Positions 1 to 64,000 of a stretch of DNA of 64,000 nucleotides are shown here, one piece after another (positions within the stretch are counted from its first letter, which is position 1; every line of letters starts with the position of its first letter). The position numbers and the translations under genes are program-made. The stretch lies in the sequence record ON529855.1, one strand, 5' to 3'. Below the pieces are notes generated by a model. The model ran no database searches, was not told the origin of the DNA, and saw nothing but the letters and a program-made list of their open reading frames with translations.

Positions 1-103
1 AGCGGACAAAAGTTAACAAGAGGTTAACGCCGTGGCGATTTTTCAGGCGCGCTCGCGGCGAACGGGCGTTAACCTTAACGGCCGTTTACAAAGCCAGGCC
101 CGC

Positions 104-433
104 CTAGTGCGCGTGGAAGTCCACGCGCCCGGCGGGCGAGACGTCGAAGTCCCAGACGTTGAAGCGGGCGGCCTCGGCGGCCTCGGCCTCTTCAGCCGCG
201 CGGGCGGCGGCATAGGCCTCGCCTTCGGCCTTGTGGGCCGCTTCGGCCTCGGCCAGTTCCGCGCACTCGCGGGCGTAGGCCTCGGGGCAGCCGTAGCCCG
301 TGGGGCGGTTGGGGCGCGCGTCGAGCCACGCCTGCGCGGCGGCGACCGTGACGCCCGCCATGACCGGGCGGACGCCGTAGTCGTTGCGGTGCAGGGCGTA
401 GTAGAGGTCGAGGGTTTCCTGATCGGCGGTCAT
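104..433 (-). CDS. hypothetical phage early protein (109 aa)
   Basis: ATG at 433 with GGAGAG RBS, downstream of CtrA box 487. Confidence 0.75.
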   Translation of the reverse strand: MTADQETLDLYYALHRNDYGVRPVMAGVTVAAAQAWLDARPNRPTGYGCPEAYARECAELAEAEAAHKAEGEAYAAARAAEEAEAAEAARFNVWDFDVSPAGRVDFHAH

Positions 434-510
434 CACGTCTCTCCGGCGGGCCAGTCCCGCCACGTCCTCACCCTAGCGGACAGGTGTTAACAAGAGGTTA
501 ACAGCCGCGA

Positions 511-605
511 GAAAATCGGGCAGGGTCCCCGGTCGAAAAATCAGGCAGGGTCCCCGGTCGAAAAATCAGGCAGGGTCCCCGGTCGAAAAATCAGGCAGGG
601 TCCCC
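511..605. repeat. 25-bp tandem repeat GAAAAATCAGGCAGGGTCCCCGGTC (about 4 copies)
   Basis: CAGGGTCCCC at 521, 546, 571, 596. Confidence 0.95.
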
Positions 606-633
606 ATTAACCTTAACGGGCGGGGCGCTCTCG

Positions 634-867
634 TCACTGGCGCGTGTGCCAGTGACGCGCCAGTCGGGAGGTTCGCGGGTTTGTCCCGTCACTATCCCAT
701 TGCCCCGCCGCGACCCAGCCGATGGCGTCGCGCGCGTTGCGGGGATTGTGCTCGGCACCAGAGTCCAAGTCTAGCAGAACCGCGCCATGTGCTCGAACGT
801 CGTCTGGATAACGGGCCTCTATGGCGTTGGCGAGGCGAACCGCTAAGACGTTGCTGCGTCGGATCAT
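634..867 (-). CDS. hypothetical protein (77 aa)
   Basis: Start follows the stop of the 869-982 ORF by 1 nt. Confidence 0.6.
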   Translation of the reverse strand: MIRRSNVLAVRLANAIEARYPDDVRAHGAVLLDLDSGAEHNPRNARDAIGWVAAGQWDSDGTNPRTSRLARHWHTRQ

Positions 868-868
868 G

Positions 869-982
869 TCAGCGCCCTTTCCGGGAGTAGGAGCCTTTGC
901 CCTTGCGGGCCTTGACCACGCGGACCCGGTAAGCGGGGGTGGCGAGGGCGGCGGCGGCGGGGTTGCGTTTCGGGGCGGCCAT
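869..982 (-). CDS. ArfA-like small basic protein (37 aa)
   Basis: Hand translation MAAPKRNPAAAALATPAYRVRVVKARKGKGSYSRKGR; GGAGA RBS; CtrA box 1025; KGKGSYxRK is the ArfA core motif. Confidence 0.65.
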   Translation of the reverse strand: MAAPKRNPAAAALATPAYRVRVVKARKGKGSYSRKGR

Positions 983-1035
983 GGGTGTCTCCGTGGTTGA
1001 TAGAGACACCCTAGCCGACAGAAGTTAACAAGAGG

Positions 1036-1482
1036 TTAAGCGTCTGGATATTGCGCCTGAAGCTTCGCCAGCGTGGCCCGGTCCTCGGCTTCGGCGGCGC
1101 GGCGGGCCTCGTCGCGGCGCTTTGCGGCGGCGGTGCGCTTGGCGTCGCGGGCGGCGGTTTCAGGGGCCAGCCACGCCGGGTCCGCGCCCTCGGCGACCGG
1201 GGCCAGGTAGGACAGGGGGAAGGACACCTCGGCCCAGTCCTGATAGCCGTAGCTTCCCGAAACGTAGAATTTGACGTCCACGGTTTCAGGCTTGTCGCCG
1301 CGCGCCTCGTCCAGTTCCCAGCTTTCGAGATAGCCATAGACGACAGTGTCCAGACGTTGGTCCTTGGGCTTCACAGGCTCATCCAGCCGGAAGATGTAAA
1401 GCGCGCGGGCCAAGTGCTCCAGCGCCTCGTTCAGGGCGTCGCGCTCGGTCACAAAAGCCTTGAGACGGTCAGGGGTCAGCAT
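1036..1482 (-). CDS. hypothetical protein (148 aa)
   Basis: GGAGA RBS; TAA stop lies inside CtrA box 1025. Confidence 0.75.
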   Translation of the reverse strand: MLTPDRLKAFVTERDALNEALEHLARALYIFRLDEPVKPKDQRLDTVVYGYLESWELDEARGDKPETVDVKFYVSGSYGYQDWAEVSFPLSYLAPVAEGADPAWLAPETAARDAKRTAAAKRRDEARRAAEAEDRATLAKLQAQYPDA

Positions 1483-1497
1483 GGGCGGTTCTCCGGT

Positions 1498-1971
1498 TCA
1501 GGTCGCGGCGGTTTCGGTCAGGGCGGCGCGCAGGGCTTGGGTGACGGGGCGGATCGTCAGGGGATAGGCTTTCGAGACGTCCCAGTGGCGTTGCATCAGG
1601 GCTTCGGCCTCGTCCAGAGTCTCGGCGGTCCCCTCCTTCAGCTTGACCCAGCCGGGGGCGATTGACGACACGTCCTCGATCACGACATAGGGCGCGGGCA
1701 GACGCACAACCTCAAACCGCAAGGCCGGGTTTTCCGCCACGCCGCACGACTTGACGACTTTGAAGTGCGACTCATCCACGACGCGCAAGGCAAAGCGCGC
1801 CTGATAGGTGTCGGCGTCTTTCTTTTCGACGAAAAGGCCCAGTCCGTTGTTGCGCTCCCACTCGGCCAGCTTCTTGGTGAAGCGGGCGGGCGGCTTCGGC
1901 GCGCCGTCCGTGAAACGGATCGTGGCGCCGTAGGGGGCCAGCGCGTGCAGTTCGGTGGCGGTCAGAAACAT
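1498..1971 (-). CDS. hypothetical protein, N-terminus resembles an alphaproteobacterial plasmid/ICE family (F-DG-P-PP-RF-KKL--W---N)
   Basis: First gene after CtrA box 2016; motif recalled, not searched. Confidence 0.75.
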   Translation of the reverse strand: MFLTATELHALAPYGATIRFTDGAPKPPARFTKKLAEWERNNGLGLFVEKKDADTYQARFALRVVDESHFKVVKSCGVAENPALRFEVVRLPAPYVVIEDVSSIAPGWVKLKEGTAETLDEAEALMQRHWDVSKAYPLTIRPVTQALRAALTETAAT

Positions 1972-2110
1972 GGGGGCTCTCCCGTAGATGATGCGTCGGT
2001 TCTAGCACCGATTCGTTAACAAGAGGTTAACGGGCCGGGCGGGACTGGCGGGCGTTAACCTTAACGGCGGGCAGGCAGGATCAGGCCCGCCGAGGAGGCG
2101 GGCCGTCGCC

Positions 2111-2623
2111 TTAAACCGTGATGGCGTCGCGGGCCTTGGTCAGTTCCTCGATCAGCACATCAAGGCGGCGCACCGCCTCTTCGCCGCTGTCACAGTCTTC
2201 CTTGGCGTCCAGTTCCACCATGACGGCGGTGAAGATGGTGTCGCCCCCGTCCGTCGCATCGGCCAGGGTTTCCATCCACGCGTAATCCGCCTCGCCGTAG
2301 GCGTTGGCGAACTCGCGTTGCCACGGCGACAGGGGCGTGTCGGGCAGGGTGACGCCCAGCGTATGCGGCATCAGGTTGGTGGCGACTTTCAGGATTTGGA
2401 ATGACCCCGCCATGCCGTCGTCATAGGCGCATTGCAGTTCCTTGGCGATCTGGCGGGCGAGGGCGTCGCCGGTCGCCGCGCCTTGATCGTCGCCCAGCAC
2501 GGCCTCGTCGTCGCCAAGGTCTCGGGTCAGCAGCACGATGGCCTGATATTGATGGTCATGGTGGGCGCGGCAGTGCTCCACCACGTCGGCGCGCGGCAGG
2601 ATGAAAGGGGTAAGGTCGGTCAT
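2111..2623 (-). CDS. hypothetical protein (170 aa)
   Basis: CtrA box 2666, GGGAGA RBS. Confidence 0.8.
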   Translation of the reverse strand: MTDLTPFILPRADVVEHCRAHHDHQYQAIVLLTRDLGDDEAVLGDDQGAATGDALARQIAKELQCAYDDGMAGSFQILKVATNLMPHTLGVTLPDTPLSPWQREFANAYGEADYAWMETLADATDGGDTIFTAVMVELDAKEDCDSGEEAVRRLDVLIEELTKARDAITV

Positions 2624-2735
2624 GGGCTCTCCCGTCGATGATGCGTCGGTTCTAGCACCGATTCGTTAACAAGAGGTTAACGCGCCGGGCGGGGCGGCGG
2701 GCGTTAACCTTAACGGAAGGTGAAGGGTCGGCGCG

Positions 2736-3065
2736 TCAGGGGAGGCGCGCCGGGTTCAGTGACAGACTGACGCGGCGGGCCTTGGACGGCTTGCCGGTCA
2801 GGATTCGCTTGTCGGTCTTGGCCCCGCAGCAGGTGCAGACGGCCCGACCGAGATCGAACCGGACCGAGGCCAGGGGGTCGGCGGTGCCGTTCACGGTCAG
2901 TTTGAGCGCCACGTCTGACAGCTTGGGGTGATGGCCCTGTCTGCCCCGGCGGCGCTCGACGTGGGCGCTCATGCCCGCCGCGTTGCGGTTGCCCCGGCGG
3001 ACCACAGTCCCGGCGACCTTGTAGAGGCCGCCGGAAAAGGTGTTGTCGATGGCGTAGCGCCGCAT
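2736..3065 (-). CDS. hypothetical protein with CxCC motif (109 aa)
   Basis: TGATG coupling to upstream ORF. Confidence 0.65.
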   Translation of the reverse strand: MRRYAIDNTFSGGLYKVAGTVVRRGNRNAAGMSAHVERRRGRQGHHPKLSDVALKLTVNGTADPLASVRFDLGRAVCTCCGAKTDKRILTGKPSKARRVSLSLNPARLP

Positions 3066-3238
3066 CAGGCGTTCACGTCAAAGCGGCCAACGCGGTTCCC
3101 ATTGACGTCGCGCACGGCGCCCATGTCGGCCCCGTTCTCGATCTTGTCGGCGAGGTCGCGCAGGATGCGGGCGAGTTCGCCGGGCTTGGCGTCGTCGTCA
3201 AAAGCGGCGTTGCCGGTGTCGATTTCCAGTTTGAACAT
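3065..3238 (-). CDS. conserved phage hypothetical protein (57 aa, MFKLEIDTGNAAF...DVNGNRVG)
   Basis: Hand-translated; GGAGA RBS; CtrA box 3281. Confidence 0.75.
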   Translation of the reverse strand: MFKLEIDTGNAAFDDDAKPGELARILRDLADKIENGADMGAVRDVNGNRVGRFDVNA

Positions 3239-3424
3239 GGTCTGTCTCCGTTTCGATCCTTAGACCATAGCCGACAAAAGTTAACAATAGGTTAAGGGCT
3301 TCGCGGCCTGTTGCGAGGGGTTGGCGTTAACCTTAACGGGGCGGGGCAAAAGAGGGACGGCGGCCATCCCGGCGCCGTCCAGTTTACCGCGATCAGCGTT
3401 CGCGGCGACGCGTTCGGTTGCCGC

Positions 3425-3724
3425 CTAGAGGGCCGTCAGGGCGTGCCACAGGGCGTTAGGGACCACGCCGCCCGCCGCGACCGGATCGAAGGCGGTTTCC
3501 CCGCCCTCGGGGCCGTAGTGGGGCATGACGCAGCCGGGCAGGGCGTCGATCATGCGGATGCGGTAGAGCGGAACGTCTGCGAAAGGGGGGTTCTCAACCC
3601 GGCCCAGGACCTCGGCGCGACCTTCGCCGCCATTGAGGTAGCCCGGCGCATAGGTCACGATCTGGCCCGGCGCAAAGGCGGTGTTTTCCGGGGTGCGGAT
3701 AGGGGCGACGGCGATGCGGGTCAT
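3425..3724 (-). CDS. hypothetical protein, possible SH3-like beta barrel (99 aa)
   Basis: Follows the 3726-3905 ORF; PGQIV...EVLG...LYRI pattern. Confidence 0.65.
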   Translation of the reverse strand: MTRIAVAPIRTPENTAFAPGQIVTYAPGYLNGGEGRAEVLGRVENPPFADVPLYRIRMIDALPGCVMPHYGPEGGETAFDPVAAGGVVPNALWHALTAL

Positions 3725-3725
3725 G

Positions 3726-3905
3726 TCAGGCTCCAGCGGACAGAAGGACGGCGGTCGAAAGGTGTTGCGTCGCCTGCTTGCGCAGGGCGGCGGTGAGGAG
3801 GCGGGCGGCTTCCTTGGCGTTCCCGGCCAGCGCCGCCGCTTCGGCGCGCTTGGCGAAAAAGGCCTTGGACTTGCGGGCGCGCCGGGCGCGTTGGTAGTCG
3901 GTCAT
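3726..3905 (-). CDS. small basic helical protein (59 aa)
   Basis: Hand-translated MTDYQRARRARKSKAFFAKR...; CtrA box 3950. Confidence 0.65.
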   Translation of the reverse strand: MTDYQRARRARKSKAFFAKRAEAAALAGNAKEAARLLTAALRKQATQHLSTAVLLSAGA

Positions 3906-4035
3906 CGGGCTTGCTCCCTTGTGATGCCTCTAGTCCTACAGGACAGAAGTTAACAAGAGGTTAACGCCACGAACTTTTCGGCCGCCGGGCGGCGCGGGCG
4001 GCGTTAACCTTAACGCCGGGCGGCGGCGGGGCGGC

Positions 4036-4251
4036 CTAGCGGCGGCCAGCCCCTTGGGTCTTTTGGGCCAGGCGCCGCTCGCGCCCGGCGGTCCAGCCCC
4101 GGCGGTAGGCGTCGCCGATCTGGCGACGGTCCACGCCCGCCGCCCACGACATCCGGTTGTCGCGGCGCCCGTATTCCAGCCCGGACTCGGCGTCGATGAC
4201 GCCGCCGTGATATTGCGCCATCAGGGCGCGTTCCGTGACCGGGAGCCCCAT
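4036..4251 (-). CDS. hypothetical protein with Rmf/CrpP-like YxxGxxD...AYxxGW motif (71 aa)
   Basis: Last gene of a translationally coupled 3-gene operon. Confidence 0.6.
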   Translation of the reverse strand: MGLPVTERALMAQYHGGVIDAESGLEYGRRDNRMSWAAGVDRRQIGDAYRRGWTAGRERRLAQKTQGAGRR

Positions 4252-4475
4252 CAGTGAACCCCGCCCAGCCGGGCGGCGCGCTGGTCGTCGTTTTCCATAT
4301 AGAAGTGACCGTCGATGCGGTAGATGCGTTTTCCGGCGTCATAGGGGCGCAGGCCCCCGAACGCGACTTGGAAGGTGGCGGGGGCGTCGCCCACGTAGAG
4401 GGTCGCGCCGTCCGGCTTGACGCAGACGGCGGCCCCCTCGCGGACCTGAACGGTTCCGATCAGGCGGCGGGCCAT
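4251..4475 (-). CDS. hypothetical protein (74 aa)
   Basis: TGATG coupling on both sides. Confidence 0.7.
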   Translation of the reverse strand: MARRLIGTVQVREGAAVCVKPDGATLYVGDAPATFQVAFGGLRPYDAGKRIYRIDGHFYMENDDQRAARLGGVH

Positions 4476-4774
4476 CAGGCGGCGGCCTTCTTGGCGGCGG
4501 GCTTATAGCCCTCGACGCGGCCTTCCAGCAGGGCGGACCCGTCCAGCGGACCCTCGAACGAGTCCACGTCGTCCATGGCCGCCATCGTCACGGCGCGGAA
4601 GGCCTTTTTGCGGACGACGGAATTCACCGCCCCGTCGTTGGCGCGGCTGACGGCGCGGTAGCAGGCTTCGGGGTGAGATTGAGCGCGGACGGTGCGCTTA
4701 TAGACGCCCATGTCGTCGCCCATCCAGAACATGACGACGAACTCTTGGCGTTCGGGGCGGATCGGGTGTTGCAT
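4475..4774 (-). CDS. hypothetical protein (99 aa)
   Basis: AAGGGA RBS before ATG 4774; CtrA box 4826. Confidence 0.7.
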   Translation of the reverse strand: MQHPIRPERQEFVVMFWMGDDMGVYKRTVRAQSHPEACYRAVSRANDGAVNSVVRKKAFRAVTMAAMDDVDSFEGPLDGSALLEGRVEGYKPAAKKAAA

Positions 4775-4925
4775 CGCGGGTGGTCCCTTGCGGTGGTTTG
4801 TTCCCTTATACATAGGGGACAGAAGTTAACAAGAGGTTAAGACGCGAAAGTTTTTTGGGCGGGGCAGGCGGGCGTTAACCTTAACGACGGGTTAATGGAT
4901 CAGCGGCCCCGAAGGGCCGCCCCTG

Positions 4926-5345
4926 TCAGGCCGCGACCGGCGCGCGCAACAGGGTCCACAGACGGTCCATCGCCTTGTTGACGACGTGGGGCGACCCGAC
5001 GCCGAACGGCGTGACGTTGACCACGTCGGCGGACTTCCAGACATAGGCCCGGATCGTCGCGACGCGGGGACCGTGCGGCGGCTGTTCGGTGGTGACGAAC
5101 AGGGTGACGCCCAAGGCGGGGACGTCGTAGAAGCCGCCGGGGAACTTCGTGCCGAAGCCCTTCATGGCGCCCTTGTCGAACCAATGCCCGCGACGACGGC
5201 GCGCGTAGTCGCGTTCGATATTGGCGAGGCAGTTGCTCGATCCCTCGAAGGCCGGGCCTTCGTGCGGCGCGGCGGCGGCGGCGGCGAGGAGGCCCGGCAG
5301 GGCGGCGGCGGCGGCTTGGGCGATGCGTTCGGCTTGGGTGGTCAT
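4926..5345 (-). CDS. hypothetical protein (139 aa)
   Basis: GGAGA RBS; CtrA box 5387. Confidence 0.8.
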   Translation of the reverse strand: MTTQAERIAQAAAAALPGLLAAAAAAPHEGPAFEGSSNCLANIERDYARRRRGHWFDKGAMKGFGTKFPGGFYDVPALGVTLFVTTEQPPHGPRVATIRAYVWKSADVVNVTPFGVGSPHVVNKAMDRLWTLLRAPVAA

Positions 5346-5492
5346 GGTCGTCTCCGGTTTGATAGGTCCAACCTACAGGGGAGAAGTTAACAAAACGTTA
5401 ACGGCCGTCAAGGTCTTTCGGGCCGCGCGTTAAGGTTAACGGCGGGCGGGCGGCAGGGATGCGCCCCGGCGCGAGGCCGGGGCGATCCTGGG

Positions 5493-5813
5493 TCAGCCGA
5501 TCAGGCGCGTCTTGAGCGTCGCCCGGCCTTCCGGCGTCAGCTTGGCGCGTTGGGCGCGGAGGAAGTCAAGCCCCTTTTGATAGGAGTCGATCCTGCCGCC
5601 GTATTGGCGCTCCAACCACTTCAACGGCTCCGGGTAATGCGAGGCGTAGAAGGCCACGCGACCCGGCCTGATGCGGGGGAACAGCTTGGCGCGGGCCTCT
5701 TTGATCGAGGTCGCGCCGGGGACGGGCAGTTCCGCGACCACGCGCCCCTTGCGGAGGATATGGGCCGTGTTCAGTTCCGGCGCGTAGGCGTGGCGTTCGA
5801 GGATCAGTTTCAT
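5493..5813 (-). CDS. hypothetical protein (106 aa)
   Basis: GGAGA RBS; CtrA box 5856. Confidence 0.8.
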   Translation of the reverse strand: MKLILERHAYAPELNTAHILRKGRVVAELPVPGATSIKEARAKLFPRIRPGRVAFYASHYPEPLKWLERQYGGRIDSYQKGLDFLRAQRAKLTPEGRATLKTRLIG

Positions 5814-5866
5814 CGGTCGTCTCCGTTTCGATCCTTAGACCATAGGCGACAGAAGTTAACAAGAGG

Positions 5867-6508
5867 TTAAGAGGTGAAGTTTTCCAGATAGCGGCGGCGC
5901 ATCCCCGCGACCGTCGTCGGCGTGACCCGGACAATGTCGGCGTTTTTGCGCATCATATCCGCCCGCATGAACGACGTCGTCGCCAATTGCAGGGTGTGGT
6001 TCACGCAGGAATGATAGCCGTCTTTCAGGCGCTCAATCGGCCACGTCGCCGGTTGCAGCTTGGCGCGTTCCAAGGTCTCCAGCGGGATCGGCACGGCGAG
6101 GTCGTCGCGGTGCTGATCGGACTCCGTCCGTTCATAGGTCGCGCCGCGCGGATAGACGCCCAAGATCAAATCCCCGTTGTTCAGCCGGAACCACGTCAGG
6201 CCGGAACGCCCGTCGTCGTCAACCGCTTGCGCCAGCACGTAGCGGGCCACGGCGGCGTCCGCCGGGACGGCCCACGCCACAACCGAATCGAGCATATTGC
6301 CGTCTTCGTCATGGGCGAAGATCGCGGACGGGGGGCCAGGTTCCTCCACGACGCCGGACGGGTCTAGGCCATAGCGCCCTTCGAGCCAGACGGCGCGGGC
6401 CATGGTCAGGCCGTCGCGATAGGCGTCGCGTTCGGCCTCCGTCTCAAAGGGGCCGTGCAGGACGTTCGCCGGGCAACGCATGTAAAAGCCAACCGCTGAA
6501 TCGGTCAT
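5867..6508 (-). CDS. hypothetical protein (213 aa)
   Basis: GGGAGA RBS; CtrA box 6551; stop inside box 5856. Confidence 0.8.
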   Translation of the reverse strand: MTDSAVGFYMRCPANVLHGPFETEAERDAYRDGLTMARAVWLEGRYGLDPSGVVEEPGPPSAIFAHDEDGNMLDSVVAWAVPADAAVARYVLAQAVDDDGRSGLTWFRLNNGDLILGVYPRGATYERTESDQHRDDLAVPIPLETLERAKLQPATWPIERLKDGYHSCVNHTLQLATTSFMRADMMRKNADIVRVTPTTVAGMRRRYLENFTS

Positions 6509-6615
6509 CGGGGTCTCCCTTGATTGAGCCTCCTGTCTAGCACTGATTCGTTAACAAGAGGTTAACGTCGCGGAACGGACGGGCGTTAACCTTAACGGGC
6601 GGTAAGGGTAGAACG

Positions 6616-6846
6616 TCACCGGACAGGCCGGTAACGCTCCACGGGATAAGAGCCCGCTTTGGTGTAGATGGCGTAGGCGCCGTCGGCGTCGGGACCCAGG
6701 CAGGCAAAGGCGCCGCGCGAGGCATTGCGATTGCGCCGGTAGAACAGGGCGAGGAATCCTGCGGGCGTTTTGGCTGCGGTCTCTTCAAGGTCCGGCAAGT
6801 CGCGGGAGCGACCATCCTCATAGTCGGTGACACTGTAGCGTTTCAA
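6616..6846 (-). CDS. hypothetical protein (76 aa, TTG start)
   Basis: GGAGG RBS before TTG 6846; CtrA box 6890. Confidence 0.6.
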   Translation of the reverse strand: MKRYSVTDYEDGRSRDLPDLEETAAKTPAGFLALFYRRNRNASRGAFACLGPDADGAYAIYTKAGSYPVERYRPVR

Positions 6847-6954
6847 GGGGCTTCCTCCATTGCTGCCCCATTCTTGTAGCACTGATTCGTTAACAAGAGG
6901 TTAACGCGTTTCGGCGGTGGGCGTTAACCTTAACGGGCGTTAGGAAAGCCAGGG

Positions 6955-7365
6955 TCACAGGCCCCGGCAGGTGGGACCGAACCCGGACTCGATCGACACG
7001 GGATCGGTCAGGGGCAGGGCGCAGCGCCCGCAGCGGCCCTCATGATAGACCTTGAGGGCGGGCGGGATGCGCCCGGCGGCGAGGTGGGGCCACGCCCACG
7101 CGAAGGCGCGCGCGGACGGGGCGTCGGCGCCGATGCGGGCGCGGCGGCCATGGCGGAACGAATCATCGGCGAAGATCGTGCCGAGGAAGGTGTAGTCGGC
7201 TTCGTTGTCCGCGCCAGTCAGGACCGACACGAACCAGACGCTATCCTTGGCGCCCACGCGATAGGTGTAGCGGGCGCCGGTGGCCTCGCTGACCAGTGTG
7301 ACGCGGGCGCGACCGGCGAGCATGAAGCGGCGGACGGTTTCGGCGGACATTTCAGCGGCGGACAT
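6955..7365 (-). CDS. DUF6011-type zinc-binding phage protein
   Basis: C-terminal CGRCALPLTDPVSIESGFGPTC motif; CtrA box 7412. Confidence 0.75.
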   Translation of the reverse strand: MSAAEMSAETVRRFMLAGRARVTLVSEATGARYTYRVGAKDSVWFVSVLTGADNEADYTFLGTIFADDSFRHGRRARIGADAPSARAFAWAWPHLAAGRIPPALKVYHEGRCGRCALPLTDPVSIESGFGPTCRGL

Positions 7366-7506
7366 GGGGTCGGCTCCGGGCGGGTGATCCTGTCACCCTA
7401 GAGCCGATTCGTTAACAAAAGGTTAAGGCCTATCCGCCGCCGGGACGCATTAAGGTTAACGGCGGGCTGGCGCGGAAGGCCGCCCGGCGAACCGGGCGGC
7501 GCAGGT

Positions 7507-8016
7507 TCAGGGGGCCAGAGGATCGGGGGCGGGGACGATCTCGACTTTGCGCCTGCCCTGCTTGACGCGTCCGACCTTGATTCGCTTCTCGATGGCGGCG
7601 CGCGCCCATTCGGTGCGCGTGGTCTCGGCGGCGTGGCGGCCCGTCTCATCAACGGCGCTATAGATGGAATAGAGCAGGCCGAACAACGCGACCTCCGGCA
7701 TGGCCTTGATCGCCTCCAGCATTTCGCCGTTGTCATAGGCCCCGGACACTTCCACCACGCGGGTGCCGGCGCCGTGCTGCATCAGGATATAGAAGGTCGA
7801 TTTGCGGTCGCGGCGGCGCTCGCTTTCGCCGGTGCGGCGGACGGCCAGCTTGACGTCATAGGCGCGGTAACAGACGCCGGTCCCCGGCTTGCCGTTGTCG
7901 CTTCCCAGGATGCGCATTTCGCGTTCCGGCAGCGGATGGCGCAGAACCTCGAAGGGCTCGAAAGAGGTGTCGTCGGCGTAGCCCGATCCACGGGCGATGA
8001 TGGCGCTTTTCAGCAT
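7507..8016 (-). CDS. hypothetical protein (169 aa)
   Basis: GGAGA RBS; second gene of the cassette. Confidence 0.75.
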   Translation of the reverse strand: MLKSAIIARGSGYADDTSFEPFEVLRHPLPEREMRILGSDNGKPGTGVCYRAYDVKLAVRRTGESERRRDRKSTFYILMQHGAGTRVVEVSGAYDNGEMLEAIKAMPEVALFGLLYSIYSAVDETGRHAAETTRTEWARAAIEKRIKVGRVKQGRRKVEIVPAPDPLAP

Positions 8017-8070
8017 GAGGGGTCTCCGGTTGCGGGCCTGTTGAGAGACAGGCCCGGCGTGAATAGGGGC

Positions 8071-8508
8071 TTAACCCGTGATGTCTTCGGTGCGGTCGCG
8101 CAGGGCCTCGGCGTAGGTGTCGAAGGGCGCCGATTCGGCCTCTTGTTCTGCGTCATACCAATGGAACCGCTTGACCGGGGCGGCGTCTTCCGTCGCGCCG
8201 GGGTAGGTGCGCTGAAAGACTTCCAAGTCGTCCAGATCGCCGTCTTCCGGGTCCAGTTGCAGGTTGAGGGGCGCGGGCGCCTCTGGAACCTTGCCGCTCG
8301 AATAGACGTCCACACAGACGCCCATGAAGGTCGCGATTTCGGTCGCCTGCGTCAGAAACTGGCGTTGATACGAATCGGGCAGGGCTTGAGCCACGGCCAC
8401 GGCGAAGGCGTCCGAGGCGAGGCACCAGACCAGTTCCGTAAAGGTCTCGACGCCGTCGTCCATGTCGGCGTAACCGATGACGGTGTAAAAGGCGGGGCGT
8501 TCAGCCAT
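8071..8508 (-). CDS. hypothetical acidic protein (145 aa)
   Basis: AGGAGA RBS; CtrA box 8551. Confidence 0.8.
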   Translation of the reverse strand: MAERPAFYTVIGYADMDDGVETFTELVWCLASDAFAVAVAQALPDSYQRQFLTQATEIATFMGVCVDVYSSGKVPEAPAPLNLQLDPEDGDLDDLEVFQRTYPGATEDAAPVKRFHWYDAEQEAESAPFDTYAEALRDRTEDITG

Positions 8509-8698
8509 GGGGCTCTCCTGTTGCGTTGGGGATACCCTAGTCCGCAGAAGTTAACAATAGGTTAAGATGCTGGAGATTTCCCGGCGGGCGGGGCGGGCGT
8601 TAACCTTAACGCGCCGTTAACCTTACCGGCGGGCGGGCAGGGGCGGCCCCGGCCTAGAGCCGGGGCGCCGGGGCGGCGTCATTCCGCCCCGTTCCCTG

Positions 8699-8896
8699 TC
8701 AACCCTCGTCCGGCTGATAATCCGGGTCGGGGTCGAAGCGGCCGCAGAAGGTCCGGCCCTCCGATTCCATGCCGGGCTCGAAAGCCCGGATGACATACAT
8801 GGCCCGGCCCACGGTGTTGAGGTTGAGCACCGCCACCGGGGCGCCCTCCCGGTTTGCGGTGCGTTGCGCGTCGCGCTTGACCTGATCGAGGCCCAT
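8699..8896 (-). CDS. hypothetical protein (65 aa)
   Basis: Starts 3 nt after upstream stop. Confidence 0.65.
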   Translation of the reverse strand: MGLDQVKRDAQRTANREGAPVAVLNLNTVGRAMYVIRAFEPGMESEGRTFCGRFDPDPDYQPDEG

Positions 8897-8899
8897 GGG

Positions 8900-9268
8900 T
8901 CAGCCCTCGTAACGGTCGTGAACCGAAACCGGGCCGCCGAAGCGGGGACCGCCGAGGCGTTCCACGGCTTCGTTGAAACGGCTGTCCGTCGTTCCGGCGT
9001 AGTTGCCGCCCGCCATCAGCCAGCGCGTGTCCATCTCGCCGGTGTCCGTCGCCGGGACGATCTTGACCGCGCCGGGGACGTTGCCCTTGACCAGATAGGC
9101 GGCGGGGCGCGACGGGTTGGGGTCGAACGGGCCATCGACGTTGACCAAGGTCAGTTGCGCGACCTTGGACGTCACGCCGCCGTTGGTGCAGTCCACCGAG
9201 TCCAGCTTGATGATGTCGCCGGGGTGGTCGGCGGCGGCGCGGCGGTAGATGGAAACGATCAGGCCCAT
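8900..9268 (-). CDS. conserved phage hypothetical protein (DCTNGG...MAGGNY...DSRF...HDRYE)
   Basis: AAGGAGA RBS before ATG 9268; CtrA box 9313. Confidence 0.8.
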   Translation of the reverse strand: MGLIVSIYRRAAADHPGDIIKLDSVDCTNGGVTSKVAQLTLVNVDGPFDPNPSRPAAYLVKGNVPGAVKIVPATDTGEMDTRWLMAGGNYAGTTDSRFNEAVERLGGPRFGGPVSVHDRYEG

Positions 9269-9342
9269 GGGGCTCTCCTTTGTTTTGACCTTCACACCAT
9301 AGCGCGAAGGTCTTAACAAGAGGTTAACGCCGGAAAGATTTT

Positions 9343-9513
9343 TCAGGCGATGGCGAAGGTGACGGCTCCGGTCGAGACGCCACCCAGCAGGGCGCGGCGG
9401 AACGGGTCGAGCGCGGGCGCCGGGGCGGCCTTGGCCTTGCGGGCGCGCGGCTTGGGCGCGGCCTTCGCGGCGGCGGGCTTGCGGGCGCGGGTCGTCTTCG
9501 GGGCGTCGGTCAT
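9343..9513 (-). CDS. Lys/Ala/Arg-rich small protein with hydrophobic C-terminus (56 aa)
   Basis: MTDAPKTTRARKPAAAKAAPK...; degenerate box at 9570. Confidence 0.55.
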   Translation of the reverse strand: MTDAPKTTRARKPAAAKAAPKPRARKAKAAPAPALDPFRRALLGGVSTGAVTFAIA

Positions 9514-9672
9514 AGCAGGGCCTTTCAGCAGGGGTTGAAGTCCAGAGCCCCCAGCCTCGCACTGATTCCTTACCAAAGGATTAACGGGCCAGGTCACGCC
9601 GGGCGGGCGTTAACCTTAACGGATCGGGCGGGACCGTTAACCACGGCGGAGGGGTCCGCCGTGGTCGTGGGG

Positions 9673-10011
9673 TCAGTTCACCCCGGCGATGATCGAGCAA
9701 TCGCCATAGAACTTGCCTTGGAACGGCAGGCAGTCGCCTTGCGGGGTGATGTGGTGCTCAATCCAGAACCGGTCGTCGCCCTCGACCTTGGAGCCGTGCG
9801 CGTTGCTGTAGCCCTTGGCTTCCCACTCGGCGATGACCTCGGGGAAGGCGGCGCGGAAGGCCTCGCGCTCCATGGCGAACTTGAGTTCGCTCATGTAGGT
9901 GATCTGGATATAGCGGAAGGGGCCGATGGTCGGGCCTTCGAATCCCCAGTCTTCCATGTTTTGATCGGCGTCATCGCGGCCATGGAACAGGCGCAGGTGA
10001 ACGTCGGACAT
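9673..10011 (-). CDS. hypothetical protein (LRLFHGR...DWG-EGP-IGP family)
   Basis: AGAGGAGA RBS; CtrA box 10056. Confidence 0.8.
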   Translation of the reverse strand: MSDVHLRLFHGRDDADQNMEDWGFEGPTIGPFRYIQITYMSELKFAMEREAFRAAFPEVIAEWEAKGYSNAHGSKVEGDDRFWIEHHITPQGDCLPFQGKFYGDCSIIAGVN

Positions 10012-10188
10012 TGGTCGTCTCCTCTTTCGATACAGACCACTATAGAGGCGATTCGTTAACAAGGGGTTAACGCCGGGACGATTTTTCGGGGGCGCGGGCG
10101 GGCGTTAACCTTAACAGCGCGTTAACCTTAACGACCGGTTTACAGCCCCGTTAACCATGGCGGGGGCGCCGCCATGGTCGGGGTCCGA

Positions 10189-10440
10189 TCAGGCCGCCGG
10201 GGGCGGCGGGATCGGGTGACGCGCGGCGAGGCTCTTGGCGGTCCACGCGTCGGGGGTCGAGAGGTCGTAGGCCTCGGCGAACAGGCGGGCGCAGTCCTGC
10301 ACCGTCTCGCCCGTCAGGTGGTCTTCATACCAGCTACGCAGTTGGTCTTCATCGGCCCCGGCGTCGTGGTAGTCGATGCCGTAGCCCGCCAGCAGGGCGG
10401 CGTTGGCGGCGGCGAGCCAGAGTTCAAACGTGGGATACAT
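10189..10440 (-). CDS. hypothetical protein (83 aa)
   Basis: GGAGAGA RBS; CtrA box 10487. Confidence 0.75.
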   Translation of the reverse strand: MYPTFELWLAAANAALLAGYGIDYHDAGADEDQLRSWYEDHLTGETVQDCARLFAEAYDLSTPDAWTAKSLAARHPIPPPPAA

Positions 10441-10628
10441 CGGGCGTCTCTCCTTGTTCCGATGCTTAGACCATATCCGGCAGAAGTTAACAAGAGGTTA
10501 AGACCGGAAAGATTTTTCAGGGGTCGTCCGGGGCGGCGTTAACCTTAACAGGCCTTAAGGTTTTGTTAAGGTTAACAGGCGGGGCCTGGAAATGGTTAAC
10601 GGCCGTTAACCACTCCCCTTAACCGTCC

Positions 10629-10913
10629 CTAGTTGGGACGGTCGTCGACGAACTCGATTTTCTGTTCCGTCGCGGCGATCAGGGCCGTGACGTCGGCGAT
10701 GGCGTCGTCCAGCTTGGCGGCGCCCTTGTAGGTCTTGCCGGTCCAGCCGCCGACCATCGCCAGCAGGTTCTTGGCGGTGTAGGCCCGGTTGACCTTCATG
10801 CCGATCTTGAGGGCGCGCAGGCCTTGGCGAACAGCGATCATCTGGTAGCGGGTGATGGCCGCGCCGGTGTGGGTGACGGCGCCGTGTTCGGAGATGTGGA
10901 CTAGATCGGTCAT
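10629..10913 (-). CDS. hypothetical protein (94 aa)
   Basis: AAGGGA RBS; CtrA box 10958. Confidence 0.75.
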   Translation of the reverse strand: MTDLVHISEHGAVTHTGAAITRYQMIAVRQGLRALKIGMKVNRAYTAKNLLAMVGGWTGKTYKGAAKLDDAIADVTALIAATEQKIEFVDDRPN

Positions 10914-11109
10914 GTCTGTGTTCCCTTGTTGGTGAGATCACTATAGCGACCCAGTTCTTAACAACAAGTTAAAATCGAAATAAATCGTGCTTAACGGGAA
11001 TGGTTAATTTTTCGGGGCTGGGCGTTAACCTTAACAAGAGGTTAACGGCTGTTAAGGTTAACGCCAGAAGGTCAGGCGAGGCCGCCCCGGCGAACCGGGG
11101 CGGCGGGGA

Positions 11110-11733
11110 TCAGCCCAGTTGAATCGTGCCGTCGTCGGCGGTGTAGAGATAGACCTCTTCGGGGTATTTTTGCGCGGCTTCCGTCAGGGCCTCGCCCTCC
11201 GCTTCGGGCCAGTCGCCGTCTTCCCAGAACCCGACGCCGTTACGGGTCCGGGTCATGTAGAAGTCATATCCGGCCTGCTCTTGCACCGAACAGTTGACCG
11301 CGCGGACCTCGCCCGACGCATAGGCCGCTTCCAAGGTGGCGGCGTTCTCGCGTTGGAAGCGTTCGCAGTCCGCGACCATTTCGCGCAAGCCGTCCGGGTG
11401 AATCTCTTCCGGGCAAATGGTGTTGTCGCGGTCCGAATCGGCGGCGGGGTGTCCGGTCGGATACTCGGCGCCGTTCGAGGCGGCGGCGCCGATGTAGCCC
11501 CGCGTGAACGGATCGCACGGCGTCAGGACGGCCCAGGATTCGGCCTCATAGGCGGCGCGCGCCTCGGCGTTGGCCTCTTCGAGGGCGTCCACAACCGCGC
11601 GGGCTTCCGCGACCAGAGCGGCGGGTTCCGTGTGCGGATATTGCATCACCGTCAGGGCGGCGATCTGTTGCGCCGTCAGGGGGCTGAACTCCGGGACGGT
11701 GGTTTCAGCGGTCAGCTTGGCGAGGGTGGTCAT
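11110..11733 (-). CDS. conserved phage hypothetical protein (C-terminal GYDF-MTR-RNG-GFW motif)
   Basis: GGGAG RBS before ATG 11733; CtrA box 11777. Confidence 0.8.
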   Translation of the reverse strand: MTTLAKLTAETTVPEFSPLTAQQIAALTVMQYPHTEPAALVAEARAVVDALEEANAEARAAYEAESWAVLTPCDPFTRGYIGAAASNGAEYPTGHPAADSDRDNTICPEEIHPDGLREMVADCERFQRENAATLEAAYASGEVRAVNCSVQEQAGYDFYMTRTRNGVGFWEDGDWPEAEGEALTEAAQKYPEEVYLYTADDGTIQLG

Positions 11734-11897
11734 GGGGTGCTCCCGTTGATGTGCGAGCATATTGCACGCCAAGGTCTTAACAACAAGTTAACGCCGCGCA
11801 GATTTTTCGGCGGCGGCGGGCGTTAAGGTTAATGCGAAAGGCTCGCACAGGGCGGCGTTAACCTTAACGGAATCGTCCGAAAAATTAACCATGCCCG

Positions 11898-11927
11898 TTG
11901 ACGGTTTCTTAACGACTCGGCGCTAGG
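11898..11927 (+). promoter_or_regulatory. Plus-strand CtrA-type promoter (TTGA-N7-TTAAC-GACTC-GGC-GCTAGG)
   Basis: Same box-N8-GCTAG geometry as the cassette promoters; TTGACG -35; GANTC site; upstream TTAACCAT half-site at 11885; no convincing ORF downstream. Confidence 0.6.
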
Positions 11928-12104
11928 CTCAAGGGTTCCATAGCCACGCCTCGCGCCGGGTCCGATCCCCCGCGCGCGGTGTCACGCGCTCGCCTCGACC
12001 GGGGCGGGGCGCCCGGCCGCGCGCCCCGACATCAGGAGGCGCGAGCCCGCCCGGCTGGGCGGTCGATCGGTCATGCCGGCGACCGCCAGGGCGGGGGTGC
12101 GTCG

Positions 12105-12240
12105 AATCGAAACGGCGTCAGGTCAAGTCGGCGGACGTAGAATCGAAATGGCGTCAAGTCAAGTTCGCTCGCGTCAAATTTAAATGGCGTCAAGTCAAGT
12201 TCGCTCGCGTCAAATCGAAACGGCGTCAGGTCAAGTTCAT
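12105..12240. repeat. About 36-bp tandem repeat built from CGTCAAAT / GTCAAGTCAAG units (about 4 copies)
   Basis: GTCAAGTTCGCTCGCGTCAAAT(TT/CG)AAA(T/C)GGCGTCA(A/G) repeated. Confidence 0.9.
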
Positions 12241-12403
12241 CGCCAGGACCGGAGCGAAAACGACGCCGCCCGGCGCGCATGAAAGCGGCCGGGCGGCAGG
12301 ATTGATCGATTCAGAAACAGAGCCCTACAACCATGAGGGCGAAAACAATCTTGGACGCAGCACAGATTTTATCAAGCATATTCAGGGGGTTCCTTCTACT
12401 AAG

Positions 12404-12547
12404 GAGTCACGTCCGGTGGAAAACGTGACAGGTCGTCGGGACGCTACAGGTAGAAAACGCGCGAGTCATCGTCCGGGGCTAACGTGACTGAACTTTTTGT
12501 TAATCCCGGCAGGGAACTGGAGTCACGCCCGGTGGAAAACGTGACTC
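12404..12547. promoter_or_regulatory. Three spaced inverted repeats AGTCAY-N14-GTGAC
   Basis: GAGTCACgtccggtggaaaacGTGACA, GAGTCATcgtccggggctaacGTGACTG, GAGTCACgcccggtggaaaacGTGACTC; all with a 14-nt spacer. Confidence 0.8.
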
Positions 12548-12560
12548 CGGGGTTTTGGCG

Positions 12561-13544
12561 TCAGTCGGCGCTCTGGGCGATGACCGTGGCGGCGGTCGTG
12601 CGGCTGGCGAACTGCTCGCTCGCGATGTCCCCCTTCAGCCCCTCAAAGGCCATGATGCTCGCCCTCAGGTCCGGGGCGATGTAGTCGGTCCCCTCAGCGG
12701 TCGCGTCCGCCTGAAACAGGTCCAGCAGGCGCGACCGCACCCCGGCGGCGTCGTCCGCATAGAGGATCGGCGCCCCTTCCTGCTCGGGCTCGATCCGATA
12801 CGGGCGGGGCTCGCACTCGATCTCGAACGGCCCTTGCCAGTTGCGGACCTCGGCCGGCGCCAGGGCGGCGTCGGACAGTTCGTCATAGACGCCGTTCTCG
12901 CGGTCGCCGCATTCCTCGACCTCGGCCTGAGACACGAAGAACTCATGCCGGGCCTCATCCGCCGCGATGGCGTGGTCCATGATCCACGCCTGACCTTGGA
13001 AGGTCGCGCGATAGGGCAGGGTTTCGGGCGCCGGCAGGGCGGACGCCGGGGGGTCGCGGTCCATCCAGAAGCGATAGAGGGCCGCCCAGGCGCGCGCGCG
13101 CTGGCGGTCGCCGGTCGTGGGCAGATAGGCGTCGTGCAGGGCCTCGGCGGCGGCGGTGCGGTCCGGCGTGTCCGGATCGGCCTGATCCGCTTCAAAGGCG
13201 TCGAAGGTCAGCAGGACCGCCTGCGTGTGACGGGCGGTCCACTCACCGGCCGGACCCGCCGCCAGAACCTCGCGCACCTCGGGGAGGGTCAGGTGGGAAA
13301 ACTGGGCAGGGTCCCCGACGATAAATTCCGAAGGGTCCCCGGCCTTCGATTCGCGAGGGTCCCCGGCGAGGAATTGCGCAGGGTCCCCGGCGATGGATTC
13401 GGCAGGGTCCCCCCGCTCGATTCCGTCCGCGATGCCGTAGAGCCGGCCGATCAGGCCTTGGGCGGCTTCATGGGTGGGGTTGTGACGCATCGCCAGCACT
13501 TGGGCGGCGGCGGCGCGGATCAGGGCGGGATAGGTGATGCTCAT
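12561..13544 (-). CDS. mosaic hypothetical protein with five GDPxxxxx repeats (327 aa)
   Basis: AGAGGAG RBS; CtrA box 13598. Confidence 0.8.
   Translation of the reverse strand: MSITYPALIRAAAAQVLAMRHNPTHEAAQGLIGRLYGIADGIERGDPAESIAGDPAQFLAGDPRESKAGDPSEFIVGDPAQFSHLTLPEVREVLAAGPAGEWTARHTQAVLLTFDAFEADQADPDTPDRTAAAEALHDAYLPTTGDRQRARAWAALYRFWMDRDPPASALPAPETLPYRATFQGQAWIMDHAIAADEARHEFFVSQAEVEECGDRENGVYDELSDAALAPAEVRNWQGPFEIECEPRPYRIEPEQEGAPILYADDAAGVRSRLLDLFQADATAEGTDYIAPDLRASIMAFEGLKGDIASEQFASRTTAATVIAQSAD
13305..13415. repeat. 24-bp period AGGGTCCCC array inside CDS (5 copies)
   Basis: Same core as the arrays at 511-605 and 31350-31560; encodes GDPAESIA/GDPAQFLA/GDPRESKA/GDPSEFIV/GDPAQFSH. Confidence 0.9.
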
Positions 13545-13738
13545 AAAGGGCTCCTCTTGGAGGGAGATGGTCAGAGGTCCTGTCTAGCGGCCAATCGTTA
13601 ACATCCGGTTAACGGGGCGCGTTCAGGGGCCGGCGCCCGCGTTCACCCGGCGTTAAGGTTAACGCCGGGTGGGCGACCCGAAAGCGCCCGCCTGCGGTGC
13701 ATCGCAGGCGGGCGCGGTCCTGACGGGGAGACGGGCCG

Positions 13739-14218
13739 TCAGGCGGTCGGGGACAGTTCGTCCTCGAAGGCGTGATGCTCGGCGCCGTCGCCGGTGCGGA
13801 CCAGATACATGGGGCCGCTCTCGGCGTCAGCCTCGTCTTCGGTCAGGGCGCGCACGACCTCGGCGGGCGTGTCGGGCGGCGTCGTCGCGTCCGAACAGGT
13901 CGAGGTGAACAGGACGCGGGCGCCCGGCTCGAAGGCATAGACCAAGGGCTCGGCGGCGTCGTCGTCGTTCGACGCCTGGAACTCCGCCGACGACCCGTCG
14001 ATCGAGGTGCCGGGCCAGGACGCGCCGGGATCGGCCAGCATCGTCAGACAGCCGCTGATGTCGGGCTGGGCGCGGGTGCCGATATAATCGCGATAGGCGT
14101 CCGGTTCGCCGACCGGGGTTCCGGGGTTCTCGGCGTGGAAGCGTTGCATGGCCGCGTCGAACAGTTGGCGGGGGTCGGTCACGTCGAGGGTGATGGTGAT
14201 CTGGTAGGCGTCGCGCAT
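13739..14218 (-). CDS. hypothetical protein with C-terminal SH3-like motif (PMYLV---DG----AFEDEL)
   Basis: GGGAGA RBS; CtrA box 14268. Confidence 0.8.
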   Translation of the reverse strand: MRDAYQITITLDVTDPRQLFDAAMQRFHAENPGTPVGEPDAYRDYIGTRAQPDISGCLTMLADPGASWPGTSIDGSSAEFQASNDDDAAEPLVYAFEPGARVLFTSTCSDATTPPDTPAEVVRALTEDEADAESGPMYLVRTGDGAEHHAFEDELSPTA

Positions 14219-14287
14219 GGGGGCTCTCCCGGCTGGGTGTCGATGATCTGACCCTAGAGGACAGAAGTTAACAGGCGGTTAACGCGC

Positions 14288-15061
14288 TCAGGTATTGAGC
14301 GCGGGAACCGGGGCGAGGAGGCCATACAGTTCGTTATAGTCGTCGCCCTCGGGCGCCTTCTCCTCGGCGTTCATCTTGGCGTCATAGTCCTGCATCGCCT
14401 TGGCGGTGCGGTCGTAGGCGTCCGCCTTGGCCTTGAGCGCGGCGAGGGCGGTGTTCCCCGCCGAGGCCAGCAGGGCGGTGCGGGCGGCCTCGGGCAGGGC
14501 GTCCCAGGCCTGATCATCCAGATCAAAGGCCAGCATGGCGCGGCTGGCGTCGTCGCGCTCGGCCTCGTCCAGTTCGTCCACGCGGGCCTTCAACAGGTCG
14601 CGCTGTTCGGCGTCGGGCAGATTGGCGAGGATGAAGCGCAGGTCCACGTCCGAAATCCCGTTGCCGCGCAGGAAGGCGACGACGCGATCCCAGGCGGCGA
14701 CCTCGGCCACCGCGTCGCGCGGTTGCAGGTCGAACAGGCGGGCGGCGTGGTTGTCGCTGGCCTCCGACAGCATGGCGATCAGGTCTTCCGCCGTGGCGTC
14801 GTTCAGCAGGGCGGTGGGGCGGGGCAGGGTCCGGCCGTCCGTCACCTGGGTGTCCCAGTTGATGGTCGGCGCTATGGTCAGTTCCGACATGACGGTCCAG
14901 CCGTCTTGCAGGTCGGAGTCGCCTCGGAGGGCGGCCACGGCCTGTTGAACCGCCTCCTGCGGGGTCTCCGCCGTGACGGCGACCGTCTTGTGGGCGTGAA
15001 GGGTGGCGTAGGCCGTAACCAGATAGTTGATCTGGGCCGAAGATCGGACGGGGCTGGACAT
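14288..15061 (-). CDS. hypothetical protein (257 aa)
   Basis: AGGAGA RBS; CtrA box 15106. Confidence 0.8.
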   Translation of the reverse strand: MSSPVRSSAQINYLVTAYATLHAHKTVAVTAETPQEAVQQAVAALRGDSDLQDGWTVMSELTIAPTINWDTQVTDGRTLPRPTALLNDATAEDLIAMLSEASDNHAARLFDLQPRDAVAEVAAWDRVVAFLRGNGISDVDLRFILANLPDAEQRDLLKARVDELDEAERDDASRAMLAFDLDDQAWDALPEAARTALLASAGNTALAALKAKADAYDRTAKAMQDYDAKMNAEEKAPEGDDYNELYGLLAPVPALNT

Positions 15062-15177
15062 GGTGTCTCCTGTCGTTGCGTTGAGGCTGTTCTAGCGCTC
15101 ATGTCTTAACAAAAAGTTAACGCCGGTCAACTCTTTTCGTCGGCCCAGGTCCGTTAACCTTAACGCGGGGTGTTCGC

Positions 15178-15201
15178 AAAACGCCCGGCCGAAGCCGGGC
15201 G
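15178..15201 (-). terminator. Intrinsic terminator GCCCGGC-TTCG-GCCGGGC-TTTT
   Basis: Directly after stop of the 15207 ORF; identical copy at 16059, close variants at 16997, 19240, 26095. Confidence 0.85.
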
Positions 15202-15206
15202 CTGCG

Positions 15207-15953
15207 TCACTTGACCGGGGGCAGGTTATTGAGATCGACGGTCGGCGGGGCGCCGTTTGTGGCGACCTTGGCGGCTTGGAGGATCGACTCCATCAGGGCC
15301 TTGGTCGCCGCGCCGTCGCGCAGACGGGCCGCCGCATCGGTCGATTCGACATCATCAGGAATGATGGTCGGCGCCGCCTTCAACGCCTCCAGACAGGCCT
15401 TCATCGCGGTTTTCGCGCCGAGGGTGGCTTGCGCCGCCGCCCTACGCAGGGCGGCGGCGTAATCGCCCTGCTCTTCGTCCGCCATCTGCAAGAGGCGGTC
15501 CTGCTCCTTCAGCAACCGCGCCGCCTCATGGGCGGTGACGGCGATGGCGTTGGGCAGGGCCTGGGCCTCCTTGGCGTAGAGGGTCAGCAGCCGGGCCGCC
15601 TCCTCGGCGTCTTCGGCATAGACGGCGCCGGCGTCCGACCAGTTGTTGACCAGCACCGCCATGGCGGCCTCGGCCGCATAGTGGGGCAGGGAGGAGCCGC
15701 TGCCGATGTCTTCCAGCTTCTGGCACAGGCGCAGGGTCAGGGGGTCGGTGTTCTGGGCCAGGGCGAGGGTCAGGAACTCAGGCTGGACCTGAAACTCCGT
15801 GACGGAACCGGCGTCGTCGTCCGCCGACAGGCCTTCGGCGTCCCTGTAGTGCTGAATGGCGAACTCCAGCGAGCGTCGCACATGGGCGGGGTCCACCGCG
15901 CCGCCTTCGATCTGCAAGCTGACGATGTAGTTGATGGTGACGGGTGCGGTCAT
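15207..15953 (-). CDS. hypothetical helical protein (248 aa)
   Basis: AGGAGA RBS; CtrA box 15999. Confidence 0.8.
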   Translation of the reverse strand: MTAPVTINYIVSLQIEGGAVDPAHVRRSLEFAIQHYRDAEGLSADDDAGSVTEFQVQPEFLTLALAQNTDPLTLRLCQKLEDIGSGSSLPHYAAEAAMAVLVNNWSDAGAVYAEDAEEAARLLTLYAKEAQALPNAIAVTAHEAARLLKEQDRLLQMADEEQGDYAAALRRAAAQATLGAKTAMKACLEALKAAPTIIPDDVESTDAAARLRDGAATKALMESILQAAKVATNGAPPTVDLNNLPPVK

Positions 15954-16058
15954 CGGTGTCTCCTGATGTGGCGTTGATCCTGTTCTAGCACCGATTCGTT
16001 AACAACAAGTTAACGGCGTGAGGGAACTTCGGCGTTAACCTTAACGCGACGGGATCGC

Positions 16059-16082
16059 AAAACGCCCGGCCGAAGCCGGGCG
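16059..16082 (-). terminator. Intrinsic terminator, TTCG loop
   Basis: Identical to the 15178 terminator. Confidence 0.85.
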
Positions 16083-16087
16083 CTGCG

Positions 16088-16891
16088 TCAAGCGGGGACG
16101 CGCGAGAAGTCGGGGCTGTCGCCGTCCGCGACCGTCAGTTCAATCCACGACATACGCTCCATGTGGCGCTTGACGGACCCCTCCGACGACAGGCCGTTGA
16201 GGATATAGGCCAGGGCGAGAATCTTGCCCGCCTCGCTGGCGCGGGCGCTGATCTGGGTGCAGTAGGAGGAATCCTCCACGAACTCCCAAACGTCGTTGAT
16301 CCGGCGCTCGACGGCGACCCGCATCAGGGGCTCGTCGCCGCTGTCGGTCGGGTCATAGTCGCCCGACGACCCCTCGCCCTCGAAGTCCAGAATCACCGCC
16401 ACGTCGTCGCGTTCCAGGCGCAGCGACGGGAAGCTGAGAACGGCCGGCGCCGAGGGCGCTTCGGGCAGCAGGTCGGCGGCGGCGACCGCCCAGTCTTCCA
16501 GCAGGGTCGAAGCCTCGACCATGGAGGTTCCGTCGCGGCGCGCGTCGGTCAGGGTCTGGACATGGGCGATGCCGGCCTCCAACGCCGTTTCCAGATCGGC
16601 CGGGAAGGCGCGGTCGCCGTCATAGTAGGGGCGGAACAGGTCCACCGCGCGTTCCAATTGGGCTTCCACCTTGGCGACTTGGTGCGAGGGGATGACGATT
16701 TCGCCGAGGCTGTCGCCCGCCATCGCCAGGGTCATGTAGGGTTTCGAGCCGTCCTTGGGGAAGCTGAACCGGACGGTCAGATCGCTGTCGCCGCTTTCGT
16801 CGGTGAGGTCCATGAACAGTTCACAGCGGACATCCTTGAAGTCAGCGTCGTTCTCAACGTAGATCGGCGTGGGTATTTTCTTCTCTTGCAT
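16088..16891 (-). CDS. hypothetical acidic mosaic protein (267 aa)
   Basis: AGGAGA RBS; CtrA box 16937. Confidence 0.8.
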   Translation of the reverse strand: MQEKKIPTPIYVENDADFKDVRCELFMDLTDESGDSDLTVRFSFPKDGSKPYMTLAMAGDSLGEIVIPSHQVAKVEAQLERAVDLFRPYYDGDRAFPADLETALEAGIAHVQTLTDARRDGTSMVEASTLLEDWAVAAADLLPEAPSAPAVLSFPSLRLERDDVAVILDFEGEGSSGDYDPTDSGDEPLMRVAVERRINDVWEFVEDSSYCTQISARASEAGKILALAYILNGLSSEGSVKRHMERMSWIELTVADGDSPDFSRVPA

Positions 16892-16996
16892 GACTGTCTC
16901 CTGTCGGGGCGTTGATCCTGTTCTAGCACCGATTCGTTAACAAGAAGTTAACACGATGCTGCGAAACGCTCGCGTTAACCTTAACGGCGGGCGCCC

Positions 16997-17023
16997 AAAA
17001 ACGCCCCGGCCGAAGCCGGGGCG
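16997..17023 (-). terminator. Intrinsic terminator, TTCG loop
   Basis: CGCCCCGGC-TTCG-GCCGGGGCG-TTTTT. Confidence 0.85.
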
Positions 17024-17028
17024 CAGGA

Positions 17029-17481
17029 TCAGGCGTCGGCCAATGCGCGCACTTGAGCGATGGCCGCGTCTTCGGTGATCTCGCCCGCGTTCAGGCGCGC
17101 GCAGATCACTTCCACCTGACGATGGGCATGGTCGCTGATGGTGGCGGCCTGCACGAAGTCGTCTTCGGCCTCGCCTTCGGAGTCGATGCGATGCAGCCCG
17201 ACATGGGCGGCGTCATCGTCACTGACATGCCAGCCGTATTGCGGCGCGGCGGTCGGTTCGGCGCCCGGCGCGATCACGACGGAAACCCCCGCCTCGGCCA
17301 GCAGGTCCGACAGATCGTCAAACCGGGCCTTGGCGGCGCTGGCGTCGGGGTCGTCGTTCCCTTCATCAAGAACGGCGAGCGCGGCGCGCATGTCCAGGCA
17401 GGCGCTGAGGAAGGCGGCGCCTCCCGCGCTGGTGAAGAAAGCGACGGCGAGCGATGGCATGGCGTAAGGGTTGGTTTTCAT
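17029..17481 (-). CDS. hypothetical protein (150 aa)
   Basis: GGGAGA RBS; CtrA box 17528. Confidence 0.75.
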   Translation of the reverse strand: MKTNPYAMPSLAVAFFTSAGGAAFLSACLDMRAALAVLDEGNDDPDASAAKARFDDLSDLLAEAGVSVVIAPGAEPTAAPQYGWHVSDDDAAHVGLHRIDSEGEAEDDFVQAATISDHAHRQVEVICARLNAGEITEDAAIAQVRALADA

Positions 17482-17538
17482 CAGGCGTCTCCCCGGTGGT
17501 TGATGATGTGACCCTACAGGCCAGAGGTTAACAAGCGG

Positions 17539-17958
17539 TTAATGGGTGCGAAGTTCGGCGGTCGGCGTTTCGACGCCGTCCCGGTAGGCGAGCGAGCCGA
17601 GGACGCCGAGGATCGGGTTATAGTCGCCGCGCTCTTTCTCGGCGGCGTAGAAGCGTTCGAGGATGGCGGGTTGGGCGGCGAAGCGGTTGTTCCGCCACAG
17701 GGGGGTCAGTTTCGGCGGCAGACCGTCGAAGATGAACCAACCGCGCTCATTCGTCGCGCCGCCCATCCAACGCCGCTTGCGGCTGATGTAGATTTCACGC
17801 TCGCCGTTGCCCGCCAGCAGCCAGACCGTTCGCCCTGGCAGGGCCAGCGACAGGTCGCGCAGGGCGTCGCGCATCATCTGTTCCGACAGGGCGACAAGGC
17901 GGATTTCCGCCGCCTCGACCGCTTCGAGGGCGACGACGAAGGGATCGCGGCGGCTCAT
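17539..17958 (-). CDS. hypothetical protein (139 aa)
   Basis: ATGA overlap with upstream gene; stop inside box 17528. Confidence 0.7.
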   Translation of the reverse strand: MSRRDPFVVALEAVEAAEIRLVALSEQMMRDALRDLSLALPGRTVWLLAGNGEREIYISRKRRWMGGATNERGWFIFDGLPPKLTPLWRNNRFAAQPAILERFYAAEKERGDYNPILGVLGSLAYRDGVETPTAELRTH

Positions 17959-18254
17959 GCGGCGACGGGGACACAGCGCGTCCCTTCCGGCAGGAGGTCG
18001 AGCGCGGCTTGGGTGAAATGGAAGCGAATCGGTCCCTCATAGTCGCCGCGCTCGATGGCGTCGGCAGCGGCCGTTCCCCAGCCTGTGGAAACCGAACCCT
18101 TGGGCGTGATGTCCACCCAATTGGGGGCGTCATAGAGAATCTTGATCCGCACGGTGTTTTCGGTGCGGCGGATCAGAAAATACTCGGTCCCGTCCGGGCC
18201 GACGATCTTGTGCGTCGGCTTGGACAGCTTGGCGCTCGGGGGCAGGAAGGCCAT
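17955..18254 (-). CDS. hypothetical protein (99 aa)
   Basis: AAGGAGA RBS; CtrA box 18296. Confidence 0.75.
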   Translation of the reverse strand: MAFLPPSAKLSKPTHKIVGPDGTEYFLIRRTENTVRIKILYDAPNWVDITPKGSVSTGWGTAAADAIERGDYEGPIRFHFTQAALDLLPEGTRCVPVAA

Positions 18255-18395
18255 GAGGTGTCTCCTTTGTTCCTGATCGTTCTAGCAGGTAGAAGTTAAC
18301 AAGAGGTTAACGGCAGGCGAAAAGGCGCGGCGGCCGGCGTTAACCTTAACGCGACGGGCTCGCAGAAAGGCCGGGGGAGCGCCCCGGCCTTCGCG

Positions 18396-19091
18396 TCACT
18401 CGCTGGCGTGGCCCGCGTCGATCTTCACCGCCAGTTCGTCCATCCGGTCGGCCTTGTGGCGCAGCCAGTCGGCGGCCCGCTCGATGACCTCGACCATCGG
18501 CAGGCGGTGGACCAGACCGGACGGGAACGATCCCGACAGGTTGTCCAGCAGCTTGATCGGCGGGACGTGGCCGCAGGCGATATAGGCCGCCGCAAGGTGG
18601 TCGGTCAGGTTCATGCCGCCGCCGGTCAGGGCGATTTCATAGTCCGGTTCGTCGTGGCGACCGTTGTCGATCTCGATCAGGGTGCAGGCCAGACCCCAGG
18701 CGTCGAAGCGCGCGGCGATGGCGGCGACGCCCTCCGAGTCGACGTATTTCAGATCGACCGGCCAGCCGTAGTTCATCATGGGGTCGAAGCTGTCGCGCCA
18801 CTCGTCGTAACCGTCCGACTGGCGGAAGGCGTCTTCGAGTTCTTCGTCGGCCAGCACGGCGGCGCCGTCCACTTCGAACAGGGCGCGGGCCTTGGGGAAG
18901 TCGTCCCAGAGTTCCGAAGCGCGCTCGTCGATCACGCCCAGCGTGATCGCGGGCAGGACCGTTTGAAAGCCGGGCTCGCCGGTGTCCGCGTTGTGGAACT
19001 CCGACCAATCGCGCTCAATCGAGTCGTTGGTGATCGAGGCCAGCGAGAAGGTGGCGTCGGCGGCGATGGGGCGGGCGAAGGGCTGCGACAT
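18396..19091 (-). CDS. conserved phage hypothetical protein (ALTGGGM motif)
   Basis: AGGAGA RBS before ATG 19091; CtrA box 19145. Confidence 0.8.
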   Translation of the reverse strand: MSQPFARPIAADATFSLASITNDSIERDWSEFHNADTGEPGFQTVLPAITLGVIDERASELWDDFPKARALFEVDGAAVLADEELEDAFRQSDGYDEWRDSFDPMMNYGWPVDLKYVDSEGVAAIAARFDAWGLACTLIEIDNGRHDEPDYEIALTGGGMNLTDHLAAAYIACGHVPPIKLLDNLSGSFPSGLVHRLPMVEVIERAADWLRHKADRMDELAVKIDAGHASE

Positions 19092-19266
19092 GGGGTCTCC
19101 TGATCCAGCATGGTTCTGATGCTGTTGAACATAGGCACCATGTCTTAACAAAAGGTTAAAATCAAGCAGCTTTAGAACCCTATGCAGGAGAAAAACGGTT
19201 AACCCCGTGTTAAGGTTAACGGCCCGCGCCGGGCAAAAGAAAACCCGGCCGAAGCCGGGTCTCTCG

Positions 19267-19977
19267 TCAGATTTCGTCGGGCGGGACGCCGTTCATGTGA
19301 TCGACCGCCCCGGCCCAGGCCTCTTCCTCGCTGACGGCCCAGGCCACGTCGTCGCCCTCGGGGCCGATAGCGGTGTAAGGATAGGTCTCGCCCTCCTTCT
19401 CAGAGAAGACGACATGATAGCCCGCCGCCGAGGCGATGGTCTCGTTATCGTCCTCGTCGTCTTCGCTCTTGAAGAGGCCGTCGCCCGCCAGCAGGTCGTC
19501 AATCGCCTGATTGCCGCGCTCGGACAGGGTGTCTTCGATGCGGCGCGCGTTGTCGCGCAGCCAGCCTTCCGGGTCGTCGCCGCCGTAGCGGTCGGTCAGG
19601 TCGTCGGTGGTGAAGACGACCGGCACGGCGCCGGCGGCGCGGATGGCCTCGGTCAGGGTATAGACGTCAACCTCGGCCCAGGTGGAGTGAATGTCCGACT
19701 GGAAGTCCGCGAACTTCTCGGCCAGCCGCACCGTCTCGTCGTCGGTCAGATCGTCCAAGGCTTCGATCTGGTCGAGCGGTTTGATCGTCTCGATCTCGTT
19801 GTCGGCCAGGGTTTCACGCAGGGTTTCAGGGTCGGAGCCGATGTAACCCAGACGGTCGGCGGCGGCTTGCACCTGCGCCTTGATGGCCTCGCCGCGACAG
19901 GCGAACGTCACGGCCTCGGGGTCGTTGTTGCGCGACTGGTGGTTGAGTTGGAAAAGCTGGATGCGGGCGGTGGTCAT
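19267..19977 (-). CDS. hypothetical acidic protein (236 aa)
   Basis: GGGAGA RBS; CtrA box 20028. Confidence 0.8.
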   Translation of the reverse strand: MTTARIQLFQLNHQSRNNDPEAVTFACRGEAIKAQVQAAADRLGYIGSDPETLRETLADNEIETIKPLDQIEALDDLTDDETVRLAEKFADFQSDIHSTWAEVDVYTLTEAIRAAGAVPVVFTTDDLTDRYGGDDPEGWLRDNARRIEDTLSERGNQAIDDLLAGDGLFKSEDDEDDNETIASAAGYHVVFSEKEGETYPYTAIGPEGDDVAWAVSEEEAWAGAVDHMNGVPPDEI

Positions 19978-20038
19978 GTCGGGCGTCTCCCGGTGAATGT
20001 CGATGATGCGACCCTAGAGGTCAGAGGTTAACAAGAGG

Positions 20039-20146
20039 TTAACCGACGGTGTAGCGGCGCCAGATTTGTTGCCCCAGCATGACGGCGAACACCGCCAGCA
20101 TGACCAGCACGGTCATGACCAGGGTTCGGGGGCCGGGGCGGGCCAT
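20039..20146 (-). CDS. small single-pass membrane peptide (35 aa)
   Basis: Hand translation MARPGPRTLVMTVLVMLAVFAVMLGQQIWRRYTVG; TGATG coupling; stop inside box 20028. Confidence 0.6.
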   Translation of the reverse strand: MARPGPRTLVMTVLVMLAVFAVMLGQQIWRRYTVG

Positions 20147-20607
20147 CAGTCGCCCTCGTCGTCAAGGGTCTCGATGTCGCGAATGCTGCCCTCCCACAGG
20201 TCGCCGGTCGGCCAGTAGTCAAGCTGCATCTTCACGCGCGCATGACCGGCGTCCGCGTCGGTCAGCCCCTCGGTGATGATCTCGACGATCTCGCCCCGGT
20301 CGGCTTCATCCCCGACGTAGGCGCGCTGCCCCACTTCCCAGTCGCCGACCTCGACCTCGTCGTCCTCGTCCTCTTCATCCGTGTAGGGTTCCAACCCGCG
20401 CATGGCGTCGGCCCAGGCCGTGACCGCCGCGACGTTGTCGCCGAGGATCGGGGTGGTGGAGCCCCACTGATGATAGGAGCCCTCGTAATAGGAGGCCTTG
20501 ATGAAATGCTCCAGACCGCCGGGCTCGCGGCGGTGGAACACGACCCAGGCGCCGTCTTCGGCTTCTTGCGCGCTCGGGCCGCGAATTTCGATCAGCTTGG
20601 AAGTCAT
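20146..20607 (-). CDS. hypothetical acidic protein (153 aa)
   Basis: AGGAGA RBS; CtrA box 20658. Confidence 0.8.
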   Translation of the reverse strand: MTSKLIEIRGPSAQEAEDGAWVVFHRREPGGLEHFIKASYYEGSYHQWGSTTPILGDNVAAVTAWADAMRGLEPYTDEEDEDDEVEVGDWEVGQRAYVGDEADRGEIVEIITEGLTDADAGHARVKMQLDYWPTGDLWEGSIRDIETLDDEGD

Positions 20608-20763
20608 GACGGGTGTCTCCTGTCGGATGGCGTTGAAGCCTGTCTAGCAGGAAGGTCTTAACAAGAAGTTAACGCGAAGGGAAGTCGTATTTTAACTTTC
20701 CGTTAAGGTTAACGGACGGCGGTCGGGAAAGAAACGCCCGGCTGTCTGAAGCCGGGCGTGGGG

Positions 20764-20958
20764 TTAGCGGCGTTCGCCGATGGACTCGATCAGGAGGCAG
20801 CGGCTGACCAATAACGGCAGGTCAGAGCCCCGCCGGTTGCGGGGCTTCCCCGCCTTGGTGTAGGCGCGTAGGCTGAGGGAACCGCTCGCCAGTTCCGCGC
20901 GGCTGACATAGGTCGATCCGCCGAGGATGAACGAGACCTGTTCGACGGCGGGTCTCAT
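20764..20958 (-). CDS. hypothetical protein (64 aa)
   Basis: ATGA overlap with upstream gene. Confidence 0.55.
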   Translation of the reverse strand: MRPAVEQVSFILGGSTYVSRAELASGSLSLRAYTKAGKPRNRRGSDLPLLVSRCLLIESIGERR

Positions 20959-21575
20959 ACAGGCCCCGCGCCGACGTAGGCGGCGGTTTCTGCCAGCACG
21001 GCTTCAAGGGTCGCGTCGGCGATCATGTCGTCGGCGCTATACTGGCGCGCGGCGGCGCGGTAGGCGGCGGCGGTCGCCTTGGACGGATCGTCGCGGAAGG
21101 CGTCGCAGGCCTGATCCAGGGTCGTCACGCCATGATCCTCCTTAATCGTCAGCAGCGGTTCGTCGCGGCCGATGGCGTAGAGGAAGACCGACACGTCGCG
21201 GTCGGGCTGGGCGAAGCCCTGCTGATTCCAGATCATCCCGGCGAAGTGCTCGGCGGCCTCGCGATCCATCGTGGCGGCGATCCGGTTGTCCAGCACCGTG
21301 TCCGTGCGATGGTCGAAGGCGACGACGCGGAAGCCGGGCAGGGCGGCGGGCTGCAACGCGAACTCGTAGCGCACGTCTTCTTCGGCGATCCAGCGGCTGA
21401 TGTCTTCGATGGTCGGCAGCAGATCGTCCGGGGCGTCGTTATCGGCTTGCAGTTCGCGCACGACGTCGTTCAGGGCCTCGGCCTCGCTGACATGGATCGA
21501 GGCGCCCAGCCCGCCCGAAGTGGACGTGACCAGAATGACCAGGGCGGGCAGGCCGGGGATGGCGGAAAGCTTCAT
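20955..21575 (-). CDS. hypothetical protein (206 aa)
   Basis: GGGAGA RBS; CtrA box 21621. Confidence 0.8.
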   Translation of the reverse strand: MKLSAIPGLPALVILVTSTSGGLGASIHVSEAEALNDVVRELQADNDAPDDLLPTIEDISRWIAEEDVRYEFALQPAALPGFRVVAFDHRTDTVLDNRIAATMDREAAEHFAGMIWNQQGFAQPDRDVSVFLYAIGRDEPLLTIKEDHGVTTLDQACDAFRDDPSKATAAAYRAAARQYSADDMIADATLEAVLAETAAYVGAGPV

Positions 21576-21631
21576 GGGGGGTCTCCCGTTGTTCGATGCT
21601 TGAGGTATAGGCGGAAGGTCTTAACAACCCG

Positions 21632-21970
21632 TTAACAGCCGCGAAAATCTTCCGCCTTGCCGGCCTTGATGTCATGGGCGCGCTGCAACCACGCCAAGGC
21701 GGTCTCGACGTTGGCGTAGCGCCCGCCGAACATGAAATCGTGGTAGGGCTCCCAGCCGTCGATGCTGTAGTTCCCATACCCGGCGGGGCGGTAAAGGATC
21801 GCGGACTTGCCGTCGCGGCCGATCATGTCGCGGGGCAGCCAGCGGCTGACGCCGTCCTCGCACGTCACGGCGGTGTTCAGATAGCTGATGGTGTTGAGGC
21901 CCAGGTCATCGGCGCGGGCGTGGAAGTTTCCCGGCAGCTTGGGGGCGGGTTCGGCTTTGCGTCGGGCCAT
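21632..21970 (-). CDS. hypothetical protein (112 aa)
   Basis: AAGGAGA RBS; CtrA box 22012; stop inside box 21621. Confidence 0.75.
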   Translation of the reverse strand: MARRKAEPAPKLPGNFHARADDLGLNTISYLNTAVTCEDGVSRWLPRDMIGRDGKSAILYRPAGYGNYSIDGWEPYHDFMFGGRYANVETALAWLQRAHDIKAGKAEDFRGC

Positions 21971-22191
21971 GGGGGTCTCCTTCGTTGAGGCTCCCTTGTC
22001 GCACGGATTCGTTAACAATAGGTTAACGCGGCGCGTTTATTTTCCGTTAAGGTTAACGGCCAGGCCGGGACCGAAAAAGCCCGCCGGGGGAGACAACCCG
22101 GCGGGCTCGGTTCAGATCAGCGCCAGCAGGCTGAGCGCGATCAGAAGGTTCATGGCGATGACCGGGCGGACGTGTGTCCTCAGGACGGCGG

Positions 22192-22503
22192 TCAAGCGAC
22201 GGGCTCCGGGAAGCGCATCCCGTCGCCGGTCTGGACTTCCAGCGCGGTCGCGGCGGGCTTCAGCCCGGACTGTTCCAGATCGACGCCCAGCGAGCGGACG
22301 GCGTCCTTTTCATCCTCGCGCCAGGCCCCGGCGACCGGGATCGCGCGTTCCAGCACCTTCTTGCGGTCGTCCTGATAGGCGCCGAGCGCCCGGAACTGGA
22401 CCGGCGAGGCCTTGGTGCGCTGGCGGCTGAGCATGGTCACGACCAGCCGACGCTGCGGCGAGACGGTGATGCGGAAGGTTCGCGTGACGGTGGGTGTCGG
22501 CAT
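22192..22503 (-). CDS. hypothetical protein (103 aa)
   Basis: AAGGAGG RBS. Confidence 0.7.
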   Translation of the reverse strand: MPTPTVTRTFRITVSPQRRLVVTMLSRQRTKASPVQFRALGAYQDDRKKVLERAIPVAGAWREDEKDAVRSLGVDLEQSGLKPAATALEVQTGDGMRFPEPVA

Positions 22504-22670
22504 TCAGGCCTCCTTTCGGGGGAGTTGTTTCAGAGCCCAGCGCCGGGCCGCCCCTCGGGTCGGCAACGGTCTGGACATGGCGATCAGGGTGTTGTCGCCG
22601 TTCCAGGCGGCGCCGTAGTAGGTCCCGTCAGGACAGGCGGCGGTGGTGACGTAGGCGGGGGCGCGCAAGG

Positions 22671-23045
22671 TCAGTCCTCATCCTCAAAGACCAGAGCGAA
22701 CTCGCTGTCGGGGTCGTTGAACTCCAAGGCCGTGGATTCGGCACAGGTGGTGGTGCGCGAGTGACCGAAGACGCCGGTCGCCTCGTCCTGCGAAACGACC
22801 GTGTAGGTCATGCGGACATCGGTGATGTTGGCGAAGTCGCCGAAGTGCTGATCGCGGCGGATCAGGCCCGAAATCGCGGCGACCTTGGCCGAGGCCAGCA
22901 GTTCGCGGCGCAGCGACTGGACGGTGTCGCGGGCCTCCGCCGAGCCGTTGAACGGCCGAACCAGTTCCAGCGTCGCGATGAGGCTGATCGTCTGGTTCAT
23001 CCAGCCGGTCCCGACCAGATAGAGTTTCAAGGCGGCGTGGCTCAT
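22671..23045 (-). CDS. hypothetical protein (124 aa)
   Basis: AAGGAGA RBS; CtrA box 23095. Confidence 0.75.
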   Translation of the reverse strand: MSHAALKLYLVGTGWMNQTISLIATLELVRPFNGSAEARDTVQSLRRELLASAKVAAISGLIRRDQHFGDFANITDVRMTYTVVSQDEATGVFGHSRTTTCAESTALEFNDPDSEFALVFEDED

Positions 23046-23105
23046 GCGGGGTCTCCTTCCCGGTGGTCGATGGTCTGACCCTACAGGCCAGAGGTTAACA
23101 GGAGG

Positions 23106-23621
23106 TTAATCGGCGAAGATTTCCGACAGGGGAGGGATGATTTTGTAGGGGATCGCCTCGACGCTGGCCTTGTTGAAGGCGCCCAGATAGGTCTTGTAGT
23201 AGCGGGCGCGCTTGCCGTCCGTCATCAGCTTCCACTTGGTCGCGTGACCCGGAATCCACTGCTGATTGTCGGCGGCCTCCATGGCGGCGATGAACTGCGC
23301 CACGGTCGGGCCGTTCGCCTCGGCGTCGGTCGGCTCGATACGGGTCAGTTCGTGCCAGGGATGGTCGTCCTTGTAGTGACCGCCGGCGCCGTCCGACGAC
23401 CAGTCCGCCGCCTCCAGCCCGACCAAGCCCGGCAGGAAGTCCTCGCCGTCGCCGGTCAGCAGGGCGTCTATGGCGCACGCCTGTTCCAGCGACATCGCGC
23501 CGTCCAGCACGACCTCCAAGTGCTCTTTGTAGTTCGCGGCGTCGCGATACATATAGCTGACGCAGGTGTTGCGCTTGGGCTCGGCGAAGTCCGAGGCGAT
23601 GACGAAAGACGGCTCGATCAT
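23106..23621 (-). CDS. conserved phage hypothetical protein (Y-YRDA-NYK motif)
   Basis: GGAGGAGA RBS; CtrA box 23673; stop inside box 23095. Confidence 0.8.
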   Translation of the reverse strand: MIEPSFVIASDFAEPKRNTCVSYMYRDAANYKEHLEVVLDGAMSLEQACAIDALLTGDGEDFLPGLVGLEAADWSSDGAGGHYKDDHPWHELTRIEPTDAEANGPTVAQFIAAMEAADNQQWIPGHATKWKLMTDGKRARYYKTYLGAFNKASVEAIPYKIIPPLSEIFAD

Positions 23622-23683
23622 GGTGTCTCCTCCATGGGTGATCTCGATTGAGACCACCCTACAGGCAAGAAGTTAACAAGAGG

Positions 23684-24166
23684 TTAATCGGCGGCGGGAA
23701 CTTTGAGGTCCACGCCGAAGACGTGAACCAGTTCGCCGCTCGGCTTGCGCACGATCACGCCCAGCCACTTCTCCTCGACAAAATAGCCCGTCACCTCGGC
23801 GTCGCCGATTCGGTTGACGGCGACGCGCACGGTCGCGCCGACCTGGGGCGGTGAATCCTCGCCGGACCACAGGACAGCGCCTTCGATGCCCGGCGGAAGC
23901 AGGCGGCCGTCTTCCCAGCGCGCCAGTTCATAGGCGGGCAAGTGCGGACGCCACAGGGGCGCATAGACATCCATCAGCCACGACGGGCCGTAGGTGTTGC
24001 GGATCGCGCGCAGGAGATTGCCCGCGTCCTCCTGCGTGTCGCCGCCGGTCGCCCACAGAATGGTCAGATGCTCTTTCCAACCGCCTTCGACCTTGGCGTA
24101 TTTGTCGGCGAAGTTCAGCAGGGCGGCGGACGCCTCGGGCGTCAGGGCGGGGTAGGTGTCAGGCAT
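23684..24166 (-). CDS. hypothetical protein (WK--L---W--G...LR-IRN-YGP-WL motif)
   Basis: GGGAGA RBS; CtrA box 24210; stop inside box 23673. Confidence 0.8.
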   Translation of the reverse strand: MPDTYPALTPEASAALLNFADKYAKVEGGWKEHLTILWATGGDTQEDAGNLLRAIRNTYGPSWLMDVYAPLWRPHLPAYELARWEDGRLLPPGIEGAVLWSGEDSPPQVGATVRVAVNRIGDAEVTGYFVEEKWLGVIVRKPSGELVHVFGVDLKVPAAD

Positions 24167-24340
24167 GGGGCGTCTCCCTTGTTCGATGATTCCTTGTAGC
24201 GGCGATCTCTTAACAAGAGGTTAACGCCGTGACAAGAGCGCGCGGGCGTTAACCTTAACGCGACGTTAAGGTTAACGCCCGGCTAAAGGGAAAGACGCGC
24301 CGCCGGGGGAGACAACCCGGCGGCGCGGCAGGCGGCGGCC

Positions 24341-24901
24341 TCAGACGTCGAGGTCGCCGTATTGCGTCCCGCACTGGACGATTTCGCCGGTGGCGTCATC
24401 CCAGTGGATGCGGTTCAGGCGCAGCTTGTTGCCGGTGCGGGCGTGGGTCCATTCCACCTGACAGGTAATCATGTCGTCGAAGACCGCCGAGGGCGCGCCG
24501 TATTGCGTCCAGTCCACGCCGCCCCGGTCGTCAACCTGCTGCTTGGCGTCGGACAGGATGCGGGCCAGAACCTCGGGCATCAGGCGGCCGGGCGCCTTCT
24601 TGAGGCCGTAGGCCCCGCGTCCGTTGTTCGCCATATTGCTGAAGTTCGTGAAGTCCTGCGTGTAGTTCTCGACCTCGATCGACCCCGGCTGGGGCAGGTC
24701 AAACATCAGGTCCGACAGCATGTCGCCAACCGTATAGGTCTCGGTGGCGGCGTCCAGCTTGTCGGCCAGTTCGGCGCCCTCGTCGCCCGGCTGGACGTAG
24801 AGTTCGGCGCCGTCAGCGCGGCGCGCCAGGACGCCGCCCATCGAATCACGCCACGCCTTGAACGCGCCGTCGTCGCTCTCCCAGGTCGGAGCCTTGCTCA
24901 T
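24341..24901 (-). CDS. hypothetical protein (186 aa)
   Basis: ATGA overlap with upstream gene. Confidence 0.75.
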   Translation of the reverse strand: MSKAPTWESDDGAFKAWRDSMGGVLARRADGAELYVQPGDEGAELADKLDAATETYTVGDMLSDLMFDLPQPGSIEVENYTQDFTNFSNMANNGRGAYGLKKAPGRLMPEVLARILSDAKQQVDDRGGVDWTQYGAPSAVFDDMITCQVEWTHARTGNKLRLNRIHWDDATGEIVQCGTQYGDLDV

Positions 24902-25311
24902 GCCTCGGCCTCCTCTTCGACTTCGGCGTAGGCGCTGGGGATGCGCTGGCCGGTGTGGTCGCAGAACAGGTCCGCGTTCTCATAGTTGATTTGGGCGCCG
25001 TCGATCCGCCAGCCGGTCGAACAATCGTTCAGGTGGTCATAGCAGACCTGGGCGAATTGTTGCTGCACCGCGTCGAACGACAGGGCGGCGCCGTCGCGGG
25101 TGACGAAGTAGAGCGGATAGCCGCCGAGGTCCGTGAAAGGTCCGGCGCGCAGCGCGGCCTTGACCTGCTGAAGGGCCTTGATCGGGCGGGTGTCCGAGAC
25201 GAGCAGCGGTTGGCGATAGCCGCAGCGCAGGGGCGGGCGCTTCGACCAGTCAGGGTCGCGCGTGTCGAAGAGGTCGCCGTGGCTGACGAAAAGGTGGGCG
25301 GGCAATGTCAT
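24898..25311 (-). CDS. conserved phage hypothetical protein (GGYPLYF-T-DG motif)
   Basis: GGAGGAGA RBS; CtrA box 25357. Confidence 0.8.
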   Translation of the reverse strand: MTLPAHLFVSHGDLFDTRDPDWSKRPPLRCGYRQPLLVSDTRPIKALQQVKAALRAGPFTDLGGYPLYFVTRDGAALSFDAVQQQFAQVCYDHLNDCSTGWRIDGAQINYENADLFCDHTGQRIPSAYAEVEEEAEA

Positions 25312-25478
25312 GGGGTCTCCTCCCGTTGCTGACCCTCCCTGTATCGCACGAAGTTCTTAACAACAAGTTAACGCCGCGATTTATTTTCAGCGGGGGAGGC
25401 GGCGGCGTTAACCTTAACGCGCCGTTAAGGTTAACGCGAGCGGGTCGCAGGAAGAGAGAGGGCCGTAGCCCTCTCCCC

Positions 25479-25988
25479 TTATTGCTGCTCGACATGAGCG
25501 CGGTAATAGGCGACGCCTTCGGCCTCAGGCATCAGGTTCAGGATCACCGCCTGAGGCTGCTTCTCATGGATGACCTTGACGTGGGCGGCGAGCGGGTGCG
25601 GCGCCGTCAAGTCCATCTGGAAGATGCCGGGCGAGCCCGGTTTGGTGAAGAGGACTTTTTTCTTGATGGTGCGGCGATAGGCCTTGAGCCATTCGTGGGC
25701 GGTAATCTCCTCGCCGATGAGCAAAGACAGGTCCATGTCGATCAGGCCCAGCCCTTCGGACAGGTCGAACTGGGGATAGGTCGCCTTGATGCGCGCCTCC
25801 AAGGCGGCGAGGTCGTCATAGGTGAATCGGCCGACCGGGTGGATGCGGTCTTCGCCGCCCTGGCCGGTGTTGGAGGCCTCGGCGAACTTCTCGCCATCGA
25901 CATAGACGGTGGCGGTGTAGGCGGTCGTCTCCTCCGACAGGGACGGCATGGTCTTGAGGTTCTTGAGGGTGATGACGGGTTTCTGCAT
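25479..25988 (-). CDS. conserved phage hypothetical protein (SEET-A--A-VY-DG...N-G-GG motif)
   Basis: AGGAGA RBS; CtrA box 26033. Confidence 0.8.
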   Translation of the reverse strand: MQKPVITLKNLKTMPSLSEETTAYTATVYVDGEKFAEASNTGQGGEDRIHPVGRFTYDDLAALEARIKATYPQFDLSEGLGLIDMDLSLLIGEEITAHEWLKAYRRTIKKKVLFTKPGSPGIFQMDLTAPHPLAAHVKVIHEKQPQAVILNLMPEAEGVAYYRAHVEQQ

Positions 25989-26126
25989 GGCGGTCTCCTG
26001 ATCCGGTGATGTCTCACCCTAGCCGCAAGGTCTTAACAAATCGTTAACGCCGGTCAGCCTCGGCGCTGCGTTAAGGTTAACGCGGTCGGGTCGCAAAAAG
26101 GCGCCCGGTCGAAGCCGGGCGCTGGT

Positions 26127-26267
26127 TCAGGCGGCGGTGCGGTAGCGGGTGTGGCCCCGGTCCCAGGCGTAGGCCTCGACCGATCCGCTCGGGTGGGGGT
26201 TGTTCCACCACTTGACGCCCCGGTGCGCGGCGGCGTAGCCCGCGCCTTCGATCTGGGCGGCGTCCAT
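26127..26267 (-). CDS. small Rmf/CrpP-like motif protein (46 aa)
   Basis: MDAAQIEGAGYAAAHRGVKWWNNPHPSGSVEAYAWDRGHTRYRTAA; TGATG coupling; followed by a terminator. Confidence 0.6.
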   Translation of the reverse strand: MDAAQIEGAGYAAAHRGVKWWNNPHPSGSVEAYAWDRGHTRYRTAA

Positions 26268-26512
26268 CAGGCGCCGATCCGGTGGGCCGGGCAGAAGCCC
26301 GACACGACCTTGACGCGACCGCGCTTGAAGCCGGGGCGCAGGGCGCGCGCCGAGCGTTCGGCGTCGGCGGTCTTCATGTGGCCGCAGGCGCAGGATGCGC
26401 CGGGGTCGCGGGCCTGGGCCTCGCGCACCTTGTCGGCGCCGGCCTGGGTGCCGAGCCAGCCGCAAAAGGGCTCGCCGCCGACCGTGATGTGTGCGGGTTG
26501 AGTGTTCGTCAT
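26267..26512 (-). CDS. small Cys-containing protein (81 aa)
   Basis: AGGAGG RBS. Confidence 0.65.
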   Translation of the reverse strand: MTNTQPAHITVGGEPFCGWLGTQAGADKVREAQARDPGASCACGHMKTADAERSARALRPGFKRGRVKVVSGFCPAHRIGA

Positions 26513-26521
26513 CGGGGCCTC

Positions 26522-26719
26522 CTATAGGTTCAGGGCGGCGTCGAACGCCTGGGATTGCAGTTTCTTGGCGGCTTCGGCCTCGGCGGGGTAGAGCCGGGCC
26601 AGACCGTCGAAGCGCTCTTTCTGATGCGAGCGCTCGCCCTCGGCGGCGGTCATGTGCATGACCTCGCTCCACAGGTGGGCCATTTCGAGGATCAGGACGG
26701 AGCGGAGGGAAGCGTTCAT
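26522..26719 (-). CDS. hypothetical protein (65 aa)
   Basis: AAGGAGA RBS; CtrA box 26761. Confidence 0.7.
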   Translation of the reverse strand: MNASLRSVLILEMAHLWSEVMHMTAAEGERSHQKERFDGLARLYPAEAEAAKKLQSQAFDAALNL

Positions 26720-26771
26720 GACGGTCTCCTTGTTGACCTCGCCACCCTAGCAGCGAGGTCTTAACAAGAGG

Positions 26772-27269
26772 TTAACAGCGGCGAAGCATTTCGCGCATCA
26801 GGGCTTCCTCGTTGCGGGCGATGTCCAGCGCGGCGCGGTCGTGGCCTTGCTCATGCGCCTGCTTGGCCTGCTGTCGGCAGATGTCCTGGCGCTTGCGGAT
26901 GTCGGCCTCCGACAGGGTGCGGAACAGGGCGTCGGCCTCCTGATCGACCTTGACGGTCCAGTGCTGCTGCGATTCGTCGTCGGCGCGCAGGTGGGCGGGG
27001 AAGTAGGCCTGGGGCGCCGGGTCAGCCGGGACGGCGGCCGGGGTGTAGAGCCCCAGCACGACCGCCAGCGCGTCGCGGTGAAACTGCGAACCGTCCATCG
27101 CCGAGTTCAGCACGAAGGCGCGCGCCTCCAAATCATCGCCGAACGTCGGCGATTCGTCCTCGCGATGGATTTCATAGCGCGGGGCGTCGTAGCCGTCCGT
27201 GGTGTCGAACAGGCCCCAGCCCTCGGCGCAGGCGCGGTCTTCATCAAAAGGAATGGGCGTGGTTTTCAT
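26772..27269 (-). CDS. hypothetical protein (EGW-LFD...EI-R-DE motif)
   Basis: AGGAGA RBS; CtrA box 27314; stop inside box 26761. Confidence 0.8.
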   Translation of the reverse strand: MKTTPIPFDEDRACAEGWGLFDTTDGYDAPRYEIHREDESPTFGDDLEARAFVLNSAMDGSQFHRDALAVVLGLYTPAAVPADPAPQAYFPAHLRADDESQQHWTVKVDQEADALFRTLSEADIRKRQDICRQQAKQAHEQGHDRAALDIARNEEALMREMLRRC

Positions 27270-27427
27270 CGGGGTCTCCTGTCGTGGTCGGCGTCTGTTC
27301 TAGCACCGATTTGTTAACAAGAGGTTAACAAAGTTCGCGGCGGCGCCGGGCGTTAACCTTAATGCGCTGTTAAGGTTAACGGCGGGCGGGCGAAAGGGAC
27401 GCCCCGGCGCGAGGCCGGGGCGCGGGG

Positions 27428-27640
27428 TCAGTAGGGCCGGTCGAGGATGCGCCAGCCGGGCTTGTCGTCGGGGCCGGTCTCCGGCTCGACCTGATAGACG
27501 GTCCAGCGCTGGCCCATCGGCGATTGCAGGGCGGCGGTGGTGTCCGGGTAGGTCTTTTCGGTCACGTCGCGGTCGTCCTTGGCGAGCCAGTCGCCGACCC
27601 ACGGTTCGCCGGTGCGGTGCAGCAGGTAAACGGCCCCCAT
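27428..27640 (-). CDS. hypothetical protein (70 aa)
   Basis: TGATG coupling. Confidence 0.65.
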   Translation of the reverse strand: MGAVYLLHRTGEPWVGDWLAKDDRDVTEKTYPDTTAALQSPMGQRWTVYQVEPETGPDDKPGWRILDRPY

Positions 27641-27852
27641 CAGACGACCGCCAGCAGGCGCGCGTGCGAGGTCTCGACCGAATAGGCCTCGATCTGGAGC
27701 CCCGGCAGGGCGGCGCGCAGTTCGTCGCGCACAGCGAGGGCTTCGGCGGGGTCTTCGGTGGTCAGGCGCAGTTCGCCGATCCGGCGGGCTGGGGCGCCCT
27801 CGGCGGCGCGGCGCGACAGTTCCAGCCGCAGGTCGTAGGGGGTGTCGGTCAT
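27640..27852 (-). CDS. hypothetical protein (70 aa)
   Basis: GGGAGA RBS; CtrA box 27895. Confidence 0.7.
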   Translation of the reverse strand: MTDTPYDLRLELSRRAAEGAPARRIGELRLTTEDPAEALAVRDELRAALPGLQIEAYSVETSHARLLAVV

Positions 27853-27905
27853 CGGTGTCTCCCGTGATTGAGCGTCCGGTATAGCCGGAAGGTCTTAACA
27901 AATCG

Positions 27906-28271
27906 TTAACGGCTGGGTGCGCTTAGGCGGGCGATGATTTCGTCGTTCGTCATCGTGTCCATCAGGTCTTGCACCTGCCGGGCCTTGTCATCCTCGACCG
28001 CCTGGGCCGCCGCCTGGGCGCGGCGATGCTCGGCCAGCGCCGCCTTGCCGGCCTCGGTGGTCTCCGGGTCGATGGTCATGTAAAGGCTGACCTCGCGGCC
28101 CTGCCGATCCACGAAGGTCAGGCTTCCAGACGGCCGCACCTTGACGGTGAACTGCGCCTTGACCAGCCGCTCGGCGGTCTCCTGACCGAAGTCCCCGCCG
28201 AAGCTGCCGCCCGCCGCCTTGACGGTGTTGTCGCTCTTGAGCCGGGTGTGATAGCCGATGTTCTTGAACAT
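27906..28271 (-). CDS. hypothetical protein (121 aa)
   Basis: AAGGAG RBS before ATG 28271; stop inside box 27895. Confidence 0.75.
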   Translation of the reverse strand: MFKNIGYHTRLKSDNTVKAAGGSFGGDFGQETAERLVKAQFTVKVRPSGSLTFVDRQGREVSLYMTIDPETTEAGKAALAEHRRAQAAAQAVEDDKARQVQDLMDTMTNDEIIARLSAPSR

Positions 28272-28282
28272 GGGGTCGCTCC

Positions 28283-28621
28283 TTAGAAGGGAATGTCGTC
28301 GTCGAACGACGGGGGCGGGGCGTAGGTCTGGGCGGCGCGCGCGCGGCGGGCGGCGTCCATCTCGGCGCGCTCCTCGTCCGTCGCACCCCAATACTCGTCG
28401 TCTTCCGGGTGCGCGCCGGGCTCGCCGCGATAGTGCGGGTTCTTCACCCAAGCGTCGAACGGGTGCAGCAGCCACTCCACGTCAGGCGCCTCGAAGCCTT
28501 CCGACTGAGCGAACCCCGACAGGGCCAGGCTCATGTATTCGCCCTGGCTCAGCGACTCCATCGCCAGAGCGTCTTCCTTTTCGCGGCGGGCCTCTTCGGC
28601 CATTTCGATCACATCGCGCAT
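28283..28621 (-). CDS. small acidic protein ending in an SSB-type tail FDDDIPF (112 aa)
   Basis: AAGGAGAGA RBS; CtrA box 28663; no recognisable OB fold. Confidence 0.75.
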   Translation of the reverse strand: MRDVIEMAEEARREKEDALAMESLSQGEYMSLALSGFAQSEGFEAPDVEWLLHPFDAWVKNPHYRGEPGAHPEDDEYWGATDEERAEMDAARRARAAQTYAPPPSFDDDIPF

Positions 28622-28864
28622 CGGCGTCTCTCCTTGTGAGCCCCCTTTATGACAGCCAGAAGTTAACAACAAGTTAACGGCGGCGCTTTTCTGCATTTTT
28701 CTTCGGGGGGGCGGCGGCGGGCGTTAACCTTAATAGCCTGTTAAGGTTAACGGGCGGCTTCCAGCCTGGGAAACGGCGTCCCGGAACGGGACGCCTCTCC
28801 TAGAAGGTGAGCAGGATGACCAGCAGGGCCAGAAAGAGGCGGGAGGCGCCGGCCAGCTTGTCGA

Positions 28865-29335
28865 TCAAGACGCGTTGTCCGCCTTCATCGCCGCGCACAG
28901 GGTCTCGACCAGCCGCTTGTGGCGCGCCAGAGCGGCGGGGTCCGTGCGGTCGCCTTGGAAGGGGACCAGCACCAGAGGCGTGGCCGAGGGGTCCAGCGCC
29001 CAGAAGATTTCGGTCTCGCCGTCCGTCATCTGGAAGCTATAGACGTTCAGGTCGGCTGGGGCGTGGTCGAGGAAATAGACGCGGCCGTTGAACCGGGCGT
29101 TGAAGGGCTGTTCCGGCGTCGCCAAGTCGATCTCGGCCAGCACGGCGTCGCGCACGGCGTCAATCGGGTGGACGCCGTCTTCACCGGTTTCGTCAGGACG
29201 GGATTCGGCCTCGGCCTCCGCGTCGCGCTTGATGTCCTCGACCACGGCGGCGCGCGCCTCCTCCCAAGTCGCGCTGGCGCTAGGCTCCTCGTCGGGCATG
29301 AAGCCCGAGACGTTCGATCCGGTCACATAAGGCAT
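28865..29335 (-). CDS. hypothetical protein (G-MPD motif, 156 aa)
   Basis: GGGAGA RBS; CtrA box 29383. Confidence 0.75.
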   Translation of the reverse strand: MPYVTGSNVSGFMPDEEPSASATWEEARAAVVEDIKRDAEAEAESRPDETGEDGVHPIDAVRDAVLAEIDLATPEQPFNARFNGRVYFLDHAPADLNVYSFQMTDGETEIFWALDPSATPLVLVPFQGDRTDPAALARHKRLVETLCAAMKADNAS

Positions 29336-29426
29336 CGGGGTCTCCCTTGTTGATGCGAGGCTGCAATCTACGCGACAAGGTCTTAACAAAAAGTTAACAG
29401 CAGCGCAATCGCTTTTCTTCGCGATG

Positions 29427-29455
29427 TTAACCTCTTGTTAACTTCTTCGTGGGAT
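29427..29455 (+). promoter_or_regulatory. Plus-strand CtrA-box promoter TTAACCTCTTGTTAAC
   Basis: Exact reverse complement of the cassette box, divergent from box 29383, drives the 29489 gene. Confidence 0.85.
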
Positions 29456-29488
29456 AAGGGACAGGTCAACAAAAACAGGAGATCGCCG

Positions 29489-29734
29489 ATGGGCGAAGTC
29501 ATCCCTCACCGCGTCTGGCATCACAAGCCGTCCGGGCGCACCGCCAGCATCTTCGGCGCCGTCCCTTGGGTCTCGGCGGCGCAAGAGTCCGAATGGGAAC
29601 GGGTCACGGTCGGCTGGACCGTCCGCCACCCGGACGGCACGACCGGGGTCGGTCGCTTCGCCTTCGAGACGAAGGACGAGGCGCAGGCTTGGGTCGATAA
29701 GAATCCGAACTATCCGGGCAACCAGCAGGACTAG
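29489..29734 (+). CDS. conserved phage hypothetical protein (81 aa)
   Basis: AGGAGA RBS; only plus-strand gene of the cassette region; hairpin after the stop. Confidence 0.75.
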   Translation: MGEVIPHRVWHHKPSGRTASIFGAVPWVSAAQESEWERVTVGWTVRHPDGTTGVGRFAFETKDEAQAWVDKNPNYPGNQQD

Positions 29735-29788
29735 GAACAGGGGCGTCGGTCGCAAGGCCGGCGCCCTTCGTCTTTGCGACCCGCTCGC

Positions 29789-30150
29789 GTTAACCTTAAC
29801 AGAGCGTTAACCTTAATGCCCCTGCCCGCTCTAGGGGTATGACCGGGTATGACCAGGTATGACCGGGTCATACCGGCGCGGATTCCCGCTGAAAATCACC
29901 CGAATTCGCCGAATTGCGCCCAAAATCGCCGGATTTTGACCCTAAATCACTGTTTTTGCTCGATTTTTCGGTATTTCAGGCCCGGCGGCGGCCGTTAACC
30001 TTAACAGGGCGTTAACCTTAACGCGGTTTTGGTTAACGGGGCATTAACCTTAACGCCTGGATGGTTAACGTGGCGTTAACCTTAACGCGGTGATGGTTAA
30101 CGGGCCGTTAACCTTGACGGCGGGAGGGTTAACGGCCCCAGGGTTAATCG
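29789..30150. repeat. Dense non-coding cluster of TTAA-N7-TTAA and GTTAACCTTAAC elements
   Basis: N7 pairs at 29796, 30001, 30033, 30065, 30097 interleaved with N2 pairs. Confidence 0.85.
29834..29875. repeat. 10-bp tandem GGTATGACCR x3 followed by its inverse GGTCATACC
   Basis: gggtatgaccgggtatgaccaggtatgaccgggtcatacc. Confidence 0.85.
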
Positions 30151-30154
30151 GGGC

Positions 30155-30412
30155 GGCGTCAAATCGCGCTCGCGTCAAATTCGGCCGGCGTCAAATCGAA
30201 ACGCCGTCAAGTCAAGTCTGTCGCGTTGAAGCGCGCTCGCGTCAAATCGGCCGATCGTCAAATCGCGCTCCCGTCAAATCCAGATCGCGTCAAATTCGCG
30301 GGGCGTCAAATCGACCGGGCGTCAAATCGCGCTCCCGTCAAATCGACCGGGCGTCAAATCGGCGAGGCGTCAAGTCGACCGGGCGGCCTGAAGCGGGCCG
30401 GCGTCAAGTCGG
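30155..30412. repeat. CGTCAAAT(C/T) repeat array, about 16-17 bp period, about 14 copies
   Basis: Includes GTCAAATCGAAACGCCGTCAAGTCAAG, nearly the same as the 12.1-12.2 kb unit. Confidence 0.9.
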
Positions 30413-30608
30413 GCTGCCAGGGCGCGCCCGAGCGGGCTTGCGCGGCGCTCCGCCTCCCAGGGAGGACGCCTGGAAGAAACGGCCTGAAGCGCGCCCCAGC
30501 GCCTCTTTTTACCCTGAGCCGGGGCAGGGTCAAGCCGAACAGGGTCGAGAAGGCCGTTTTCCGGGCCGTGGAGCGCCCTGGCGCGGGCGGGGCGTCCGCA
30601 GGCTCGGC

Positions 30609-31060
30609 AGAGTCACGAAACCCATCCACGGGCCGGAAAACCAGGCAGGACGGGCGATTGTCAGTCATGATACCTACGAAGCGTGACTCTGCCGGGATTT
30701 TTGTCAGTCACGAAACCCGGAGGCGGGCTTCGCCGGCGATCCTGGCGCCCAGGCGGGTCAGTGTCAGCGGTTGTGTCAATGCGGGACACAATAAGGCAGG
30801 ATTAGGGCGAAATGGGATTTCAGGGCGGAGTCACGTTTGCCGAAACGGGCGCTCGGGACTGCTGTTGATTTTATTGAGGTTTTTCGCCGGAGCCGGACGT
30901 TTTGGAGTCACGATTGCCGTTGTGCGGTGCAGCAATGCGCCGGATTTGGGTGGGTCCAGGCGGGGCGAAACAGAGTCACGTTTTCCTAAGCCTTTGGGAT
31001 CATTACGCTTTTCAGGCGGGGCCAACACCTGAGTCACGGTTGACACGAACGATGACTCCG
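30609..31060. promoter_or_regulatory. Cluster of (G/C)AGTCAY(G) half-sites including two AGTCAY-N14-RTGAC palindromes
   Basis: Half-sites near 30610, 30663, 30706, 30828, 30904, 30972, 31031; full pairs at about 30664-30687 and 31033-31056. Confidence 0.75.
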
Positions 31061-31138
31061 TCAGTCAGAGGCCCAAAAACAAGAAAATCGGTGTAAAAAC
31101 AGTGATTTAGGGCCGTTTTTCGGGATTTAGGGGTGAAA

Positions 31139-31321
31139 TTAGCGGCGATTCCGGTGAAATCGGTCGATGGCGGTGTCGTGAGGGGCTTGCCGCCCGTCAA
31201 AACGCCCTGCACGCTCCCGATGACGCCGTTTGCGCTCCCAGGGACCGGGCCAGATGATCTGGACGGTCCAGACCAGCAGCAGGAGGAACACAAAGGCCCC
31301 CATGACGATCGCTACCCACAT
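31139..31321 (-). CDS. possible small membrane protein (60 aa)
   Basis: N-terminal hydrophobic helix; GGAGAG upstream. Confidence 0.4.
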   Translation of the reverse strand: MWVAIVMGAFVFLLLLVWTVQIIWPGPWERKRRHRERAGRFDGRQAPHDTAIDRFHRNRR

Positions 31322-31349
31322 CGCGCGCTCTCCGTGACCTGGTGAATGA

Positions 31350-31560
31350 CCAGGGTCCCCGCCGGATGAATCTGGAGGGTCCCCCGACCGAAAATTCGCC
31401 AGGGTCCCTGGACGAAAAATTCCAAAGGGTCCCCGGCCGTTAATTCAGCAGGGTCCCCCGGTCGAAAAATCCCGAGGGGTCCCCGCGTTGAATTCGCCAG
31501 GGTCCCTGGGCGATGAATCCAGACGGGTCCCCGGTCCAGAAAATCCGGAAGGGTCCCCGC
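31350..31560. repeat. AGGGTCCCC array, 24-26 bp period, about 9 copies
   Basis: Core preceded by an RAAWT tract, as in the arrays at 511 and 13305. Confidence 0.9.
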
Positions 31561-31918
31561 AGGCTATCACGGTCGGGCCGGCGCCGCCATGGGCGCGCGG
31601 CGTTAACCTTAATGGCGCGTTAACCATGCCTGTTAAGGTTAACGCGGGGCCGGCCGCCGTTAACCCTCTGATCGTTAAGGTTAATGCCGCCGGGTGGCTG
31701 GCGCGAGATCGTTGACAGGGGACTCAGTTGGTCTGTCGCACTTATGACACAGTCCGAGGGCGCCGTTGTCTGTCAACAAATCGCGTCTGGAATGCGCTTC
31801 CAGCGGAGCCCCGATTTTGAACCCTCTCCTATTCTTTCATGGATCATATCCCAACATCCAAAGAAAAAGGCCGGTGCAGCGCACCGACCCCTTTCGAGTC
31901 AGATTGTGGAGAGGCTGA

Positions 31919-34642
31919 TCAGCCGAACGAGCCGATCTTGCGGGAGCCGAAGCGGGTCCGGGACCCCTTCATCCACTGGAGGGCCTGGGTCATGGCGTCC
32001 ACCTGGTCGTCGTGTGCGCCTTCGGGGAACTGCCCGACTTCCTTGGTGAAGGCGTCCATCCATTCGGCCTTCTTGGGCAGGAAGACGTCGCCGGCCGTGA
32101 TCAGCGGACTGACCTCGTCGAAGCGGAATTCCTTGGACTGGCCCTTGGGGTCGATGCCGACGATGGGGGCCGGCGCCAGGCGGCGGTGACTGGTCGTCTG
32201 CCCCCGGTTCTGGATGTAGGCGGTGCCCTGGCCCTTGTCTTCGACCAGGATCACATCGACGCCGTCCTTGACCGCCTGCTGTTCGATCATCTCGATCATG
32301 GCGTCGAACTCGACCTTCTTGCGGGTCTGGCGCAGCAGGTAATACTGCCGGTCGTTGGTCTCGCCCCAGGTCTGCACGACCGTGTAGTCGGCCCGCTGAT
32401 TGACCTTGGCGGCGCAGTCGACCGACAGGACGATGCGGCGGAAGTGGGCGCGCTTGTTCGGGATCGCCTTGCCGTGCTCGTCGACATGGCCCTCGGCGCG
32501 CTGCTTCTTCAGCGCCTCCTCGGTCAGGTGCGGGGGCCGCTCGTAATACTGGAAGCGGCCGGCGATCGAGTCGTCGGAGGTCGCGGTGGCGTTCTGCTGG
32601 TAGACCAGGGCGAAACGCTGGTAGGACCATTCGGTCTTCTTCGTCTTGAAGAAGGACAGATCGTAGTAGTCCCACAGGACGTCGCCCAGCTTGCGCCCGA
32701 GCACGTCGGTGTCCTCGTCGATGCACAGCGCCGGCGCCTCGACCTGGGTCCACTGGGCGTAGGCCGGCAGGCGCGGGTTCATCTCCATCAGGTGGCCCGT
32801 CAGGTCGTGCTCGTGGAAGCGCGTCATGATCAGGAACATCTTGCCGAAGGGCAGCATCCGCGAACCGATGTCGCCGACGAACCAGGTGTTGACCTTCTCG
32901 CGGGCGGCGGCGGATTCCGCCTCCTCGATCTTGGCGTAGGGGTCATCGACGCAGGCGAAGTTGGCGCGGAAACCGTGGACGGCCTGCCCGGTGCCCTTGG
33001 CGACATACTGTCCGCCGTAGCCGGCGATGGCCCACTGGTCGGCGGCGCGGGTGGCGTAGTCGACCACCACCTCGGGGAAGACCCGACGGAACTCCTGACC
33101 GCCGACCAGGGAGCGAATCTTCTTGGAGAACTCGTTCTCGACGAAGCGCTGGCTGTGGCCGCCGCCGATGATCTTCAGCTTGGGATTGCGGCCCAGACGC
33201 CAGGCGACGAACAGGCGCGAGGCGTAGGTCGAGTTGTGCACCACGACGCCGTCGGCGGTGAAGGTGTGGTCGCCGAACACGGTCAGGCAGCGGCACTCGC
33301 CGGAGCCGGCCGCCTCGACCATCAGCACCTTGTCCGTCACCTTCGAGCCGTAGGGCAGACGCTTGGCGACGAAGTCCGGTTCGTGGCGGCCGTGGAAGCT
33401 GATGCCGGAATCGAGCAGGCGTTCGATCGCCGGACCCTTGACGATGAGCGCGGCGCGACGGTTCGGCTGCGGGTGATCGACCACGGCGTCGACGTCGTAG
33501 CGCGCCAGCAGCTTTTGCAGGTCCTGGGCGAAGCCGACCGACTTGATCCAGGCGATCAACGTGGCCTGGCTATACTTCTTCGGCGTCTCGCCGCGCAGGC
33601 GGAAGTAGGTCGTCAGGAAGTGCTTGATCTTCTCGTCGTCGCCCCGGAACACGAACTCGGGCACGCGGCGTTCGCCGGCGCGCTTGGTCATACCGAGTAG
33701 TTCCTGGTAGGGCCGGGTCGTCTTCGAGCGCAGACGGATCAGGTGGCGCTTGTTCGCCGGGACCCAGCGGCGGGCGTAGCGGATGCCCAGAGCGTCCAGC
33801 ACGCCTTCAGCCTCCTCGACATGGGCCAGGGAGGAGAACCACATCTGGAGGTTCTGGTAGGGCGTGCCGTTCGGGGCCGTCGCGTCGGTGAAGGAGCCGA
33901 AGGCGGCGACGAAGGCCGCCAGCGCGAAGACATCCTTGGTATGACCGGAGGTGTCCTCGGGTTTTTCCGGGGTATGGCTGGTCATACCGACCACGCTCAG
34001 GTTCATGCGCGGGCGCAGGTTCTGGGCTTCGATCCAGTCGCCGTCGACCAGGAAGGGATGGTCCGGGGCCGACAGGATCGTGCGACCCTTTTCGGTCGTG
34101 ATCTTCAGCAGCGGCAGTTCGCCCTGGACGTGAACCGCCTCGACCTTGCGGCGGCGGCCGGCGTGGGTGACGACCTCCTCGCCGACTTCGATGTCGCCCA
34201 GGGCCTTGTAGGCGCCCGACCCCATCAGGACCGGGGTGGAGACGTGCAGCGGCTTGGCGTGGCCGGGCGGGCAGTTCAGGATGAAGCGATCCAGTTCGGG
34301 ATCGTTCTCGATCTTCTGGAGCAGTTCGGTCAGGTAGATGTGCCACTTCGATTCCGGCGGCTCATCGGGCGAGACGTATTCGCAGAAGGCGTTGAAGTCG
34401 TCGCGGGCCAGCGGCAGCAGCCGCTCCAGGTGACGCTTTTGCAGTTCGTCGCTCAGCCCCATCAGGGCGTCGATCTGCTGGTTGGTCTCGTGCACCCCGG
34501 TGATCTTGATGATCCCCTGGCGGGTGTTGTCGGGCAGGATCAGGCCGCGTTCCGCCGAACGCTTGGCTTCGGCCGCGAGGCTCTGGAGTTGGTTGACGGC
34601 CTGGCGCGCTTTGATGCGGTCGGCGATGATGTAGTCGGACAT
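31919..34642 (-). CDS. terL: terminase large subunit, intein-containing (907 aa precursor, about 567 aa spliced)
   Basis: Walker A PPGHAK|ST, Walker B ACVDDP, coupling motif IMTRFHE-DL-G, C-terminal nuclease VDCA...ADYT...EDKGQG...HDDQVDA. Confidence 0.95.
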   Translation of the reverse strand: MSDYIIADRIKARQAVNQLQSLAAEAKRSAERGLILPDNTRQGIIKITGVHETNQQIDALMGLSDELQKRHLERLLPLARDDFNAFCEYVSPDEPPESKWHIYLTELLQKIENDPELDRFILNCPPGHAKPLHVSTPVLMGSGAYKALGDIEVGEEVVTHAGRRRKVEAVHVQGELPLLKITTEKGRTILSAPDHPFLVDGDWIEAQNLRPRMNLSVVGMTSHTPEKPEDTSGHTKDVFALAAFVAAFGSFTDATAPNGTPYQNLQMWFSSLAHVEEAEGVLDALGIRYARRWVPANKRHLIRLRSKTTRPYQELLGMTKRAGERRVPEFVFRGDDEKIKHFLTTYFRLRGETPKKYSQATLIAWIKSVGFAQDLQKLLARYDVDAVVDHPQPNRRAALIVKGPAIERLLDSGISFHGRHEPDFVAKRLPYGSKVTDKVLMVEAAGSGECRCLTVFGDHTFTADGVVVHNSTYASRLFVAWRLGRNPKLKIIGGGHSQRFVENEFSKKIRSLVGGQEFRRVFPEVVVDYATRAADQWAIAGYGGQYVAKGTGQAVHGFRANFACVDDPYAKIEEAESAAAREKVNTWFVGDIGSRMLPFGKMFLIMTRFHEHDLTGHLMEMNPRLPAYAQWTQVEAPALCIDEDTDVLGRKLGDVLWDYYDLSFFKTKKTEWSYQRFALVYQQNATATSDDSIAGRFQYYERPPHLTEEALKKQRAEGHVDEHGKAIPNKRAHFRRIVLSVDCAAKVNQRADYTVVQTWGETNDRQYYLLRQTRKKVEFDAMIEMIEQQAVKDGVDVILVEDKGQGTAYIQNRGQTTSHRRLAPAPIVGIDPKGQSKEFRFDEVSPLITAGDVFLPKKAEWMDAFTKEVGQFPEGAHDDQVDAMTQALQWMKGSRTRFGSRKIGSFG
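33233..34252 (-). mobile_element. 340-aa intein with degenerate LAGLIDADG-type insert, inserted in the TerL Walker A motif
   Basis: Starts PLHVSTPV, block B SAPDHPF, block F CRCLTV, ends VVVHN followed by Ser; removal restores GHAKST. Confidence 0.9.
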
Positions 34643-34646
34643 GCTG

Positions 34647-34883
34647 TCAGTGGGTCTCGTGAGTGTCGAGCGCAACGGCCGCCAGCAGGTCGTCGACATG
34701 GTAGATGAGGTCCGCATCGCCGAGATGGCGCGTCAGGTGACGAATGGTGCGGAGGGTGTTTTCAAGCCGCAGGATGCGGCGGCGAAGGCGCGAGGCGCGG
34801 AGCATCAGCCCCGCCACCCCGATCAGGTAGACCGCGCTCATCGTGAGCATGGCCCACAGGAAGATCGGCGGCAGTTCAGGCAT
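34647..34883 (-). CDS. small membrane protein (78 aa)
   Basis: N-terminal TM helix; coupled between terS and terL. Confidence 0.65.
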   Translation of the reverse strand: MPELPPIFLWAMLTMSAVYLIGVAGLMLRASRLRRRILRLENTLRTIRHLTRHLGDADLIYHVDDLLAAVALDTHETH

Positions 34884-35572
34884 CAGGAGAAGTCCGGCTC
34901 ATCGAAGGCTTCGAGCGGCTCCAGGGCGTCCAGCTTGCCCATCACGTCGGCGGCGCGCGCGTCGTCCATCAGGGCGACGTCGGTCTCCGATCCGGTCGTC
35001 AGCTTGCGATCCTTGGGATCGATCCGCTCCTTCTTGACGTGGCCCTGGATCAACTCCATCGCCGTGTCGTGACCGAACTCACGGCTCAGTTCCGCCTCGG
35101 ACTTCTCCGACTGCGGCAGGGCGCCGATGGCGTCGCCCAGAACCGCATCCAGTTTGTCCAGGTCGAAGGATTGCGGCACGCTCGACCCGGTGTCGTCGCC
35201 CTGACCGCCCGAGAACATGCCCAGGTCCTTGCCGATCAGTTCCAGGGCCGCGTTGGATTCCTTGAACTGCCCGTCGGCGGCGGCGTTCTGCGCGTTCTCG
35301 GCCAGCTTCTGGATGACGAAGGCGCGGCTGACGCCGGTCATCTGTCCGACGACCTTGGCGGCCTCGACGGCGGCGAGCCGCTGGGCCTCGCGCTGGGCCT
35401 TCTGGTCCTCGTAAAGTTCTTCGATCCGGGCGATGACGTCCGGGTCGGTCTCCAGGTGCTGGGTGGAGGAGCCCGGCGCGTAACCGGCCGCCATGGCGGC
35501 CTTGGCGGCGTTCATTCCCTTGGCGCGGTGGCGCGCGTAGAGTTCGTTGCGTTCGTTGGCGAGTCTTGCCAC
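34883..35572 (-). CDS. terS: terminase small subunit
   Basis: N-terminal HTH YAR-RAKG-NAAKAA-AAGY, V---L---A...A---L---LGM oligomerisation segment, directly upstream of terL. Confidence 0.8.
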   Translation of the reverse strand: MARLANERNELYARHRAKGMNAAKAAMAAGYAPGSSTQHLETDPDVIARIEELYEDQKAQREAQRLAAVEAAKVVGQMTGVSRAFVIQKLAENAQNAAADGQFKESNAALELIGKDLGMFSGGQGDDTGSSVPQSFDLDKLDAVLGDAIGALPQSEKSEAELSREFGHDTAMELIQGHVKKERIDPKDRKLTTGSETDVALMDDARAADVMGKLDALEPLEAFDEPDFS

Positions 35573-35581
35573 TGTGGTTTA

Positions 35582-35833
35582 CTACTTCGAAAGGTCAGCC
35601 AGCATTCGGGTCAGCTTGCCAATACGGATGTTGATGTCGAGGAAGGCTTCGTAATAGAAGGTCGCCTTGTCGCGGTTCTCTTCGATCACTTCATCGGTCA
35701 CATCCTGGAACACCAGGGACACGACCGAAGACTGGAATGAGGTGAAGGCGTCGGCCGTCAGTTCAGCCCGATCCTGAAGCGCCTTGATCTCCTTGCGGAG
35801 CCGCTGGCGTTCGGAGCGGACCGCGTCAGGCAT
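35582..35833 (-). CDS. hypothetical coiled-coil protein (83 aa)
   Basis: ATG 35833 overlaps the end of the upstream gene. Confidence 0.65.
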   Translation of the reverse strand: MPDAVRSERQRLRKEIKALQDRAELTADAFTSFQSSVVSLVFQDVTDEVIEENRDKATFYYEAFLDINIRIGKLTRMLADLSK

Positions 35834-36320
35834 CGGCCCCGACCTCGACTTCGCCGGCGTCGACAAAATCGACGTCGACGTTGACGCGGATGCCCTGGGC
35901 GCCCAGGGCCGAGAGCACCTCGGACAGGTTGACGGTCGAACCGTCCTCATCGTCGTCGTCATCGGCCTCGGGCGGGACGTGGTCGACGCCGGCGCCGATG
36001 TCGGAGATCGACAGCATGTCCTCGGGGATGATCGCCTCGACCTCTTCGGGCTCCTGGTTCTCCCACACCTTGTGGAAGCCCATCGGCACCTTGATCGGGA
36101 TGCGCACGCGCACCAGCATCATGCCGCGATGGTCGAGCACGCCGACCGGGGTGATGATCGGTTCGCGCGGATCGTCGACCAGGTGATCGGCGGTCCAGGA
36201 GATCGAGCCGTCGTCGGACGGGATCGGTCCGGCCGTCTGGCGCTCGGCCAGGTAGCGCCGCAGCGGCTTGCCCGAGAACTCACGCAGGGCGGCGCGGATG
36301 GTGGTGGTGTAATCGGTCAC
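35826..36320 (-). CDS. hypothetical acidic protein (164 aa, GTG start)
   Basis: GTGA overlap with the resolvase stop. Confidence 0.7.
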   Translation of the reverse strand: MTDYTTTIRAALREFSGKPLRRYLAERQTAGPIPSDDGSISWTADHLVDDPREPIITPVGVLDHRGMMLVRVRIPIKVPMGFHKVWENQEPEEVEAIIPEDMLSISDIGAGVDHVPPEADDDDDEDGSTVNLSEVLSALGAQGIRVNVDVDFVDAGEVEVGADA

Positions 36321-36829
36321 AGGCTCGGGAACTCTGCCAGGGTGAGGGGTTGCGGCGGCGCGGTCCGCAGAACTTGCAGCACGGCGTAGAAGGCGATCAT
36401 CGCTGCTTCGGCCCGGCCGTCGTCCTTGACGCGGGAGAACAGATCGTAGGCGCAGGGGAAGACCTGCATGGCGCGGCGGCGCGCTTCGTTCTTGTCCTTG
36501 GGCGTCTTGGTCAGGGTCTTCCACTCCTGCGGACGCACCTTGGTCAGCATCGCCCGGCTGGCGGACGCGCCTTCCAGGATGCCGAGGTTGCGGCCGAAGT
36601 TGAACGCCGAGACGACGCCCATCTGCGGGCTGGACCAGACGTCTTCGATGTAGACGTGATCGGGCGCGGTCGCGTCGAACAGGCGCGCGACGCCGGCCGG
36701 AGACACCGCCTCCTTGCCGCCCTTGCCCGGCTCCTTGGGCATGTCGGTGATGGCGACGGTCCAGACCTCGGTGTCGATCAGGGCCAAGGCCCCGTTCTTG
36801 CCGGGGTCAATTCCGATAATGCGGCTCAT
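36317..36829 (-). CDS. ruvC: RuvC-like Holliday junction resolvase
   Basis: IIGIDPG, VYIE, FNFG---G, P-EWK, DGRAEA catalytic motifs. Confidence 0.9.
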   Translation of the reverse strand: MSRIIGIDPGKNGALALIDTEVWTVAITDMPKEPGKGGKEAVSPAGVARLFDATAPDHVYIEDVWSSPQMGVVSAFNFGRNLGILEGASASRAMLTKVRPQEWKTLTKTPKDKNEARRRAMQVFPCAYDLFSRVKDDGRAEAAMIAFYAVLQVLRTAPPQPLTLAEFPSL

Positions 36830-37179
36830 GCGTCGTTCAGCAGTTCAGGGTGGGCGGCCGCCATGCGGTCGGCGGCGCGGCGGATGATCTCCATCGCGTT
36901 GGAGTCGTCGGCGGCCTGGGCGGCGAAGGGCGGCGCGTCGCGCAGATGCGGCCCCAGGGCGAAATCGCCGCGTCGGACCTGGCTTTGCTTGATCATCTGC
37001 CAGGCGAGGTCTTCCGCGTAGCGGTGGATGGTCTCGTGGAAGACCGTCAGGTCGTCCTGGCGCAGGCTCGACAGATCGACGCCGTCGGGCATCTCGACCG
37101 CCACGGTGAAGCCGCGATCATGCGTGGCGATGGTGTAGTGGCTGCCGGGCGTCGAGCAGGGCGTCTTCAGGCGGCTCAC
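36826..37179 (-). CDS. hypothetical protein (117 aa, GTG start)
   Basis: Overlapping operon structure. Confidence 0.65.
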   Translation of the reverse strand: MSRLKTPCSTPGSHYTIATHDRGFTVAVEMPDGVDLSSLRQDDLTVFHETIHRYAEDLAWQMIKQSQVRRGDFALGPHLRDAPPFAAQAADDSNAMEIIRRAADRMAAAHPELLNDA

Positions 37180-37310
37180 AGGCTTTCCGCCTTTTCTTCG
37201 AGCGCCGCCAGTGCGGCTTCCAGGGCGGCGATCTCGACGCGGTTCATGTGTTGCTCCGCCAAGGCCTGTCGCCAGATGCGCAGCACGCGGATGGCGTTGG
37301 CGGGGGTCAT
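37176..37310 (-). CDS. hypothetical protein (44 aa)
   Basis: Hand-translated MTPANAIRVLRIW...; 4-nt overlaps on both sides. Confidence 0.55.
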   Translation of the reverse strand: MTPANAIRVLRIWRQALAEQHMNRVEIAALEAALAALEEKAESL

Positions 37311-37525
37311 GAGGGGCGGAATCCCTGCTCGGCGAACTTGCGCTCGACAATGGCGTGCAGGTTCGCCGCCACGGCGCGACTGCGTGCATCAGCGAGGTTC
37401 AGCAGGTCGTAGGCGGTGCGCAGCGCAAACGCGGCGTCAACCACGACAGCGACCTGCGCCGGGGTCAGGGTGGCGTCGGCCGCCATGGCGTCGACCCGAA
37501 CCATGAGACGGTCAAAGGCGGTCAA
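37307..37525 (-). CDS. hypothetical protein (72 aa)
   Basis: 4-nt overlaps on both sides. Confidence 0.6.
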   Translation of the reverse strand: MTAFDRLMVRVDAMAADATLTPAQVAVVVDAAFALRTAYDLLNLADARSRAVAANLHAIVERKFAEQGFRPS

Positions 37526-37746
37526 GCGAAATCCTGCCCGAAACGCAACGACAGTCGATCGCTCTCGGCGTTGTCGTCCTGGCGCTGCTGCATGCGCAGG
37601 AACGACGCCTCGAAGGCGAGGCGCTGCATCTCGGCCAGATAGTCGCGCAGCACCTGGGCGTCAGGCGAACCGGCGGCCTCCAGCGTCTCGACGTGTTGTT
37701 CGATCAGGGTCCGGCCGGCGGAACGGATGGCGGCGCTGTCGGTCAC
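37522..37746 (-). CDS. hypothetical protein (74 aa)
   Basis: GGAGAG RBS; 4-nt overlaps. Confidence 0.65.
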   Translation of the reverse strand: MTDSAAIRSAGRTLIEQHVETLEAAGSPDAQVLRDYLAEMQRLAFEASFLRMQQRQDDNAESDRLSLRFGQDFA

Positions 37747-37904
37747 CAGGCGCTCTCCTCGGCGCGGACCTTGTGCGCGATTTCGGCGTAGTCGTCCGTG
37801 GGGTCGTAGTCGGAATCGAACTCATCGAAGGCGCGGTGCAGGACGCGTTGCGGCGGCGGGGTCTGCGGGGCCGGCGCGCGGCGGTTAACCTTAACGTCGG
37901 TCAC
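37743..37904 (-). CDS. hypothetical protein (53 aa, GTG start)
   Basis: Hand-translated; contains an isolated GTTAACCTTAAC element at 37884. Confidence 0.55.
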   Translation of the reverse strand: MTDVKVNRRAPAPQTPPPQRVLHRAFDEFDSDYDPTDDYAEIAHKVRAEESAW

Positions 37905-38476
37905 GCGGCGGTTCCCTTGCGGTCGGGCAGGGTCGAGACGCCGTGTTCGTCAGTGGTGATGTTGGAGACGACGCGTTCGGCCAGCACGCGGCGCGGTTCG
38001 CCCGCCTTGACCAGGCCCTCGAAGCCCTGCACCAGGGCCGAGGCGTAGCAGTTGTCCACCGCCACGATGGTGCCCGAGCGCAGCTTGTCGTTGTGATCCG
38101 CCCAGACGATCTGCTGGTTCGATTTCCCAGGGAAACGGAAGCCGGTGCGCATGGCCCATTCGGAGGTCTCGATCCGCAGCGAGAAGGCGAGGCTCTCGGT
38201 GACGTCGCGCAGCAGCAGGGCCAGGCCCATGTCGGCGGGCCAGGAGAACTCGTTCTTCAGAACGACCGCCATCCGAAACCCGTCCGCGCCGGCGGCGCGC
38301 AGGGCGGTGGTGACCGCCTTGGCGACTTCGGCGTCATCCAGCGCAGGGATGCGCGGCTTCAGCCAGGCCTGGAAACCGTCGAGGTGGCGATCGACCGCGC
38401 GAGCGATGACGCGATCGGAAAGAGGATCGGGACGGCCGTCGCCCTGGGGCGGCGTGCGCAAGAAACCGTGAGCCAT
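37901..38476 (-). CDS. hypothetical protein (191 aa)
   Basis: First gene of the operon leading to ruvC/terS/terL; promoter at 38528-38555. Confidence 0.75.
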   Translation of the reverse strand: MAHGFLRTPPQGDGRPDPLSDRVIARAVDRHLDGFQAWLKPRIPALDDAEVAKAVTTALRAAGADGFRMAVVLKNEFSWPADMGLALLLRDVTESLAFSLRIETSEWAMRTGFRFPGKSNQQIVWADHNDKLRSGTIVAVDNCYASALVQGFEGLVKAGEPRRVLAERVVSNITTDEHGVSTLPDRKGTAA

Positions 38477-38527
38477 GAGGCGGAGAACTCGGCAGACCCC
38501 GGACATGAGGTCTGTTACGAGGCCGAT

Positions 38528-38555
38528 TTCTTACATAAAATCCGCCATCTGTCAA
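38528..38555 (-). promoter_or_regulatory. sigma70/73-type promoter TTGACA-N16-TAAGAA
   Basis: Upstream of the packaging operon. Confidence 0.55.
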
Positions 38556-38689
38556 GATTTACGGCAGACGGAGTCAGCCTTACTGACAATCGAGGGCGGC
38601 CGCAAGCCTTTTCCGCCAGGGCCGCCCAACGATCGGCGAGACCACCGCGAAGGCGGCGGAAGAGGGTGGAAAGGCGGCGGGGAGGTAAT

Positions 38690-39125
38690 TCTGAATTGTT
38701 GGCCTCAAGAGAGCAATTACCCTATCTCCTTACCCCCCATACTGCGAGTTTGGGATATTATAAATGAAAGATAAAGGAAGAGGGTAAGGCCGCTCCGAGG
38801 TCATCATTAAATGTCATTAAACGTATCCCAAAATGGTAATAGAGAGTATAGGGGTGGTGCCCGGTGCCTCAGACGCTTTGTGTGCACTTCCATTAAAAAT
38901 AGCCCATAACGGCAATAGAGAGTATAGGGTGCCCCGGCCTCGTGGGTCGGACTTCCGTTATCTTCCTTTAAGCATATCCCATAATGGCGTTGGTGGTGGT
39001 GTGGGCTCTGGTCTGCACCTCATTTCCATAACCTTCCATGGCGGATAACCCAACAATCCCTCCACTCTGTCACTCGGTGGTGTTGTTTTAATCTCCATTA
39101 AACATAACCCAACATTTCAATGGGT
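38690..39125. other. AT-rich non-coding region with iterated CATTAAA-N2-TA(T/G/A)CCCA motifs; candidate origin or regulatory hub
   Basis: About 40-bp imperfect direct repeat at about 38816 and 38891; further CCCA motifs at about 38975, 39047, 39105; inverted copy at about 38750. Confidence 0.5.
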
Positions 39126-39140
39126 GTGGCGGCGCACAGC

Positions 39141-39170
39141 AAAAAGCCCCAGGCGGTGAACCTGGGGCTC
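39141..39170 (-). terminator. Intrinsic terminator after the winged-helix gene
   Basis: AGCCCCAGG stem with TTTTT on the minus strand. Confidence 0.75.
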
Positions 39171-39194
39171 TGCTCTAACCACCGCCTGGGCGGT

Positions 39195-40418
39195 CTAAGT
39201 CATGCGCGCTTCTCGGTAGGCTTCGATCTCCGACATGCGCATCGCGTCGGGCGTCTCCCGGTTCGGCCGCAACTTCTCACCACGGAAATCGAGCATCAGG
39301 ACGCCCCGGCTCGCCATCACCGGGTCAATCCCCAGTTCGCGCGCCAGTGTCTCATAGAAGCTGACCGGCGCCCAGCAGTGGATGTTGATGCCGCAGCCGA
39401 TCTCCGGGCTCTCGAACCGGTCCAGCAGGTCCAGCAGCAACGACAGGCCTTCACGGCTGTTTCGGCGGTCCTCCCGGAAGTCCGCCACCTGGTCGGCCGT
39501 CGCGCCCTGCTCCAGCATGGCGTCGACCTTGGCCTGGGTCTCGCCGGCGAACCAGTCGTGGGTCTCGCGCTTGATCGCCTTGTGCTGCATCAGGGCGTAG
39601 AGGGCGGCGGCGATCTTCGGCTTGCGCACGAAGTCCTCGCGCTTGATCCCCATGGAGCGCCGCGCGGCGTTGTAGACCGACCCCACCTGGACGAAGAAGT
39701 CGTCGCGCGCCGCCGCCTGCTTCTTCTCGCTGCCGCCCAGTTCGGCGATGGTCATCTTGATCATCAGCCCGCCGAAATAGCCCCGCAGGGTCATCTGGTT
39801 CAGTTCGTCCTGGGGCAGGTTGTAGAGGCCGATGCGCAGCAGGTCCTGGCGGATCACTTCGCTCTCGCGCAGCAGCTTCTTGATCTGGGCGTAGCCGGTG
39901 GTGTCGCGCGGGTCGTAGGCGGTGCGCAGCGCATTATCCTCGGCGGTGTCGGTGCCGTAGCGCCGCCGCGTCGCCTGCTTGCGCACCTGGGTGAAGTCTT
40001 CGCCGGCCGGGCGCAGGCCGTGGTCGTCCATGATCTCGGCGAAGGTGGCGAAACCACCGCGCTTGCGGATCGAGTCCAGGATCGACTGCTCGATCTGATC
40101 TGAGGTCCCCACACCCTTACGGCTGAAACCACCGCTGACGGTGTAAGTGCCGCGCTGCCCCTCGACGCGATTAAGCACGCCGGACTTCCACATGTTGATC
40201 AGGGTCTGCGACACCACCTTACGCCCGGCCGGCGTATCCCATTCCTCGCCCAGGAACGGCAGCACGTCGAGCGCGCCACCGCCTGCTTCCATACGGCTCA
40301 AGGCGTCCGCGATCGCTCGTTTGAAGTTGTTCTGGGTCGCAGGCTTGCCGTGGAGGGTCTTTTCGAGGTTGTCGGAGCCGGTGGTGCGCATGTAAAAGCC
40401 TCTATGAGAAGCCTGCAT
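39195..40418 (-). CDS. large DNA-binding protein with tandem winged-helix-like segments (about 407 aa)
   Basis: SQTL-NM-KSG-L-RV-G-RG-Y-V and L---------IG-Y-L winged-helix patterns; start may be 40391 or 40445. Confidence 0.65.
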   Translation of the reverse strand: MQASHRGFYMRTTGSDNLEKTLHGKPATQNNFKRAIADALSRMEAGGGALDVLPFLGEEWDTPAGRKVVSQTLINMWKSGVLNRVEGQRGTYTVSGGFSRKGVGTSDQIEQSILDSIRKRGGFATFAEIMDDHGLRPAGEDFTQVRKQATRRRYGTDTAEDNALRTAYDPRDTTGYAQIKKLLRESEVIRQDLLRIGLYNLPQDELNQMTLRGYFGGLMIKMTIAELGGSEKKQAAARDDFFVQVGSVYNAARRSMGIKREDFVRKPKIAAALYALMQHKAIKRETHDWFAGETQAKVDAMLEQGATADQVADFREDRRNSREGLSLLLDLLDRFESPEIGCGINIHCWAPVSFYETLARELGIDPVMASRGVLMLDFRGEKLRPNRETPDAMRMSEIEAYREARMT

Positions 40419-40519
40419 GTTAATCCCACTGACATTCACTGTCAAGATTTTGGGATATAAATAATGTCAGTTAATGGAAAAATAGGCGCACGCCGGCAGG
40501 ACCACCGCCCGAAACGACA

Positions 40520-40586
40520 TCACTCGTGCGCTTCGCGCCCTCGTGACTGCCTCCGGCAGCCCTCCTTCGGAACTCCCTGCGGTCGC
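40520..40586. repeat. Dispersed about 55-bp GNA-mini-hairpin repeat, copy 1
   Basis: TCACTCGTGCGC-TTC-GCGC...TGCC-TCC-GGCA...GGTCG. Confidence 0.8.
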
Positions 40587-40664
40587 TACTGCGTGAACCT
40601 GAATCGGTCGAGACGGTCAAGGGTTGGTAGGGCTGAATCGGTCGTGTCGGTCGTGTCGGTCAAG

Positions 40665-40830
40665 GGCTGGCACGGCTAGATCGGACAAGGCCTGGCACGG
40701 TTGGATTGGTTGGGTCGGGCTGGATCGGTCAAGGATTGGCACGGCTAGAACGGCTGGATCGGTCAAGGCCTGGCACGGCTGGATCGGCCAAGGATTGGCA
40801 CTCGAACGTGTTCGAGCCGGCTGGATCGTA
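40665..40830. repeat. Low-complexity GGCACGGCT / GGTCAAGG repeats
   Basis: GGCACGG at about 40668, 40693, 40737, 40772 in non-coding context. Confidence 0.7.
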
Positions 40831-40937
40831 GCCTCGCCCAGCAGCGTTTCAGCACTCGCACGCAGGGCGAGCACCACCGTCTGGACGGCGTCACAGCACT
40901 CGGACCTCCACGACGGAACGGCCGAACCGAGTCCAGG

Positions 40938-40992
40938 GCGACCGGAGGTTGGCTGGCGAAGCCAGTCACGAGGGGGCGAAGCCCACGAGTGA
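40938..40992. repeat. Dispersed GNA-mini-hairpin repeat, copy 2 (inverted)
   Basis: CTGGC-GAA-GCCAG and GGGC-GAA-GCCC on the plus strand. Confidence 0.8.
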
Positions 40993-41283
40993 GGGCCTCT
41001 GTCATTTTTCACGGCGGTGGTTGACAGCACCACCGGCAGTCCGTAGACAACCTGGGCCGGGAGCGTTCTGCTCAGTCCGTGACCGGCTCTGGAAGAGAAG
41101 AGCGGCCGGCGCCTCCCGTACAGAGGATGCTGGTCGCTCCGATCTCGCAGGATCAGGTTTTCCTGAACTTTCCTGAAATCTATCCCAACATTCCGAAGGG
41201 GTCCCGCAGGACCACCGCCGTGTAGAATGCAGGACCACCGTCCGCATCACTGCGCCAGGGCGGCCTCGAACGCAGGTCGAGCG

Positions 41284-41338
41284 TCACTCGTGGGCTTCGC
41301 CCCCTCGTGCCCGGCTCCGCCGGCCCACCTCCGGTCGC
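41284..41338. repeat. Dispersed GNA-mini-hairpin repeat, copy 3
   Basis: GGGC-TTC-GCCC, CCGGC-TCC-GCCGG, ACCTCCGGTCG. Confidence 0.8.
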
Positions 41339-41583
41339 CCCCTATAGGAGAGGCGATCAGGCCCGGCACGGCTGATGCTGGACGAGCCGGGACGGCTGCA
41401 ACGTCAACACGGTGCCCGACAAGGCCTGGCACACCGACTGCGTCGCCGTGGCGGTGCGGCCGTGACATTGCTTGGGCTTTCCTGAAACCTATCCCAACAA
41501 AACGCAACGCCCGAGCCGGTCAAACCGATTTTCAACCGACTCGGGCTCACGCCGGCCTTGTCCTGGTGGGACCTGGTCGGCCC

Positions 41584-41901
41584 TCAGCGGGCCTCGGCTG
41601 CTGCCGATCCGCCGTTCAGGACTGCGTCAAACTGGTCGATCAGGTCCCAGATCGGCTTCATCTCGCCGTCGATCTCGACCTCGTCGAGGTTCCAATCGCT
41701 GGCGATGCGGGCAAGCTGCCGGGCGACCCGGACCGCGTCGAGCGCGGCGAGCAGACGCTGGTAGTCGTGATCGTCCAGGATCAGGTCCTGGTCGTCCGGG
41801 AGGACGCCGATCAGGCGGGTGCGGATGAAGCCGGCGAGGATGTCGGCCTGGGTCGGGGGTGTCGCGGAGCCGCCGACGTGTAGGGGAGGTGTTGATGTCA
41901 T
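41584..41901 (-). CDS. hypothetical protein (about 105 aa)
   Basis: Coding-like DDQDLILDDHDY segment; start uncertain. Confidence 0.55.
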   Translation of the reverse strand: MTSTPPLHVGGSATPPTQADILAGFIRTRLIGVLPDDQDLILDDHDYQRLLAALDAVRVARQLARIASDWNLDEVEIDGEMKPIWDLIDQFDAVLNGGSAAAEAR

Positions 41902-42115
41902 TGACAATCTATGTCGGGTATCTTGACCTGGGTCAAGAGGATCGCCGCCCGCCCCGGTGCATCGGGGCGGGCGCGCAGCCTGGTCAACCAGCAAACCCAG
42001 GCGGGCGCACCACAGGGGCGCCTCGATCTTGCGCTCACCGAAGAGCGCCACGGCCGCCGCAGCTAGGAACGGGACTGCGCGGACGGACCTGGACATTGCC
42101 GTCGATCCTGACAAA

Positions 42116-42205
42116 GGTCAAGCGAAATCCCAGCATGTCCACAGGCACGTCGCCCAGACCGGTCAAGCGAAATCCCCGCATGTCCACAGGCGCGTCGGTG
42201 AACCG
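42116..42205. repeat. 45-bp imperfect tandem duplication
   Basis: GGTCAAGCGAAATCCC-GCATGTCCACAGGC-CGTCG at 42116 and 42161. Confidence 0.8.
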
Positions 42206-42741
42206 GTCAGCAAAAACCCGCCGGCGTGGGGCCGGCGGGTTCTCAGGAGCGCTTCTGTTCAGGGAAGCCGTGCTCGTGAAGAGCACCGCAGCCGCCTATG
42301 CCGGGTATGGGTGCATGGAAGGAGTCGCGGACCCCGGCGCGACCGGACCTCGACAATGCCATACTGACAGTGTGTGTCAATGGGGCCGACATAGAAAAAG
42401 ACCCGCCGGCGAACCGACGGGCCTGGATGCTGTTCGTCTCTGGGGTGCCTTAGCCCCAGGGGAATCCCTCGCGGTACATGCGGGCCTCCACTCTGGATAA
42501 GTATGACAAAAAGAAGTCTACCACGGCGGCTGCGGTGTGTCCAGATTCACAGCAAAAGGCCCGCCGGCGAACCGACGGGCCTGGATCGATCAAGATGCTG
42601 GGACCTGTAAAGGACCACTTGCTCGGAAGCCGAAGCCCCGGACGACACAGGATACGCGTGTCTTGATCCCCTTATGGGGCGAACCGCTGCGGGTGTCAAG
42701 AATCCAGGCAGCCGAGATTCCTCCCGAGGGCGGGCGCCGCG

Positions 42742-43041
42742 TCAGTCGCGATGCGTCATGGTCTTGTCCCACAGATCGCCCGCCGGGCGCGGGACCCCGC
42801 GTGTGTCCACGTAGGGGCGGAAGGGGTAGCCGTCGCTTAGGATGGTCGCGGTCCAGTCGTTCATGCGGGGGATGCGGTCGCGGTTCCGGTGCAGCCAGCA
42901 CAGGGCGTTGTGCTCCCAGATGTAGGGGGCTCTCGCGCCGTCCCATGTTTCCGTCCTGGGATAGAGTGAGGAGGCGAGCATGTCGGCCATGACATAGCCG
43001 GCGATGGCGAACTCGCGGGCGTCGTCGTCCGTCGTGGACAT
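42742..43041 (-). CDS. hypothetical protein (99 aa)
   Basis: TAATG coupling to upstream gene. Confidence 0.65.
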   Translation of the reverse strand: MSTTDDDAREFAIAGYVMADMLASSLYPRTETWDGARAPYIWEHNALCWLHRNRDRIPRMNDWTATILSDGYPFRPYVDTRGVPRPAGDLWDKTMTHRD

Positions 43042-43754
43042 TATACCTCGCGCCGCTCGGGCACGCCGAACACCGCGTCCGGGTATTGGTCGTGGCTGTA
43101 GTCCTCGACCGCGTCGAAGCCCTGCTCCTTGGCGATCTCCAGGGCCTCGTCGGCGCTGCTGGCGCGGATCGTCCACTGGTCGCGGTTGGTCCAGGTCACG
43201 TCGATGTCGTAGAGGCCTTCGCCTTCCGGCTCAGGTTCCGGCGTCGGGTCGGGCACGGTGATCGTTATGGCGGTGGTCTCGGCCGCCTGGCCCTGGACCG
43301 TTTCCCGAAGGGTGACGACACCTTCGTCGGTCGCCGAGAGGACTTCGACACGGTGACCCTGGAGCGCGCTCAGGCGCCCTTCTTCTCTGGCCGCCGCGAT
43401 GACCCGGTTGAGATAGTAGCGCGACACCCCGTCCATGAAGACCTTGAACTCGGGCTCGTACAGCACGCGGCGGATGAAGGCTTCGTCGGTCACATAGGCG
43501 CCGATGTTCGACCGCAGGAAGCGGTGGCGGTAGTCCGGCAGCGTCTCGGGCGCGACCGCGATCAGATCATGCGCGACCAACTCGGACCCCTCGCCCCGCA
43601 GGGCGAACTCGACCTGGGCGTTGCGAGGCAGATCGGTCAGGCCCTGCTGAGCGCCGTCGGCGACGCGCACCGTTCTTACTGTGGGTTCGCGCTGTGCGAT
43701 GAACCAGCGGTTGTTGAACTGGAAGAGTCCACCGCTATTAGGGCGTTCGGTCAT
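43041..43754 (-). CDS. protein with N-terminal degenerate cold-shock/OB-like domain (237 aa)
   Basis: AAGGAA RBS; G--F----WFI...L---AQVEF-L-G-G----A pattern. Confidence 0.65.
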   Translation of the reverse strand: MTERPNSGGLFQFNNRWFIAQREPTVRTVRVADGAQQGLTDLPRNAQVEFALRGEGSELVAHDLIAVAPETLPDYRHRFLRSNIGAYVTDEAFIRRVLYEPEFKVFMDGVSRYYLNRVIAAAREEGRLSALQGHRVEVLSATDEGVVTLRETVQGQAAETTAITITVPDPTPEPEPEGEGLYDIDVTWTNRDQWTIRASSADEALEIAKEQGFDAVEDYSHDQYPDAVFGVPERREV

Positions 43755-43809
43755 GGGGTTTCCTTGGTGATCAGATCGGCGTTGAAGTGGACGCGGCCCC
43801 ACCGATCGA

Positions 43810-44016
43810 TCATGGGTAGACCTGCTTGACGTCGGCTGCTCGGTCGCCGCCCTCGCACACAGTCGCCAGGCGATAGGTGACAATGTCGCCGGGCGCGAAG
43901 ACCTTGTCGTCCACGCCGCCTTCAATGGGAAGCCAATCCTCATAGCCCGACACCTGGGTGGTCAGGAAGGCGTTCGGACCTGCGCGGTGCAGGATTCCTT
44001 GAAGACGTTCGGTCAT
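43810..44016 (-). CDS. single cold-shock/OB-like domain protein (68 aa)
   Basis: QGIL...AFL...F-PGD-V-Y-L----GGDRAADV pattern. Confidence 0.6.
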   Translation of the reverse strand: MTERLQGILHRAGPNAFLTTQVSGYEDWLPIEGGVDDKVFAPGDIVTYRLATVCEGGDRAADVKQVYP

Positions 44017-45089
44017 GCGGCGGCCTCGATCTCGACCGCGAAGAGGTGACCGTCCGTCGCACGCTCCAGGCGATAGGTGACCGCACCCATGGTATCAGGG
44101 TAGAAGCCGCCTGCCACGGCGATCCAGTTCTGGTAGTTGGACTCCTGGGTCATCACGAAGACCTGTCCGGCAGAGCGGATCAGGATGCCGCGCTTGCGCT
44201 CCAGGATCGACGTCTCGACCGGGTCACGCGGCTGCACGGTGACGACCCGCTCACACCCATAGACGAGGCGCGTGCTGAACCGCACCCGCGTGCCGTTCGG
44301 GAATTCGGTCGTGGCCGATTGGATCGGGATCAATCGCGCCTTGCCTTCGATCGCTGCGACGAACCGTCGGTCCCCCACATGCATGTAGAAGCCGTTCTCC
44401 ATCTCAGGCGCAGCGCCGTCGGCCTGACCGCAGGCGTCATAGGTGCTGTCCGGCAGGGGCTTCCTCGGGGCGCAGGGTCGGATGGCGGTCGCGTAGCGCT
44501 GCCCGGAATTCCCTTCAATCACCGCGTAGGAGACGCGTTCGTGCCGGCGCAAACCGAGTTCCTGGCCTGCGCTCAGCCTGATCGCGTCGCTGCCGTCCTC
44601 GGGGTAGATCACGGCCCAGGCGTGCGTCATGCCCGGCGTGTCCGAGGGTTCCCGCTGCATTCCGACGATGCCGGTGAACCGGGCGGGCTCCCGCACCGTC
44701 TCGGGCGTCACGCCAGAAATGAAGAACTCGCCGCGTTCCTGCACCTCGAACAGGTAATCGAGGCGCTTGCGCTCGTCGGGCGACCCATAGGAACGCCCCT
44801 GACTGCACCAAGAGATCATGCCGGCCCACTCGATGAAGTTGACCACAGCCTGGGTGCGTGGCGTGCCGTTGTTCATCCGGGCGCCCAAAGCGAGCCCCAT
44901 CAGTTCACGCACCGCCAGTTGACAGAGCGCGCCGCGAGTCTGACACCCCTTCAGACCCAATTCCAACGCGCGTTCGATGCCGGCGCGCACCGACAGCGAA
45001 GCGCGCGCCTTGAAGTAGTCGGCCTTCATCATGTCGTCGTGCAGATACTGGATCAGGGCGGCGTGCTGCTCGCGCGTCTTCTCGGTCAT
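44013..45089 (-). CDS. protein with three C-terminal cold-shock/OB-like repeats (358 aa)
   Basis: FTGIV...AWAVIYPEDGSDAIRL...ERVSY-VIEG-SG--YATAIRP resembles the CSD consensus but lacks intact RNP1/RNP2. Confidence 0.65.
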   Translation of the reverse strand: MTEKTREQHAALIQYLHDDMMKADYFKARASLSVRAGIERALELGLKGCQTRGALCQLAVRELMGLALGARMNNGTPRTQAVVNFIEWAGMISWCSQGRSYGSPDERKRLDYLFEVQERGEFFISGVTPETVREPARFTGIVGMQREPSDTPGMTHAWAVIYPEDGSDAIRLSAGQELGLRRHERVSYAVIEGNSGQRYATAIRPCAPRKPLPDSTYDACGQADGAAPEMENGFYMHVGDRRFVAAIEGKARLIPIQSATTEFPNGTRVRFSTRLVYGCERVVTVQPRDPVETSILERKRGILIRSAGQVFVMTQESNYQNWIAVAGGFYPDTMGAVTYRLERATDGHLFAVEIEAAA

Positions 45090-45151
45090 CGGGGCTCCTC
45101 TTGTCTGTCAACGAACGACGTAGCAGGCGCCGTCAGGATATGCAACAGCGA

Positions 45152-45181
45152 TTGACAGGATCGGCGGCACACGCTTATGGT
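45152..45181 (+). promoter_or_regulatory. sigma70/73-type promoter, probably producing a leaderless mRNA
   Basis: TTGACA...GCTTATGGT ending 7 nt before ATG 45188. Confidence 0.5.
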
Positions 45182-45187
45182 CGCGCC

Positions 45188-45925
45188 ATGATCCTGACCG
45201 ACCTCGCCCAGCATAACCAGAAGCGGCTGAAGAAGCACGACGTCATGTCGATCGCCCGCTCGGTGAAGAAGCACCTCTCGCGCCTGACGTCCATGGGCTA
45301 CACCGCCGGCGCCGTCTCGGAAGGCGAGCGCGGCATCGTCAAGGTGACCACGCCGCAGGGCCGGCGCTTCGAAATCGCCGTGCGCGAGATTTCCTGCGAC
45401 GAAGAGATCATGCAGGCCCAGGCCTACTGCGCCGCGCTCGACGGCCTCGACCCTAAGAACCTGCCCCCGGTCTCCGGCCCTGACCCCCTGGGCGACATCC
45501 AGACGCTCGCCGCCGAAGCGCGCGGTTGCCCGATCAAGACCTGGGTCTCCGAACCTCAACCTGCGGTGATCACCGGCAAGGCGTCGCGCGTCCTGGAGCG
45601 CCGAAGCAGCCTGGCTGGGCTCAACATCGACGGCGAGTACGTCTATCGCAACTACGCGGTCAACTATGACGGCCGGACCTGGGACGACCTGACGCCAAGC
45701 GAGCGCCTGTCGTGGGACGATCAGGCGGCGCTGCTCGTCGGCCGCCTCGCCCGGAAGAAGGCCTCGGAGCCCGTCGCGGCGGTCAAGACGCCCGAGCCGG
45801 TCACCGGCCGCGACCTCTACATGACGATGATCGACAACTCCGGCGTCCACTGCAACCGCTTCCCCGCCTGGAATGAACTGGACGAGGCTGCCCAGGCGGA
45901 CTGGAATCGAAAGGCGCAGAACTGA
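45188..45925 (+). CDS. hypothetical protein with repeated W-DL---E---W motif (245 aa)
   Basis: First gene of the plus-strand operon; start uncertain. Confidence 0.7.
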   Translation: MILTDLAQHNQKRLKKHDVMSIARSVKKHLSRLTSMGYTAGAVSEGERGIVKVTTPQGRRFEIAVREISCDEEIMQAQAYCAALDGLDPKNLPPVSGPDPLGDIQTLAAEARGCPIKTWVSEPQPAVITGKASRVLERRSSLAGLNIDGEYVYRNYAVNYDGRTWDDLTPSERLSWDDQAALLVGRLARKKASEPVAAVKTPEPVTGRDLYMTMIDNSGVHCNRFPAWNELDEAAQADWNRKAQN

Positions 45926-46725
45926 TGCACTGGGTCCTGCAAGAGAACATGTTCGGCGAACTCGCCTACGCTGAGTTCTGCCGCACGCTGGGCCGGCTCG
46001 GGCTGCCCTATTCGGTCCACCGGGTCGTCCCCTTCATCGGGACCTTCCTGGAAGAACCACAGATCGAAACGAACAACGCCATCTGCATGGGCTCCTACTC
46101 GATGCGCTACAAGGCCGCCGAGATGGGGTGGAACCCTGGCGTGTTCGATCTGGAGCCGTTCGACTTCCCCGTCCAGCACGCCCACTGGGGCGCCCACATG
46201 CTGAACGCGGCGTCTCGCGTCCTGCCGCTGCGCGAGGTCGACCTGGGCGAGGCGCGCGCCTTCATCCGCCCGAGCCGCGACACCAAGGCCTTCCCGGCGA
46301 AGGTCTATGACCCGTTCGAGTTCCGCGACTGGCAGGCCAAGGTCGAGAAGCTGGGCGACATGCCTCTGGCACTGCTGGACCGGAACACCCTGGTCCAGGT
46401 CAGTCCCGTGCGGGAAATCTATGAGGAATACCGCTTCTGGGTGATCCGGGGCGAGATCGTCTGCGCCTCGCTCTACAAGCGCGGCGATCGGGCGCTCCAT
46501 GACGCCGACGTGCCGCTGGCCTACCACGAGTACGTCCGCGCCATGATCGACATCTGGCAGCCGCAGGAGGCCTTCGTGATCGACGTGGCGAACGTGCCCG
46601 ACGACGGCGACGGCTGGCGCGGGATCAAGATCATCGAGATCAACTCGATCAACTCGGCGGGCTTCTATGCGGCGAACCTGCCGAAGCTGGCGATGGCGTT
46701 CGAAGACGCCTTCAACGAGGACTGA
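45925..46725 (+). CDS. ATP-grasp domain protein (DUF4343/R2K-like)
   Basis: FIRP---K-F, EYRFWV--G-IV--S-Y, FVID-A, IIEIN-IN-AGFY motifs. Confidence 0.85.
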   Translation: MHWVLQENMFGELAYAEFCRTLGRLGLPYSVHRVVPFIGTFLEEPQIETNNAICMGSYSMRYKAAEMGWNPGVFDLEPFDFPVQHAHWGAHMLNAASRVLPLREVDLGEARAFIRPSRDTKAFPAKVYDPFEFRDWQAKVEKLGDMPLALLDRNTLVQVSPVREIYEEYRFWVIRGEIVCASLYKRGDRALHDADVPLAYHEYVRAMIDIWQPQEAFVIDVANVPDDGDGWRGIKIIEINSINSAGFYAANLPKLAMAFEDAFNED

Positions 46726-46726
46726 C

Positions 46727-46879
46727 ATGGTCCCTTCCCTGCCCCCTCACCTACCGGCGCCGAAGCCACACTGTGCCTATGTGATCAACCATGATGGAGT
46801 TTGGTGGCTTCACTCAGGGTATGGGACGGCGCGCCCCTTGACGCCGGCCGAGATCGCGGCTGGTGGCCTGAAATGCTGA
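46727..46879 (+). CDS. hypothetical protein (50 aa)
   Basis: GAGGA RBS; fills the operon gap. Confidence 0.5.
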   Translation: MVPSLPPHLPAPKPHCAYVINHDGVWWLHSGYGTARPLTPAEIAAGGLKC

Positions 46880-47226
46880 AGCTGTTCCGGCGGCGGCTTA
46901 GGGCTCCGGCGCCGCCCGCCTTTCTACCACCGCTGCCGGTCGAGATCGTCGAGACCTACGACGGCTACCTGATCCGCAAGACGGGGACCGACCTCTACGC
47001 CTGGTTCGCCTCCTCGGACACGCCGCACTGGCGCCCTCGCGACTGGCGCAATCATGACCAGCCGTTCGGTTACGCCTACTCGCTCTACCGCACCAAAGAC
47101 CTCGAACTCGCCCGCACCGCCTGCGCCCAGGTCGAGACCTACATGGGACGGGAGGCGGAGCGCGCACACAGCGCGGCCGTGGAGGCCTTCGAGCGCGCCA
47201 ACTACGTCGAGCGGGTGATCGCCTGA
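46873..47226 (+). CDS. hypothetical protein (117 aa)
   Basis: Operon position. Confidence 0.65.
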   Translation: MLKLFRRRLRAPAPPAFLPPLPVEIVETYDGYLIRKTGTDLYAWFASSDTPHWRPRDWRNHDQPFGYAYSLYRTKDLELARTACAQVETYMGREAERAHSAAVEAFERANYVERVIA

Positions 47227-47480
47227 TGCCCACCACCGCCACCTACATCTGCCTCACCTGCCGGAAGGACTTCACGGCCCGCACCGCCGACCGGCTGCGC
47301 GGCTGGGCGCGGTTCTGCTGCAAGTCCTGCAAGGCCAAGCAGATGAAGCCAGGCATCCGAGGCCGCCGCATCACTCATGTCGTCGTCGATGACTACGCCC
47401 TGGGCGGCTCGGTCGCCAACGGCGCCTATCACGACTTCGACGACACCCACCCCTTCTCGGGCGACGCCCTGGAGCCGTAG
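47226..47480 (+). CDS. small zinc-finger protein (C--C...FC--SC)
   Basis: CLTCRKDF...RFCCKSCK. Confidence 0.7.
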   Translation: MPTTATYICLTCRKDFTARTADRLRGWARFCCKSCKAKQMKPGIRGRRITHVVVDDYALGGSVANGAYHDFDDTHPFSGDALEP

Positions 47481-47482
47481 CG

Positions 47483-47821
47483 ATGCAGATCAAGATGAAC
47501 GGCTTCACCCTCTCCAATCCGCTGGACCCGACGCCCCTGGGCGAAATCCCCGAGACCCTGACCTTCACCGGCGAACTGGTCATGACGGAGAAGCAGCGGG
47601 GACGCTTCGAGGCCTGGGCCGAGGAGATGCGATCGAAGGAACTGGCACGAATCAAGGCGCTGGCGGCCGCGTCGGGGCTCTCTGTGGTCTATGACACCAC
47701 CGCCTTCGAGATGGCGTGGTCGCCTCAGTATGACGCCGACGGCGCCGTGCTCGGCTGGTTCAGCAACACCACCGACGAATACCGCACCGGCCCCGACTAT
47801 CCTGGAGACGAACGCCCGTGA
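47483..47821 (+). CDS. hypothetical protein (112 aa)
   Basis: GGAG RBS; operon position. Confidence 0.65.
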   Translation: MQIKMNGFTLSNPLDPTPLGEIPETLTFTGELVMTEKQRGRFEAWAEEMRSKELARIKALAAASGLSVVYDTTAFEMAWSPQYDADGAVLGWFSNTTDEYRTGPDYPGDERP

Positions 47822-48114
47822 CCCGACGCAAGCGCTTCGACGCCCTGGAGCACGGCGATCTCTTCTGGCTGGACCTGGACAAAAGCGTCGTCGCGCGGGC
47901 GTATGGCGTCACCGCGTTGACCGCGCCTGACTGGGTTCAGGTTCATTACGTCCTGCCCGGCGACCCGGTCCCCTATCGACGCACGGTCCTGGCGGCGCAC
48001 CAGGTCTTCATCCTGTCGAAACCACCGAAGGGCGAAATCAAGGAACTGAAGGCGTTGAATGGGCTACACGGGACCGCCCTGCCCGACGACACCGCCCTGG
48101 TGTTCGGCCAGTAA
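47818..48114 (+). CDS. hypothetical protein (98 aa)
   Basis: GTGA overlap; GGAGA RBS. Confidence 0.6.
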   Translation: MTRRKRFDALEHGDLFWLDLDKSVVARAYGVTALTAPDWVQVHYVLPGDPVPYRRTVLAAHQVFILSKPPKGEIKELKALNGLHGTALPDDTALVFGQ

Positions 48115-48133
48115 GACCACCGCCAAGGCGACT

Positions 48134-48188
48134 TCACTCCTGCGCTTCGCGCCGTCGTGCCCGGCTCCGCCGGACGCACCTCCGGTCG
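48134..48188. repeat. Dispersed GNA-mini-hairpin repeat, copy 4, with adjacent CTCGA-ACGCAGG-TCGAG repeats
   Basis: Sits between convergent operons; CTCGAACGCAGGTCGAG also at about 41265, 48260, 48338. Confidence 0.8.
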
Positions 48189-48364
48189 TCACGTAGGAGA
48201 TTAGGGCAAGCAGGAGGGTCGGCGCGTAGGTCGAGCCGGCTTCGCGATCAGGCTTGGCACTCGAACGCAGGTCGAGCCGCACGCCCTATTCGACCACCGC
48301 CGTCCTCGGTCCCAGGACACAGGACACCAGGCCCGGCACTCGAACGCAGGTCGAGCGGCACAGC

Positions 48365-48640
48365 CTATTCGGCAGCCTCGATCGGATCACCTTCTCCGTT
48401 CAGGCCCGGCACGACCGTAACGACCTCGCGGCCGGACCGTCCGCACGTCTCCAGCAGCGTCTCCTCCAATCGACCGGCCCGGTTCCTGAACCGCCACACG
48501 ATGTCGACCTGGCGGATGAAGGGCTGGTTGTTCAGGATGCGGTCAGCGCGTGCGCGGGCCGAGTCCATGTCGAACGCCTCCGACAGCGGCTCCAGCCGCT
48601 TGACGAAATGCTGCTCGTGATGACGACGGGTTCCGATCAT
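48365..48640 (-). CDS. hypothetical protein (91 aa)
   Basis: ATGA overlap. Confidence 0.55.
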   Translation of the reverse strand: MIGTRRHHEQHFVKRLEPLSEAFDMDSARARADRILNNQPFIRQVDIVWRFRNRAGRLEETLLETCGRSGREVVTVVPGLNGEGDPIEAAE

Positions 48641-48825
48641 CGGCCCATCGCCCAGACGGCAAGCAGGAAGGTGGCGGTGGCGAGGTTGAGCGGATTGAAG
48701 TCGAACGGACCGACTCCAAACCCCATCAGATAGCCGCCGATGACCAACACGGCGACACCGACGTCGACGCCGTAGCGGATGATGCGATCGACATCCAACT
48801 TCATGTTGTTCTCCCTGGTGATCAT
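48637..48825 (-). CDS. small two-TM membrane protein (62 aa)
   Basis: Two hydrophobic segments. Confidence 0.6.
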   Translation of the reverse strand: MITRENNMKLDVDRIIRYGVDVGVAVLVIGGYLMGFGVGPFDFNPLNLATATFLLAVWAMGR

Positions 48826-49562
48826 TCGACGATCAGGCCGTGCTTCAAGGCTTCCTCGCGCGTCAGGTTCTGCTTCTCATCCAGGACCAACACCGGTTCG
48901 GCTTTCGCCGCGATCGGATACCGGCACTGAATCGAGATGCGGTGTCCGTGGTTGTAGGCCCAGAAGTGACCGCGCCCATACTGGGCGTCCAGCGCCGCTT
49001 GCAGGTCCGTGCGGATGTCGTTGATGTGGCGGCCGTCGCGGGGCGTGTCGTTACAGATCAACCACTGCATCGGCGCCAGTGTCGCGGCGTCCAGGAGCAT
49101 GCGATCGAAGTCAGCGAACTGCGACGGCTTCTTGTCCCAGTTCGGCCGGCGATCCGGCGGCCGATTGTCGGTCATGTTCCAAGGCCGCTCGGGCGCCTTG
49201 AACGGCACGGCCTCGATCCAGTAGGTCTGGAGCGACGTGCTCCAACGTAGGCGCTGCTCCAACCCGGACGCATCTTCCAGCGCCTTCAGCCGCTCCAGGG
49301 CGGTGGCGCGGGCGAGGTCGCGTGCGTCGCTCCCCGCCCGGACGGCTTCGGAGGCGAAGTCGGCGCACGCATACACGTCGGGGCCGGGGGTCAGAATGGG
49401 CTCGACGATGTAGGCCTCCTGGTCAGGGTCCCAACGCCGGCGAAACTGAGCGACGCCCGTCCGCTCCAGAGCCTTGATGCGATCGGCGGCCGCCATCGCG
49501 GCCTGCGCCTGACCATCGTCGGCGCCCTTCTGAGGGTAGTCGGCTGCGCGGTAGATGGGCAT
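48822..49562 (-). CDS. hypothetical protein with internal duplication (246 aa)
   Basis: R-KALE---.-----RW------Y--E-- occurs twice; promoter at 49593. Confidence 0.75.
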   Translation of the reverse strand: MPIYRAADYPQKGADDGQAQAAMAAADRIKALERTGVAQFRRRWDPDQEAYIVEPILTPGPDVYACADFASEAVRAGSDARDLARATALERLKALEDASGLEQRLRWSTSLQTYWIEAVPFKAPERPWNMTDNRPPDRRPNWDKKPSQFADFDRMLLDAATLAPMQWLICNDTPRDGRHINDIRTDLQAALDAQYGRGHFWAYNHGHRISIQCRYPIAAKAEPVLVLDEKQNLTREEALKHGLIVE

Positions 49563-49592
49563 CGGGGCGTCTCCTCTTCAGTTGAGGCGACC

Positions 49593-49619
49593 TGTAAAGG
49601 AATGTTTTGAGGCCGTCAA
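49593..49619 (-). promoter_or_regulatory. Class-2 phage promoter TTGAC-N10-CATTCCTTTACA
   Basis: Same 27-bp geometry at five sites. Confidence 0.75.
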
Positions 49620-49623
49620 GCCG

Positions 49624-49839
49624 TCAATCGGTGGTCTCGGCCGGGACGAAACAGACCCAGGCGAACGCCATGCTGAGCAAGGCGCACGGCATCAGGGCGA
49701 GCCCCGCCGGCCCACACGTCACGGTGAGGAAGACGCTCGTCAGCGACACGAGGACGGCGATAACCACGAAAGCGGTGCAGGGAACGTTCGCCACCGCACT
49801 GAGGGGTCGGCGCTCGCCCTTATAGTCACGGGTGTCCAT
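49624..49839 (-). CDS. small Cys-rich two-TM membrane protein (71 aa)
   Basis: GGAGGG RBS; hydrophobic. Confidence 0.6.
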   Translation of the reverse strand: MDTRDYKGERRPLSAVANVPCTAFVVIAVLVSLTSVFLTVTCGPAGLALMPCALLSMAFAWVCFVPAETTD

Positions 49840-49847
49840 TGGCCCTC

Positions 49848-49940
49848 CTAGTTGATCGACAGGATTTCCCTGATCAGCATGAAGAGGATGATCAGGTAGA
49901 TGATGATGACGACGCCCAGGGTTACGTAGAGGCCGGACAT
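49848..49940 (-). CDS. small membrane peptide (30 aa)
   Basis: MSGLYVTLGVVIIIYLIILFMLIREILSIN; AAGGA RBS. Confidence 0.5.
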   Translation of the reverse strand: MSGLYVTLGVVIIIYLIILFMLIREILSIN

Positions 49941-50051
49941 GGTCTGTCCTTCTTGTCCGAAGCGGCCATCAGCCGCTTGAAGAAGTCGTCCGGCGCCGGA
50001 CGCAGCGCCGGCGTGAGATAGTAGGGATCGCCGTCGCGGGTCCAGTAGGGT

Positions 50052-50351
50052 TCAGTCGGCATCGGCGACCGCCAGTCGTTTGTCGCGGGCGTCCATCGTC
50101 GCCAGCATCATGGACAGGCTGCCGATGCACGCAAACGCCCTGGGGTAGCTGTTCGGCTCCGCCTCGGCGTCCCGGCAAACCGCCTTCACGCCCGCCGCCA
50201 TGTCCTTGACCGCCAGCGTGCGCTCGGCGGCCAACCGCTCGTTGGCGCGCTCCCGCATGATCTGATGCGTCACGAGGAAGGTGATGGAGATCGCAAGCAT
50301 CATGGCGATCCCGAATAGCGCCCACAGGGCGGCCTTGTCATTCTTCGTCAC
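50052..50351 (-). CDS. membrane-anchored hypothetical protein (99 aa)
   Basis: N-terminal TM; GAGGAG RBS. Confidence 0.65.
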   Translation of the reverse strand: MTKNDKAALWALFGIAMMLAISITFLVTHQIMRERANERLAAERTLAVKDMAAGVKAVCRDAEAEPNSYPRAFACIGSLSMMLATMDARDKRLAVADAD

Positions 50352-50646
50352 TGGCGCGGAACTCCTCTTTCAAGCTGTAGAGGCGCAGCACGCGGGAGCG
50401 CCCCAGACTGTCGCAGGCGTGGAACCGCCCGATCTCGAAACGCTCGTCCCGGCCGAGCCAGGAGGCCGCGACCTGGGCGCGGTTCATCGGGTGCGGGTTC
50501 ATGCCCTTCCACAGCTTGGGTTCTGGCACGGCGTCGCAGAAGGCCGAGTTCATCCATCCGTCCATGATACAGACGCTCCAGACGACACCGCCGCCTTCGC
50601 GGCGCATCAGGGCGACCATGGCGTCGCCTACCGGATTGGTCTTCAT
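50338..50646 (-). CDS. hypothetical protein (102 aa)
   Basis: ATGA overlap. Confidence 0.6.
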   Translation of the reverse strand: MKTNPVGDAMVALMRREGGGVVWSVCIMDGWMNSAFCDAVPEPKLWKGMNPHPMNRAQVAASWLGRDERFEIGRFHACDSLGRSRVLRLYSLKEEFRASDEE

Positions 50647-50927
50647 GCCGACACCTGCGCGCGGTTCTTGCCGATGTGGTAGCCATCGCAGAACGCGCAC
50701 TTGTAGGGGCGAAACTCGCCGCCGTGCTTACGCTGCATGGAATCGGCAGCCTTCTGGGCGCTCTCGGGCGAGCCGTACATCACCTTGGGCTTGCCCGAGC
50801 CCTGGGCGATGTGGGAGTGGCGGCTGAACAGCCCCCAGGCGTTGCCGGTGATGAAGAAGTTGCGCAGCATCCGTTTGAGCGGCAACTGGCTTTTCAGCGC
50901 CAGGTAGAGGTTGCGCGGACGGATCAT
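50643..50927 (-). CDS. small zinc-ribbon protein (Y-C--C-G-HIG)
   Basis: K--Y-S---A...YKCAFCDGYHIG. Confidence 0.7.
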   Translation of the reverse strand: MIRPRNLYLALKSQLPLKRMLRNFFITGNAWGLFSRHSHIAQGSGKPKVMYGSPESAQKAADSMQRKHGGEFRPYKCAFCDGYHIGKNRAQVSA

Positions 50928-51298
50928 GCCGTGATCCCCATGCGGCGCATCAGGCCGCTGATGTAACGGGCTCCGAAGGCGTGGTAGCTGAAGAAGAGCG
51001 ACGGGTGCCCGAAGCAGTCGTCGTTGCGCCCGACCTCGTTGCGGGCCGCCCGCTCACGCGCGTCGCTCGGCATGATGCAGCCGTTGGCGGCCGTGTGCAG
51101 GGCGCCGACGCAGTAGGCGGTCTCGGGGTTCTCCGGGCCGTGGTCGCGCAGGTGGCAGGACGGCACCTGGTTCTCCTGCACCACGTCGGCATACCATTGC
51201 GCCTCGTGCCCGCCCAGGTAGCCCTGGAGGGCGTCCTTGCGCCACGGGCACTCGTTGCAGGGGGTCTTGTGAATCAGGCGGCGGTTGTCGGTGGTCAC
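50924..51298 (-). CDS. DUF6283-like Cys-rich protein (PC--CPWR)
   Basis: TPCNECPWRKD...SCH...YCVGAL. Confidence 0.7.
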   Translation of the reverse strand: MTTDNRRLIHKTPCNECPWRKDALQGYLGGHEAQWYADVVQENQVPSCHLRDHGPENPETAYCVGALHTAANGCIMPSDARERAARNEVGRNDDCFGHPSLFFSYHAFGARYISGLMRRMGITA

Positions 51299-51582
51299 GA
51301 AAGTTCCCCCAGGCGGCGATCGGTAAGCTGACCCCAGACGTAGCGGCGCATCATGACCGCGCCGGCGCAGCGCTCTTGCGGGTCACCCGTCTCGACTTTA
51401 CGGGGCGGCTCGGTGCAGACCATCTGCTCCGCGTTCAGCAGGTCGGCGTGCACGGCCAGGCGCTCGGCCTGCACGTCGTCCGTGTCCTGGGTGCTGACGC
51501 CTACGGCGATGCCGACCACGAAGATGAAGACGGCCGCGATAAACATCACCACCGTCACCATCGGATTGACACGCTCGCCCAT
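51295..51582 (-). CDS. membrane-anchored hypothetical protein (95 aa)
   Basis: N-terminal TM; TGATG coupling. Confidence 0.65.
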   Translation of the reverse strand: MGERVNPMVTVVMFIAAVFIFVVGIAVGVSTQDTDDVQAERLAVHADLLNAEQMVCTEPPRKVETGDPQERCAGAVMMRRYVWGQLTDRRLGELS

Positions 51583-52184
51583 CAGATCGTCTCCAGCTTC
51601 TTGCCCGTCAGGGCTTCCAAGGCGGCGGCTGCCGCCCGGTAGTTCTCCAGCCGGAACACCGACGTGGCGGGGCCGCCGACGAAGCCGTGGTCGGTCCAGA
51701 TTTCGTGGCTGCCGTCTTCGGCCGCATCGTAGCTGCGCACGACGGCCGCGAACGGGGCCAGCGCCGCGATGGCCTGCTCGACCGTTTCCACCGAAGGGGT
51801 GGGCGGGGCCACATAGGGGCGGATGTAGGAGATGATGCACTGCCAGGCGACGTCGGGGAAATCGCAGGCGCGGCCGCGCAACACCGCCCCCGTCACCAGC
51901 CAAGCCTCAACCACCGCCTCGCCGACGGGATTGACGTCTCCGGTGAACTTCAACCAGCCGTCCCGGCGGGGCCGGCCGATGAAGGTGTAGTGGGTCAACG
52001 GTCCCGCCATCCCACCGATGCCGATGGCGCCGCCCTTCGAGGCGCTGGGGTCCCGCTCAAGGGTTCGGATCGCACCGAAGCACGGACGGCCGCGATGCGT
52101 CGCCCACACAAAATCGCCCACCTGGATATGGGCCGAGTTCTGGATCGTCAGGCGCTCGCCGAGCGCGGGCAAGGTGGTGGTCAT
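51582..52184 (-). CDS. hypothetical protein (200 aa)
   Basis: ATGA overlap. Confidence 0.7.
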   Translation of the reverse strand: MTTTLPALGERLTIQNSAHIQVGDFVWATHRGRPCFGAIRTLERDPSASKGGAIGIGGMAGPLTHYTFIGRPRRDGWLKFTGDVNPVGEAVVEAWLVTGAVLRGRACDFPDVAWQCIISYIRPYVAPPTPSVETVEQAIAALAPFAAVVRSYDAAEDGSHEIWTDHGFVGGPATSVFRLENYRAAAAALEALTGKKLETI

Positions 52185-52420
52185 CGGGCAGGCCCCCTGT
52201 TGGTCACGCGTTGGCGGATTTTGGTCAGGCACTCTTCCATCTGGCGGGCGTCGTCCTCCTGCTGATGGCGGCGACCGGCGTCGTAGGCGCGCTGCACCAT
52301 GGCGCCCAGGAAATCGACATCGATCTCGGTGACGGTCTTCGGGATTTCCCCCGCGAGGACTTCCGCGCCGGCCGCATTGACGTAGGTCACGCGGGCCTTG
52401 TCTATGGCCGCGTCAGCCAA
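52181..52420 (-). CDS. hypothetical protein (79 aa)
   Basis: Operon position. Confidence 0.6.
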   Translation of the reverse strand: MADAAIDKARVTYVNAAGAEVLAGEIPKTVTEIDVDFLGAMVQRAYDAGRRHQQEDDARQMEECLTKIRQRVTNRGPAR

Positions 52421-52763
52421 TGGACAGGCCCACGGCGGCGGCCATGCGGTCGCTGATCTCGCGCAGCGTGGTGGTCTCGCCGGCGATGAAGGTGTTGCGC
52501 TCGGCGACCCATTCCCGGACCAGAGCCTCCAGGTCCGGCGCGTTGTGCGGCCGGATCACGAAGGGCTCGTCGCAGGGGTCCTCGAAAATCGAGTCCTTGG
52601 CCTTGGCGTACCACTGGTAGAGGTTGGTCCCGTCGTAGCGGAACAGGCGGGGATCGCGGACGCCGACCTTCGGCATCTGGTTGTAGGCGAAGGATTCCAT
52701 GTCGGGGACGTGGGTCCGGTCCGCCGCCGCCGGGAAATCATACGTCAGGTGCGTGTCGCTCAT
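52413..52763 (-). CDS. hypothetical protein (116 aa)
   Basis: AAGGAGG RBS; promoter at 52790. Confidence 0.75.
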   Translation of the reverse strand: MSDTHLTYDFPAAADRTHVPDMESFAYNQMPKVGVRDPRLFRYDGTNLYQWYAKAKDSIFEDPCDEPFVIRPHNAPDLEALVREWVAERNTFIAGETTTLREISDRMAAAVGLSIG

Positions 52764-52789
52764 GCGGTCCTCCTTCGTGGTCAGGGGTG

Positions 52790-52816
52790 TGTAAAGGAAT
52801 GATTTGCGGCTGTCAA
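52790..52816 (-). promoter_or_regulatory. Class-2 phage promoter
   Basis: TTGACAGCCGCAAATCATTCCTTTACA. Confidence 0.75.
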
Positions 52817-54402
52817 CTCTTTGCGGCTGCCTGATCGTGCTTCATAAGCGACTCGACGAAGTCTGCCCACAGCCCCTCGTTGACGATGTAGTCGTCACGC
52901 CGCCGCAGCAGGTCCGACCACTCGGCCTGCGACCGCCACGGGTTCTCTTCATCTTCCGGCTTGACCTTCAGTTCGTCCAGCACGACGCGGGCATGGGCGT
53001 GCGCCTGGCGGGCTCCGGCTTCGGCCTGTTTCCAGGCGTTGGTGTCCAGATGGCGTTGGCCGGGGTCGTAGAAGGCCAGGACGAAGTTGAGCGCGCCCCA
53101 GCACTTCTCCAGCGCCTCGCTCGCGGCCTTGTAGGCGTCCGACCGAACGACGCGCCCTGCCTCCAGAATCTCTTCGACCACAGCCTCGAATTCCCGCTGG
53201 GCGATGGGGTCTTCGGGCGTCCGGTATCCCGCACGGTCCTCCATCCCCATGGCCTTCCACCACCCGTAGCGGCGCCCGATGCGATACAGGGCTTCGGCGG
53301 CGACCTCGACAGCCGGCACGTCTTCCGTCAGCGCCAGAGCCGCCTCGGTCTCCAGTTCCTGCGCCGACGCGTCCAGGGCGGCGTTGTAGTCCGCCGCGCC
53401 GCGTTTCAGGTAGTCCATCCAGTCGGTTTCGATGCTACGCTCGAAGTAGGCGGGATCATCCGCCGGCAGGGCGGCGTTCGTGCGCCAGCCGGCCCGGAAC
53501 GCCGCGAACTGGTCAGACGCCGCTTGCAGGCCGATCATCGTCCACAGGTCGTCCGCCAGCAGGCGGATGCCGCCCAAGGGCGCCGACTTGTGCGGATGGT
53601 CGAACAGGCTGCCCGCGATCAGATCAAACAGGTGGTCGGCGGACCGCAGGCCTTCCTTCGGACCCGCCGTCGCCTGCGCCAGGATGTCGCCGATCCAGGC
53701 GTTCATCTTCTTGCCGCTGGCGAGCGCCGCCGCCTGGGTCGGATCGACGGCGTTGCGCAGCAGCGGCCACAGGGCGTTCGCCACGTCGTCCGCCATCAGG
53801 TCGTAGTCGCCGGCGCGGCGGTGCGTGATCAGGTCCTTGACCGAGGCCTTCAGCGCCGCCTCATCCTTGAACGCCGGGGTATGCGGCGTCGCCTTCAAAG
53901 CCTCGGACGCCATGTCGCAGGCGCGCTCGGCGGCGGCCCGAAACGCCTCGTCGCCGCTATTGCAGCGGCCGACCCACAGCTTGTCCTGGCACTCCCTCAG
54001 AGCGGCGCACAGGCGCTCGACGTTGAGCGGATCGGACAGCGCTCGCGCCCACTTCCGAAACTCTACCGCTGTTTTTCGGCACTGCGCTGCGACCGCGCGG
54101 CTGTTGTCCGCCCGCTTGGCCTTGAAGGGGTCGGGGTTCTGCGCCCAGTCCGCCGCATCCTCGTCGTAGCGCACGGCGGCGTCGTCATTCGATTCGGCCT
54201 GACGCAAGCAATAGTCGTGCAGGGCGGCGACGCTGGGATCGGGCGTGAGTTCGGCCGCGACAGCGTCGGCCTGGGCTTGCGCGGGCTCGCCATAGATGGC
54301 GAACCCCTCGCCGGGCTCCCAGTGGACAGGGTAGTCGGCTCCCCACCAGGTGACTTCACGGTCGTTGCGGACCCAGCCGAGCGGCGTGCGGGTGTCGGTC
54401 AT
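52813..54402 (-). CDS. large mosaic helical hypothetical protein (529 aa)
   Basis: AAGGAG RBS; no recognisable catalytic motif. Confidence 0.8.
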   Translation of the reverse strand: MTDTRTPLGWVRNDREVTWWGADYPVHWEPGEGFAIYGEPAQAQADAVAAELTPDPSVAALHDYCLRQAESNDDAAVRYDEDAADWAQNPDPFKAKRADNSRAVAAQCRKTAVEFRKWARALSDPLNVERLCAALRECQDKLWVGRCNSGDEAFRAAAERACDMASEALKATPHTPAFKDEAALKASVKDLITHRRAGDYDLMADDVANALWPLLRNAVDPTQAAALASGKKMNAWIGDILAQATAGPKEGLRSADHLFDLIAGSLFDHPHKSAPLGGIRLLADDLWTMIGLQAASDQFAAFRAGWRTNAALPADDPAYFERSIETDWMDYLKRGAADYNAALDASAQELETEAALALTEDVPAVEVAAEALYRIGRRYGWWKAMGMEDRAGYRTPEDPIAQREFEAVVEEILEAGRVVRSDAYKAASEALEKCWGALNFVLAFYDPGQRHLDTNAWKQAEAGARQAHAHARVVLDELKVKPEDEENPWRSQAEWSDLLRRRDDYIVNEGLWADFVESLMKHDQAAAKS

Positions 54403-54413
54403 CAGGGGCTCCT

Positions 54414-54962
54414 TCAGATCATGTCCATGGCGCGCAGGCGCGCGGCGGCGCCGTAGACCCGGACGGTCTCACGGGTGATTCGGGGGTCGCTCAGGCTGCT
54501 GGTCACCAGAGGCGCATGGCATTCGTCGGTCGGTTCGAACACGCCCAGCGACATGGCGCGACCGGTGTAGATTTGCTGGTAGGACAGGGGGAACGGGTAG
54601 GGGTAGTGCCCTTCCGGCCTGTCGCCGGCGCAGAACATGCGCAGATAGCCGAGGGGCTCGGGGTCGCGCACGTCATCGACGCCGGTCTCCTCACGCAGTT
54701 CGCGCAGCGCGGCGTCCAGCATCCCTTCGCCGGCCTCGATATGACCGCCAGCCATCTCGATCCCGCGCCGGGTGTTATGCGCCAGGACCACCGCCCAGGT
54801 GTCCAGATAGGGGACCATGAAGGCGGTGCGGGTCAGGTCTTCAGGGGCCTCGTCGTCCGACAGGATCAGATCAACCCGGTTCGGGCGCGGCAACCAGTCG
54901 ACGTCAAACTCGGTGCGTGCGATCACGGCGCCCGGCGGCAAGATGTATTGGGTGGTGGACAC
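54414..54962 (-). CDS. NUDIX hydrolase
   Basis: Nudix box GGHIEAGEGMLDAALRELREETG. Confidence 0.9.
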   Translation of the reverse strand: MSTTQYILPPGAVIARTEFDVDWLPRPNRVDLILSDDEAPEDLTRTAFMVPYLDTWAVVLAHNTRRGIEMAGGHIEAGEGMLDAALRELREETGVDDVRDPEPLGYLRMFCAGDRPEGHYPYPFPLSYQQIYTGRAMSLGVFEPTDECHAPLVTSSLSDPRITRETVRVYGAAARLRAMDMI

Positions 54963-54990
54963 AGGCGCTCCTTCAACGGTTCTCCCGCCG

Positions 54991-55017
54991 TGTAAAGGAA
55001 CGGTGTGAGGGATACAA
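54991..55017 (-). promoter_or_regulatory. Class-2 phage promoter (TTGTA variant)
   Basis: TTGTATCCCTCACACCGTTCCTTTACA. Confidence 0.65.
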
Positions 55018-55127
55018 GCAGAACTTCTTGCCGCCTGACAAGATTCGTGTCACTCAGGATGCACCGTCAGGGATGTCCCCTGCCGGCCCAGGCGGCTGCG
55101 GCCGTCGATCGAAAGGACCTCCGCCCC

Positions 55128-56279
55128 ATGAGCGGCACTGACCTGCGCGTCCGCGCGCACATCACCTATTCCGTCACGTCCTATGAGGATACCGGCAAGA
55201 CCGGCACGAGCCGCACCGTGGGCTCGGGTTTCCCCCTGGACTCCGCCAACGAGGTTGCAGCAGCGGTCTTCGCCGCCGCCGACACACCGCGCGAACTGTA
55301 TCAGATCGCCGTGGACGAGAAGGTCCACGACGTCACCCTCCCCGACGACACCCGCCCGGATTGGCTGGCCGACGCCTCGCACTGGTTGGCGCTGCGCCCG
55401 CCGGGCACCTTGGTCACGGTCGAGCGGGTCGGCCCCGATGACCGGATGCATGCGCGCCTGTCGATCTATGAGCCGGTCAAGAGCCGGCCTGGTTTGCGGC
55501 TCGATACCACTGGATTCGAGATCAAGAGCACGCTGAGTTCGGTCGAGAGCGCCATCGGGAGCGTCGCCGATACGGTCAAGGATTCCATCATGCGTGAGAT
55601 CAGCCGCATCAACCTGCCCGAGCGGTGGGATGACCTGTCGAGCGAGACCACCCGGCGTGGGCTGGAAGCCTTCATGGCGGTCCAGACGGTGGGCAAGGAT
55701 GCCTGGCGGGATCATGAGATCGAGGGGATGGTGAATCGCATCGCTCAGCGGACCGGCAAGGCCAAGGTCGACCTGCGGCGCATGTTTGAGAACGCCCAGG
55801 AGCGGGTGATGGAGGCCAAACGCATCCTGGCGGACGCCGTCCCGACCAAGGCGCCCCTGACCGCGCGTGAAGAGCACTACTGCAAGAACCGCGCGAAGGG
55901 TTGCACGCCCCACGACGCGGCGCGCTATGCGGGGTTCCTCAACGATCCGACGTCGCCGTTCAATACCGCCCTGCTGGAAAACTCACCCCCGATCCAGGTG
56001 CGGATCGCGGAACTGGTGGAGAAGGTCGAGTTCCAGGTCGGCGCCGCCGTCTGGGAAGTTCCGGCGGACAAGGCGCCGAAGAACGGCTCCTACCGCCTGG
56101 ACAACGCCACGCAGGAGTTCTTCGCCATGAACATCGGCTTCTACGGCATGACGGTCGAAGCGGCCGCCAAGCAGATGAGCCTGCCGCTGGAAACAGCGGA
56201 CGGTCTGATGCAGATGCCGTCGGTGGAGGCGCGGATCAAGTTCTTCCAGCGCTGCGCCGCCTGGGGCGAACGCGGATGA
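55128..56279 (+). CDS. probable DNA-binding protein with two C-terminal TerS-like HTH repeats (383 aa)
   Basis: AAAGGA RBS; LTAREEHYCKNRAKG-TPHDAARYAGF and LDNATQEFFAMNIGFYG-TVEAAAK. Confidence 0.7.
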   Translation: MSGTDLRVRAHITYSVTSYEDTGKTGTSRTVGSGFPLDSANEVAAAVFAAADTPRELYQIAVDEKVHDVTLPDDTRPDWLADASHWLALRPPGTLVTVERVGPDDRMHARLSIYEPVKSRPGLRLDTTGFEIKSTLSSVESAIGSVADTVKDSIMREISRINLPERWDDLSSETTRRGLEAFMAVQTVGKDAWRDHEIEGMVNRIAQRTGKAKVDLRRMFENAQERVMEAKRILADAVPTKAPLTAREEHYCKNRAKGCTPHDAARYAGFLNDPTSPFNTALLENSPPIQVRIAELVEKVEFQVGAAVWEVPADKAPKNGSYRLDNATQEFFAMNIGFYGMTVEAAAKQMSLPLETADGLMQMPSVEARIKFFQRCAAWGERG

Positions 56280-56509
56280 AGCGCCTGTTCGATGACGCCC
56301 AGAACTGGACGCTGGACGGACAGGAGGCCCTGCGGATCGCCGGCACGCATATGCGGGCGGCGGTCGCTGAACTGGTCGCGGCGGGGTTCTCCTGCCGCGA
56401 CGCCGGCCTGGTCCTCCACGAGGAGGTGACGATGTCGGTCGCATTGCACCACATCGCACCTCCGCTTCGGGCGAACGTCGAGGCCTTCCGCGCGGAAGGT
56501 CCGCAATGA
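56276..56509 (+). CDS. hypothetical protein (77 aa), paralog of next gene
   Basis: MKRLFDD--NW...G-S-RDA--VL. Confidence 0.65.
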   Translation: MKRLFDDAQNWTLDGQEALRIAGTHMRAAVAELVAAGFSCRDAGLVLHEEVTMSVALHHIAPPLRANVEAFRAEGPQ

Positions 56510-56853
56510 AGCGCGTCTTCGACGACCACGGCCTCTGGAACCCGGAGGCTCACGCCGCCGGGCTCCGGGCGCTGCCCCTGGTGAAGCAGGCGTTTGAACT
56601 GCTGCTGGGCGAGGGCTACAACCCGCGCGAGGCGCAAGCGCTGCTCAACGCCACGGTGGATGAGGAGACGCTGGACCGCATCCTTGTGGTCAAGGAGCGG
56701 CTTCGACTGAAGCAGGCCGGGCACGCCGAGGCTGAGCGGGTCGGAAACCTGCGCCGGCATCTGCCGTTCCCGCCGGCCGACCACCCCGTCTTCACGCCCG
56801 AGCACAAGCAGAAGGCCTTCGACCTGGTGCGGCCTGAAGGCGAATCGGCATGA
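56506..56853 (+). CDS. hypothetical protein (115 aa), paralog of previous gene
   Basis: MKRVFDD--LW...GYNPREA-ALL. Confidence 0.7.
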   Translation: MKRVFDDHGLWNPEAHAAGLRALPLVKQAFELLLGEGYNPREAQALLNATVDEETLDRILVVKERLRLKQAGHAEAERVGNLRRHLPFPPADHPVFTPEHKQKAFDLVRPEGESA

Positions 56854-57125
56854 GCCCTGGATACAAGGCGGTCGCGGTCCAGGACGGGTTCCTCCGAAAC
56901 CGATACGGTTATGAGCAGCGCGTTGCGCCCGGCTGCTTCACCATTGTGGACGTGCACGACAACCCGATCCGCACCCACGACGGCTTCGCGGTCTTTGCCA
57001 GCCTCAAGGAAGCGGCCTGGTGCGCCGAGTTGATGTGCGGCGCCTATTTCGAGGGCGAGGCCAGCGTCAAGGCGGCGATGCGCAACCTGCTCGACATCCC
57101 GGAACCACCGGACGACGAAGACTGA
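56850..57125 (+). CDS. hypothetical protein (91 aa)
   Basis: ATGA overlap. Confidence 0.65.
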   Translation: MSPGYKAVAVQDGFLRNRYGYEQRVAPGCFTIVDVHDNPIRTHDGFAVFASLKEAAWCAELMCGAYFEGEASVKAAMRNLLDIPEPPDDED

Positions 57126-57132
57126 AGGCAGC

Positions 57133-57160
57133 TTGACGGTATGGAGGCAAGCGTGCTACA
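57133..57160 (+). promoter_or_regulatory. sigma73-type promoter TTGACG-N16-GCTACA for the tRNA unit
   Basis: Matches the Caulobacter TTGACG / GCTANAWC consensus. Confidence 0.75.
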
Positions 57161-57169
57161 AAACGCCCC

Positions 57170-57202
57170 ATGCTGATCGCCCTGAGAATCAGGACTGCCT
57201 AA
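57170..57202 (+). CDS. putative leaderless leader peptide MLIALRIRTA with AGA and AGG codons
   Basis: ATG CTG ATC GCC CTG AGA ATC AGG ACT GCC TAA near the predicted start site. Confidence 0.4.
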   Translation: MLIALRIRTA

Positions 57203-57228
57203 GCGCCCCAGACCACCGGGGCGCTTTT
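57201..57228 (+). terminator. Terminator-like hairpin between promoter and tRNA
   Basis: AAGCGCCCC...GGGGCGCTT-TT ending 1 nt before the tRNA. Confidence 0.6.
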
Positions 57229-57229
57229 G

Positions 57230-57304
57230 GCGTCTATGGTGTAGCGGACAGCACATCGATCTTCTAAATCGAGAGCCCTGGTTCGAATCCAGGTAGACGC
57301 GCCA
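57230..57304 (+). tRNA. tRNA-Arg(TCT)
   Basis: Acceptor GCGTCTA/TAGACGC, D stem GTGT/GCAC, anticodon stem TCGAT/ATCGA with loop CT-TCT-AA, T arm CCTGG-TTCGAAT-CCAGG, encoded CCA. Confidence 0.97.
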
Positions 57305-57359
57305 TCACTCCTGCGCTGCGCGCCGTCGTGACCGGCTCCGCCGGCCGCACCTCCGGTCG
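57305..57359. repeat. Dispersed GNA-mini-hairpin repeat, copy 5, abutting the tRNA CCA
   Basis: GCGC-TGC-GCGC and CCGGC-TCC-GCCGG, ACCTCCGGTCG. Confidence 0.8.
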
Positions 57360-57483
57360 ATAACGCTCAAAATGACCACGCCCGGCACAGCCCAGCAGCC
57401 GAACCGGCTGTTCCCGTTCGGGATCATTTCGACCAGGACCGGCACGCCCGACACGATTTGTTCCCGTTCGGGATCAAGGCTCG

Positions 57484-57759
57484 TTAACGTCGAGCGACAC
57501 CCCGCCCCACCAGGACTTCTCGCAAGGTCTGGATCGTTTTGGCTCCCCACTCCAAATCCGTAATGCTGTTGGCGCCTCGAAACATGGCGCGGTCAAGCGC
57601 GATCTGGAGTTCACCGTCAGGCAGGTGCTGGAGTTCGCGCAGGGCGTTCACGGCCAGGGTTGAAGCCTTGTCGGCTTCCCGCAGACCTTCAGCAACAAAG
57701 CCGAACATCACGGCGTTGATCAGACGTATGGCGGCAGGGTGGATGGTTTCATCGGTCAT
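57484..57759 (-). CDS. hypothetical protein (91 aa)
   Basis: Coding-like; GGAGA upstream. Confidence 0.6.
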   Translation of the reverse strand: MTDETIHPAAIRLINAVMFGFVAEGLREADKASTLAVNALRELQHLPDGELQIALDRAMFRGANSITDLEWGAKTIQTLREVLVGRGVARR

Positions 57760-57827
57760 GAACTTAGTGTCTCCAAAGCGAACCGTGCCGTCAACGTGAC
57801 GCTATCCGGCAAACTGTGCCACTCGGA

Positions 57828-58217
57828 TCAGGCGCGGCGCACCAACGGCGTGTCGACGAAACGCTCGTCGGCGAACATCACCCCGACCAGCGCATAGAGG
57901 TCGGGATCAGCGGCGAATTCTTCCACCACGTCCATGACGAACATCTCGGCCGTCCAGCCCCAGCCGTTCGCCTGAACGATGGCCTGGTTCAGATCGAGCA
58001 GGCGCTGCACGGCTCGTTCGTCCCACACATAGAGGGCGCCGCCGAAGACGTTGCTTTCGGCTTCCGTGAAGACACGGTGCTTGAGATCGGTGGTCTGGAG
58101 CCAGGCCAGAGCCCGCTCCAGGGTCCACCCCGCCATAACGATGGTGCCCAGCGGCAGATACCCCATGGGCTTGTCGCGGCCGACCCGCAGGAGATCGTTC
58201 ATATAGGCTTCGGACAT
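57828..58217 (-). CDS. conserved phage hypothetical protein (KP-GYLP...GALY--D motif)
   Basis: AGGAGG RBS before ATG 58217. Confidence 0.75.
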   Translation of the reverse strand: MSEAYMNDLLRVGRDKPMGYLPLGTIVMAGWTLERALAWLQTTDLKHRVFTEAESNVFGGALYVWDERAVQRLLDLNQAIVQANGWGWTAEMFVMDVVEEFAADPDLYALVGVMFADERFVDTPLVRRA

Positions 58218-58282
58218 GGGTCCTCCTGGTTCAGATATGACGCGTTCGGCCACGCAAGGCGTCAGATATGACGCAGGCGGGA

Positions 58283-58891
58283 TCAGTCGTTGCCGTAGGG
58301 GTGGATGGTCCGCTCCGCGTACAGGTAGGCGTTGTCCTCGGACAACACGCCCTGGCGCTGGCCGTCGCTGTCGTAGCCGATGCGCTCCTTGAGCCGTTCG
58401 GTATAGTGCTTGAGCCAGACGGCGGCCGCGACCTCGGACTTGAACGAGCGTTCCGTCAGGCGGCTGTAGTGGCACAGCCAGCGCGCGCGGTGGTTGGGCG
58501 GCGCGGCGGCGATGTAGGTCTCGCGCACCCCCGTGTCTGAATAGTCCGCCATGACGTACCGGCGCACCGTATCTTCGGCTTCCGTGTAGATATGGCGCTC
58601 GGTGATGACGAAGTTCGGGTATTCCTTCCCCACGGCGCGCGAGATCACATACTCGGGAAACTGCGCCGTGAAGGCGGCCTTGCGCTCGGCCTCTACGGCG
58701 TCGTAGGCGTCCCAGAGCGGACGCCACAGAAGGTCGTTCTCGGCCATCTGGGCGCGCTCGCGCCCGTTCGCTCGGCGGTTGAACTCTTCCCAGGACACTG
58801 GGTTACGCCCCGGCCAGATGAACCACATCAGGAAGACGCACAGGGCGAGCACCACCAGGGCGCCGATGATGTAGCAGGTGTAGTCGGGCAT
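58283..58891 (-). CDS. membrane-anchored hypothetical protein (202 aa)
   Basis: AGGAGG RBS; N-terminal TM; promoter at 58922. Confidence 0.75.
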   Translation of the reverse strand: MPDYTCYIIGALVVLALCVFLMWFIWPGRNPVSWEEFNRRANGRERAQMAENDLLWRPLWDAYDAVEAERKAAFTAQFPEYVISRAVGKEYPNFVITERHIYTEAEDTVRRYVMADYSDTGVRETYIAAAPPNHRARWLCHYSRLTERSFKSEVAAAVWLKHYTERLKERIGYDSDGQRQGVLSEDNAYLYAERTIHPYGND

Positions 58892-58921
58892 GAGGTCCTC
58901 CTGGGTTGTCGTCGAGGATGG

Positions 58922-58948
58922 TGTAAAGGAATGATCTGCGCCAGTCAA
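58922..58948 (-). promoter_or_regulatory. Class-2 phage promoter
   Basis: TTGACTGGCGCAGATCATTCCTTTACA. Confidence 0.75.
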
Positions 58949-59286
58949 GCCGCGAGCGCGGCGATGGTCAAGGCGACCGCCGCCAGCGTGATCATCTTGC
59001 CCGATCCCCTGATCAGGCTGTCACCATAGGAGAGCGAGGCCGGGTCGCCCCAACTCCGGCGCTCCCGCCCCGCGAGCGTCATCATGCCGGCGAACAGGAC
59101 GAGGAATCCGGCGGTCGCCAGGAAGGTCAGCACGGCCCACCCCACCGACAGGGGGAAGAAGGCGAACATGCCCCAGACCAGAAACAGCCCCAGGCTGAAC
59201 CCGCCTTCAATGTCACGGTGCAGCGGCTCGTAGTCGGCGGCCGCCATGCGGGCCGAGACGAGGCGCAGGTGAGTTTCACGATCCAT
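58945..59286 (-). CDS. three-TM membrane protein (113 aa)
   Basis: Hydrophobic segments. Confidence 0.65.
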   Translation of the reverse strand: MDRETHLRLVSARMAAADYEPLHRDIEGGFSLGLFLVWGMFAFFPLSVGWAVLTFLATAGFLVLFAGMMTLAGRERRSWGDPASLSYGDSLIRGSGKMITLAAVALTIAALAA

Positions 59287-59809
59287 GCAGGGGTCCTTTC
59301 AAGGCGTCGAGCACCGCCGCGACCGCGACGGGGTTCATGGTGAGCGGCTCGCCCTCGCCGCGCAGGCGGGCGGTCCAGTAGGCGTCCTGCTTCCGAACAT
59401 AGGCGCCCCAGTCCCGGACATGCTGGTCGGGTTGAGCCGGCAGGTCAGCGGTTCCGGCGCGGATGTCGCAGATCACGCCGAACTGCTTCAGGCAGAAGGT
59501 CTCGGCCATCTGGATGGCTTGATCCGTCGCGGGGCCTGGGGCGGCCTCGTAGAGGATCATGGCGTGCCACAGGGTCTCCTGCCCGACGGCGAAGGTCTGG
59601 CGGACATCTTCGCTGATCTCGGCCCCGACGATCTGCAACACTCCCGCGTGGAACCCTTGCAGGAAGTCGAAGGCGGTCCGACGCCCGTCATCATCGGCCG
59701 CGTCCGCCACCGCGTAGATGCGCTCCAGCGCGTCCAGCACCAGGACGTCTTCAGTCCCGCGCTGACAGGCGTAGGCGAACGTGGCGAGGTCGTCGGCGCG
59801 CTGGGTCAC
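59276..59809 (-). CDS. hypothetical protein (177 aa)
   Basis: Overlapping operon. Confidence 0.7.
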   Translation of the reverse strand: MTQRADDLATFAYACQRGTEDVLVLDALERIYAVADAADDDGRRTAFDFLQGFHAGVLQIVGAEISEDVRQTFAVGQETLWHAMILYEAAPGPATDQAIQMAETFCLKQFGVICDIRAGTADLPAQPDQHVRDWGAYVRKQDAYWTARLRGEGEPLTMNPVAVAAVLDALKGPLHGS

Positions 59810-60120
59810 GCGGCAGTCTCAGGGTCGACCAGCGCCAGATGTTCGCGCAGGATGCCGTAGGCCTCGTCGGCTGACAGGTGGCTGTCGAGCAACTGTCGAG
59901 ACAGGAAGTGGCGATTGGCGTCGATCTTGTGCGGCCCGTCCGCCACCCGATTGATCTCCAGCGCCCGCACAGCCTCGTCGATGGTCTGGGCGTCCACCAA
60001 GGCCGCCGAGGGCGTCGGCCCGCCGATGGTGGTTTGGAACAGTCTCTGATCGACCACGCGTAGAGTCGAGGCCATGGCGCGCAGGCGGTCGAGCAGGGAG
60101 GTGGCTTGATCGTGGGTCAT
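59806..60120 (-). CDS. hypothetical protein (104 aa)
   Basis: TGATG coupling. Confidence 0.65.
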   Translation of the reverse strand: MTHDQATSLLDRLRAMASTLRVVDQRLFQTTIGGPTPSAALVDAQTIDEAVRALEINRVADGPHKIDANRHFLSRQLLDSHLSADEAYGILREHLALVDPETAA

Positions 60121-60530
60121 CAGGATTCTTTCAGTTCGGACGGAAGTTCAAACAGGTGGCGCTCGCCGACCCGGTCGCGCCAGGCGTTGATCATTGAGAT
60201 GGAAACGGCATATCTGGTAATCTCGGCGTCGAACGTGGCGCGGACGTTCATGGCGCTTCGCAACGCCTGCGCCCTGGGGTCTTCCCGCATCTGGACCAGA
60301 TGCTTAGCCAGGGCCTCCAGGGGCGTAGGCCGGAACAACAGGATGTCGAGAATGATCGACAGGTTCGACCGTCCCACCCGGCCCATGACCGCCTCGTGGA
60401 TGGCGGTGTTCGCGGCGGCGGCGGCCATCCCAGGCTTGACGCCGAAGGCCCGGCAGACGGGTGCCGCGATCTCGGGGTTCGCCTGGAGGTAACGCACGAA
60501 GACGTCCACCGCGTCAGGACGCCCGCTCAT
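60120..60530 (-). CDS. hypothetical protein (136 aa)
   Basis: ATGA overlap. Confidence 0.65.
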   Translation of the reverse strand: MSGRPDAVDVFVRYLQANPEIAAPVCRAFGVKPGMAAAAANTAIHEAVMGRVGRSNLSIILDILLFRPTPLEALAKHLVQMREDPRAQALRSAMNVRATFDAEITRYAVSISMINAWRDRVGERHLFELPSELKES

Positions 60531-60859
60531 GCGTCGCCCTGGTAGGCCGCGAAGAGGCGCTGCGCTTCGGCGGCGCGCTTCAGCCGCCCGGTGATGCCGG
60601 ACTGGATGACCTGCTCGCAGTAGGCCTTGGCGGCGTCCGCCGTCTCGAAGCCCAGCTTGCCGTTGTTGTTGACCAGCGCGCCCCACTTATGCGTCTCGAA
60701 GTCGAAGCCGATGTTCACGCGGGCCTCGTAGTCGCCGTGGATCAGCTTCCAGACGGGCTCGCCGTTGTTCTCGCCGGCGTTGCGCCACGTCATGGTGCGG
60801 TCGCCGACCGGCTCGGGGGTGAAGCGCTCCTGGGCCAGCGGATTAGGGGCGTCGATCAT
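60527..60859 (-). CDS. hypothetical protein (110 aa)
   Basis: GAGGAG RBS. Confidence 0.7.
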   Translation of the reverse strand: MIDAPNPLAQERFTPEPVGDRTMTWRNAGENNGEPVWKLIHGDYEARVNIGFDFETHKWGALVNNNGKLGFETADAAKAYCEQVIQSGITGRLKRAAEAQRLFAAYQGDA

Positions 60860-61101
60860 GCGATCTCCTCGAAGTTGATGCGGGCGATGAAATAGCGCTG
60901 CGGGACTCGGTCCCAGGCGTCCTTGGTGGTCTTCAGGCGTTCGGCGCGGCGATCGTTCGCGCTCTTCAGGAAGGCCTGGGCCTCGGAGAGGTCCATAGGG
61001 ACCGAGACGCTCCAGACCTTTCCGCTCCTCTCGATACGGACGACGTAAATCTTGTCCTGCTCAACAGGGGCGGGCGAAACAGATACTGATACAGCAGTCA
61101 T
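60856..61101 (-). CDS. hypothetical protein (81 aa)
   Basis: AAGGGA RBS; promoter at 61128. Confidence 0.65.
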   Translation of the reverse strand: MTAVSVSVSPAPVEQDKIYVVRIERSGKVWSVSVPMDLSEAQAFLKSANDRRAERLKTTKDAWDRVPQRYFIARINFEEIA

Positions 61102-61127
61102 GGGGTCCCTTCGGTTGATGTCGTCGA

Positions 61128-61154
61128 TGTAAAGGAACGATTTGCAGATGTCAA
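61128..61154 (-). promoter_or_regulatory. Class-2 phage promoter
   Basis: TTGACATCTGCAAATCGTTCCTTTACA. Confidence 0.75.
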
Positions 61155-61395
61155 TCGAAATATCACCCATTGTCAGCCCGAGAGAGTTGACAGACGTCAA
61201 TCACCCCGTTAGGAGTGCCGTCGTTGGTGGCGCTCCCACCCTCTCCCGAGGCGACGGTCAGACGGATCAAGAGGGTGACGTGGTAGGAGCCATGATTTTG
61301 ATGAGGCCTGCCGGATCGCCGGCGTGAACGCGGGCCAGTCCGAGACATGCGGGTTCGACTCCCGGCCGCCGACCTAAATTCACTGGAGGGGCCGC

Positions 61396-61842
61396 ATGAC
61401 CACGATCGCCGAACTGCTGGAGCAGTCCCCCGCTCGCGTGGAAACCGGCATCGAGATGCTGGTCGGCTCGCGCTACAACCACGTCCAGGAGGTCGAGGAC
61501 CATCACCTCTACGGACTGATCTATAACGCCGACTTCTGCCCTCGGGTCGAGCAGCACATCTTCCACGAGGCGGTGTACGACTACCGCCGGGCCTGGGTGC
61601 TGTTCGGCGTGCGCTTCAACGGCGCCTGGGTCATGCTGTGCTCGAACGCCGGCCGTGAACTGGACGACTACGCCCAACGTCAGGTCCTGGACGCCGAGGC
61701 CTATGTCGCCATGATCGCCTACATTCGGTCCGAACTCGTGCGGCATGGCGAGACGCCGCTGCCCGAGGTCACGCCGCTGGACACCGAAGTCCAATTCACC
61801 TTCTACGGGCATGACGTCCGTGAGCCGCACTACCACTTCTAG
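61396..61842 (+). CDS. hypothetical protein (148 aa)
   Basis: GGAGG RBS. Confidence 0.75.
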   Translation: MTTIAELLEQSPARVETGIEMLVGSRYNHVQEVEDHHLYGLIYNADFCPRVEQHIFHEAVYDYRRAWVLFGVRFNGAWVMLCSNAGRELDDYAQRQVLDAEAYVAMIAYIRSELVRHGETPLPEVTPLDTEVQFTFYGHDVREPHYHF

Positions 61843-61849
61843 GAGCCCC

Positions 61850-62356
61850 ATGAACTTCGCCGACCTCAAGAACCTGCTGGCCCGACACGGCTTCGGCAAC
61901 ATCACCGCGATCAACCATGTCGCGGGATCACTGCGCGAGGCCGGGCTGATCCAGGCCGGCACGAAGACGCCCATGACGGCCGAGGACGCCGTGGCGATGA
62001 TCCTGGGGATGTCGTGCCGGGGGACGGTGCGCGAGAAGTTCCACAACGTGGAGGCGCTGCTGGCGATGCGCGGGCTTAGCTACGGCCACGCGTGGACGGA
62101 TGAAAACCGCACCTTCGGCGCGCTGTTCGCCCACTTGCTTCGGACCTATCAGCCGGACCAACGCCGCCACAGCCTGTCGATCTCGCCCGATCGACCTGTC
62201 GCAACCTACACCTGCCACGACACCTATACGGCGGATTCCTCGGGGATCGCCTACGGCAAAGGGGTGAGCGCGACCGCGCCCCTGGCGCCGGTGATCTGGA
62301 CCGTATCGATCAGCCACGACGTCCTGCATGATGTCGCCCTGTCGCTGCGCGCCTAA
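61850..62356 (+). CDS. possible HTH regulator of alphaproteobacterial prophage type (LREAGL...MT--DA---I)
   Basis: AGGAG RBS; motif recalled, not searched. Confidence 0.6.
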   Translation: MNFADLKNLLARHGFGNITAINHVAGSLREAGLIQAGTKTPMTAEDAVAMILGMSCRGTVREKFHNVEALLAMRGLSYGHAWTDENRTFGALFAHLLRTYQPDQRRHSLSISPDRPVATYTCHDTYTADSSGIAYGKGVSATAPLAPVIWTVSISHDVLHDVALSLRA

Positions 62357-62374
62357 TCCCTCAAGACGCCCAAC

Positions 62375-62410
62375 AAAAAGGCCCTGCCCGTTCCCAGGTC
62401 AGGGCCTTTA
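62375..62410. terminator. Bidirectional terminator between convergent genes
   Basis: AAAAAGGCCCTG...CAGGGCCTTT. Confidence 0.7.
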
Positions 62411-62431
62411 TTAGCAGTCGAGCCGCCTATA

Positions 62432-63055
62432 TTAGACGCCGTAGCCCGGCTCAAGCGCGCGCCGCATGTTCTGGCGCGCCTGCACTTCCAGCGGCTTGAA
62501 CTGCTCGGTGAAGAAGATCGACGGTTGCTCCAGGGTGTGCTGGAGAAAGGCGCGACGCCCCTTCTCATAGGCGTCGGGGTCCAGCCCGCCCGACAGGAAC
62601 TCCAGCTTCAGGTTCTCGCTGTTGCGGTCGTATTCGTCAGGGTCGGCCGCCAGCGGCGCCATGTCCAGGTCGACCATGTGGCGGATCATGTGGCGCACCG
62701 ACGGGTCGTCATGCGGGAACTCGTCCGGATTGTGATTGATCGTCACCAGGATCAGCGCCTCGGCGATCTCCGGCCGAACGAACAGGCCCTTCGCGCGCCA
62801 CGCCTCCAGGCTCTGGCGCTCGTTCCACCCCTTCTCGCGTCCGATCTGGTAGACGCAGTCGTGCGCGGCCACGGCGGTGCGGAAGATCACCTCCAGGTAG
62901 GCCGGGAAGTAGGGCTTGCGGTAGCCGAGGACGCGCAGACCGCGCGTGGCGCCGCTGTCGTGCATCTCCAGCATCTCCAGGACGTGGAAGACGCTGTGGT
63001 AGCGGCGGTGCGGCTCGTCGTAGAGGCGCAGGAGTTCGAGTTGGGTGAGGTTCAT
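62432..63055 (-). CDS. HD-superfamily metal-dependent phosphohydrolase (COG4339-like)
   Basis: Y-EPHRRYH---H, HD-VY, NE--S, D-D---L, Y--GR--FL motifs. Confidence 0.85.
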   Translation of the reverse strand: MNLTQLELLRLYDEPHRRYHSVFHVLEMLEMHDSGATRGLRVLGYRKPYFPAYLEVIFRTAVAAHDCVYQIGREKGWNERQSLEAWRAKGLFVRPEIAEALILVTINHNPDEFPHDDPSVRHMIRHMVDLDMAPLAADPDEYDRNSENLKLEFLSGGLDPDAYEKGRRAFLQHTLEQPSIFFTEQFKPLEVQARQNMRRALEPGYGV

Positions 63056-63067
63056 GTGGGCCTGCGG

Positions 63068-63301
63068 TTACCGGTTGAGCGAGAGGCGTCCCGCATGGAA
63101 CGCCCGGATCGGGTTGAGCCCGTCGTCCAGAGGCTGGAACGCCTTCCACAGGTCGTTGCGCCAGGGCTTGGTCAGGGCGAGGATGCGGTCGCGTTCGGCG
63201 CCCTCCAGCACTTCGCCGGTGTCGGGATCGACGACATAGAAGTCGTGCGTCATCAGCCGACGGAAGGCGTCGCACATCTGTTCGGAGGGGTTGGACCGCA
63301 T
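63068..63301 (-). CDS. hypothetical protein (77 aa)
   Basis: Upstream TTGACA promoter at about 63330. Confidence 0.55.
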   Translation of the reverse strand: MRSNPSEQMCDAFRRLMTHDFYVVDPDTGEVLEGAERDRILALTKPWRNDLWKAFQPLDDGLNPIRAFHAGRLSLNR

Positions 63302-63350
63302 AGCTTCACCTTGCGCATGCCGCCACGAATGTCAAGGATACCGACAATGC

Positions 63351-63376
63351 AAAACGCCCCCGGCGAACCGGGGGCG
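63351..63376 (-). terminator. Intrinsic terminator CGCCCCCGG-TTCG-CCGGGGGCG-TTTT
   Basis: Perfect 9-bp stem plus U-tract with no ORF directly upstream. Confidence 0.85.
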
Positions 63377-63382
63377 TCAGGG

Positions 63383-63555
63383 TGGCGTGGAATAAACGAC
63401 ACGATCCGAAAAGGGTCCGGGCTCCACTCCCCCGTTAGCTGTTCGGTCGGCTCACCGTAAGGCCCGACGGTGATCGTCGCCGGGTTGCAGTCCTACCCCC
63501 GGCTGGCTGGGCTTAATCCAGGAACCGAGGCCCCTAGTTGCTGCGCCGCTATGCC
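63383..63555 (-). ncRNA. candidate structured ncRNA of about 170 nt ending in CCA
   Basis: Own TTGACT promoter (63583-63588) and terminator, no ORF, multiple stems and a possible H-type pseudoknot. Confidence 0.5.
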
Positions 63556-63584
63556 TGAGCATGGTGCCTGAATAGGCGTAAAAG

Positions 63585-63794
63585 TCAAGCTTTCAGCGCC
63601 GCCTTGCGCATCCGGGCCGCCAGAGGATCGTCGGCGCCGCGAGGCTCGACGCCGTCCGGCAGCACGCTATAGGCGACGAACGGATTGCGCCGGTGCGCCC
63701 CGACCTTGATCATCGACAGCACGGTCTTCTCGCGCAGGACCAGGTAGCAGGGTTCGTCCCGAAACCAGACCTCATAGCGCCGACGTTTCGACAT
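63585..63794 (-). CDS. hypothetical basic protein (69 aa)
   Basis: TGATG coupling. Confidence 0.6.
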   Translation of the reverse strand: MSKRRRYEVWFRDEPCYLVLREKTVLSMIKVGAHRRNPFVAYSVLPDGVEPRGADDPLAARMRKAALKA

Positions 63795-63979
63795 CAGCCG
63801 GGAAACATCGCCGAGCGCTGTTCCGGCGTCAGGCGCGGACTCGGCAGGCGTGTCCGTAGACGTGTGGCGATCCGCCGGGCCAGGTCATAGTCGGCCTCCT
63901 CCAGGAACTCGGGGGTCACGTCTTCCAGCGCGTTGAACCACTGGCGCAGCAGGTCGATCTCTTCGTCGCTGAAAATCAC
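63794..63979 (-). CDS. hypothetical protein (61 aa, GTG start)
   Basis: Near window edge; AGGGGA upstream. Confidence 0.55.
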   Translation of the reverse strand: MIFSDEEIDLLRQWFNALEDVTPEFLEEADYDLARRIATRLRTRLPSPRLTPEQRSAMFPG

Positions 63980-64000
63980 AGCTTCACAATCCCCTCGCAG

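Follow-up and report, generated by a model that had tools for sequence, protein, structure and literature searches.

CtrA wiring of small phage genes is already known from the relative phiCbK, in which CtrA binds and activates the gp005 and gp018 promoters (Mascolo et al. 2022, PMC9437464). These promoters are CtrA-dependent by ~29-fold and 5-fold, respectively; they are active in uninfected Caulobacter, lose their activity in ctrA(ts) and are shifted by CtrA. The same study described a 'low positional entropy' signature, in which CtrA sites crowd into the terminal repeats of phiCbK-like phages, and argued that genes wired in this way are silent in swarmer cells and on later (PMC9437464). On the Caulobacter chromosome, 52 full-motif promoters are mapped, with the motif 'near -35', and the box of the CtrA-activated promoter ctrA P2 starts at -39 (Zhou et al. 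2015, PMC4287350).

The window analyzed here comprises bases 1-64000 of Brevundimonas phage vB_BpoS-Domovoi (ON529855.1; genome 352.7 kb). A first-pass annotation had proposed that the small genes at its left end are wired as repeated cassettes under CtrA, an interpretation that our results partly support. Domovoi adds a new member, the largest to date, to the known CtrA-wired kind of phage; its array lies outside the analysis of Mascolo et al. 2022 (PMC9437464) and is unmentioned in the phage's own description paper.

CtrA boxes in a single segment of the Domovoi genome

Genome-wide, 71 of the 72 TTAA-N7-TTAA boxes of Domovoi lay inside one 37.4-kb segment (10.6% of the genome), which has portal/protease genes on one side and the large terminase gene (TerL) on the other and extends beyond the left edge of the window. 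The window itself held 59 exact boxes, whereas shuffled sequence would give 0.05. Of the 59, 53 lie at 13-29441, another five at 29796-30111 and one at 31609, with none to the right of the last. The first-pass count of 43 boxes in 29.4 kb agrees with the promoter-type boxes (41 minus-strand boxes, a single plus-strand box, and a promoter-like core at 11031 without a -10), whereas all boxes there number 53; the other ~10 full boxes are made from a separate element, GTTAAGGTTAAC. About 50 boxes in the whole of Domovoi are promoter-type, and the remaining ~20 full boxes are non-promoter. A 34-nt PWM scan returned 43 matches in the window, every one in the array, with zero in the repeat-rich hub adjoining the terminase gene and zero in 32-64 kb.

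After each of the 50 minus-strand promoter boxes (nine of them left of the window start), an annotated start codon followed at a distance of 20-80 nt, and box orientation followed gene direction with zero exceptions. The sole plus-strand gene (29489) has a reversed box, 11 nt, GATAAG and an ATG 47 nt past the box. In the array, 50 of 71 genes have their own box, each core promoter serving one gene or an operon of 2-3 genes. The CtrA-box promoter observation in Domovoi is thereby confirmed.

The start that had been assigned to the array, position 13, did not hold. The record was deposited as circular, with an arbitrary origin at position 1; 12 further boxes lie at record 346,917-351,806, and because the leftmost box drives the record's last gene, the array spans the record origin (Table 1). 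In its order (TerL - hub - array - peptidase - portal), the Domovoi region matches what is annotated as terminal redundancy in phiCbK, CcrSC and Colossus. For the first two of these phages, the repeat is annotated as beginning within the 3' end of the large terminase gene, a gene that probably contains an intein in Domovoi. The 37-kb array is very probably a direct terminal repeat that was collapsed in the circular record. No PHROG match was obtained for 58 of 73 proteins; only the matches to ArdC anti-restriction, ArfA-like and RMF-like proteins point towards the putative role of the array in early host takeover, and they would suit early accessory genes.

Table 1. Features of the Domovoi array, hub and flanks (window coordinates unless marked as record)
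Feature	Position	Strand	Remarks
Accessory-gene array, window share	1..29441	-	57 annotated small CDS, 41 CtrA-box promoters
Array part left of position 1	record 346,917-352,705		adds 9 promoters and 14 CDS
Leftmost promoter box in window	13..27	-	drives DOMOVOI_05840, last gene of record, left of window start
25-bp unit GGGGACCCTGCCTGATTTTTCGACC, x3.8	512..605	.	inserted between U element and its promoter box
GGGGACCCTGCCTGATTTTTCGACC, further copies	13306-13412		about 9 more copies in hub
ArfA-like gene (alternative ribosome-rescue factor A)	869..982	-	37 aa, inside array; PF03889, 1e-9
Complete example cassette	2624..2713	-	U element TTAAGGTTAA 2713-2704; CtrA box TTAACCTCTTGTTAA 2680-2666; GANTC (GAATC) 2664-2660; -10 TAGAAC 2654-2649; GGGAGA; ATG at 2623
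Non-coding 'mini-hub' within array	11900..12560	.	GACTTGACGCC/GATTTGACGC repeats 12099-12238; CGTGACTC/GTCACGTT motifs like those of main hub
Winged-helix protein of array	27906-28271		no Pfam match
Divergent promoter pair	29383..29441	.	two boxes
Box of pair	29383-29397		serves minus-strand gene 28865-29335
Box of pair, reverse orientation	29427-29441		serves plus-strand gene 29489-29734
Non-coding hub between array and TerL	29735..31918	.
Hub: GGTCATACC, x3.4	29835-29868
Hub: TTAAGGTTAAC-N5-GTTAACCAt array	29989-30135		32-bp periodic; four full boxes
Hub: 16-bp GATTTGACGC unit	30155-30430		about 16 copies
Hub: CGTGACTC	about 30600-31040		dispersed
Hub: small ORF	31139-31321
Hub: 25-bp GGGGACCC..GAATTTTTCG unit	31340-31570		about 9 copies
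Hub: U-element cluster	31603-31684
TerL gene	31919..34642	-	right boundary of segment

Anatomy of the promoter cassettes

The promoters follow one layout: TTAAC-N4-TTGTTAA and, 11 nt on, a -10 of the form TAnnnT; the ATG, preceded by GGAG(A), comes 41-53 nt after the box. The TA stood exactly 11 nt past the box in 37 promoters, the others having 12-13 nt or GATACA at 11. An A/T-rich patch lies at about -54 to -47 and the CtrA box at about -38 to -24, upstream of a -10 of TAnnnT or GCTAGAAC type. The box start of ~-38, which assumes the -10 hexamer, itself assigned from sequence alone, to lie at -12 to -7, agrees with the -39 of ctrA P2 and with the full-motif activator class. The consensus GCTANAWC is the housekeeping-sigma -10 at CtrA-activated host promoters. 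ACCTCT stands where a sigma-70 -35 hexamer is expected, leaving no usable -35, so polymerase should need CtrA~P. In phiCbK, gp323 and gp336, which duplicate gp005 and gp018 at the right end, are preceded by promoters with the Domovoi-type box, spacing and TAGGGT-type -10, and four further phiCbK sites, reading gGTAACCTTTTGTTAACTTCTGGCCTCTAGGGTg, are almost identical to the Domovoi consensus. These likenesses support the first-pass assignment of the Domovoi promoters to the CtrA-type, activator-dependent class, at which CtrA would be expected to bind. The exact 16-mer was found in two Brevundimonas genomes, once each, at one orthologous site that has no -10 at 11 nt.

The spacer CCTCTTG and its flanks are conserved beyond the known needs of CtrA; much of this similarity could stem from common descent or from a second factor, and the 50 promoter sites are not independent evidence. 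Upstream, the first-pass annotation had described a fixed order of terminator, GTTAAGGTTAAC and box. The GTTAAGGTTAAC element, which like the hub is confined to the array segment, did lie within 160 nt of 33 of the 50 promoters, but a hairpin with a T-tail was additionally present at only about 21, and about 10 promoters directly adjoin the 3' end of the preceding ORF and lack both features; a generic terminator scan showed no enrichment (13 found versus 18 expected).

We think it likely that 13-29441 is most of a 37-kb phiCbK-like accessory array with CtrA-dependent core promoters. Host RNA polymerase with the housekeeping sigma would need phosphorylated CtrA over the -35 region, an arrangement that would equal that of the host full-motif promoters (ctrA P2) and of the phiCbK gp005/gp018 promoters, and array transcription would follow host CtrA activity. 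Since the cassettes are far more alike than CtrA binding requires, they would evidently have been spread and homogenized by recombination; in the Gurke lineage, the same cassettes have an ordinary TTGACA -35. The Domovoi start sites, the early timing and any effect on cell-cycle gating are predictions of this scheme. The first-pass annotation predicted expression only in swarmer or predivisional cells, and the timing argued by Mascolo et al. 2022 (PMC9437464) for such wiring is the opposite.

Promoter exchange in Gurke and the alternative readings

Phage vB_BpoS-Gurke (ON529850.1) shares its host species, B. pondensis, with Domovoi. At 26 of 35 orthologous genes, a TTGACA-N17-TAGAAG promoter in Gurke stood against a CtrA box in Domovoi, and none of the 35 pairs shared a promoter type. 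The Gurke core promoter (A/T tract, TTGACAc, 17 nt, TAGAAG) occurs in about 47 copies, and the spacer was 17 nt in 46 of 50 promoter matches. Both phages have the start of the A/T patch at one and the same coordinate, with TTGACA at -35 replacing the box; the core promoter alone (about -55 to -7) is exchanged, while terminator, linker, U element and 5'UTR are still alignable. This promoter swap between sibling phages is a new finding. Because the Gurke orthologues run from constitutive-looking promoters without a CtrA box in the same host species, these genes do not require CtrA control, and their gating by CtrA is optional. Likewise, since the ~47 ordinary Gurke promoters are arranged alike, having a promoter for each gene is not specific to CtrA wiring, contrary to its first-pass reading as a CtrA novelty.

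We regard as possible, though rather doubtful, the 'lytic deferment' that Mascolo et al. 2022 (PMC9437464) proposed for phiCbK, in which CtrA-dependent promoters are kept off in G1, e.g. by SciP, stay silent in a fresh swarmer infection and fire at the predivisional stage, delaying the programme. Caulobacter full-motif CtrA promoters peak in predivisional cells (Zhou 2015, PMC4287350), SciP represses late-S CtrA promoters in swarmers, and Dolichocephalovirinae phages persist as episomal pseudolysogens. However, the SciP-associated TTAACCAT extension is at 0 of 50 promoter boxes, which have sequences such as TTAACCTC and TTAACTTG; as the two SciP motifs in the literature disagree, this argument is weak in either direction. 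During phiCbK infection, moreover, phage mRNA made up 14% of transcripts at 15 min, by which time 41% of phage genes had peaked, and immediate expression would be the most sensible timing for an ArdC-type anti-restriction gene. As a separate observation, the TTAACCAT motif occurs 13 times nearby, outside the promoter boxes.

Another tentative reading is that the cassettes are chiefly mobile regulatory units resembling PeSLs, near-identical because of recombination and gene conversion that shuffle accessory genes, with the -35 module secondary and interchangeable. The units are near-identical within a genome and the module differs between genomes, only the core promoter being replaced in the Gurke comparison; close relatives have 97-100% identical TerL but no more than 42-73% of the first 12 kb in common; most array genes are ORFans; and PeSLs are a documented precedent (PMC2839356; PMC4122927). 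Domovoi/Bambus homology breakpoints nevertheless fell in cassette intervals in just 8 of 22 cases compared to 21% expected (p = 0.07), a trend only. This reading explains the spread but not the retention of the CtrA box across four lineages and two host genera, and it is compatible with CtrA-dependent core promoters without replacing them.

It seems improbable that the segment acts also, or mainly, as a CtrA sink. In this reading each copy would bring 71 full boxes and about 55 TTAAGGTTAA elements, numbers that terminal redundancy would double and phage replication would raise further, and these sites would draw CtrA~P off the host origin and regulon and bring an infected swarmer to a replication-permissive state. 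About 20 full boxes, including the periodic four-box array of the hub, and most TTAAGGTTAA elements are non-promoter; in Gurke and CcrSC, full boxes are kept as upstream palindromes only, despite TTGACA-type promoters; the whole Caulobacter chromosome has just 52 mapped full-motif promoters (Zhou 2015, PMC4287350); and Domovoi also encodes a GcrA homologue. The idea is purely inferential, however: TTAAGGTTAA (half-sites 6 bp apart) is only a putative CtrA site, and Colossus is entirely without such elements. Very improbably, the boxes are read not by CtrA but by a different host regulator or by a DNA-binding protein that the phage encodes or carries in its virion, and the likeness to CtrA sites is coincidence or mimicry; the extended spacer and flank conservation and the winged-helix protein of the array would suit such a reader, but the like-laid-out phiCbK promoters are active without infection, ctrA(ts)-sensitive and CtrA-shifted (PMC9437464), none of the tested phage HTH proteins matches a CtrA-type (OmpR-family, Trans_reg_C) DNA-binding domain, and the annotation of the 561 Domovoi CDS includes no response regulator.

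Comparison with known systems

Domovoi resembles phiCbK in subfamily (Dolichocephalovirinae), place downstream of TerL, box, 11-nt gap and TAGGGT-type -10, in its one-strand small genes without known function, and in the confinement of sites to one end region and intergenic DNA. The scale differs: the 37 kb of Domovoi contain 71 perfect boxes and about 50 promoters, the 10.3 kb of phiCbK only 3 perfect boxes and 7 promoters or more. The host genus differs too, and Domovoi adds the interspersed GTTAAGGTTAAC element. A high density of sites, first claimed to exceed what was known, is the published phiCbK-like signature: Domovoi-style promoters number about 18 in 14 kb in Colossus and 20 in 16 kb in Bajun, and Bambus has the design in common with Domovoi. 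With the Caulobacter full-motif promoters (ctrA P2), the array shares TTAA-N7-TTAA over -35, a start at ~-38/-39 and a housekeeping-sigma -10. Host promoters, however, usually have a single imperfect box (fliQ CTAA.., fliL AAAA..) with varied flanks, whereas Domovoi has dozens of perfect, near-identical boxes, never with the SciP-associated CCAT extension.

In phage T5, small pre-early host-takeover genes lie in a long terminal repeat adjoining a repeat-rich non-coding region, and at promoters of the OmpR-family activator PhoB, tandem 11-bp pho-box sites replace the -35, ~10 bp upstream of the -10; both may be viewed as functional analogies only, without sequence relationship. PeSLs are promoter/stem-loop cassettes of T4-type phages (Arbiol et al. 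2010, PMC2839356; Comeau et al. 2014, PMC4122927). Like the Domovoi cassettes, they are repeated units of terminator and early promoter, one per gene, beside small non-essential ORFans in fast-changing regions; their promoters are strong sigma-70 ones, whereas the Domovoi -35 module is an activator site and the Gurke version is sigma-70-like, and recombination at the Domovoi cassettes is the above trend only. Gurke is alike in synteny, the 35 orthologous array genes and the cassette parts outside the core promoter, and the Domovoi/Gurke pair thus offers a natural test of the purpose of CtrA wiring.

CtrA-type boxes and their promoters

Domovoi, a prolate-headed giant siphovirus of the Dolichocephalovirinae (phiCbK group; 352,705 bp) with phiCbK-like morphology, was isolated on B. 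pondensis, and Brevundimonas belongs to the Caulobacterales. The window contains 59 exact TTAA-N7-TTAA sites (CtrA-type boxes) against 0.05 expected, which confirms the enrichment described in the first-pass annotation, and the array of boxes extends beyond the window. Genome-wide, 71 of 72 perfect sites lie within a single contiguous segment of 37.4 kb (10.6% of the genome), the strongly skewed positional distribution used as a criterion for LPEG phages (Mascolo 2022, PMC9437464). This segment lies between the serine protease and portal genes at one end and the large terminase gene (TerL) at the other and crosses the arbitrary record origin; the left edge previously placed at position 13 is therefore an artefact of the record start, with further boxes left of the origin. 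The sole full box outside the array of small accessory genes, upstream of DOMOVOI_03570 ('flotillin'), reads GTTAACCATATTTGTTAAC, SciP-associated CCAT extension included, and is followed by GGTTAACCTTAAT about 30 nt ahead of the ATG.

Read in gene direction, the sites fell into two classes: promoter-type boxes (consensus TTAAC[C/T]T[C/G/T]TTGTTAA) and boxes made from GTTAAGGTTAAC(GCC). Promoter-type boxes on the minus strand numbered 50 (41 in the window and 9 left of the origin), and a single plus-strand one serves the array's only plus-strand gene. The earlier count of 43 boxes is accounted for by the promoter-type boxes in the window (41 minus, one plus) and falls short of all exact boxes. 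A weight matrix scan (34 nt), the check proposed with that count, found 43 sites in the window, every one in the array and none in 32-64 kb. Not one of the 50 promoter boxes lay wholly within a CDS, an annotated start was present 20-80 nt downstream of each, and 50 of 71 array genes had a promoter box of their own. TA followed the box by exactly 11 nt in 37 promoters, with a -10 of gcTAGAAC, gcTAGGGT or cTATGGT (GCTAGAAC, TAGGGT, TATGGT), and the ATG, preceded by GGAG(A), lay 41-53 nt past the box.

The box starts 26 nt upstream of the TAnnnT hexamer and would span -38 to -24 if that hexamer occupies -12 to -7. The -35 position, 17 nt upstream of the -10, reads ACCTCT, and the TTGTTA inside the box lies just 12 nt from the -10, too near to act as a -35. 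Domovoi promoters thus have a housekeeping-type -10 and no functional -35 hexamer; a sigma-70 promoter scan showed no enrichment. In Caulobacter, the first motif base of 52 mapped full-motif CtrA promoters lies near -35, and that of CtrA-activated ctrA P2 lies at -39, while a box located at -14 is repressive (Zhou 2015, PMC4287350). With its box predicted at about -38, the Domovoi layout would match the activated class. The same layout is found in the phiCbK gp005 and gp018 promoters, which lost about 29-fold and 5-fold of their activity in a ctrA(ts) host, and CtrA shifts such phage sites in gel assays (Mascolo 2022, PMC9437464). By homology to these tested promoters, assignment of the Domovoi promoters to the CtrA-activated type, as the first-pass annotation had read them, appears well supported. 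Because the phiCbK promoters were assayed without infection, it is less likely that the box is read by a phage-encoded protein. A phage-encoded CtrA-like protein was also rejected as a candidate: none of the phage proteins tested, among them the three annotated winged-helix proteins and the 'middle transcription regulator', matched a DNA-binding domain of the CtrA type (OmpR family).

The CcrM methylation site GANTC (as cGAATCg) occupied one fixed position immediately behind the box (about -22 to -18) in 11 promoters of the 50, where 1.3 would be expected. All of these promoters come from one subfamily (..cGAATCggtGCTAGAAC); the 11 sites share descent and cannot be counted as independent. In Caulobacter, GANTC between -35 and -10 is associated with a distinct activation time (Zhou 2015, PMC4287350). 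Domovoi encodes a GcrA homologue. A phage CcrM was rejected: the phage methylases are of the C5-cytosine and MT-A70 types, and neither matches the Pfam family of CcrM.

The exact 16-mer GTTAACCTCTTGTTAA had at least 120 single-copy matches in database genomes, many in Alphaproteobacteria. Its two Brevundimonas copies, one in Brevundimonas albigilva and one in a Brevundimonas MAG, represent a single orthologous conserved intergenic site with GANTC about 35 nt downstream; it lacks both a -10 at 11 nt and an identifiable gene on its downstream side, and a Hyphomonas match gave no information on box geometry. An IMG/VR scan with the 16-mer returned single copies only, apart from known relatives (CcrPW twice, Colossus once), and no more large arrays. 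Rfam gave no matches in window 1-34000.

Coordinates of the features discussed (window positions unless stated)
Feature	Coordinates	Detail
Box-bearing segment	record 346,917 to window 31,623	crosses record origin
TerL	31,919-34,642	minus strand
Hub between array and TerL	29735-31918	2.2 kb, non-coding
Array copy of hub repeats	11900-12560	0.65 kb non-coding stretch
Array copies of hub repeats	512-605; 13306-13412	25-bp units between U element and its promoter box
ArdC-type gene DOMOVOI_05790	record 349,334-350,245	just left of window start
ArfA-like peptide	869-982	37 aa
GANTC in promoters (examples)	2664-2660; 2014-2010; 6549-6545; 15997-15993; 16935-16931	10 in window, 1 left of window start
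TTGAC right upstream of box	boxes at 5387 and 15106	
Full box outside array	record about 187,028-187,070	upstream of DOMOVOI_03570
Lone GTTAAGGTTAAC outside array	37885-37894	immediately after stop codon
16-mer in B. albigilva	stretch 6531-6546	
16-mer in Brevundimonas MAG	2943-2958	
CcrSC stretch with palindromic boxes	CcrSC 290000-317489	
Gurke stretch with palindromic boxes	Gurke 271511-321510	

Array genes, timing and the probable terminal repeat

Among the 73 array proteins examined, 58 had no PHROG match and two DUFs were found; PADLOC defence models gave no match to the array proteins. The gene labelled 'putative DNA primase' (DOMOVOI_05790) is of the ArdC anti-restriction type (ArdcN 3.5e-36; MPTase-PolyVal 2.2e-42; PHROG 'anti-restriction protein' 6.6e-84) and has its own CtrA-box promoter; its Gurke orthologue is likewise labelled primase. 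An ArfA-like ribosome-rescue peptide (1e-9) and a weak RMF-like match (4e-5), whose position was not found among 10 small ORFs tested, suggest that the array includes factors acting on host ribosomes. This gene content would fit an early accessory or counter-defence region.

The first-pass annotation had proposed that these genes are early and gated by the host cell cycle, being expressed in swarmer and predivisional cells, and both parts appear plausible. Phage mRNA accounts for 14% of the total 15 min into phiCbK infection, by which time 41% of genes have reached their peak. The 'lytic deferment' proposed by Mascolo 2022 (PMC9437464) invokes the same mechanism with the opposite predicted outcome, the array being silent in swarmers and switched on later. 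Late-S promoters that are silenced in G1 are marked by the SciP-associated motif (G/A)TTAACCAT(A/G). None of the 50 promoter boxes contained this motif, though 13 copies lay nearby, which speaks against deferment. As a clue for swarmer expression this is weak, because the literature also gives a different SciP motif.

TerL, non-coding hub, array, peptidase and portal follow one another in the same order in phiCbK, CcrSC, Colossus, Bajun and Gurke. The TerL-to-portal interval is annotated as a terminal repeat in phiCbK and CcrSC; in the phiCbK record the repeat begins within the 3' end of TerL and contains small same-strand genes. Colossus has no repeat annotation; judged by a fall in coverage, its redundancy ends about 2 kb before the peptidase. 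From synteny with these three phages, we infer that the Domovoi array is probably a terminal repeat collapsed in assembly, and the circular form of the record is as expected in that case.

The hub, a repeat-rich stretch with a comparable gap after TerL in phiCbK, CcrSC, Bajun and Gurke, carries at least five repeat families: 3.4 copies of GGTCATACC; a 32-bp periodic TTAAGGTTAAC/GTTAACCAt array with four full CtrA-type boxes; about 16 copies of GATTTGACGC; dispersed CGTGACTC; and about 9 copies of a 25-bp GGGGACCC..GAATTTTTCG unit. Copies from these families recur at three places inside the array. The hub could be an origin, a packaging site or an injection-stop region. The adjoining TerL (907 aa) aligns end to end with phiCbK's intein-containing TerL, and an Intein_splicing match at residues 169-470 (8e-8, just below the Pfam cut-off) makes it likely that it contains an intein absent from the record annotation.

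Cassette architecture and promoter exchange

The second class of site, the U element (GTTAAGGTTAAC(GCC)), occurs in either orientation, at times as a palindromic pair, after the upstream gene or terminator. Its distance from the promoter box varies from 29 to 124 nt, which rules out fixed helical phasing of the two. TTAAGGTTAA was found 48 times in the window against 0.01 expected, and 53 of its 55 genome-wide copies lay in the array and hub. A U element was present at 33 of 50 promoters and an upstream hairpin with a T-tail at about 21 of 50, a count from a looser custom scan in which some hairpins are doubtful; terminators were not enriched in a generic terminator scan. The fixed 'terminator - element - box' architecture of the first-pass annotation did not hold up, as the complete cassette occurred at under half of the promoters. 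About 20 full boxes and most U elements in Domovoi are not promoters.

Gurke infects the same host species, has a 72% identical TerL and carries a homologous 36 kb array. Its repeated promoter reads 'ttttctgaaaaagagg TTGACAc', 17 nt, TAGAAG, then caacaacGGAGAcaccccATG, in about 47 copies (17-nt spacer in 46 of 50 matches), and its 14 full TTAA boxes are palindromes located after terminators. The CcrSC array is built in the same way. In both phages every full box forms the middle of a palindrome with four half-sites, TTAACCTTAAC-N5-(G/A)TTAAGGTTAA, that follows a terminator and lies upstream of a TTGACA promoter. The elements behind the published 'CtrA-site signature' thus differ between CcrSC and phiCbK.

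Between the Domovoi and Gurke arrays we found 35 reciprocal-best orthologues. For 26 of them a CtrA box in Domovoi faced a TTGACA promoter in Gurke, and no pair among the 35 shared the same promoter type. When the upstream regions of orthologues were aligned, terminator, linker, U element and 5'UTR proved to be kept and the difference was confined to about -55 to -7; the proximal GTTAAC of Domovoi aligns with the Gurke GTTGAC and has about 8 nt fewer before the -10. Each phage retains traces of the other design: TTGAC right upstream of two Domovoi boxes, and one CtrA-type promoter in Gurke. Since the Gurke array also has one ordinary promoter per gene, this modularity, taken in the first-pass annotation for a feature of CtrA wiring, is a property of the array and not of CtrA control, and on this host the genes can do without such control. 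The exchange of a promoter module in concert over the whole set points to recombination among cassettes. Breakpoints between Domovoi and Bambus fell in cassette intervals in 8 of 22 cases against 21% expected (p = 0.07, a trend only), the cassette interval having been set without tuning toward significance.

The persistence of non-promoter boxes and U elements in TTGACA-type phages leaves room for a second CtrA-binding role, and we speculate that they may serve as a sink for the regulator. A broader reading, which we consider improbable as a whole, takes the CtrA box for one of a pair of interchangeable -35 modules. Concerted evolution would have swept one or the other through all of the roughly 50 cassettes in sibling phages that share a host, leaving the Domovoi group CtrA-dependent and the Gurke group constitutive; the hub array and those TTAA elements that are not promoters, which both groups retain, would form a CtrA sink or other CtrA-bound structure. 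If this reading were true, the conserved trait of the compared giant (>300 kb) phages of the subfamily would be binding of the host cell-cycle regulator, with CtrA-activated transcription just one use of it.

Comparison with known systems

Timing of phage genes by a host cell-cycle master regulator has been proposed for phiCbK-like phages, with its purpose unsettled: immediate expression in the sole infectable cell type and deferral of the lytic programme are the candidates. These phages have large terminal repeats with dense predicted CtrA sites upstream of unknown genes (Mascolo 2022, PMC9437464), so the CtrA promoter wiring is not new to the subfamily. Neither the Domovoi description paper nor a 2025 subfamily paper mentions CtrA, promoters or repeats. 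phiCbK has three perfect boxes, upstream of gp323, gp336 and gp338, of which gp323 and gp336 are, judged by gene order, right-end copies of gp005 and gp018. The boxes read TTAACGGTTTGTTAA and are followed, after 11-12 nt, by (C/T)AGGGT; the Domovoi matrix picked out more phiCbK sites, e.g. gGTAACCTTTTGTTAACTTCTGGCCTCTAGGGTg, nearly identical to the Domovoi consensus. CtrA-box promoters number at least 7 in 10.3 kb in phiCbK, about 18 in 14 kb in CcrColossus, about 20 in 16 kb in Bajun (B. goettingensis; degenerate gTAAC-N6-GTTAA form), 32-36 in 29 kb in Bambus and about 50 in 37 kb in Domovoi. The Domovoi array is the same in kind as those of its relatives and the largest so far, with about twice the promoter density of phiCbK and, in 37 kb, about as many full-motif promoters as have been mapped on the whole Caulobacter chromosome.

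Domovoi offers the largest and cleanest promoter set of the CtrA type, and Gurke, with host species, gene order and orthologous genes in common and ordinary promoters, is its natural control. The promoter swap between them is a new, directly testable angle, and the comparison bears on whether CtrA wiring alters latent period, burst size or dependence on cell-cycle stage. Replacement of one promoter module over dozens of cassettes is a clear case of concerted evolution of viral regulatory DNA. The nearest precedent for such cassette recombination is the PeSL cassettes of T4-type phages (PMC2839356; PMC4122927), and the Domovoi array has their hallmark, a composite of promoter and terminator stem-loop repeated among small accessory genes.

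Follow-up and report, generated by a model that had tools for sequence, protein, structure and literature searches.

A conserved TTAA-N2-TTAA element between terminators and promoters in the early region of Brevundimonas phage Domovoi and related phages

The early region of Brevundimonas phage vB_BpoS-Domovoi, a jumbo phage (record ON529855.1), carries about 50 copies of a 12-mer, GTTAAGGTTAAC, which lie in the spacers that separate an early gene's stop signal from the next start signal. Terminator, element and promoter form a cassette; such cassettes populate the terminal-repeat (early) region in phiCbK-like and related siphophages of Alphaproteobacteria. The chances appear about even that the element is a double CtrA half-site with an auxiliary role upstream of the promoter, comparable to sites in the host pilA promoter. 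The window analyzed here is the 64,000-nucleotide stretch comprising bases 1-64000 of the record.

Sequence and distribution of the element

The preliminary description of this DNA claimed roughly 45 copies of TTAA-N2-TTAA in either orientation, at coordinates that prove correct within 1-2 nt. The window contains 48 matches to TTAANNTTAA (TTAA-N2-TTAA), compared to 0.02 expected from shuffles, all 48 with GG or CC at the center. When up to one mismatch is allowed, GTTAACCTTAAC is found 50 times (0.04 expected), with 34 + strand and 16 - strand hits, so that both the abundance and the free orientation are real. The TTAA-N2-TTAA sites lie between 69 and 31684 in 47 of 48 cases, and the same proportion is outside annotated coding sequences, although 73% of the segment 1-31700 is coding. 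The exception is a copy within a coding sequence outside the early block (37884..37895, + strand). Genome-wide, 53 of 55 copies belong to one early block of ~36 kb.

Single elements on the + strand are present at 68..79 (TTAAGGTTAA on the coding strand), 606..617 (one flank mismatch, adjoining 25-bp repeats of GGGGACCC), 2054..2065 (between a terminator and the promoter box 2016-2030), 2703..2714, 4003..4014, 6585..6596, 6923..6934 and 9609..9620; behind terminators at 3326..3337, 4874..4885, 16974..16985 and 18339..18350; and 14 nt past the T-run of a terminator at 15153..15164 and 16034..16045. On the - strand, single elements are found at 5429..5440 and 7449..7460, in the opposite orientation, and at 13652..13663, 19209..19220, 20702..20713 and 22046..22057. 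Most copies are single and have no partner half-site (5/24 in Domovoi), which is not what would be expected of CtrA sites.

The 2-bp linker is GG or CC at every one of 206 sites from four phages. For the IMG/VR sites the figure is 87%, with CG in another 9%; the CtrA consensus does not account for this linker. In all five data sets, TTAA-N2-TTAA is flanked by G at -1 (61-90% of the copies) and C at +1 (64-92%), which are the CtrA inner-flank bases and are kept in every set. Beyond the 12-mer, the flanks are GC-rich in Domovoi (GCG...CGC) and are not kept in other phages. In host Caulobacterales genomes, the 12-mer is no more frequent than a reversed control.

The early block and the terminal repeat

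The early block spans 1..31690 (- strand), includes 47 of the 48 window sites, and extends past the record start as far as about 346.9 kb; all genes but one in 1..31690 are on the - strand. This block of ~36 kb is probably part of a collapsed long direct terminal repeat, an assignment made from sequence comparison because of homology to the annotated terminal repeat of CcrSC and to the mapped terminus of phiCbK. The gene for the terminase large subunit (31919..34642, - strand) corresponds to the phiCbK gene with the mapped left terminus; that terminus, at terminase residue ~650, translates into window position ~32694 in Domovoi, where the terminal repeat would start.

The junction cassette

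The window contains 39 CtrA-type promoter boxes (TTAA-N7-TTAA over the -35 position, followed by a GCTAnnnn -10, e.g., 24210-24224) within 13..29397 on the - strand; the entire genome has 48, all between 346917 and 29441. The earlier statement that the element accompanies almost every CtrA promoter is too strong: it is found 6-52 bp upstream at 28 of the 39 boxes (- strand, 1-32000), and 9 of the 11 boxes without it are in junctions of 52-74 bp that lack a terminator. Short promoter-only junctions are devoid of the element, whereas junctions with a terminator contain it. The order of the cassette is terminator hairpin, 16-24 nt, element, about 20-50 nt, promoter. All three parts are present in ~30 Domovoi junctions, and the same layout is seen in Gurke, CcrSC, Lacusarx and IMG/VR contigs. 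The hairpin-to-element distance of 16-24 nt is observed in Domovoi, Gurke, Kikimora, CcrSC and 75 of 89 IMG/VR cases, and is held even where the sequence in between differs, so that the tightest positional link of the element is to the preceding terminator. Measured from the end of the element, the gap to the box is 19-52 bp in Domovoi; to TTGAC(A), it is 24-45 bp in Gurke and Kikimora, 15-72 bp in CcrSC and mostly 28-46 bp in IMG/VR phages. With respect to transcription, 53 copies read GG and 36 read CC, and Domovoi and Gurke differ in which orientation dominates.

The conservation scan across related phages suggested in the preliminary description identifies the element in many of them: 64 copies in Gurke, 54 in Kikimora, 38 per terminal repeat plus 3 elsewhere in CcrSC, 12 in Lacusarx, all within its terminal repeat, and copies in about 70 IMG/VR contigs. 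It is retained in phages with terminases that are just 35-54% identical. Gurke, Kikimora, CcrSC, Lacusarx and many uncultured IMG/VR phages combine it with plain TTGACA early promoters, so that it is wrong to view the element as part of the CtrA promoter box. In an orthologous gene pair (86% amino acid identity), the element is kept and the promoter type differs; at the single element 26070..26081 (- strand), the orthologous Gurke junction keeps the element, with a TTGACA promoter.

The main rival, less likely in our estimate, is that a dedicated non-CtrA protein, either a conserved alphaproteobacterial one or an unrecognised phage protein that might be injected or early, reads the 12-mer and has its main job at the unit boundary. 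Bound ~10 bp past the RNA release point, such a protein would block RNA polymerase in the U-tract, enforce termination, and keep read-through or supercoiling from reaching the promoter that follows. The entire 12-mer, including the GG linker, is conserved, its orientation is free, and the element persists at terminator junctions whichever promoter type comes next, all of which is compatible with such a reader, as is the terminator distance; however, that distance could reflect mere compaction of a duplicated cassette, and the copies in the non-coding hubs are not beside terminators. The 13-bp arrays of some uncultured phages, which are unable to form CtrA boxes, and the inverted 6-2-6 layout CGTTAA-GG-TTAACG, which resembles dimer operators (those of NarL dimers are 7-2-7 sites), are additional points in favor of a separate protein; against it, TTAACCAT phasing and the N7 rule point to CtrA. 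There is also no candidate: the early proteins contain no recognizable DNA-binding domain, no GerE, SciP-like or OmpR-type domain is detected in six phages, and an annotated wHTH gene is absent from the Caulobacter phages.

The more specific proposal, that a widely conserved, undescribed non-CtrA protein reads the whole 12-mer as a roadblock or insulator fixed ~10 bp past terminator release and is also used by chromosomal repeat modules of Rhodobacterales, is unlikely. Were it true, each early gene would be a sealed transcription unit, and the system would be a bacterial/phage counterpart of Reb1/TTF-I-type roadblock termination. RNA polymerase I roadblock terminators have Reb1 or TTF-I bound behind a T-rich release element; the likeness lies in a protein site, putative here, at a fixed short distance downstream of such an element, and is an analogy only, given that the polymerase in this case is bacterial.

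The hairpin-plus-promoter module recurs beside variable early genes in the manner of promoter-early stem-loop (PeSL) cassettes, with mobility that is putative here. Such cassettes of T4-type phages, reportedly described by Arbiol et al. in 2010, similarly combine a repeated intergenic terminator-like hairpin with an early promoter beside small variable early genes; unlike them, the present cassette has a third part, an exact 12-mer between hairpin and promoter that outlasts a change of promoter type. It seems quite improbable that the element serves no binding function itself and is simply the best-preserved part of a mobile promoter-terminator cassette spread by recombination and gene shuffling. 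The early region is indeed mosaic, with relatives covering just 13-92% of the query, flanks such as TTTTGCGAnCCCGnTCGCG are common to cassettes, and early genes are common to Delta and phiCbK. Nevertheless, neutral hitch-hiking is disfavored because 12 of 12 bases are preserved in hundreds of copies; the 12-mer is exact while flanks and even promoter type vary, it is kept down to 35% terminase identity, the spacing between copies obeys strict rules, and hub arrays occur outside cassettes.

Still less credible, to the point of being nearly dismissed, is a role as an RNA hairpin, GCGUUA-AGGU-UAACGC, that would serve as a processing or stability signal in read-through transcripts. The element with its flanks folds at -6.2 to -6.7 kcal/mol and doublets at -24 kcal/mol, but the two orientations yield different loops (AGGU or ACCU) and the stem flanks past the 12-mer are not conserved. 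Furthermore, its location, past an intrinsic terminator and ahead of a promoter, leaves the element mostly untranscribed.

Relationship to CtrA half-sites

Two options had been offered for the element: it could be an auxiliary CtrA site, or a second factor could use it as an operator. On sequence evidence the CtrA-related option is favored because of the GTTAACC core, the 11/21-bp phasing, the interleaving with TTAACCAT and the published CtrA~P EMSA probe; the second-factor option also stands. Of its two halves, the better preserved is the CtrA half-site core GTTAACC (the invariant half GGTTAAC is its reverse complement), which also holds for the Colossus/phiCbK variant, GTTAGGGTTAAC. Compared with the CtrA half-site 8-mer, TTAACCAT, the element reads TTAACCTT (7 of 8 bases), and the Colossus and phiCbK variant reads TTAACCCT.

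The five N7-joined doublets noted earlier are all found: the inverted doublets at 24248..24276 (TTAACCTTAA-N7-TTAAGGTTAA), 25407..25435, 27352..27380 and 28723..28751, the latter three with 17-bp spacing, and the direct doublet, also with 17-bp spacing, at 29789..29817 (+ strand) within the main hub. Further doublets at this spacing are the direct one at 10104..10132 (+ strand; 10104/10121, 17 bp, with an inner TTAA-N7-TTAA), 29994/30011, and an element with a degenerate second copy 17 bp away (8599/8616; 8599..8627, + strand). Inverted doublets with 27-bp spacing are located at 10538..10576, with CCTTAAGG in the center, and at 11024..11062, with one copy fused to a TTAA-N7-TTAA box. Neighboring copies usually have a spacing of 17 bp (31 pairs) or 27 bp (13 pairs), which places the inner TTAAs 11 or 21 bp apart, in CtrA phase. 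The inner flanks, TTAAC ... GTTAA toward the spacer, are those of a canonical box. GG>CC pairs at 17 bp are missing from four phages, although the same inner box would result. Most TTAA-N7-TTAA sequences of Gurke, Kikimora and CcrSC are doublet junctions, and single elements of IMG/VR phages have an extra TTA[AC] at -11 and +17. In some uncultured phages, elements are stacked with a 13-bp spacing, and TTAA-N9-TTAA is as common there as N7; these arrays make no N7 box, an arrangement at odds with CtrA.

In the hubs, true TTAACCAT copies adjoin the element, and the element-N7-TTAACCAT arrangement recurs. An array at 29989..30135 (+ strand) consists of five elements interleaved with TTAACCAT-type half-sites in a 32-bp unit, with N7 separating the second TTAA of every element from the TTAACCAT that comes next.

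If the element is indeed a double half-site, it would consist of two CtrA half-sites set back to back, each TTAA with its consensus flank base (G-TTAA, TTAA-C) and one half being the extended half-site core TTAACC, at which host CtrA~P would dock. A lone element would represent two orphan half-sites on opposite helix faces; canonical TTAA-N7-TTAA boxes in the tightest possible packing would arise where copies are spaced at 17 or 27 bp, or where an element adjoins TTAACCAT. We infer that CtrA binds the single element as well: at about -65 to -100, it would serve as an upstream auxiliary site comparable to pilA sites 2 and 3, and would tune early promoters in strength, in CtrA threshold and hence in cell-cycle timing. 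Where a phage has no -35 CtrA box, the element would be the sole CtrA input. Such docking would tie early phage gene expression to the host cell state.

As the preliminary description held, the half-site period is not canonical for CtrA: the half-sites within one element are 6 bp apart compared to 11 bp in the canonical box, and a 6-bp period is not a known CtrA geometry. A single element is accordingly rejected as a canonical box, the N7 rule being obeyed only between copies or with TTAACCAT. It is also rejected as a -35/-10 CtrA site given that it overlaps neither and sits upstream of the box or of TTGAC(A).

Comparison with known systems

Contrary to what had been thought, the element is not entirely without prior description: Mascolo et al. 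(2022, PMC9437464) counted the arrays as "CtrA-binding sites plus half-sites", with the 12-mer unnamed, in a survey of CtrA-binding sites in terminal repeats or gap regions of alphaproteobacterial phages that target pili or flagella. That study covers the same phage groups, genome regions and TTAA building block, but scored only TTAA-N7-TTAA sites and orphan half-sites (PMC9437464). New relative to it are the 12-mer with a fixed GG linker, its place behind terminators, its occurrence at promoters without a CtrA box, and the spacing rules. The survey includes an EMSA, without a mutated-probe control, in which an 81-bp DELTA_120 probe is shifted by CtrA~P (PMC9437464); comparison of the sequence reveals that this probe consists of four element-type repeats. 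The hub-adjacent genes of Delta are homologous to phiCbK terminal-repeat genes; therefore, the Delta hub may be inherited or exchanged and is not independent support for a host factor. No regulator-like protein common to Delta, Domovoi and Lacusarx is found. CtrA also activates the phiCbK gp005 and gp018 promoters (PMC9437464), which are homologous to the Domovoi CtrA-type box.

In Caulobacter, the pilA promoter has upstream CtrA sites (2 and 3) at 31 bp from the -35 site; two of the pilA sites are separated by just 3 bp, and the upstream sites adjust both repression and the response to the CtrA level (PMC11264516). The phage element shares the auxiliary position tens of bp upstream and the tight packing; however, the pilA sites are full degenerate N6 boxes, whereas the phage copies, about 50 and identical in sequence, are mostly abutting half-sites with a 2-bp linker. 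The CtrA half-site motif TTAACCAT, or single TTAA sites, are said to have been reported by Laub in 2002. Single half-sites are functional in the host, at 107 activator and 24 repressor promoters (Zhou 2015, PMC4287350). The conserved half of the element, GTTAACC, resembles these, but the host half-sites act at -35 or -10 and the element lies at -65 to -100; it also carries another TTAAC at a distance of 6 bp, and host genomes show no enrichment of it.

Other candidates were discarded. No register of the 16-mer or its complement matches by eye the IHF consensus, WATCAANNNNTTR. The SciP operator, GCGNC-N5-GNCGC (GCGAC), is located at -60 to -90 of CtrA promoters (PMC4287350), a position class upstream of the CtrA box that the element shares, together with GCG...CGC flanks in Domovoi; by eye, however, the outer GCG/CGC are 10 rather than 9 bp apart, the element lacks the inner C and G, and its flanks vary by lineage. 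An operator for a phage-coded regulator of the OmpR, LuxR/GerE or SciP type was rejected given the absence of such domains from the phage records searched: Trans_reg_C, GerE and DUF1153 (PF00486, PF00196, PF06627) are absent from six phages, and none of 59 early proteins matches a Pfam DNA-binding domain.

Non-coding hubs

The main non-coding hub (29336..31138) combines the element array with GCGTCAAATCG (TTGACGC) iterons at 30155-30385, GGGTATGACC at 29835-29868 and CGTGACTC repeats, in a layout homologous to phiCbK 1745-2384, CcrSC 2231-3703, and clusters in Colossus, CcrPW and Bajun. Two elements 35 bp apart (11822..11868) mark the edge of a second hub (11734-12560), and three more (31602..31685) lie beside GGGGACCC repeats immediately downstream of the terminase gene.

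Distribution of the element in Domovoi

The TTAA-N2-TTAA element pointed out in the preliminary description does recur far beyond expectation: the window contains 48 copies of TTAANNTTAA (0.02 expected), with CC or GG at the center of every copy, and 50 copies of the 12-mer GTTAACCTTAAC when up to one mismatch is allowed (0.04 expected). The N7-joined doublets (pairs of neighboring elements) described there are present as well, along with additional ones. Nearly all window copies are non-coding (47 of 48), though coding sequences account for 73% of the early block, and 53 of the 55 copies in the whole genome are located between 348,135 and 31,684, across the record start.

The window covers positions 1-64000 of the Brevundimonas phage vB_BpoS-Domovoi (ON529855.1; 352,705 bp), a member of the Dolichocephalovirinae that infects B. 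pondensis. The first 31.7 kb of the window encode small proteins of unknown function on the minus strand, with the exception of one annotated gene, and the terminase genes are annotated directly beyond the early block (31.9-35.6 kb). Sequence comparison indicates that this block is probably a long terminal repeat. In the Caulobacter phage CcrSC, each annotated 23.9-kb terminal repeat holds 38 element copies, with 3 copies elsewhere; in Lacusarx, all 12 copies are within the last 9.3 kb, a region that its authors assigned, on the basis of two-fold coverage, to a ~10.5-kb terminal repeat. The physically mapped left end of phiCbK, within terminase codon 652, aligns with residue ~650 of Domovoi TerL (window position ~32,694), which is the predicted left end of the Domovoi repeat; its right end is predicted near 346.9 kb.

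Two minor features of the early block are worth recording. The sole promoter-type box on the plus strand (29427-29441), divergent from the box at 29383-29397, precedes the sole plus-strand gene of the block (29489-29734). Among the early genes, 869-982 (minus strand) encodes a 37-aa ArfA-like alternative ribosome-rescue factor (Pfam PF03889, E 1e-9).

Relation to the CtrA-box promoters

In a typical Domovoi junction, read on the coding strand, the stop codon is followed by a G+C-rich hairpin with a T-run, then ~14 nt, the element, 19-52 nt, GTTAACCTCTTGTTAAC (the TTAA-N7-TTAA box that covers the -35 region), a GCTAGAAC-type -10, GGAGA and ATG. The TTAAC-N3-TTGTTAA box occurs 48 times in the genome, always inside the early block and in 47 cases on the minus strand. 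The label 'CtrA promoter' is reasonable because CtrA both binds and activates the homologous promoters of phiCbK gp005 and gp018 (PMC9437464). The claim that the element accompanies almost every such promoter has to be restricted: among the 39 boxes in positions 1-32000, 28 have an upstream element and 11 do not. Nine of these 11 are in junctions of 52-74 bp that lack a terminator and have the upstream stop codon inside the box. Therefore, the element is dispensable for a promoter as such.

Nine short junctions were noted at 980-1038, 5811-5869, 9266-9345, 17479-17541, 19975-20041, 21573-21634, 23619-23686, 26717-26774 and 27850-27908. Eight of these have an upstream gene whose TAA stop also forms the TAA of the first TTAA in the CtrA-type box of the next gene, so that coding sequence and promoter overlap; the exception is 9266-9345, with a TGA stop upstream of the box. 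In Brevundimonas phages, a second palindrome, GCGA-N5/6-TCGC, is found 1 nt from many elements on the terminator side (e.g., window 16046-16060, 25436-25450 and 26082-26096, and junctions of the Gurke sequence L002). It is absent from CcrSC and the IMG/VR phages, and resembles the SciP half-site GCGAC without matching it.

Conservation in related phages and beyond

A conservation scan, proposed in the preliminary description as a check, shows that the element is kept in Gurke, Kikimora, CcrSC, Lacusarx and other related phages. The early or terminal-repeat block holds 62 copies in Gurke (40-kb block), 53 in Kikimora and 38 in CcrSC. In these three phages, TTAA-N7-TTAA is almost absent and Domovoi-type boxes are missing altogether; the early promoters combine TTGACA with an A-rich tract upstream and a -10 of the CTAGAAG or CTATGCG type, and here too the element is placed after the terminator and ahead of the promoter. 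For example, the orthologous genes at Domovoi 25479-25988 and Gurke L002 12053-12562 (86% protein identity) have promoters of different types (CtrA-box in one phage, TTGACA in the other), and the element is present at both. The exact sequence is present in 2-4 copies each in phiCbK, CcrPW and Bajun, in a non-coding hub inside the repeat, beside TTGACG iterons and accompanied by the variant GTTAGGGTTAAC, which is the sole form in Colossus (~9 copies). The common denominator of all forms is GTTA(A/G)GGTTAAC, with GGTTAAC as the best-kept half. On these comparisons, the element is older and wider in spread than the CtrA-box promoter.

An IMG/VR scan for inverted doublets identifies 95 stretches on ~70 contigs with 44-63% G+C, many of which carry 10-27 element copies per ~10 kb and also TTAACCAT half-sites. 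Complete records again show the copies restricted to one block (41 of 45 within 21 kb in a 132-kb record; 23 of 24 within 5 kb in a 79-kb record). A BLAST search started with one doublet gives matches, among cultured phages, only in phages of Caulobacter, Brevundimonas, Erythrobacter and Citromicrobium. In Brevundimonas phage Delta, every copy lies inside the 1.3-kb gap region that Mascolo et al. analyzed. A role as a host regulon motif in Caulobacterales was rejected, given that 401 genomes contain 72 copies of the 12-mer, which does not exceed the count for the reversed control.

Delta (MN862068, 1574-3051) was also compared with phiCbK 4070-5122 and CcrSC 23552-23719. This phage has been described as unrelated to the phiCbK-like phages, yet its CtrA-site hub is adjoined by two genes with counterparts there: one shares 53% identity with phiCbK gp008, and the other, a small gene, also occurs in the CcrSC repeat; therefore, early modules seem to have been exchanged between the two lineages.

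In bacterial chromosomes, four Caulobacterales genomes (60-64% G+C; sequences L140-L143) share a conserved locus in which the element is fused to a canonical TTAA-N7-TTAA box and a half-site (TTAAGGTTAAC-GTATGA-TTAAG ... GTTAACCAT), ~40 bp upstream of a gene for a 157-aa membrane protein without a Pfam family. Some Rhodobacterales (sequences L152-L171 and L129; genomes G004, G005 and also G003) have 6-20 copies of the 12-mer per chromosome (~0.05 expected), within repeat modules whose flanking genes differ. The 12-mer is located 15-20 bp after 3-4 GTGCAG-type direct repeats in some modules, is the center of a long palindrome (GAGGATATTT...AAGATGAAG / CTTCATCTT...AAATATCCTC) in others, and belongs to a 130-bp tandem repeat in further ones. 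Rfam and tRNA scans were empty.

Spacing rules and candidate readers

The first element follows the end of the terminator hairpin at a tightly constrained distance. The range is 14-26 nt in Domovoi (mostly 16-24, mode 18) and 15-23 nt in Gurke and Kikimora; most CcrSC values are 18-23 nt, and 75 of 89 IMG/VR cases fall within 16-24 nt. This spacing holds even when the intervening sequence is unrelated. The element-to-promoter distance is multimodal and lineage-specific (modes at 19-24, 29-34, 40-41 and 50-52 in Domovoi; 25, 31-38 and 41-45 in Gurke; 29 and 42 in IMG/VR); these modes have no common phase, and no claim of helical phasing is made. The element indeed occurs in either orientation, as originally described, with 53 GG and 36 CC cases relative to transcription in IMG/VR and a different dominant orientation in Domovoi and Gurke.

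Four cultured phages contain 31 pairs at 17 bp (24 CC>GG, 7 direct and no GG>CC), 13 pairs at 27 bp and 6 GG>CC pairs at 25 bp; the inner TTAAs are 11 bp apart in the 17-bp pairs and 21 bp apart in the 27-bp pairs. Single elements of IMG/VR phages often have TTA[AC] at -11 or +17, and in hubs the second TTAA of the element is followed by N7 and TTAACCAT (Domovoi 29,989-30,135). In some uncultured phages, copies are stacked at 13 bp, with peaks in the TTAA-Nx-TTAA spectrum at N2 (509), N9 (199), N7 (150) and N3 (67). The linker is CC or GG in all 206 sites of the four cultured phages, and CC/GG in 87% and CG in 9% of the unique sites in uncultured phages.

The main alternative to CtrA, which we consider possible but rather unlikely, is a reader of the whole 12-mer with a boundary role (roadblock or insulator). 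This reading fits better with the fixed linker, the 13-bp arrays, the lack of GG>CC pairs at 17 bp and the tight coupling to terminators, all of which CtrA binding leaves unexplained. The two readings are compatible in function, since CtrA on the DNA could act as the block.

With roughly even confidence, CtrA is taken as the most likely reader of the element because of the half-site sequence, the DELTA_120 shift, the pilA precedent and the lack of a phage-encoded candidate. The element has the sequence of two CtrA half-sites with consensus flanking bases, one of them of the TTAACC type. The DELTA_120 EMSA probe contains TTAACGTTAA, GTAAGGTTAA, TTAAGGTTAA and TTAACCTTAA at 13- and 17-bp spacing (supplementary file 16, PMC9437464); phosphorylated CtrA shifts this probe, and the authors scored the repeats as three CtrA sites and two half-sites (PMC9437464). 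The host pilA promoter serves as a precedent: its upstream CtrA sites, which tune the CtrA threshold, lie 31 bp from the -35 site, with only 3 bp between two of them (PMC11264516). The element would be an upstream auxiliary docking site for CtrA and, in TTGACA-type phages, the sole CtrA input.

Pfam and PHROGs scans identified no DNA-binding family among 59 early proteins, and whole-record scans of the phages searched yielded no Trans_reg_C, DUF1153 (SciP type) or GerE domain. Delta, Domovoi and Lacusarx have no regulator in common; the proteins they share are nucleotide-metabolism enzymes. For two early proteins whose conservation extends to CcrSC, ESM Atlas look-ups provided no usable information. 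The annotated wHTH protein (27906-28271) was rejected as a reader, being absent from element-carrying Caulobacter phages and having no Pfam or PDB support. The gene for a 46-aa protein (26127-26267, minus strand; pattern GYxAAxxG...NP...W..G) has 78% nucleotide identity with CcrSC gp008, while the terminal repeats are otherwise almost unrelated; its pattern is reminiscent of RMF/CrpP-type small proteins, to which it may belong, and for this reason we do not regard it as a regulator. Comparisons with SciP, IHF and NarL-type sites were set aside.

Novelty and implications

The preliminary description knew of no account of the element, which holds in part: CtrA-site clusters in these terminal repeats have been published, but the literature searched gave no mention of the 12-mer as a distinct unit, of its position in the cassette, independence of the -35 box and spacing grammar, or of its spread to many other phages. 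A full-text search with four 10- and 12-mer strings gave only unrelated matches (e.g., primers) among the matches listed, and the motif is absent from the passages searched in the Gill 2012, Friedrich 2023 and Lacusarx papers.

The phiCbK-like phages are standard tools in Caulobacter cell-cycle research, and early-gene timing via host CtrA has already been proposed for them. What emerges here is a control region built of a defined, exact 12-mer in a fixed cassette. The 12-mer persists through a change of promoter type and reaches a much wider set of alphaproteobacterial phages, among them those of Sphingobium, Erythrobacter and Citromicrobium as well as many uncultured phages. With CtrA as its reader, the element would represent a new half-site arrangement (2-bp linker, tight 17-bp packing, upstream position), and each genome would supply ~50 natural cases in which to study how threshold and timing depend on auxiliary sites; any other reader would be a conserved DNA-binding factor still to be found. 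Under either reading, the element offers an easy way to recognize the early or terminal-repeat region of such phages and a convenient starting point for reporter, footprint and pull-down work.

Other repeats near the element

Two iteron-like arrays of GCGTCAAATCG, which reads TTGACGC on the coding strand, are located at 30155-30385 and 12099-12238 (periods of 16/32 bp and 36 bp), in large non-coding stretches adjoining element copies; the same layout is present in phiCbK, CcrSC, Colossus, CcrPW and Bajun. They may serve as an origin or as -35-like decoys. Repeats of GGGGACCCTG-N-GAWTTTTCG with a ~25-bp period (512-605, 31376-31559 and 13306-13412) flank the early block and are also found in phiCbK (840-1000), Colossus and CcrPW; the third array is inside the annotated CDS 12561-13544, so that this annotation may be wrong. 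Finally, 3.4 copies of GGGTATGACC at 29835-29868 form a palindromic block (GGTCATACC / GGTATGACC) that separates the element cluster from the first early promoter; its position is kept in Gurke, phiCbK, CcrPW and Colossus.

Follow-up and report, generated by a model that had tools for sequence, protein, structure and literature searches.

A 37-residue ArfA-family peptide ending at a normal stop codon in Brevundimonas phage Domovoi, a candidate ribosome-rescue factor of phages infecting Alphaproteobacteria

Brevundimonas phage vB_BpoS-Domovoi (ON529855.1), a phiCbK-like siphovirus from sewage that belongs to the Dolichocephalovirinae and has a genome of 352,705 bp, carries a small gene (DOMOVOI_00020) whose 37-residue product is, by sequence, a member of the ArfA family and a regulatory and size variant of it. 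ArfA is generally understood as a reserve factor that bacteria produce only on failure of tmRNA, and it is recorded by surveys in the Gamma- and Betaproteobacteria. The Domovoi form is a core-only version freed from tmRNA control, in phages whose hosts mostly lack ArfA. We consider it probable (roughly 0.6), from sequence comparisons, that the peptide acts as an RF2-dependent rescue factor.

The window analysed here is the first 64 kb (64,000 nucleotides) of the Domovoi genome, its initial 6 kb matching ON529855.1 positions 1–6000 at 100% identity. A previous reading of these letters without database searches (the sequence-only reading) had quoted a 37-aa peptide encoded at 869–982, and translation of the minus strand reproduces it exactly. 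It had also described the ORF as unannotated, which is incorrect, as GenBank already lists DOMOVOI_00020 (USN14477.1) as a "putative ribosome-rescue factor". GenBank gives the name "alternative ribosome-rescue factor" to the genes orthologous to it in Papperlapapp, Kabachok, Bambus and Kikimora, and labels that of Marchewka hypothetical. The gene is single-copy in the Domovoi genome and sits in a block of small early genes, each with its own promoter; Pfam searches of the genes neighbouring arfA gave zero matches, and a functional context is therefore absent. The features discussed are listed below, with window coordinates for all but the last, which lies outside the window.

634–867, minus strand: unannotated 77-codon ORF, beginning 1 nt past the arfA stop (TGACATG junction)
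869–982, minus strand: arfA-like CDS DOMOVOI_00020, 37 codons plus a TGA stop at 869–871, with the ATG at 980–982
983–1011, minus strand: inverted repeat of 10 bp with a 9-nt loop, its 3' arm holding the Shine-Dalgarno sequence; about -16 kcal/mol if transcribed
988–992, minus strand: Shine-Dalgarno sequence GGAGA, 5 nt before the ATG, invariant in six Brevundimonas phage orthologues
1008–1015, minus strand: -10-like element GCTAGGGT, conserved in five orthologous loci
1025–1039, minus strand: TTAA-N7-TTAA (CtrA-type) box, TTAACCTCTTGTTAA on the gene strand, 42 nt upstream of the ATG
224,036–224,291 of ON529855.1, minus strand: unannotated permuted (two-piece) tmRNA, RF04321 at 60.2 bits

The ArfA likeness seen in the bare letters is borne out by a profile search, in which the peptide matches Pfam ArfA (PF03889) at 38.1 bits against a gathering cut-off of 25.5 (E = 1e-9), with no competing family and with residues 9–37 aligned to profile positions 14–42 of 44. 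None of the NCBIfam models matched the 37-aa peptide, PHROGs gave only weak matches to families of unknown function, and the sole phmmer matches among solved structures are E. coli ArfA chains (E about 4e-5). Alignment with E. coli ArfA (YhdL; seen on the ribosome with RF2 in 5MGP, 5U4I, 5H5U and 5MDV) is free of gaps and makes phage residues 5–37 collinear with E. coli residues 12–44, so that phage residue i corresponds to E. coli residue i+7. Identical residues (E. coli numbering) are N14, A18, L20, P23, R26, R28, V29, K31, K34–Y39 and R41–G43, and F25 is replaced by Tyr; the shared features thus include Asn14, Ala18, Leu20, the A-site aromatic with its Arg-x-Arg-Val, and KGKGSY-RK. The channel-binding motif K-K-G-K-G-S-Y-x-R-K is present as R-K-G-K-G-S-Y-S-R-K-G-R, collinear with E. 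coli K33–K44. The hydrophobic patch that E. coli ArfA presents to RF2 is formed by L19, L24 and F25 (Demo et al., PMC5378476), and two of these three contact residues are now Ala in the phage peptide (L19 to A12 and L24 to A17).

The two ends of the peptide depart from E. coli ArfA to different degrees. The RF2-activating N-terminal segment of E. coli ArfA comprises A18, L19, L24 and F25 together with minidomain residues 2–16. Residues 1–7 of the E. coli N-terminal minidomain touch h44 and S12 (PMC5378476), and the phage peptide has no equivalents of them. The sequence-only reading had remarked that the ArfA N-terminal residues are lacking; this holds for the E. coli 1–7 equivalents but is overstated, since the chromosomal ArfAs of Halomonas and Vreelandella (about 45–50 aa) are equally short, with 6–8 residues before the Asn. 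These proteins also share with Domovoi an identical GKGSYSRKGR tail core, but they have DNAL-KA rather than NPxA, a Q-rich segment at 28–30 in place of R-V-V, and 11–23 more residues after the motif, ending in RQAA. The C-terminus of the phage peptide is more unusual than its N-terminus, as it terminates at the equivalent of E. coli K44, three residues short of N47; E. coli ArfA cut at N47 is the shortest active form reported, and shortening it further inactivates it (Demo et al., PMC5378476). The form cut after M40 is inactive through loss of ribosome affinity (PMC5378476). The N47 form has three basic residues beyond M40 (R41, K42 and K44), and the phage peptide keeps them all. Tails of five residues recur in independent lineages, namely Kikimora, P0006, Cr30 and two alphaproteobacterial genomes. 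Off the ribosome an isolated ArfA of 37 aa is expected to be disordered.

In bacteria, arfA specifies about 72 residues and contains a stem-loop at which transcription ends or RNase III cuts, so that the protein comes from a non-stop mRNA. The product is tagged by tmRNA and builds up only when trans-translation fails; the rare full-length protein is unstable because of its hydrophobic tail (PMC8012679, PMC3989581). The Domovoi gene has a different organization. The TGA stop directly follows the basic tail, no terminator-like site or internal stem-loop was found in the coding region, folding of the surrounding mRNA is no better than that of shuffled sequence (z = 0.02), and the peptide lacks a hydrophobic C-terminal extension. 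Unlike E. coli arfA (72 aa encoded, about 55 mature), therefore, the phage gene specifies 37 aa with a true stop and is free of internal stem-loops, RNase III sites and terminators, and it is borne by a phage of a host class in which ArfA is rare. The suggestion that the phage makes a short, properly terminated ArfA is thus well founded and, because of the true stop, the lack of an internal stem-loop and the lack of a hydrophobic tail, we conclude that the Domovoi gene is not subject to the tmRNA-coupled control that is the defining trait of arfA in bacteria. With a normal stop right after the basic tail, constitutive production from its promoter and escape from tmRNA tagging are predicted.

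Tail length was compared in 59 viral and 80 bacterial loci recovered with a narrow peptide pattern, the bacterial set being dominated by Halomonas relatives. The median number of residues past the motif Tyr is 10 in the viral loci (mostly 7–14) and 15 in the bacterial loci, and more than 10 residues are present in 79 of the 80 bacterial loci; Domovoi, with 5, is among the shortest. Within this comparison the early ending is thus a general property of the viral copies. Nearly all of the short ArfA ORFs of Halomonas and Vreelandella finish with RQAA or SQAA at the stop, and this Ala-Ala end, which resembles an ssrA degron, may be another way to keep ArfA unstable.

Domovoi also encodes a tmRNA of its own. 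A search of the whole record gives a full-length RF04321 match (60.2 bits against a gathering score of 47, E = 1.8e-10) that lies in an unannotated gap between the tRNA-Met and tRNA-Cys genes, and the same element has a partial alpha_tmRNA match at 47.8 bits; it is not called by ARAGORN, and the genome paper reports no tmRNA (PMC10070969). Its tag frame reads ASNDNFAAGERVLLAA before a stop and ends in VLLAA, so that the predicted tag is a canonical LAA-type degron. The tmRNA is present, unannotated and 96–100% identical, in all seven B. pondensis jumbo phages, and RF04321 is also above threshold in Gurke, in phiCbK and CcrPW (unannotated in both) and in Bajun, where it is annotated; it is not above threshold in Cr30. 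Judged from these matches, tmRNA is common to the subfamily, with ArfA added in those members that infect Brevundimonas; no arfA copy was found in phiCbK or CcrPW. No RF-1/ArfB domain, Pth or SmpB was found in a search of the whole Domovoi record. As the phage carries its own tmRNA it invests in rescue, and this leans the reading of the peptide in the same direction. In bacteria tmRNA represses ArfA; in Domovoi the stop codon uncouples the two.

We propose that the basic C-terminal half of the peptide (KGKGSY-RKGR) would enter the vacant mRNA channel when a ribosome has stalled on reaching the 3' end of a broken mRNA, and that the N-terminal half (NP-AAAL-TPAYR-RVV) would contact the host release factor RF2, which would then hydrolyse the peptidyl-tRNA without a stop codon and free the ribosome. 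The peptide would be made constitutively, beyond the reach of the tmRNA tagging that keeps bacterial ArfA off, in a host lineage expected to have tmRNA and ArfB and to lack ArfA. The phage would gain in that ribosomes stay available when infection or RNA-targeting host defences cleave mRNAs. We infer ribosome binding, recruitment of RF2 and a benefit to the phage from homology to the E. coli protein. The other known rescue systems, ArfB and tmRNA-SmpB, have the same target and likewise probe the empty mRNA channel with a basic C-terminal tail (PMC5378476, PMC8012679); ArfB has its own GGQ hydrolase domain, whereas the phage peptide would need the host RF2. E. coli ArfA contacts a Trp in the RF2 switch loop (PMC5378476), and this Trp (in DIGWGHQIRSYV) is present in all five alphaproteobacterial RF2s sampled and is missing from RF1, which likewise leans towards rescue.

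The pattern of conservation bears on whether the peptide would activate RF2 or simply occupy the ribosome. Among 74 distinct viral copies, in which the N-terminal positions counted lie outside the search patterns, N14 is present in 63, P15 in 58, A17 in 73, Leu or Val at 20 in 72, and Phe or Tyr at 25 in 71 (E. coli numbering). The N-terminal RF2-facing segment is thus as constrained as the basic tail, which leans towards rescue, because a mere channel plug would not need a conserved N-terminal segment. A peptide that instead filled the empty mRNA channel as a block, perhaps holding RF2 compact and inactive and shutting out tmRNA-SmpB and ArfB, could serve for example to spare phage nascent chains from tagging or to shut down host translation. 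The truncated N-terminal minidomain, the weaker hydrophobic patch with Ala at the L19 and L24 equivalents, the very short tail and the predicted constitutive expression would all suit such a role, and the E. coli A18T form, with RF2 compact, illustrates that binding without activation is possible (PMC5378476, PMC8012679). We nevertheless regard it as unlikely: the A18 equivalent in the phage peptide is Ala rather than a bulky residue, selection on the N-terminal segment is strong across the viral copies, the phage's own tmRNA needs the same ribosomal site free, and stalled ribosomes left unresolved would starve phage translation too.

The viral copies differ systematically from the bacterial ones at one point, in that the invariant Ala lies at position 17 in viral copies (73 of 74) and at 18 in bacterial copies (37 of 42), with an exchange of the Lys next to it; the distance between Asn14 and Tyr39 is the same in the two groups, and Domovoi has Ala at both positions. 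The shift by one residue hints at a changed interface and could indicate that an ArfA-derived basic peptide has taken on a ribosome or RNA function independent of RF2, such as a role in initiation or occupancy of the channel of vacant 30S or 70S particles. The function assigned here is deduced from homology over about 33 residues, and some relatives weakly match Pfam DUF7230, below threshold. But the Domovoi score is above the curated Pfam ArfA threshold with no competitor, and the RF2-facing residues N14, L20, F/Y25 and R26–V29 are retained, so that we think such a reassignment quite improbable and prefer RF2-dependent rescue.

Relatives of the peptide are widespread in viruses. The closest metagenomic proteins are 36–47 aa long, have the Pfam ArfA domain and stop 0–3 residues past RKGR; two homologues on long contigs lie among small ORFans with Tad3, LysC or primase-helicase, which are phage-like settings, and a narrow pattern search finds mini-ArfA relatives in at least 155 IMG/VR contigs. 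Eight Brevundimonas phages of the Dolichocephalovirinae have copies above the Pfam cut-off (Domovoi, Papperlapapp, Kabachok, Bambus, Marchewka, Kikimora, Gurke and Bajun), as do Caulobacter phage Cr30, Roseobacter phage CRP-212 and Citromicrobium phage RXM, and pelagiphage HTVC027P gp30 falls just below it at 20.2 bits. The hosts of the cultured phages found here to carry ArfA relatives are all Alphaproteobacteria. A tblastn search with two divergent mini-ArfAs returned nothing among cultured phages, and a third query returned alphaproteobacterial phages. In Cr30, which is not classified in the Dolichocephalovirinae, the ORF is an unannotated one of 48 codons (KF301602.1, about 11,142–11,285, minus strand; 27.3 bits) with a five-residue tail, flanked by two annotated hypothetical genes. 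The 41-codon ORF of CRP-212 (33.3 bits) lies within the 3' end of the 3.6-kb gp38 gene in another frame, and either the two genes overlap or gp38 is annotated too long.

ArfA is rare in the bacterial class that these phages infect. A published survey found it in none of 2,376 alphaproteobacterial genomes and describes C. crescentus as lacking ArfA and relying on ArfB (PMC11633108); in our sample it is above the cut-off in 7 of 401 alphaproteobacterial species genomes, and the Caulobacter vibrioides control genome gives no ArfA signal even at E <= 1. The few alphaproteobacterial ArfAs include long-tailed and mini forms and carry NPxA, the motif of the phage copies, in place of the DNA[LI] seen in Gammaproteobacteria. 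Mini-ArfA ORFs of 35–40 codons with true stops are present in streamlined alphaproteobacterial genomes of 1.2–1.3 Mb, in contrast to the surveys that report the class to be without ArfA.

ArfA genes have been annotated in phages previously, in the Domovoi record itself and as RXM g10 (PMC8953757) and HTVC027P gp30 (PMC12753301). Both of the latter resemble the Domovoi peptide in being phage-encoded in alphaproteobacterial hosts and in belonging to the subfamily with an NPxA-type N-terminus. RXM g10, however, is 60 aa long with a partly hydrophobic tail of 28 residues as in bacterial arfA, and HTVC027P gp30, an ArfA-domain gene transcribed both early and late in infection (PMC12753301), has an N-terminal extension of 27 residues that the Domovoi peptide lacks. 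In the literature searched we found no description of the miniaturisation of phage ArfAs or of their ending at stop codons, none of the link to ArfA-less hosts, the conserved RF2-facing segment or the co-resident phage tmRNA, and no functional experiment on any phage ArfA.

A broader proposal, which we advance tentatively and at somewhat short of even odds, is that phage mini-ArfAs (35–50 aa with a normal stop) are widespread constitutive rescue factors independent of tmRNA, and that they serve phages of ArfA-less Alphaproteobacteria, in Domovoi together with a tmRNA of the phage, by releasing ribosomes that stall when infection or defence leads to mRNA cleavage, and do so without marking nascent chains for degradation. 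If this is true, the forms of 35–37 aa would be the smallest natural peptides that switch RF2 on without a stop codon. An active peptide would mean that viruses equip their hosts with an entire branch of ribosome quality control, would offer a natural minimal peptide for studying RF2 activation in this state, and would suggest that ribosome rescue is a front in phage-host conflict; an inactive or inhibitory one would be the first natural rescue blocker.

The ORF at 869–982 is a coding gene as judged from its substitution pattern, because all of the codons that vary among five close phages (Domovoi, Papperlapapp, Kabachok, Bambus and Marchewka) do so synonymously (6 of 37 codons, 6 of 6 changes). 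The Kikimora version is 36 aa long with five substitutions and one deletion, in surrounding DNA that is only ~76% identical, and the Shine-Dalgarno sequence and ATG are invariant across the Brevundimonas phage orthologues compared. It is thus very hard to credit that so short an ORF, even in a GC-rich genome rich in spurious ones, is an untranslated chance frame or decaying remnant, when its changes are synonymous only, its ribosome binding site and start are conserved, it is kept in eight Brevundimonas phages across genera, and it has hundreds of viral homologues of the same size. The upstream GTG at 1009 was considered as a start and rejected, since in Bambus and Marchewka, where an additional C separates the ribosome binding site from the ATG, it falls out of frame; the ATG at 982 is therefore taken as the true start. 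Public RNA-labelled sequencing runs gave patchy contigs of low depth, probably derived from DNA, and one such run had none across 601–1000. An antisense ORF at 821–1000 was also considered and is ruled out, as the substitution pattern matches the minus-strand frame.

The 77-codon ORF that begins just past the arfA stop (634–867) is possibly a translationally coupled downstream gene; it has no match in Pfam. It is identical in Papperlapapp, is lost through a deletion of ~200 bp from Kabachok, Bambus and Marchewka (whose arfA is two codons longer, ending in GA), and is replaced at the same TGACATG junction by a different, unrelated ORF in Kikimora. The 3' junction of arfA looks like a hot-spot at which small genes are inserted. 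A 25-bp tandem repeat (window 512–605; 3.8 copies, 98% identical, with a gene-strand unit of about GGGGACCCTGCCTGATTTTTCGACC), present in 3 to 5 copies among the relatives, lies between the arfA unit and the promoter box that comes next.

The sequence-only reading had given the ORF its own box and a GGAGA ribosome binding site, and both are in place; the box at 1025–1039 shares bases with the stop codon of DOMOVOI_00030, the gene upstream. Its further claim, that the gene is under a CtrA promoter, stands in that a TTAA-N7-TTAA box is present, but the box does not distinguish the gene. There are 59 such boxes in the window where 0.05 are expected, all of them within the first 31.6 kb, and the promoter-type consensus is GTTAACcTcTTGTTAAc followed after about 9 nt by gCTAgg. 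About 40 boxes form a stereotyped unit on the gene strand, in which GTTAACCTCTTGTTAAC is followed by about 9 nt, GCTAgggt, a short leader, GGAGA and the start codon; the distance from box end to start codon is 41–53 nt in 40 units and 42 nt for arfA. With so many boxes in the window, and with this unit in front of about 40 small early genes, the box at 1025–1039 is that of the phage's generic early promoter and is not specific to arfA. Phosphorylated CtrA binds and activates such sites upstream of phiCbK gp005 and gp018 (Mascolo et al., PMC9437464), which makes CtrA control of Domovoi arfA plausible by analogy; the binding evidence concerns phiCbK relatives (PMC9437464), and the Domovoi box is known from its sequence. 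Conservation extends to the N7 spacer (CCTCTTG), which goes beyond the requirements of CtrA and suggests further constraints.

If the leader is long, the Shine-Dalgarno sequence would lie in a stable predicted hairpin formed by the inverted repeat at 983–1011. Because the 5' arm overlaps the -10-like element, the presence of this hairpin in the mRNA depends on where transcription starts. In Kabachok, Bambus and Marchewka the 5' arm has two substitutions, both of which preserve the pairing (C-G to U-G and U-G to C-G), and the hairpin is not conserved in Kikimora. It was considered as a feature special to arfA and set aside, since 9 of the 40 promoter units likewise pair all four Shine-Dalgarno bases, and no regulatory role is assigned to it here.

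The boxes outside the promoter units are TTAAGGTTAAC palindromes between genes. This second class takes the forms GTTAACCTTAAC and GTTAAGGTTAAC, just upstream of promoter boxes, and is found at 29796–30111 and at scattered positions such as 4881, 8606, 10111, 24255, 25414, 27359 and 28730; it includes an array of four boxes with 32-bp spacing at 30001–30111. These palindromes may be terminators or binding sites.
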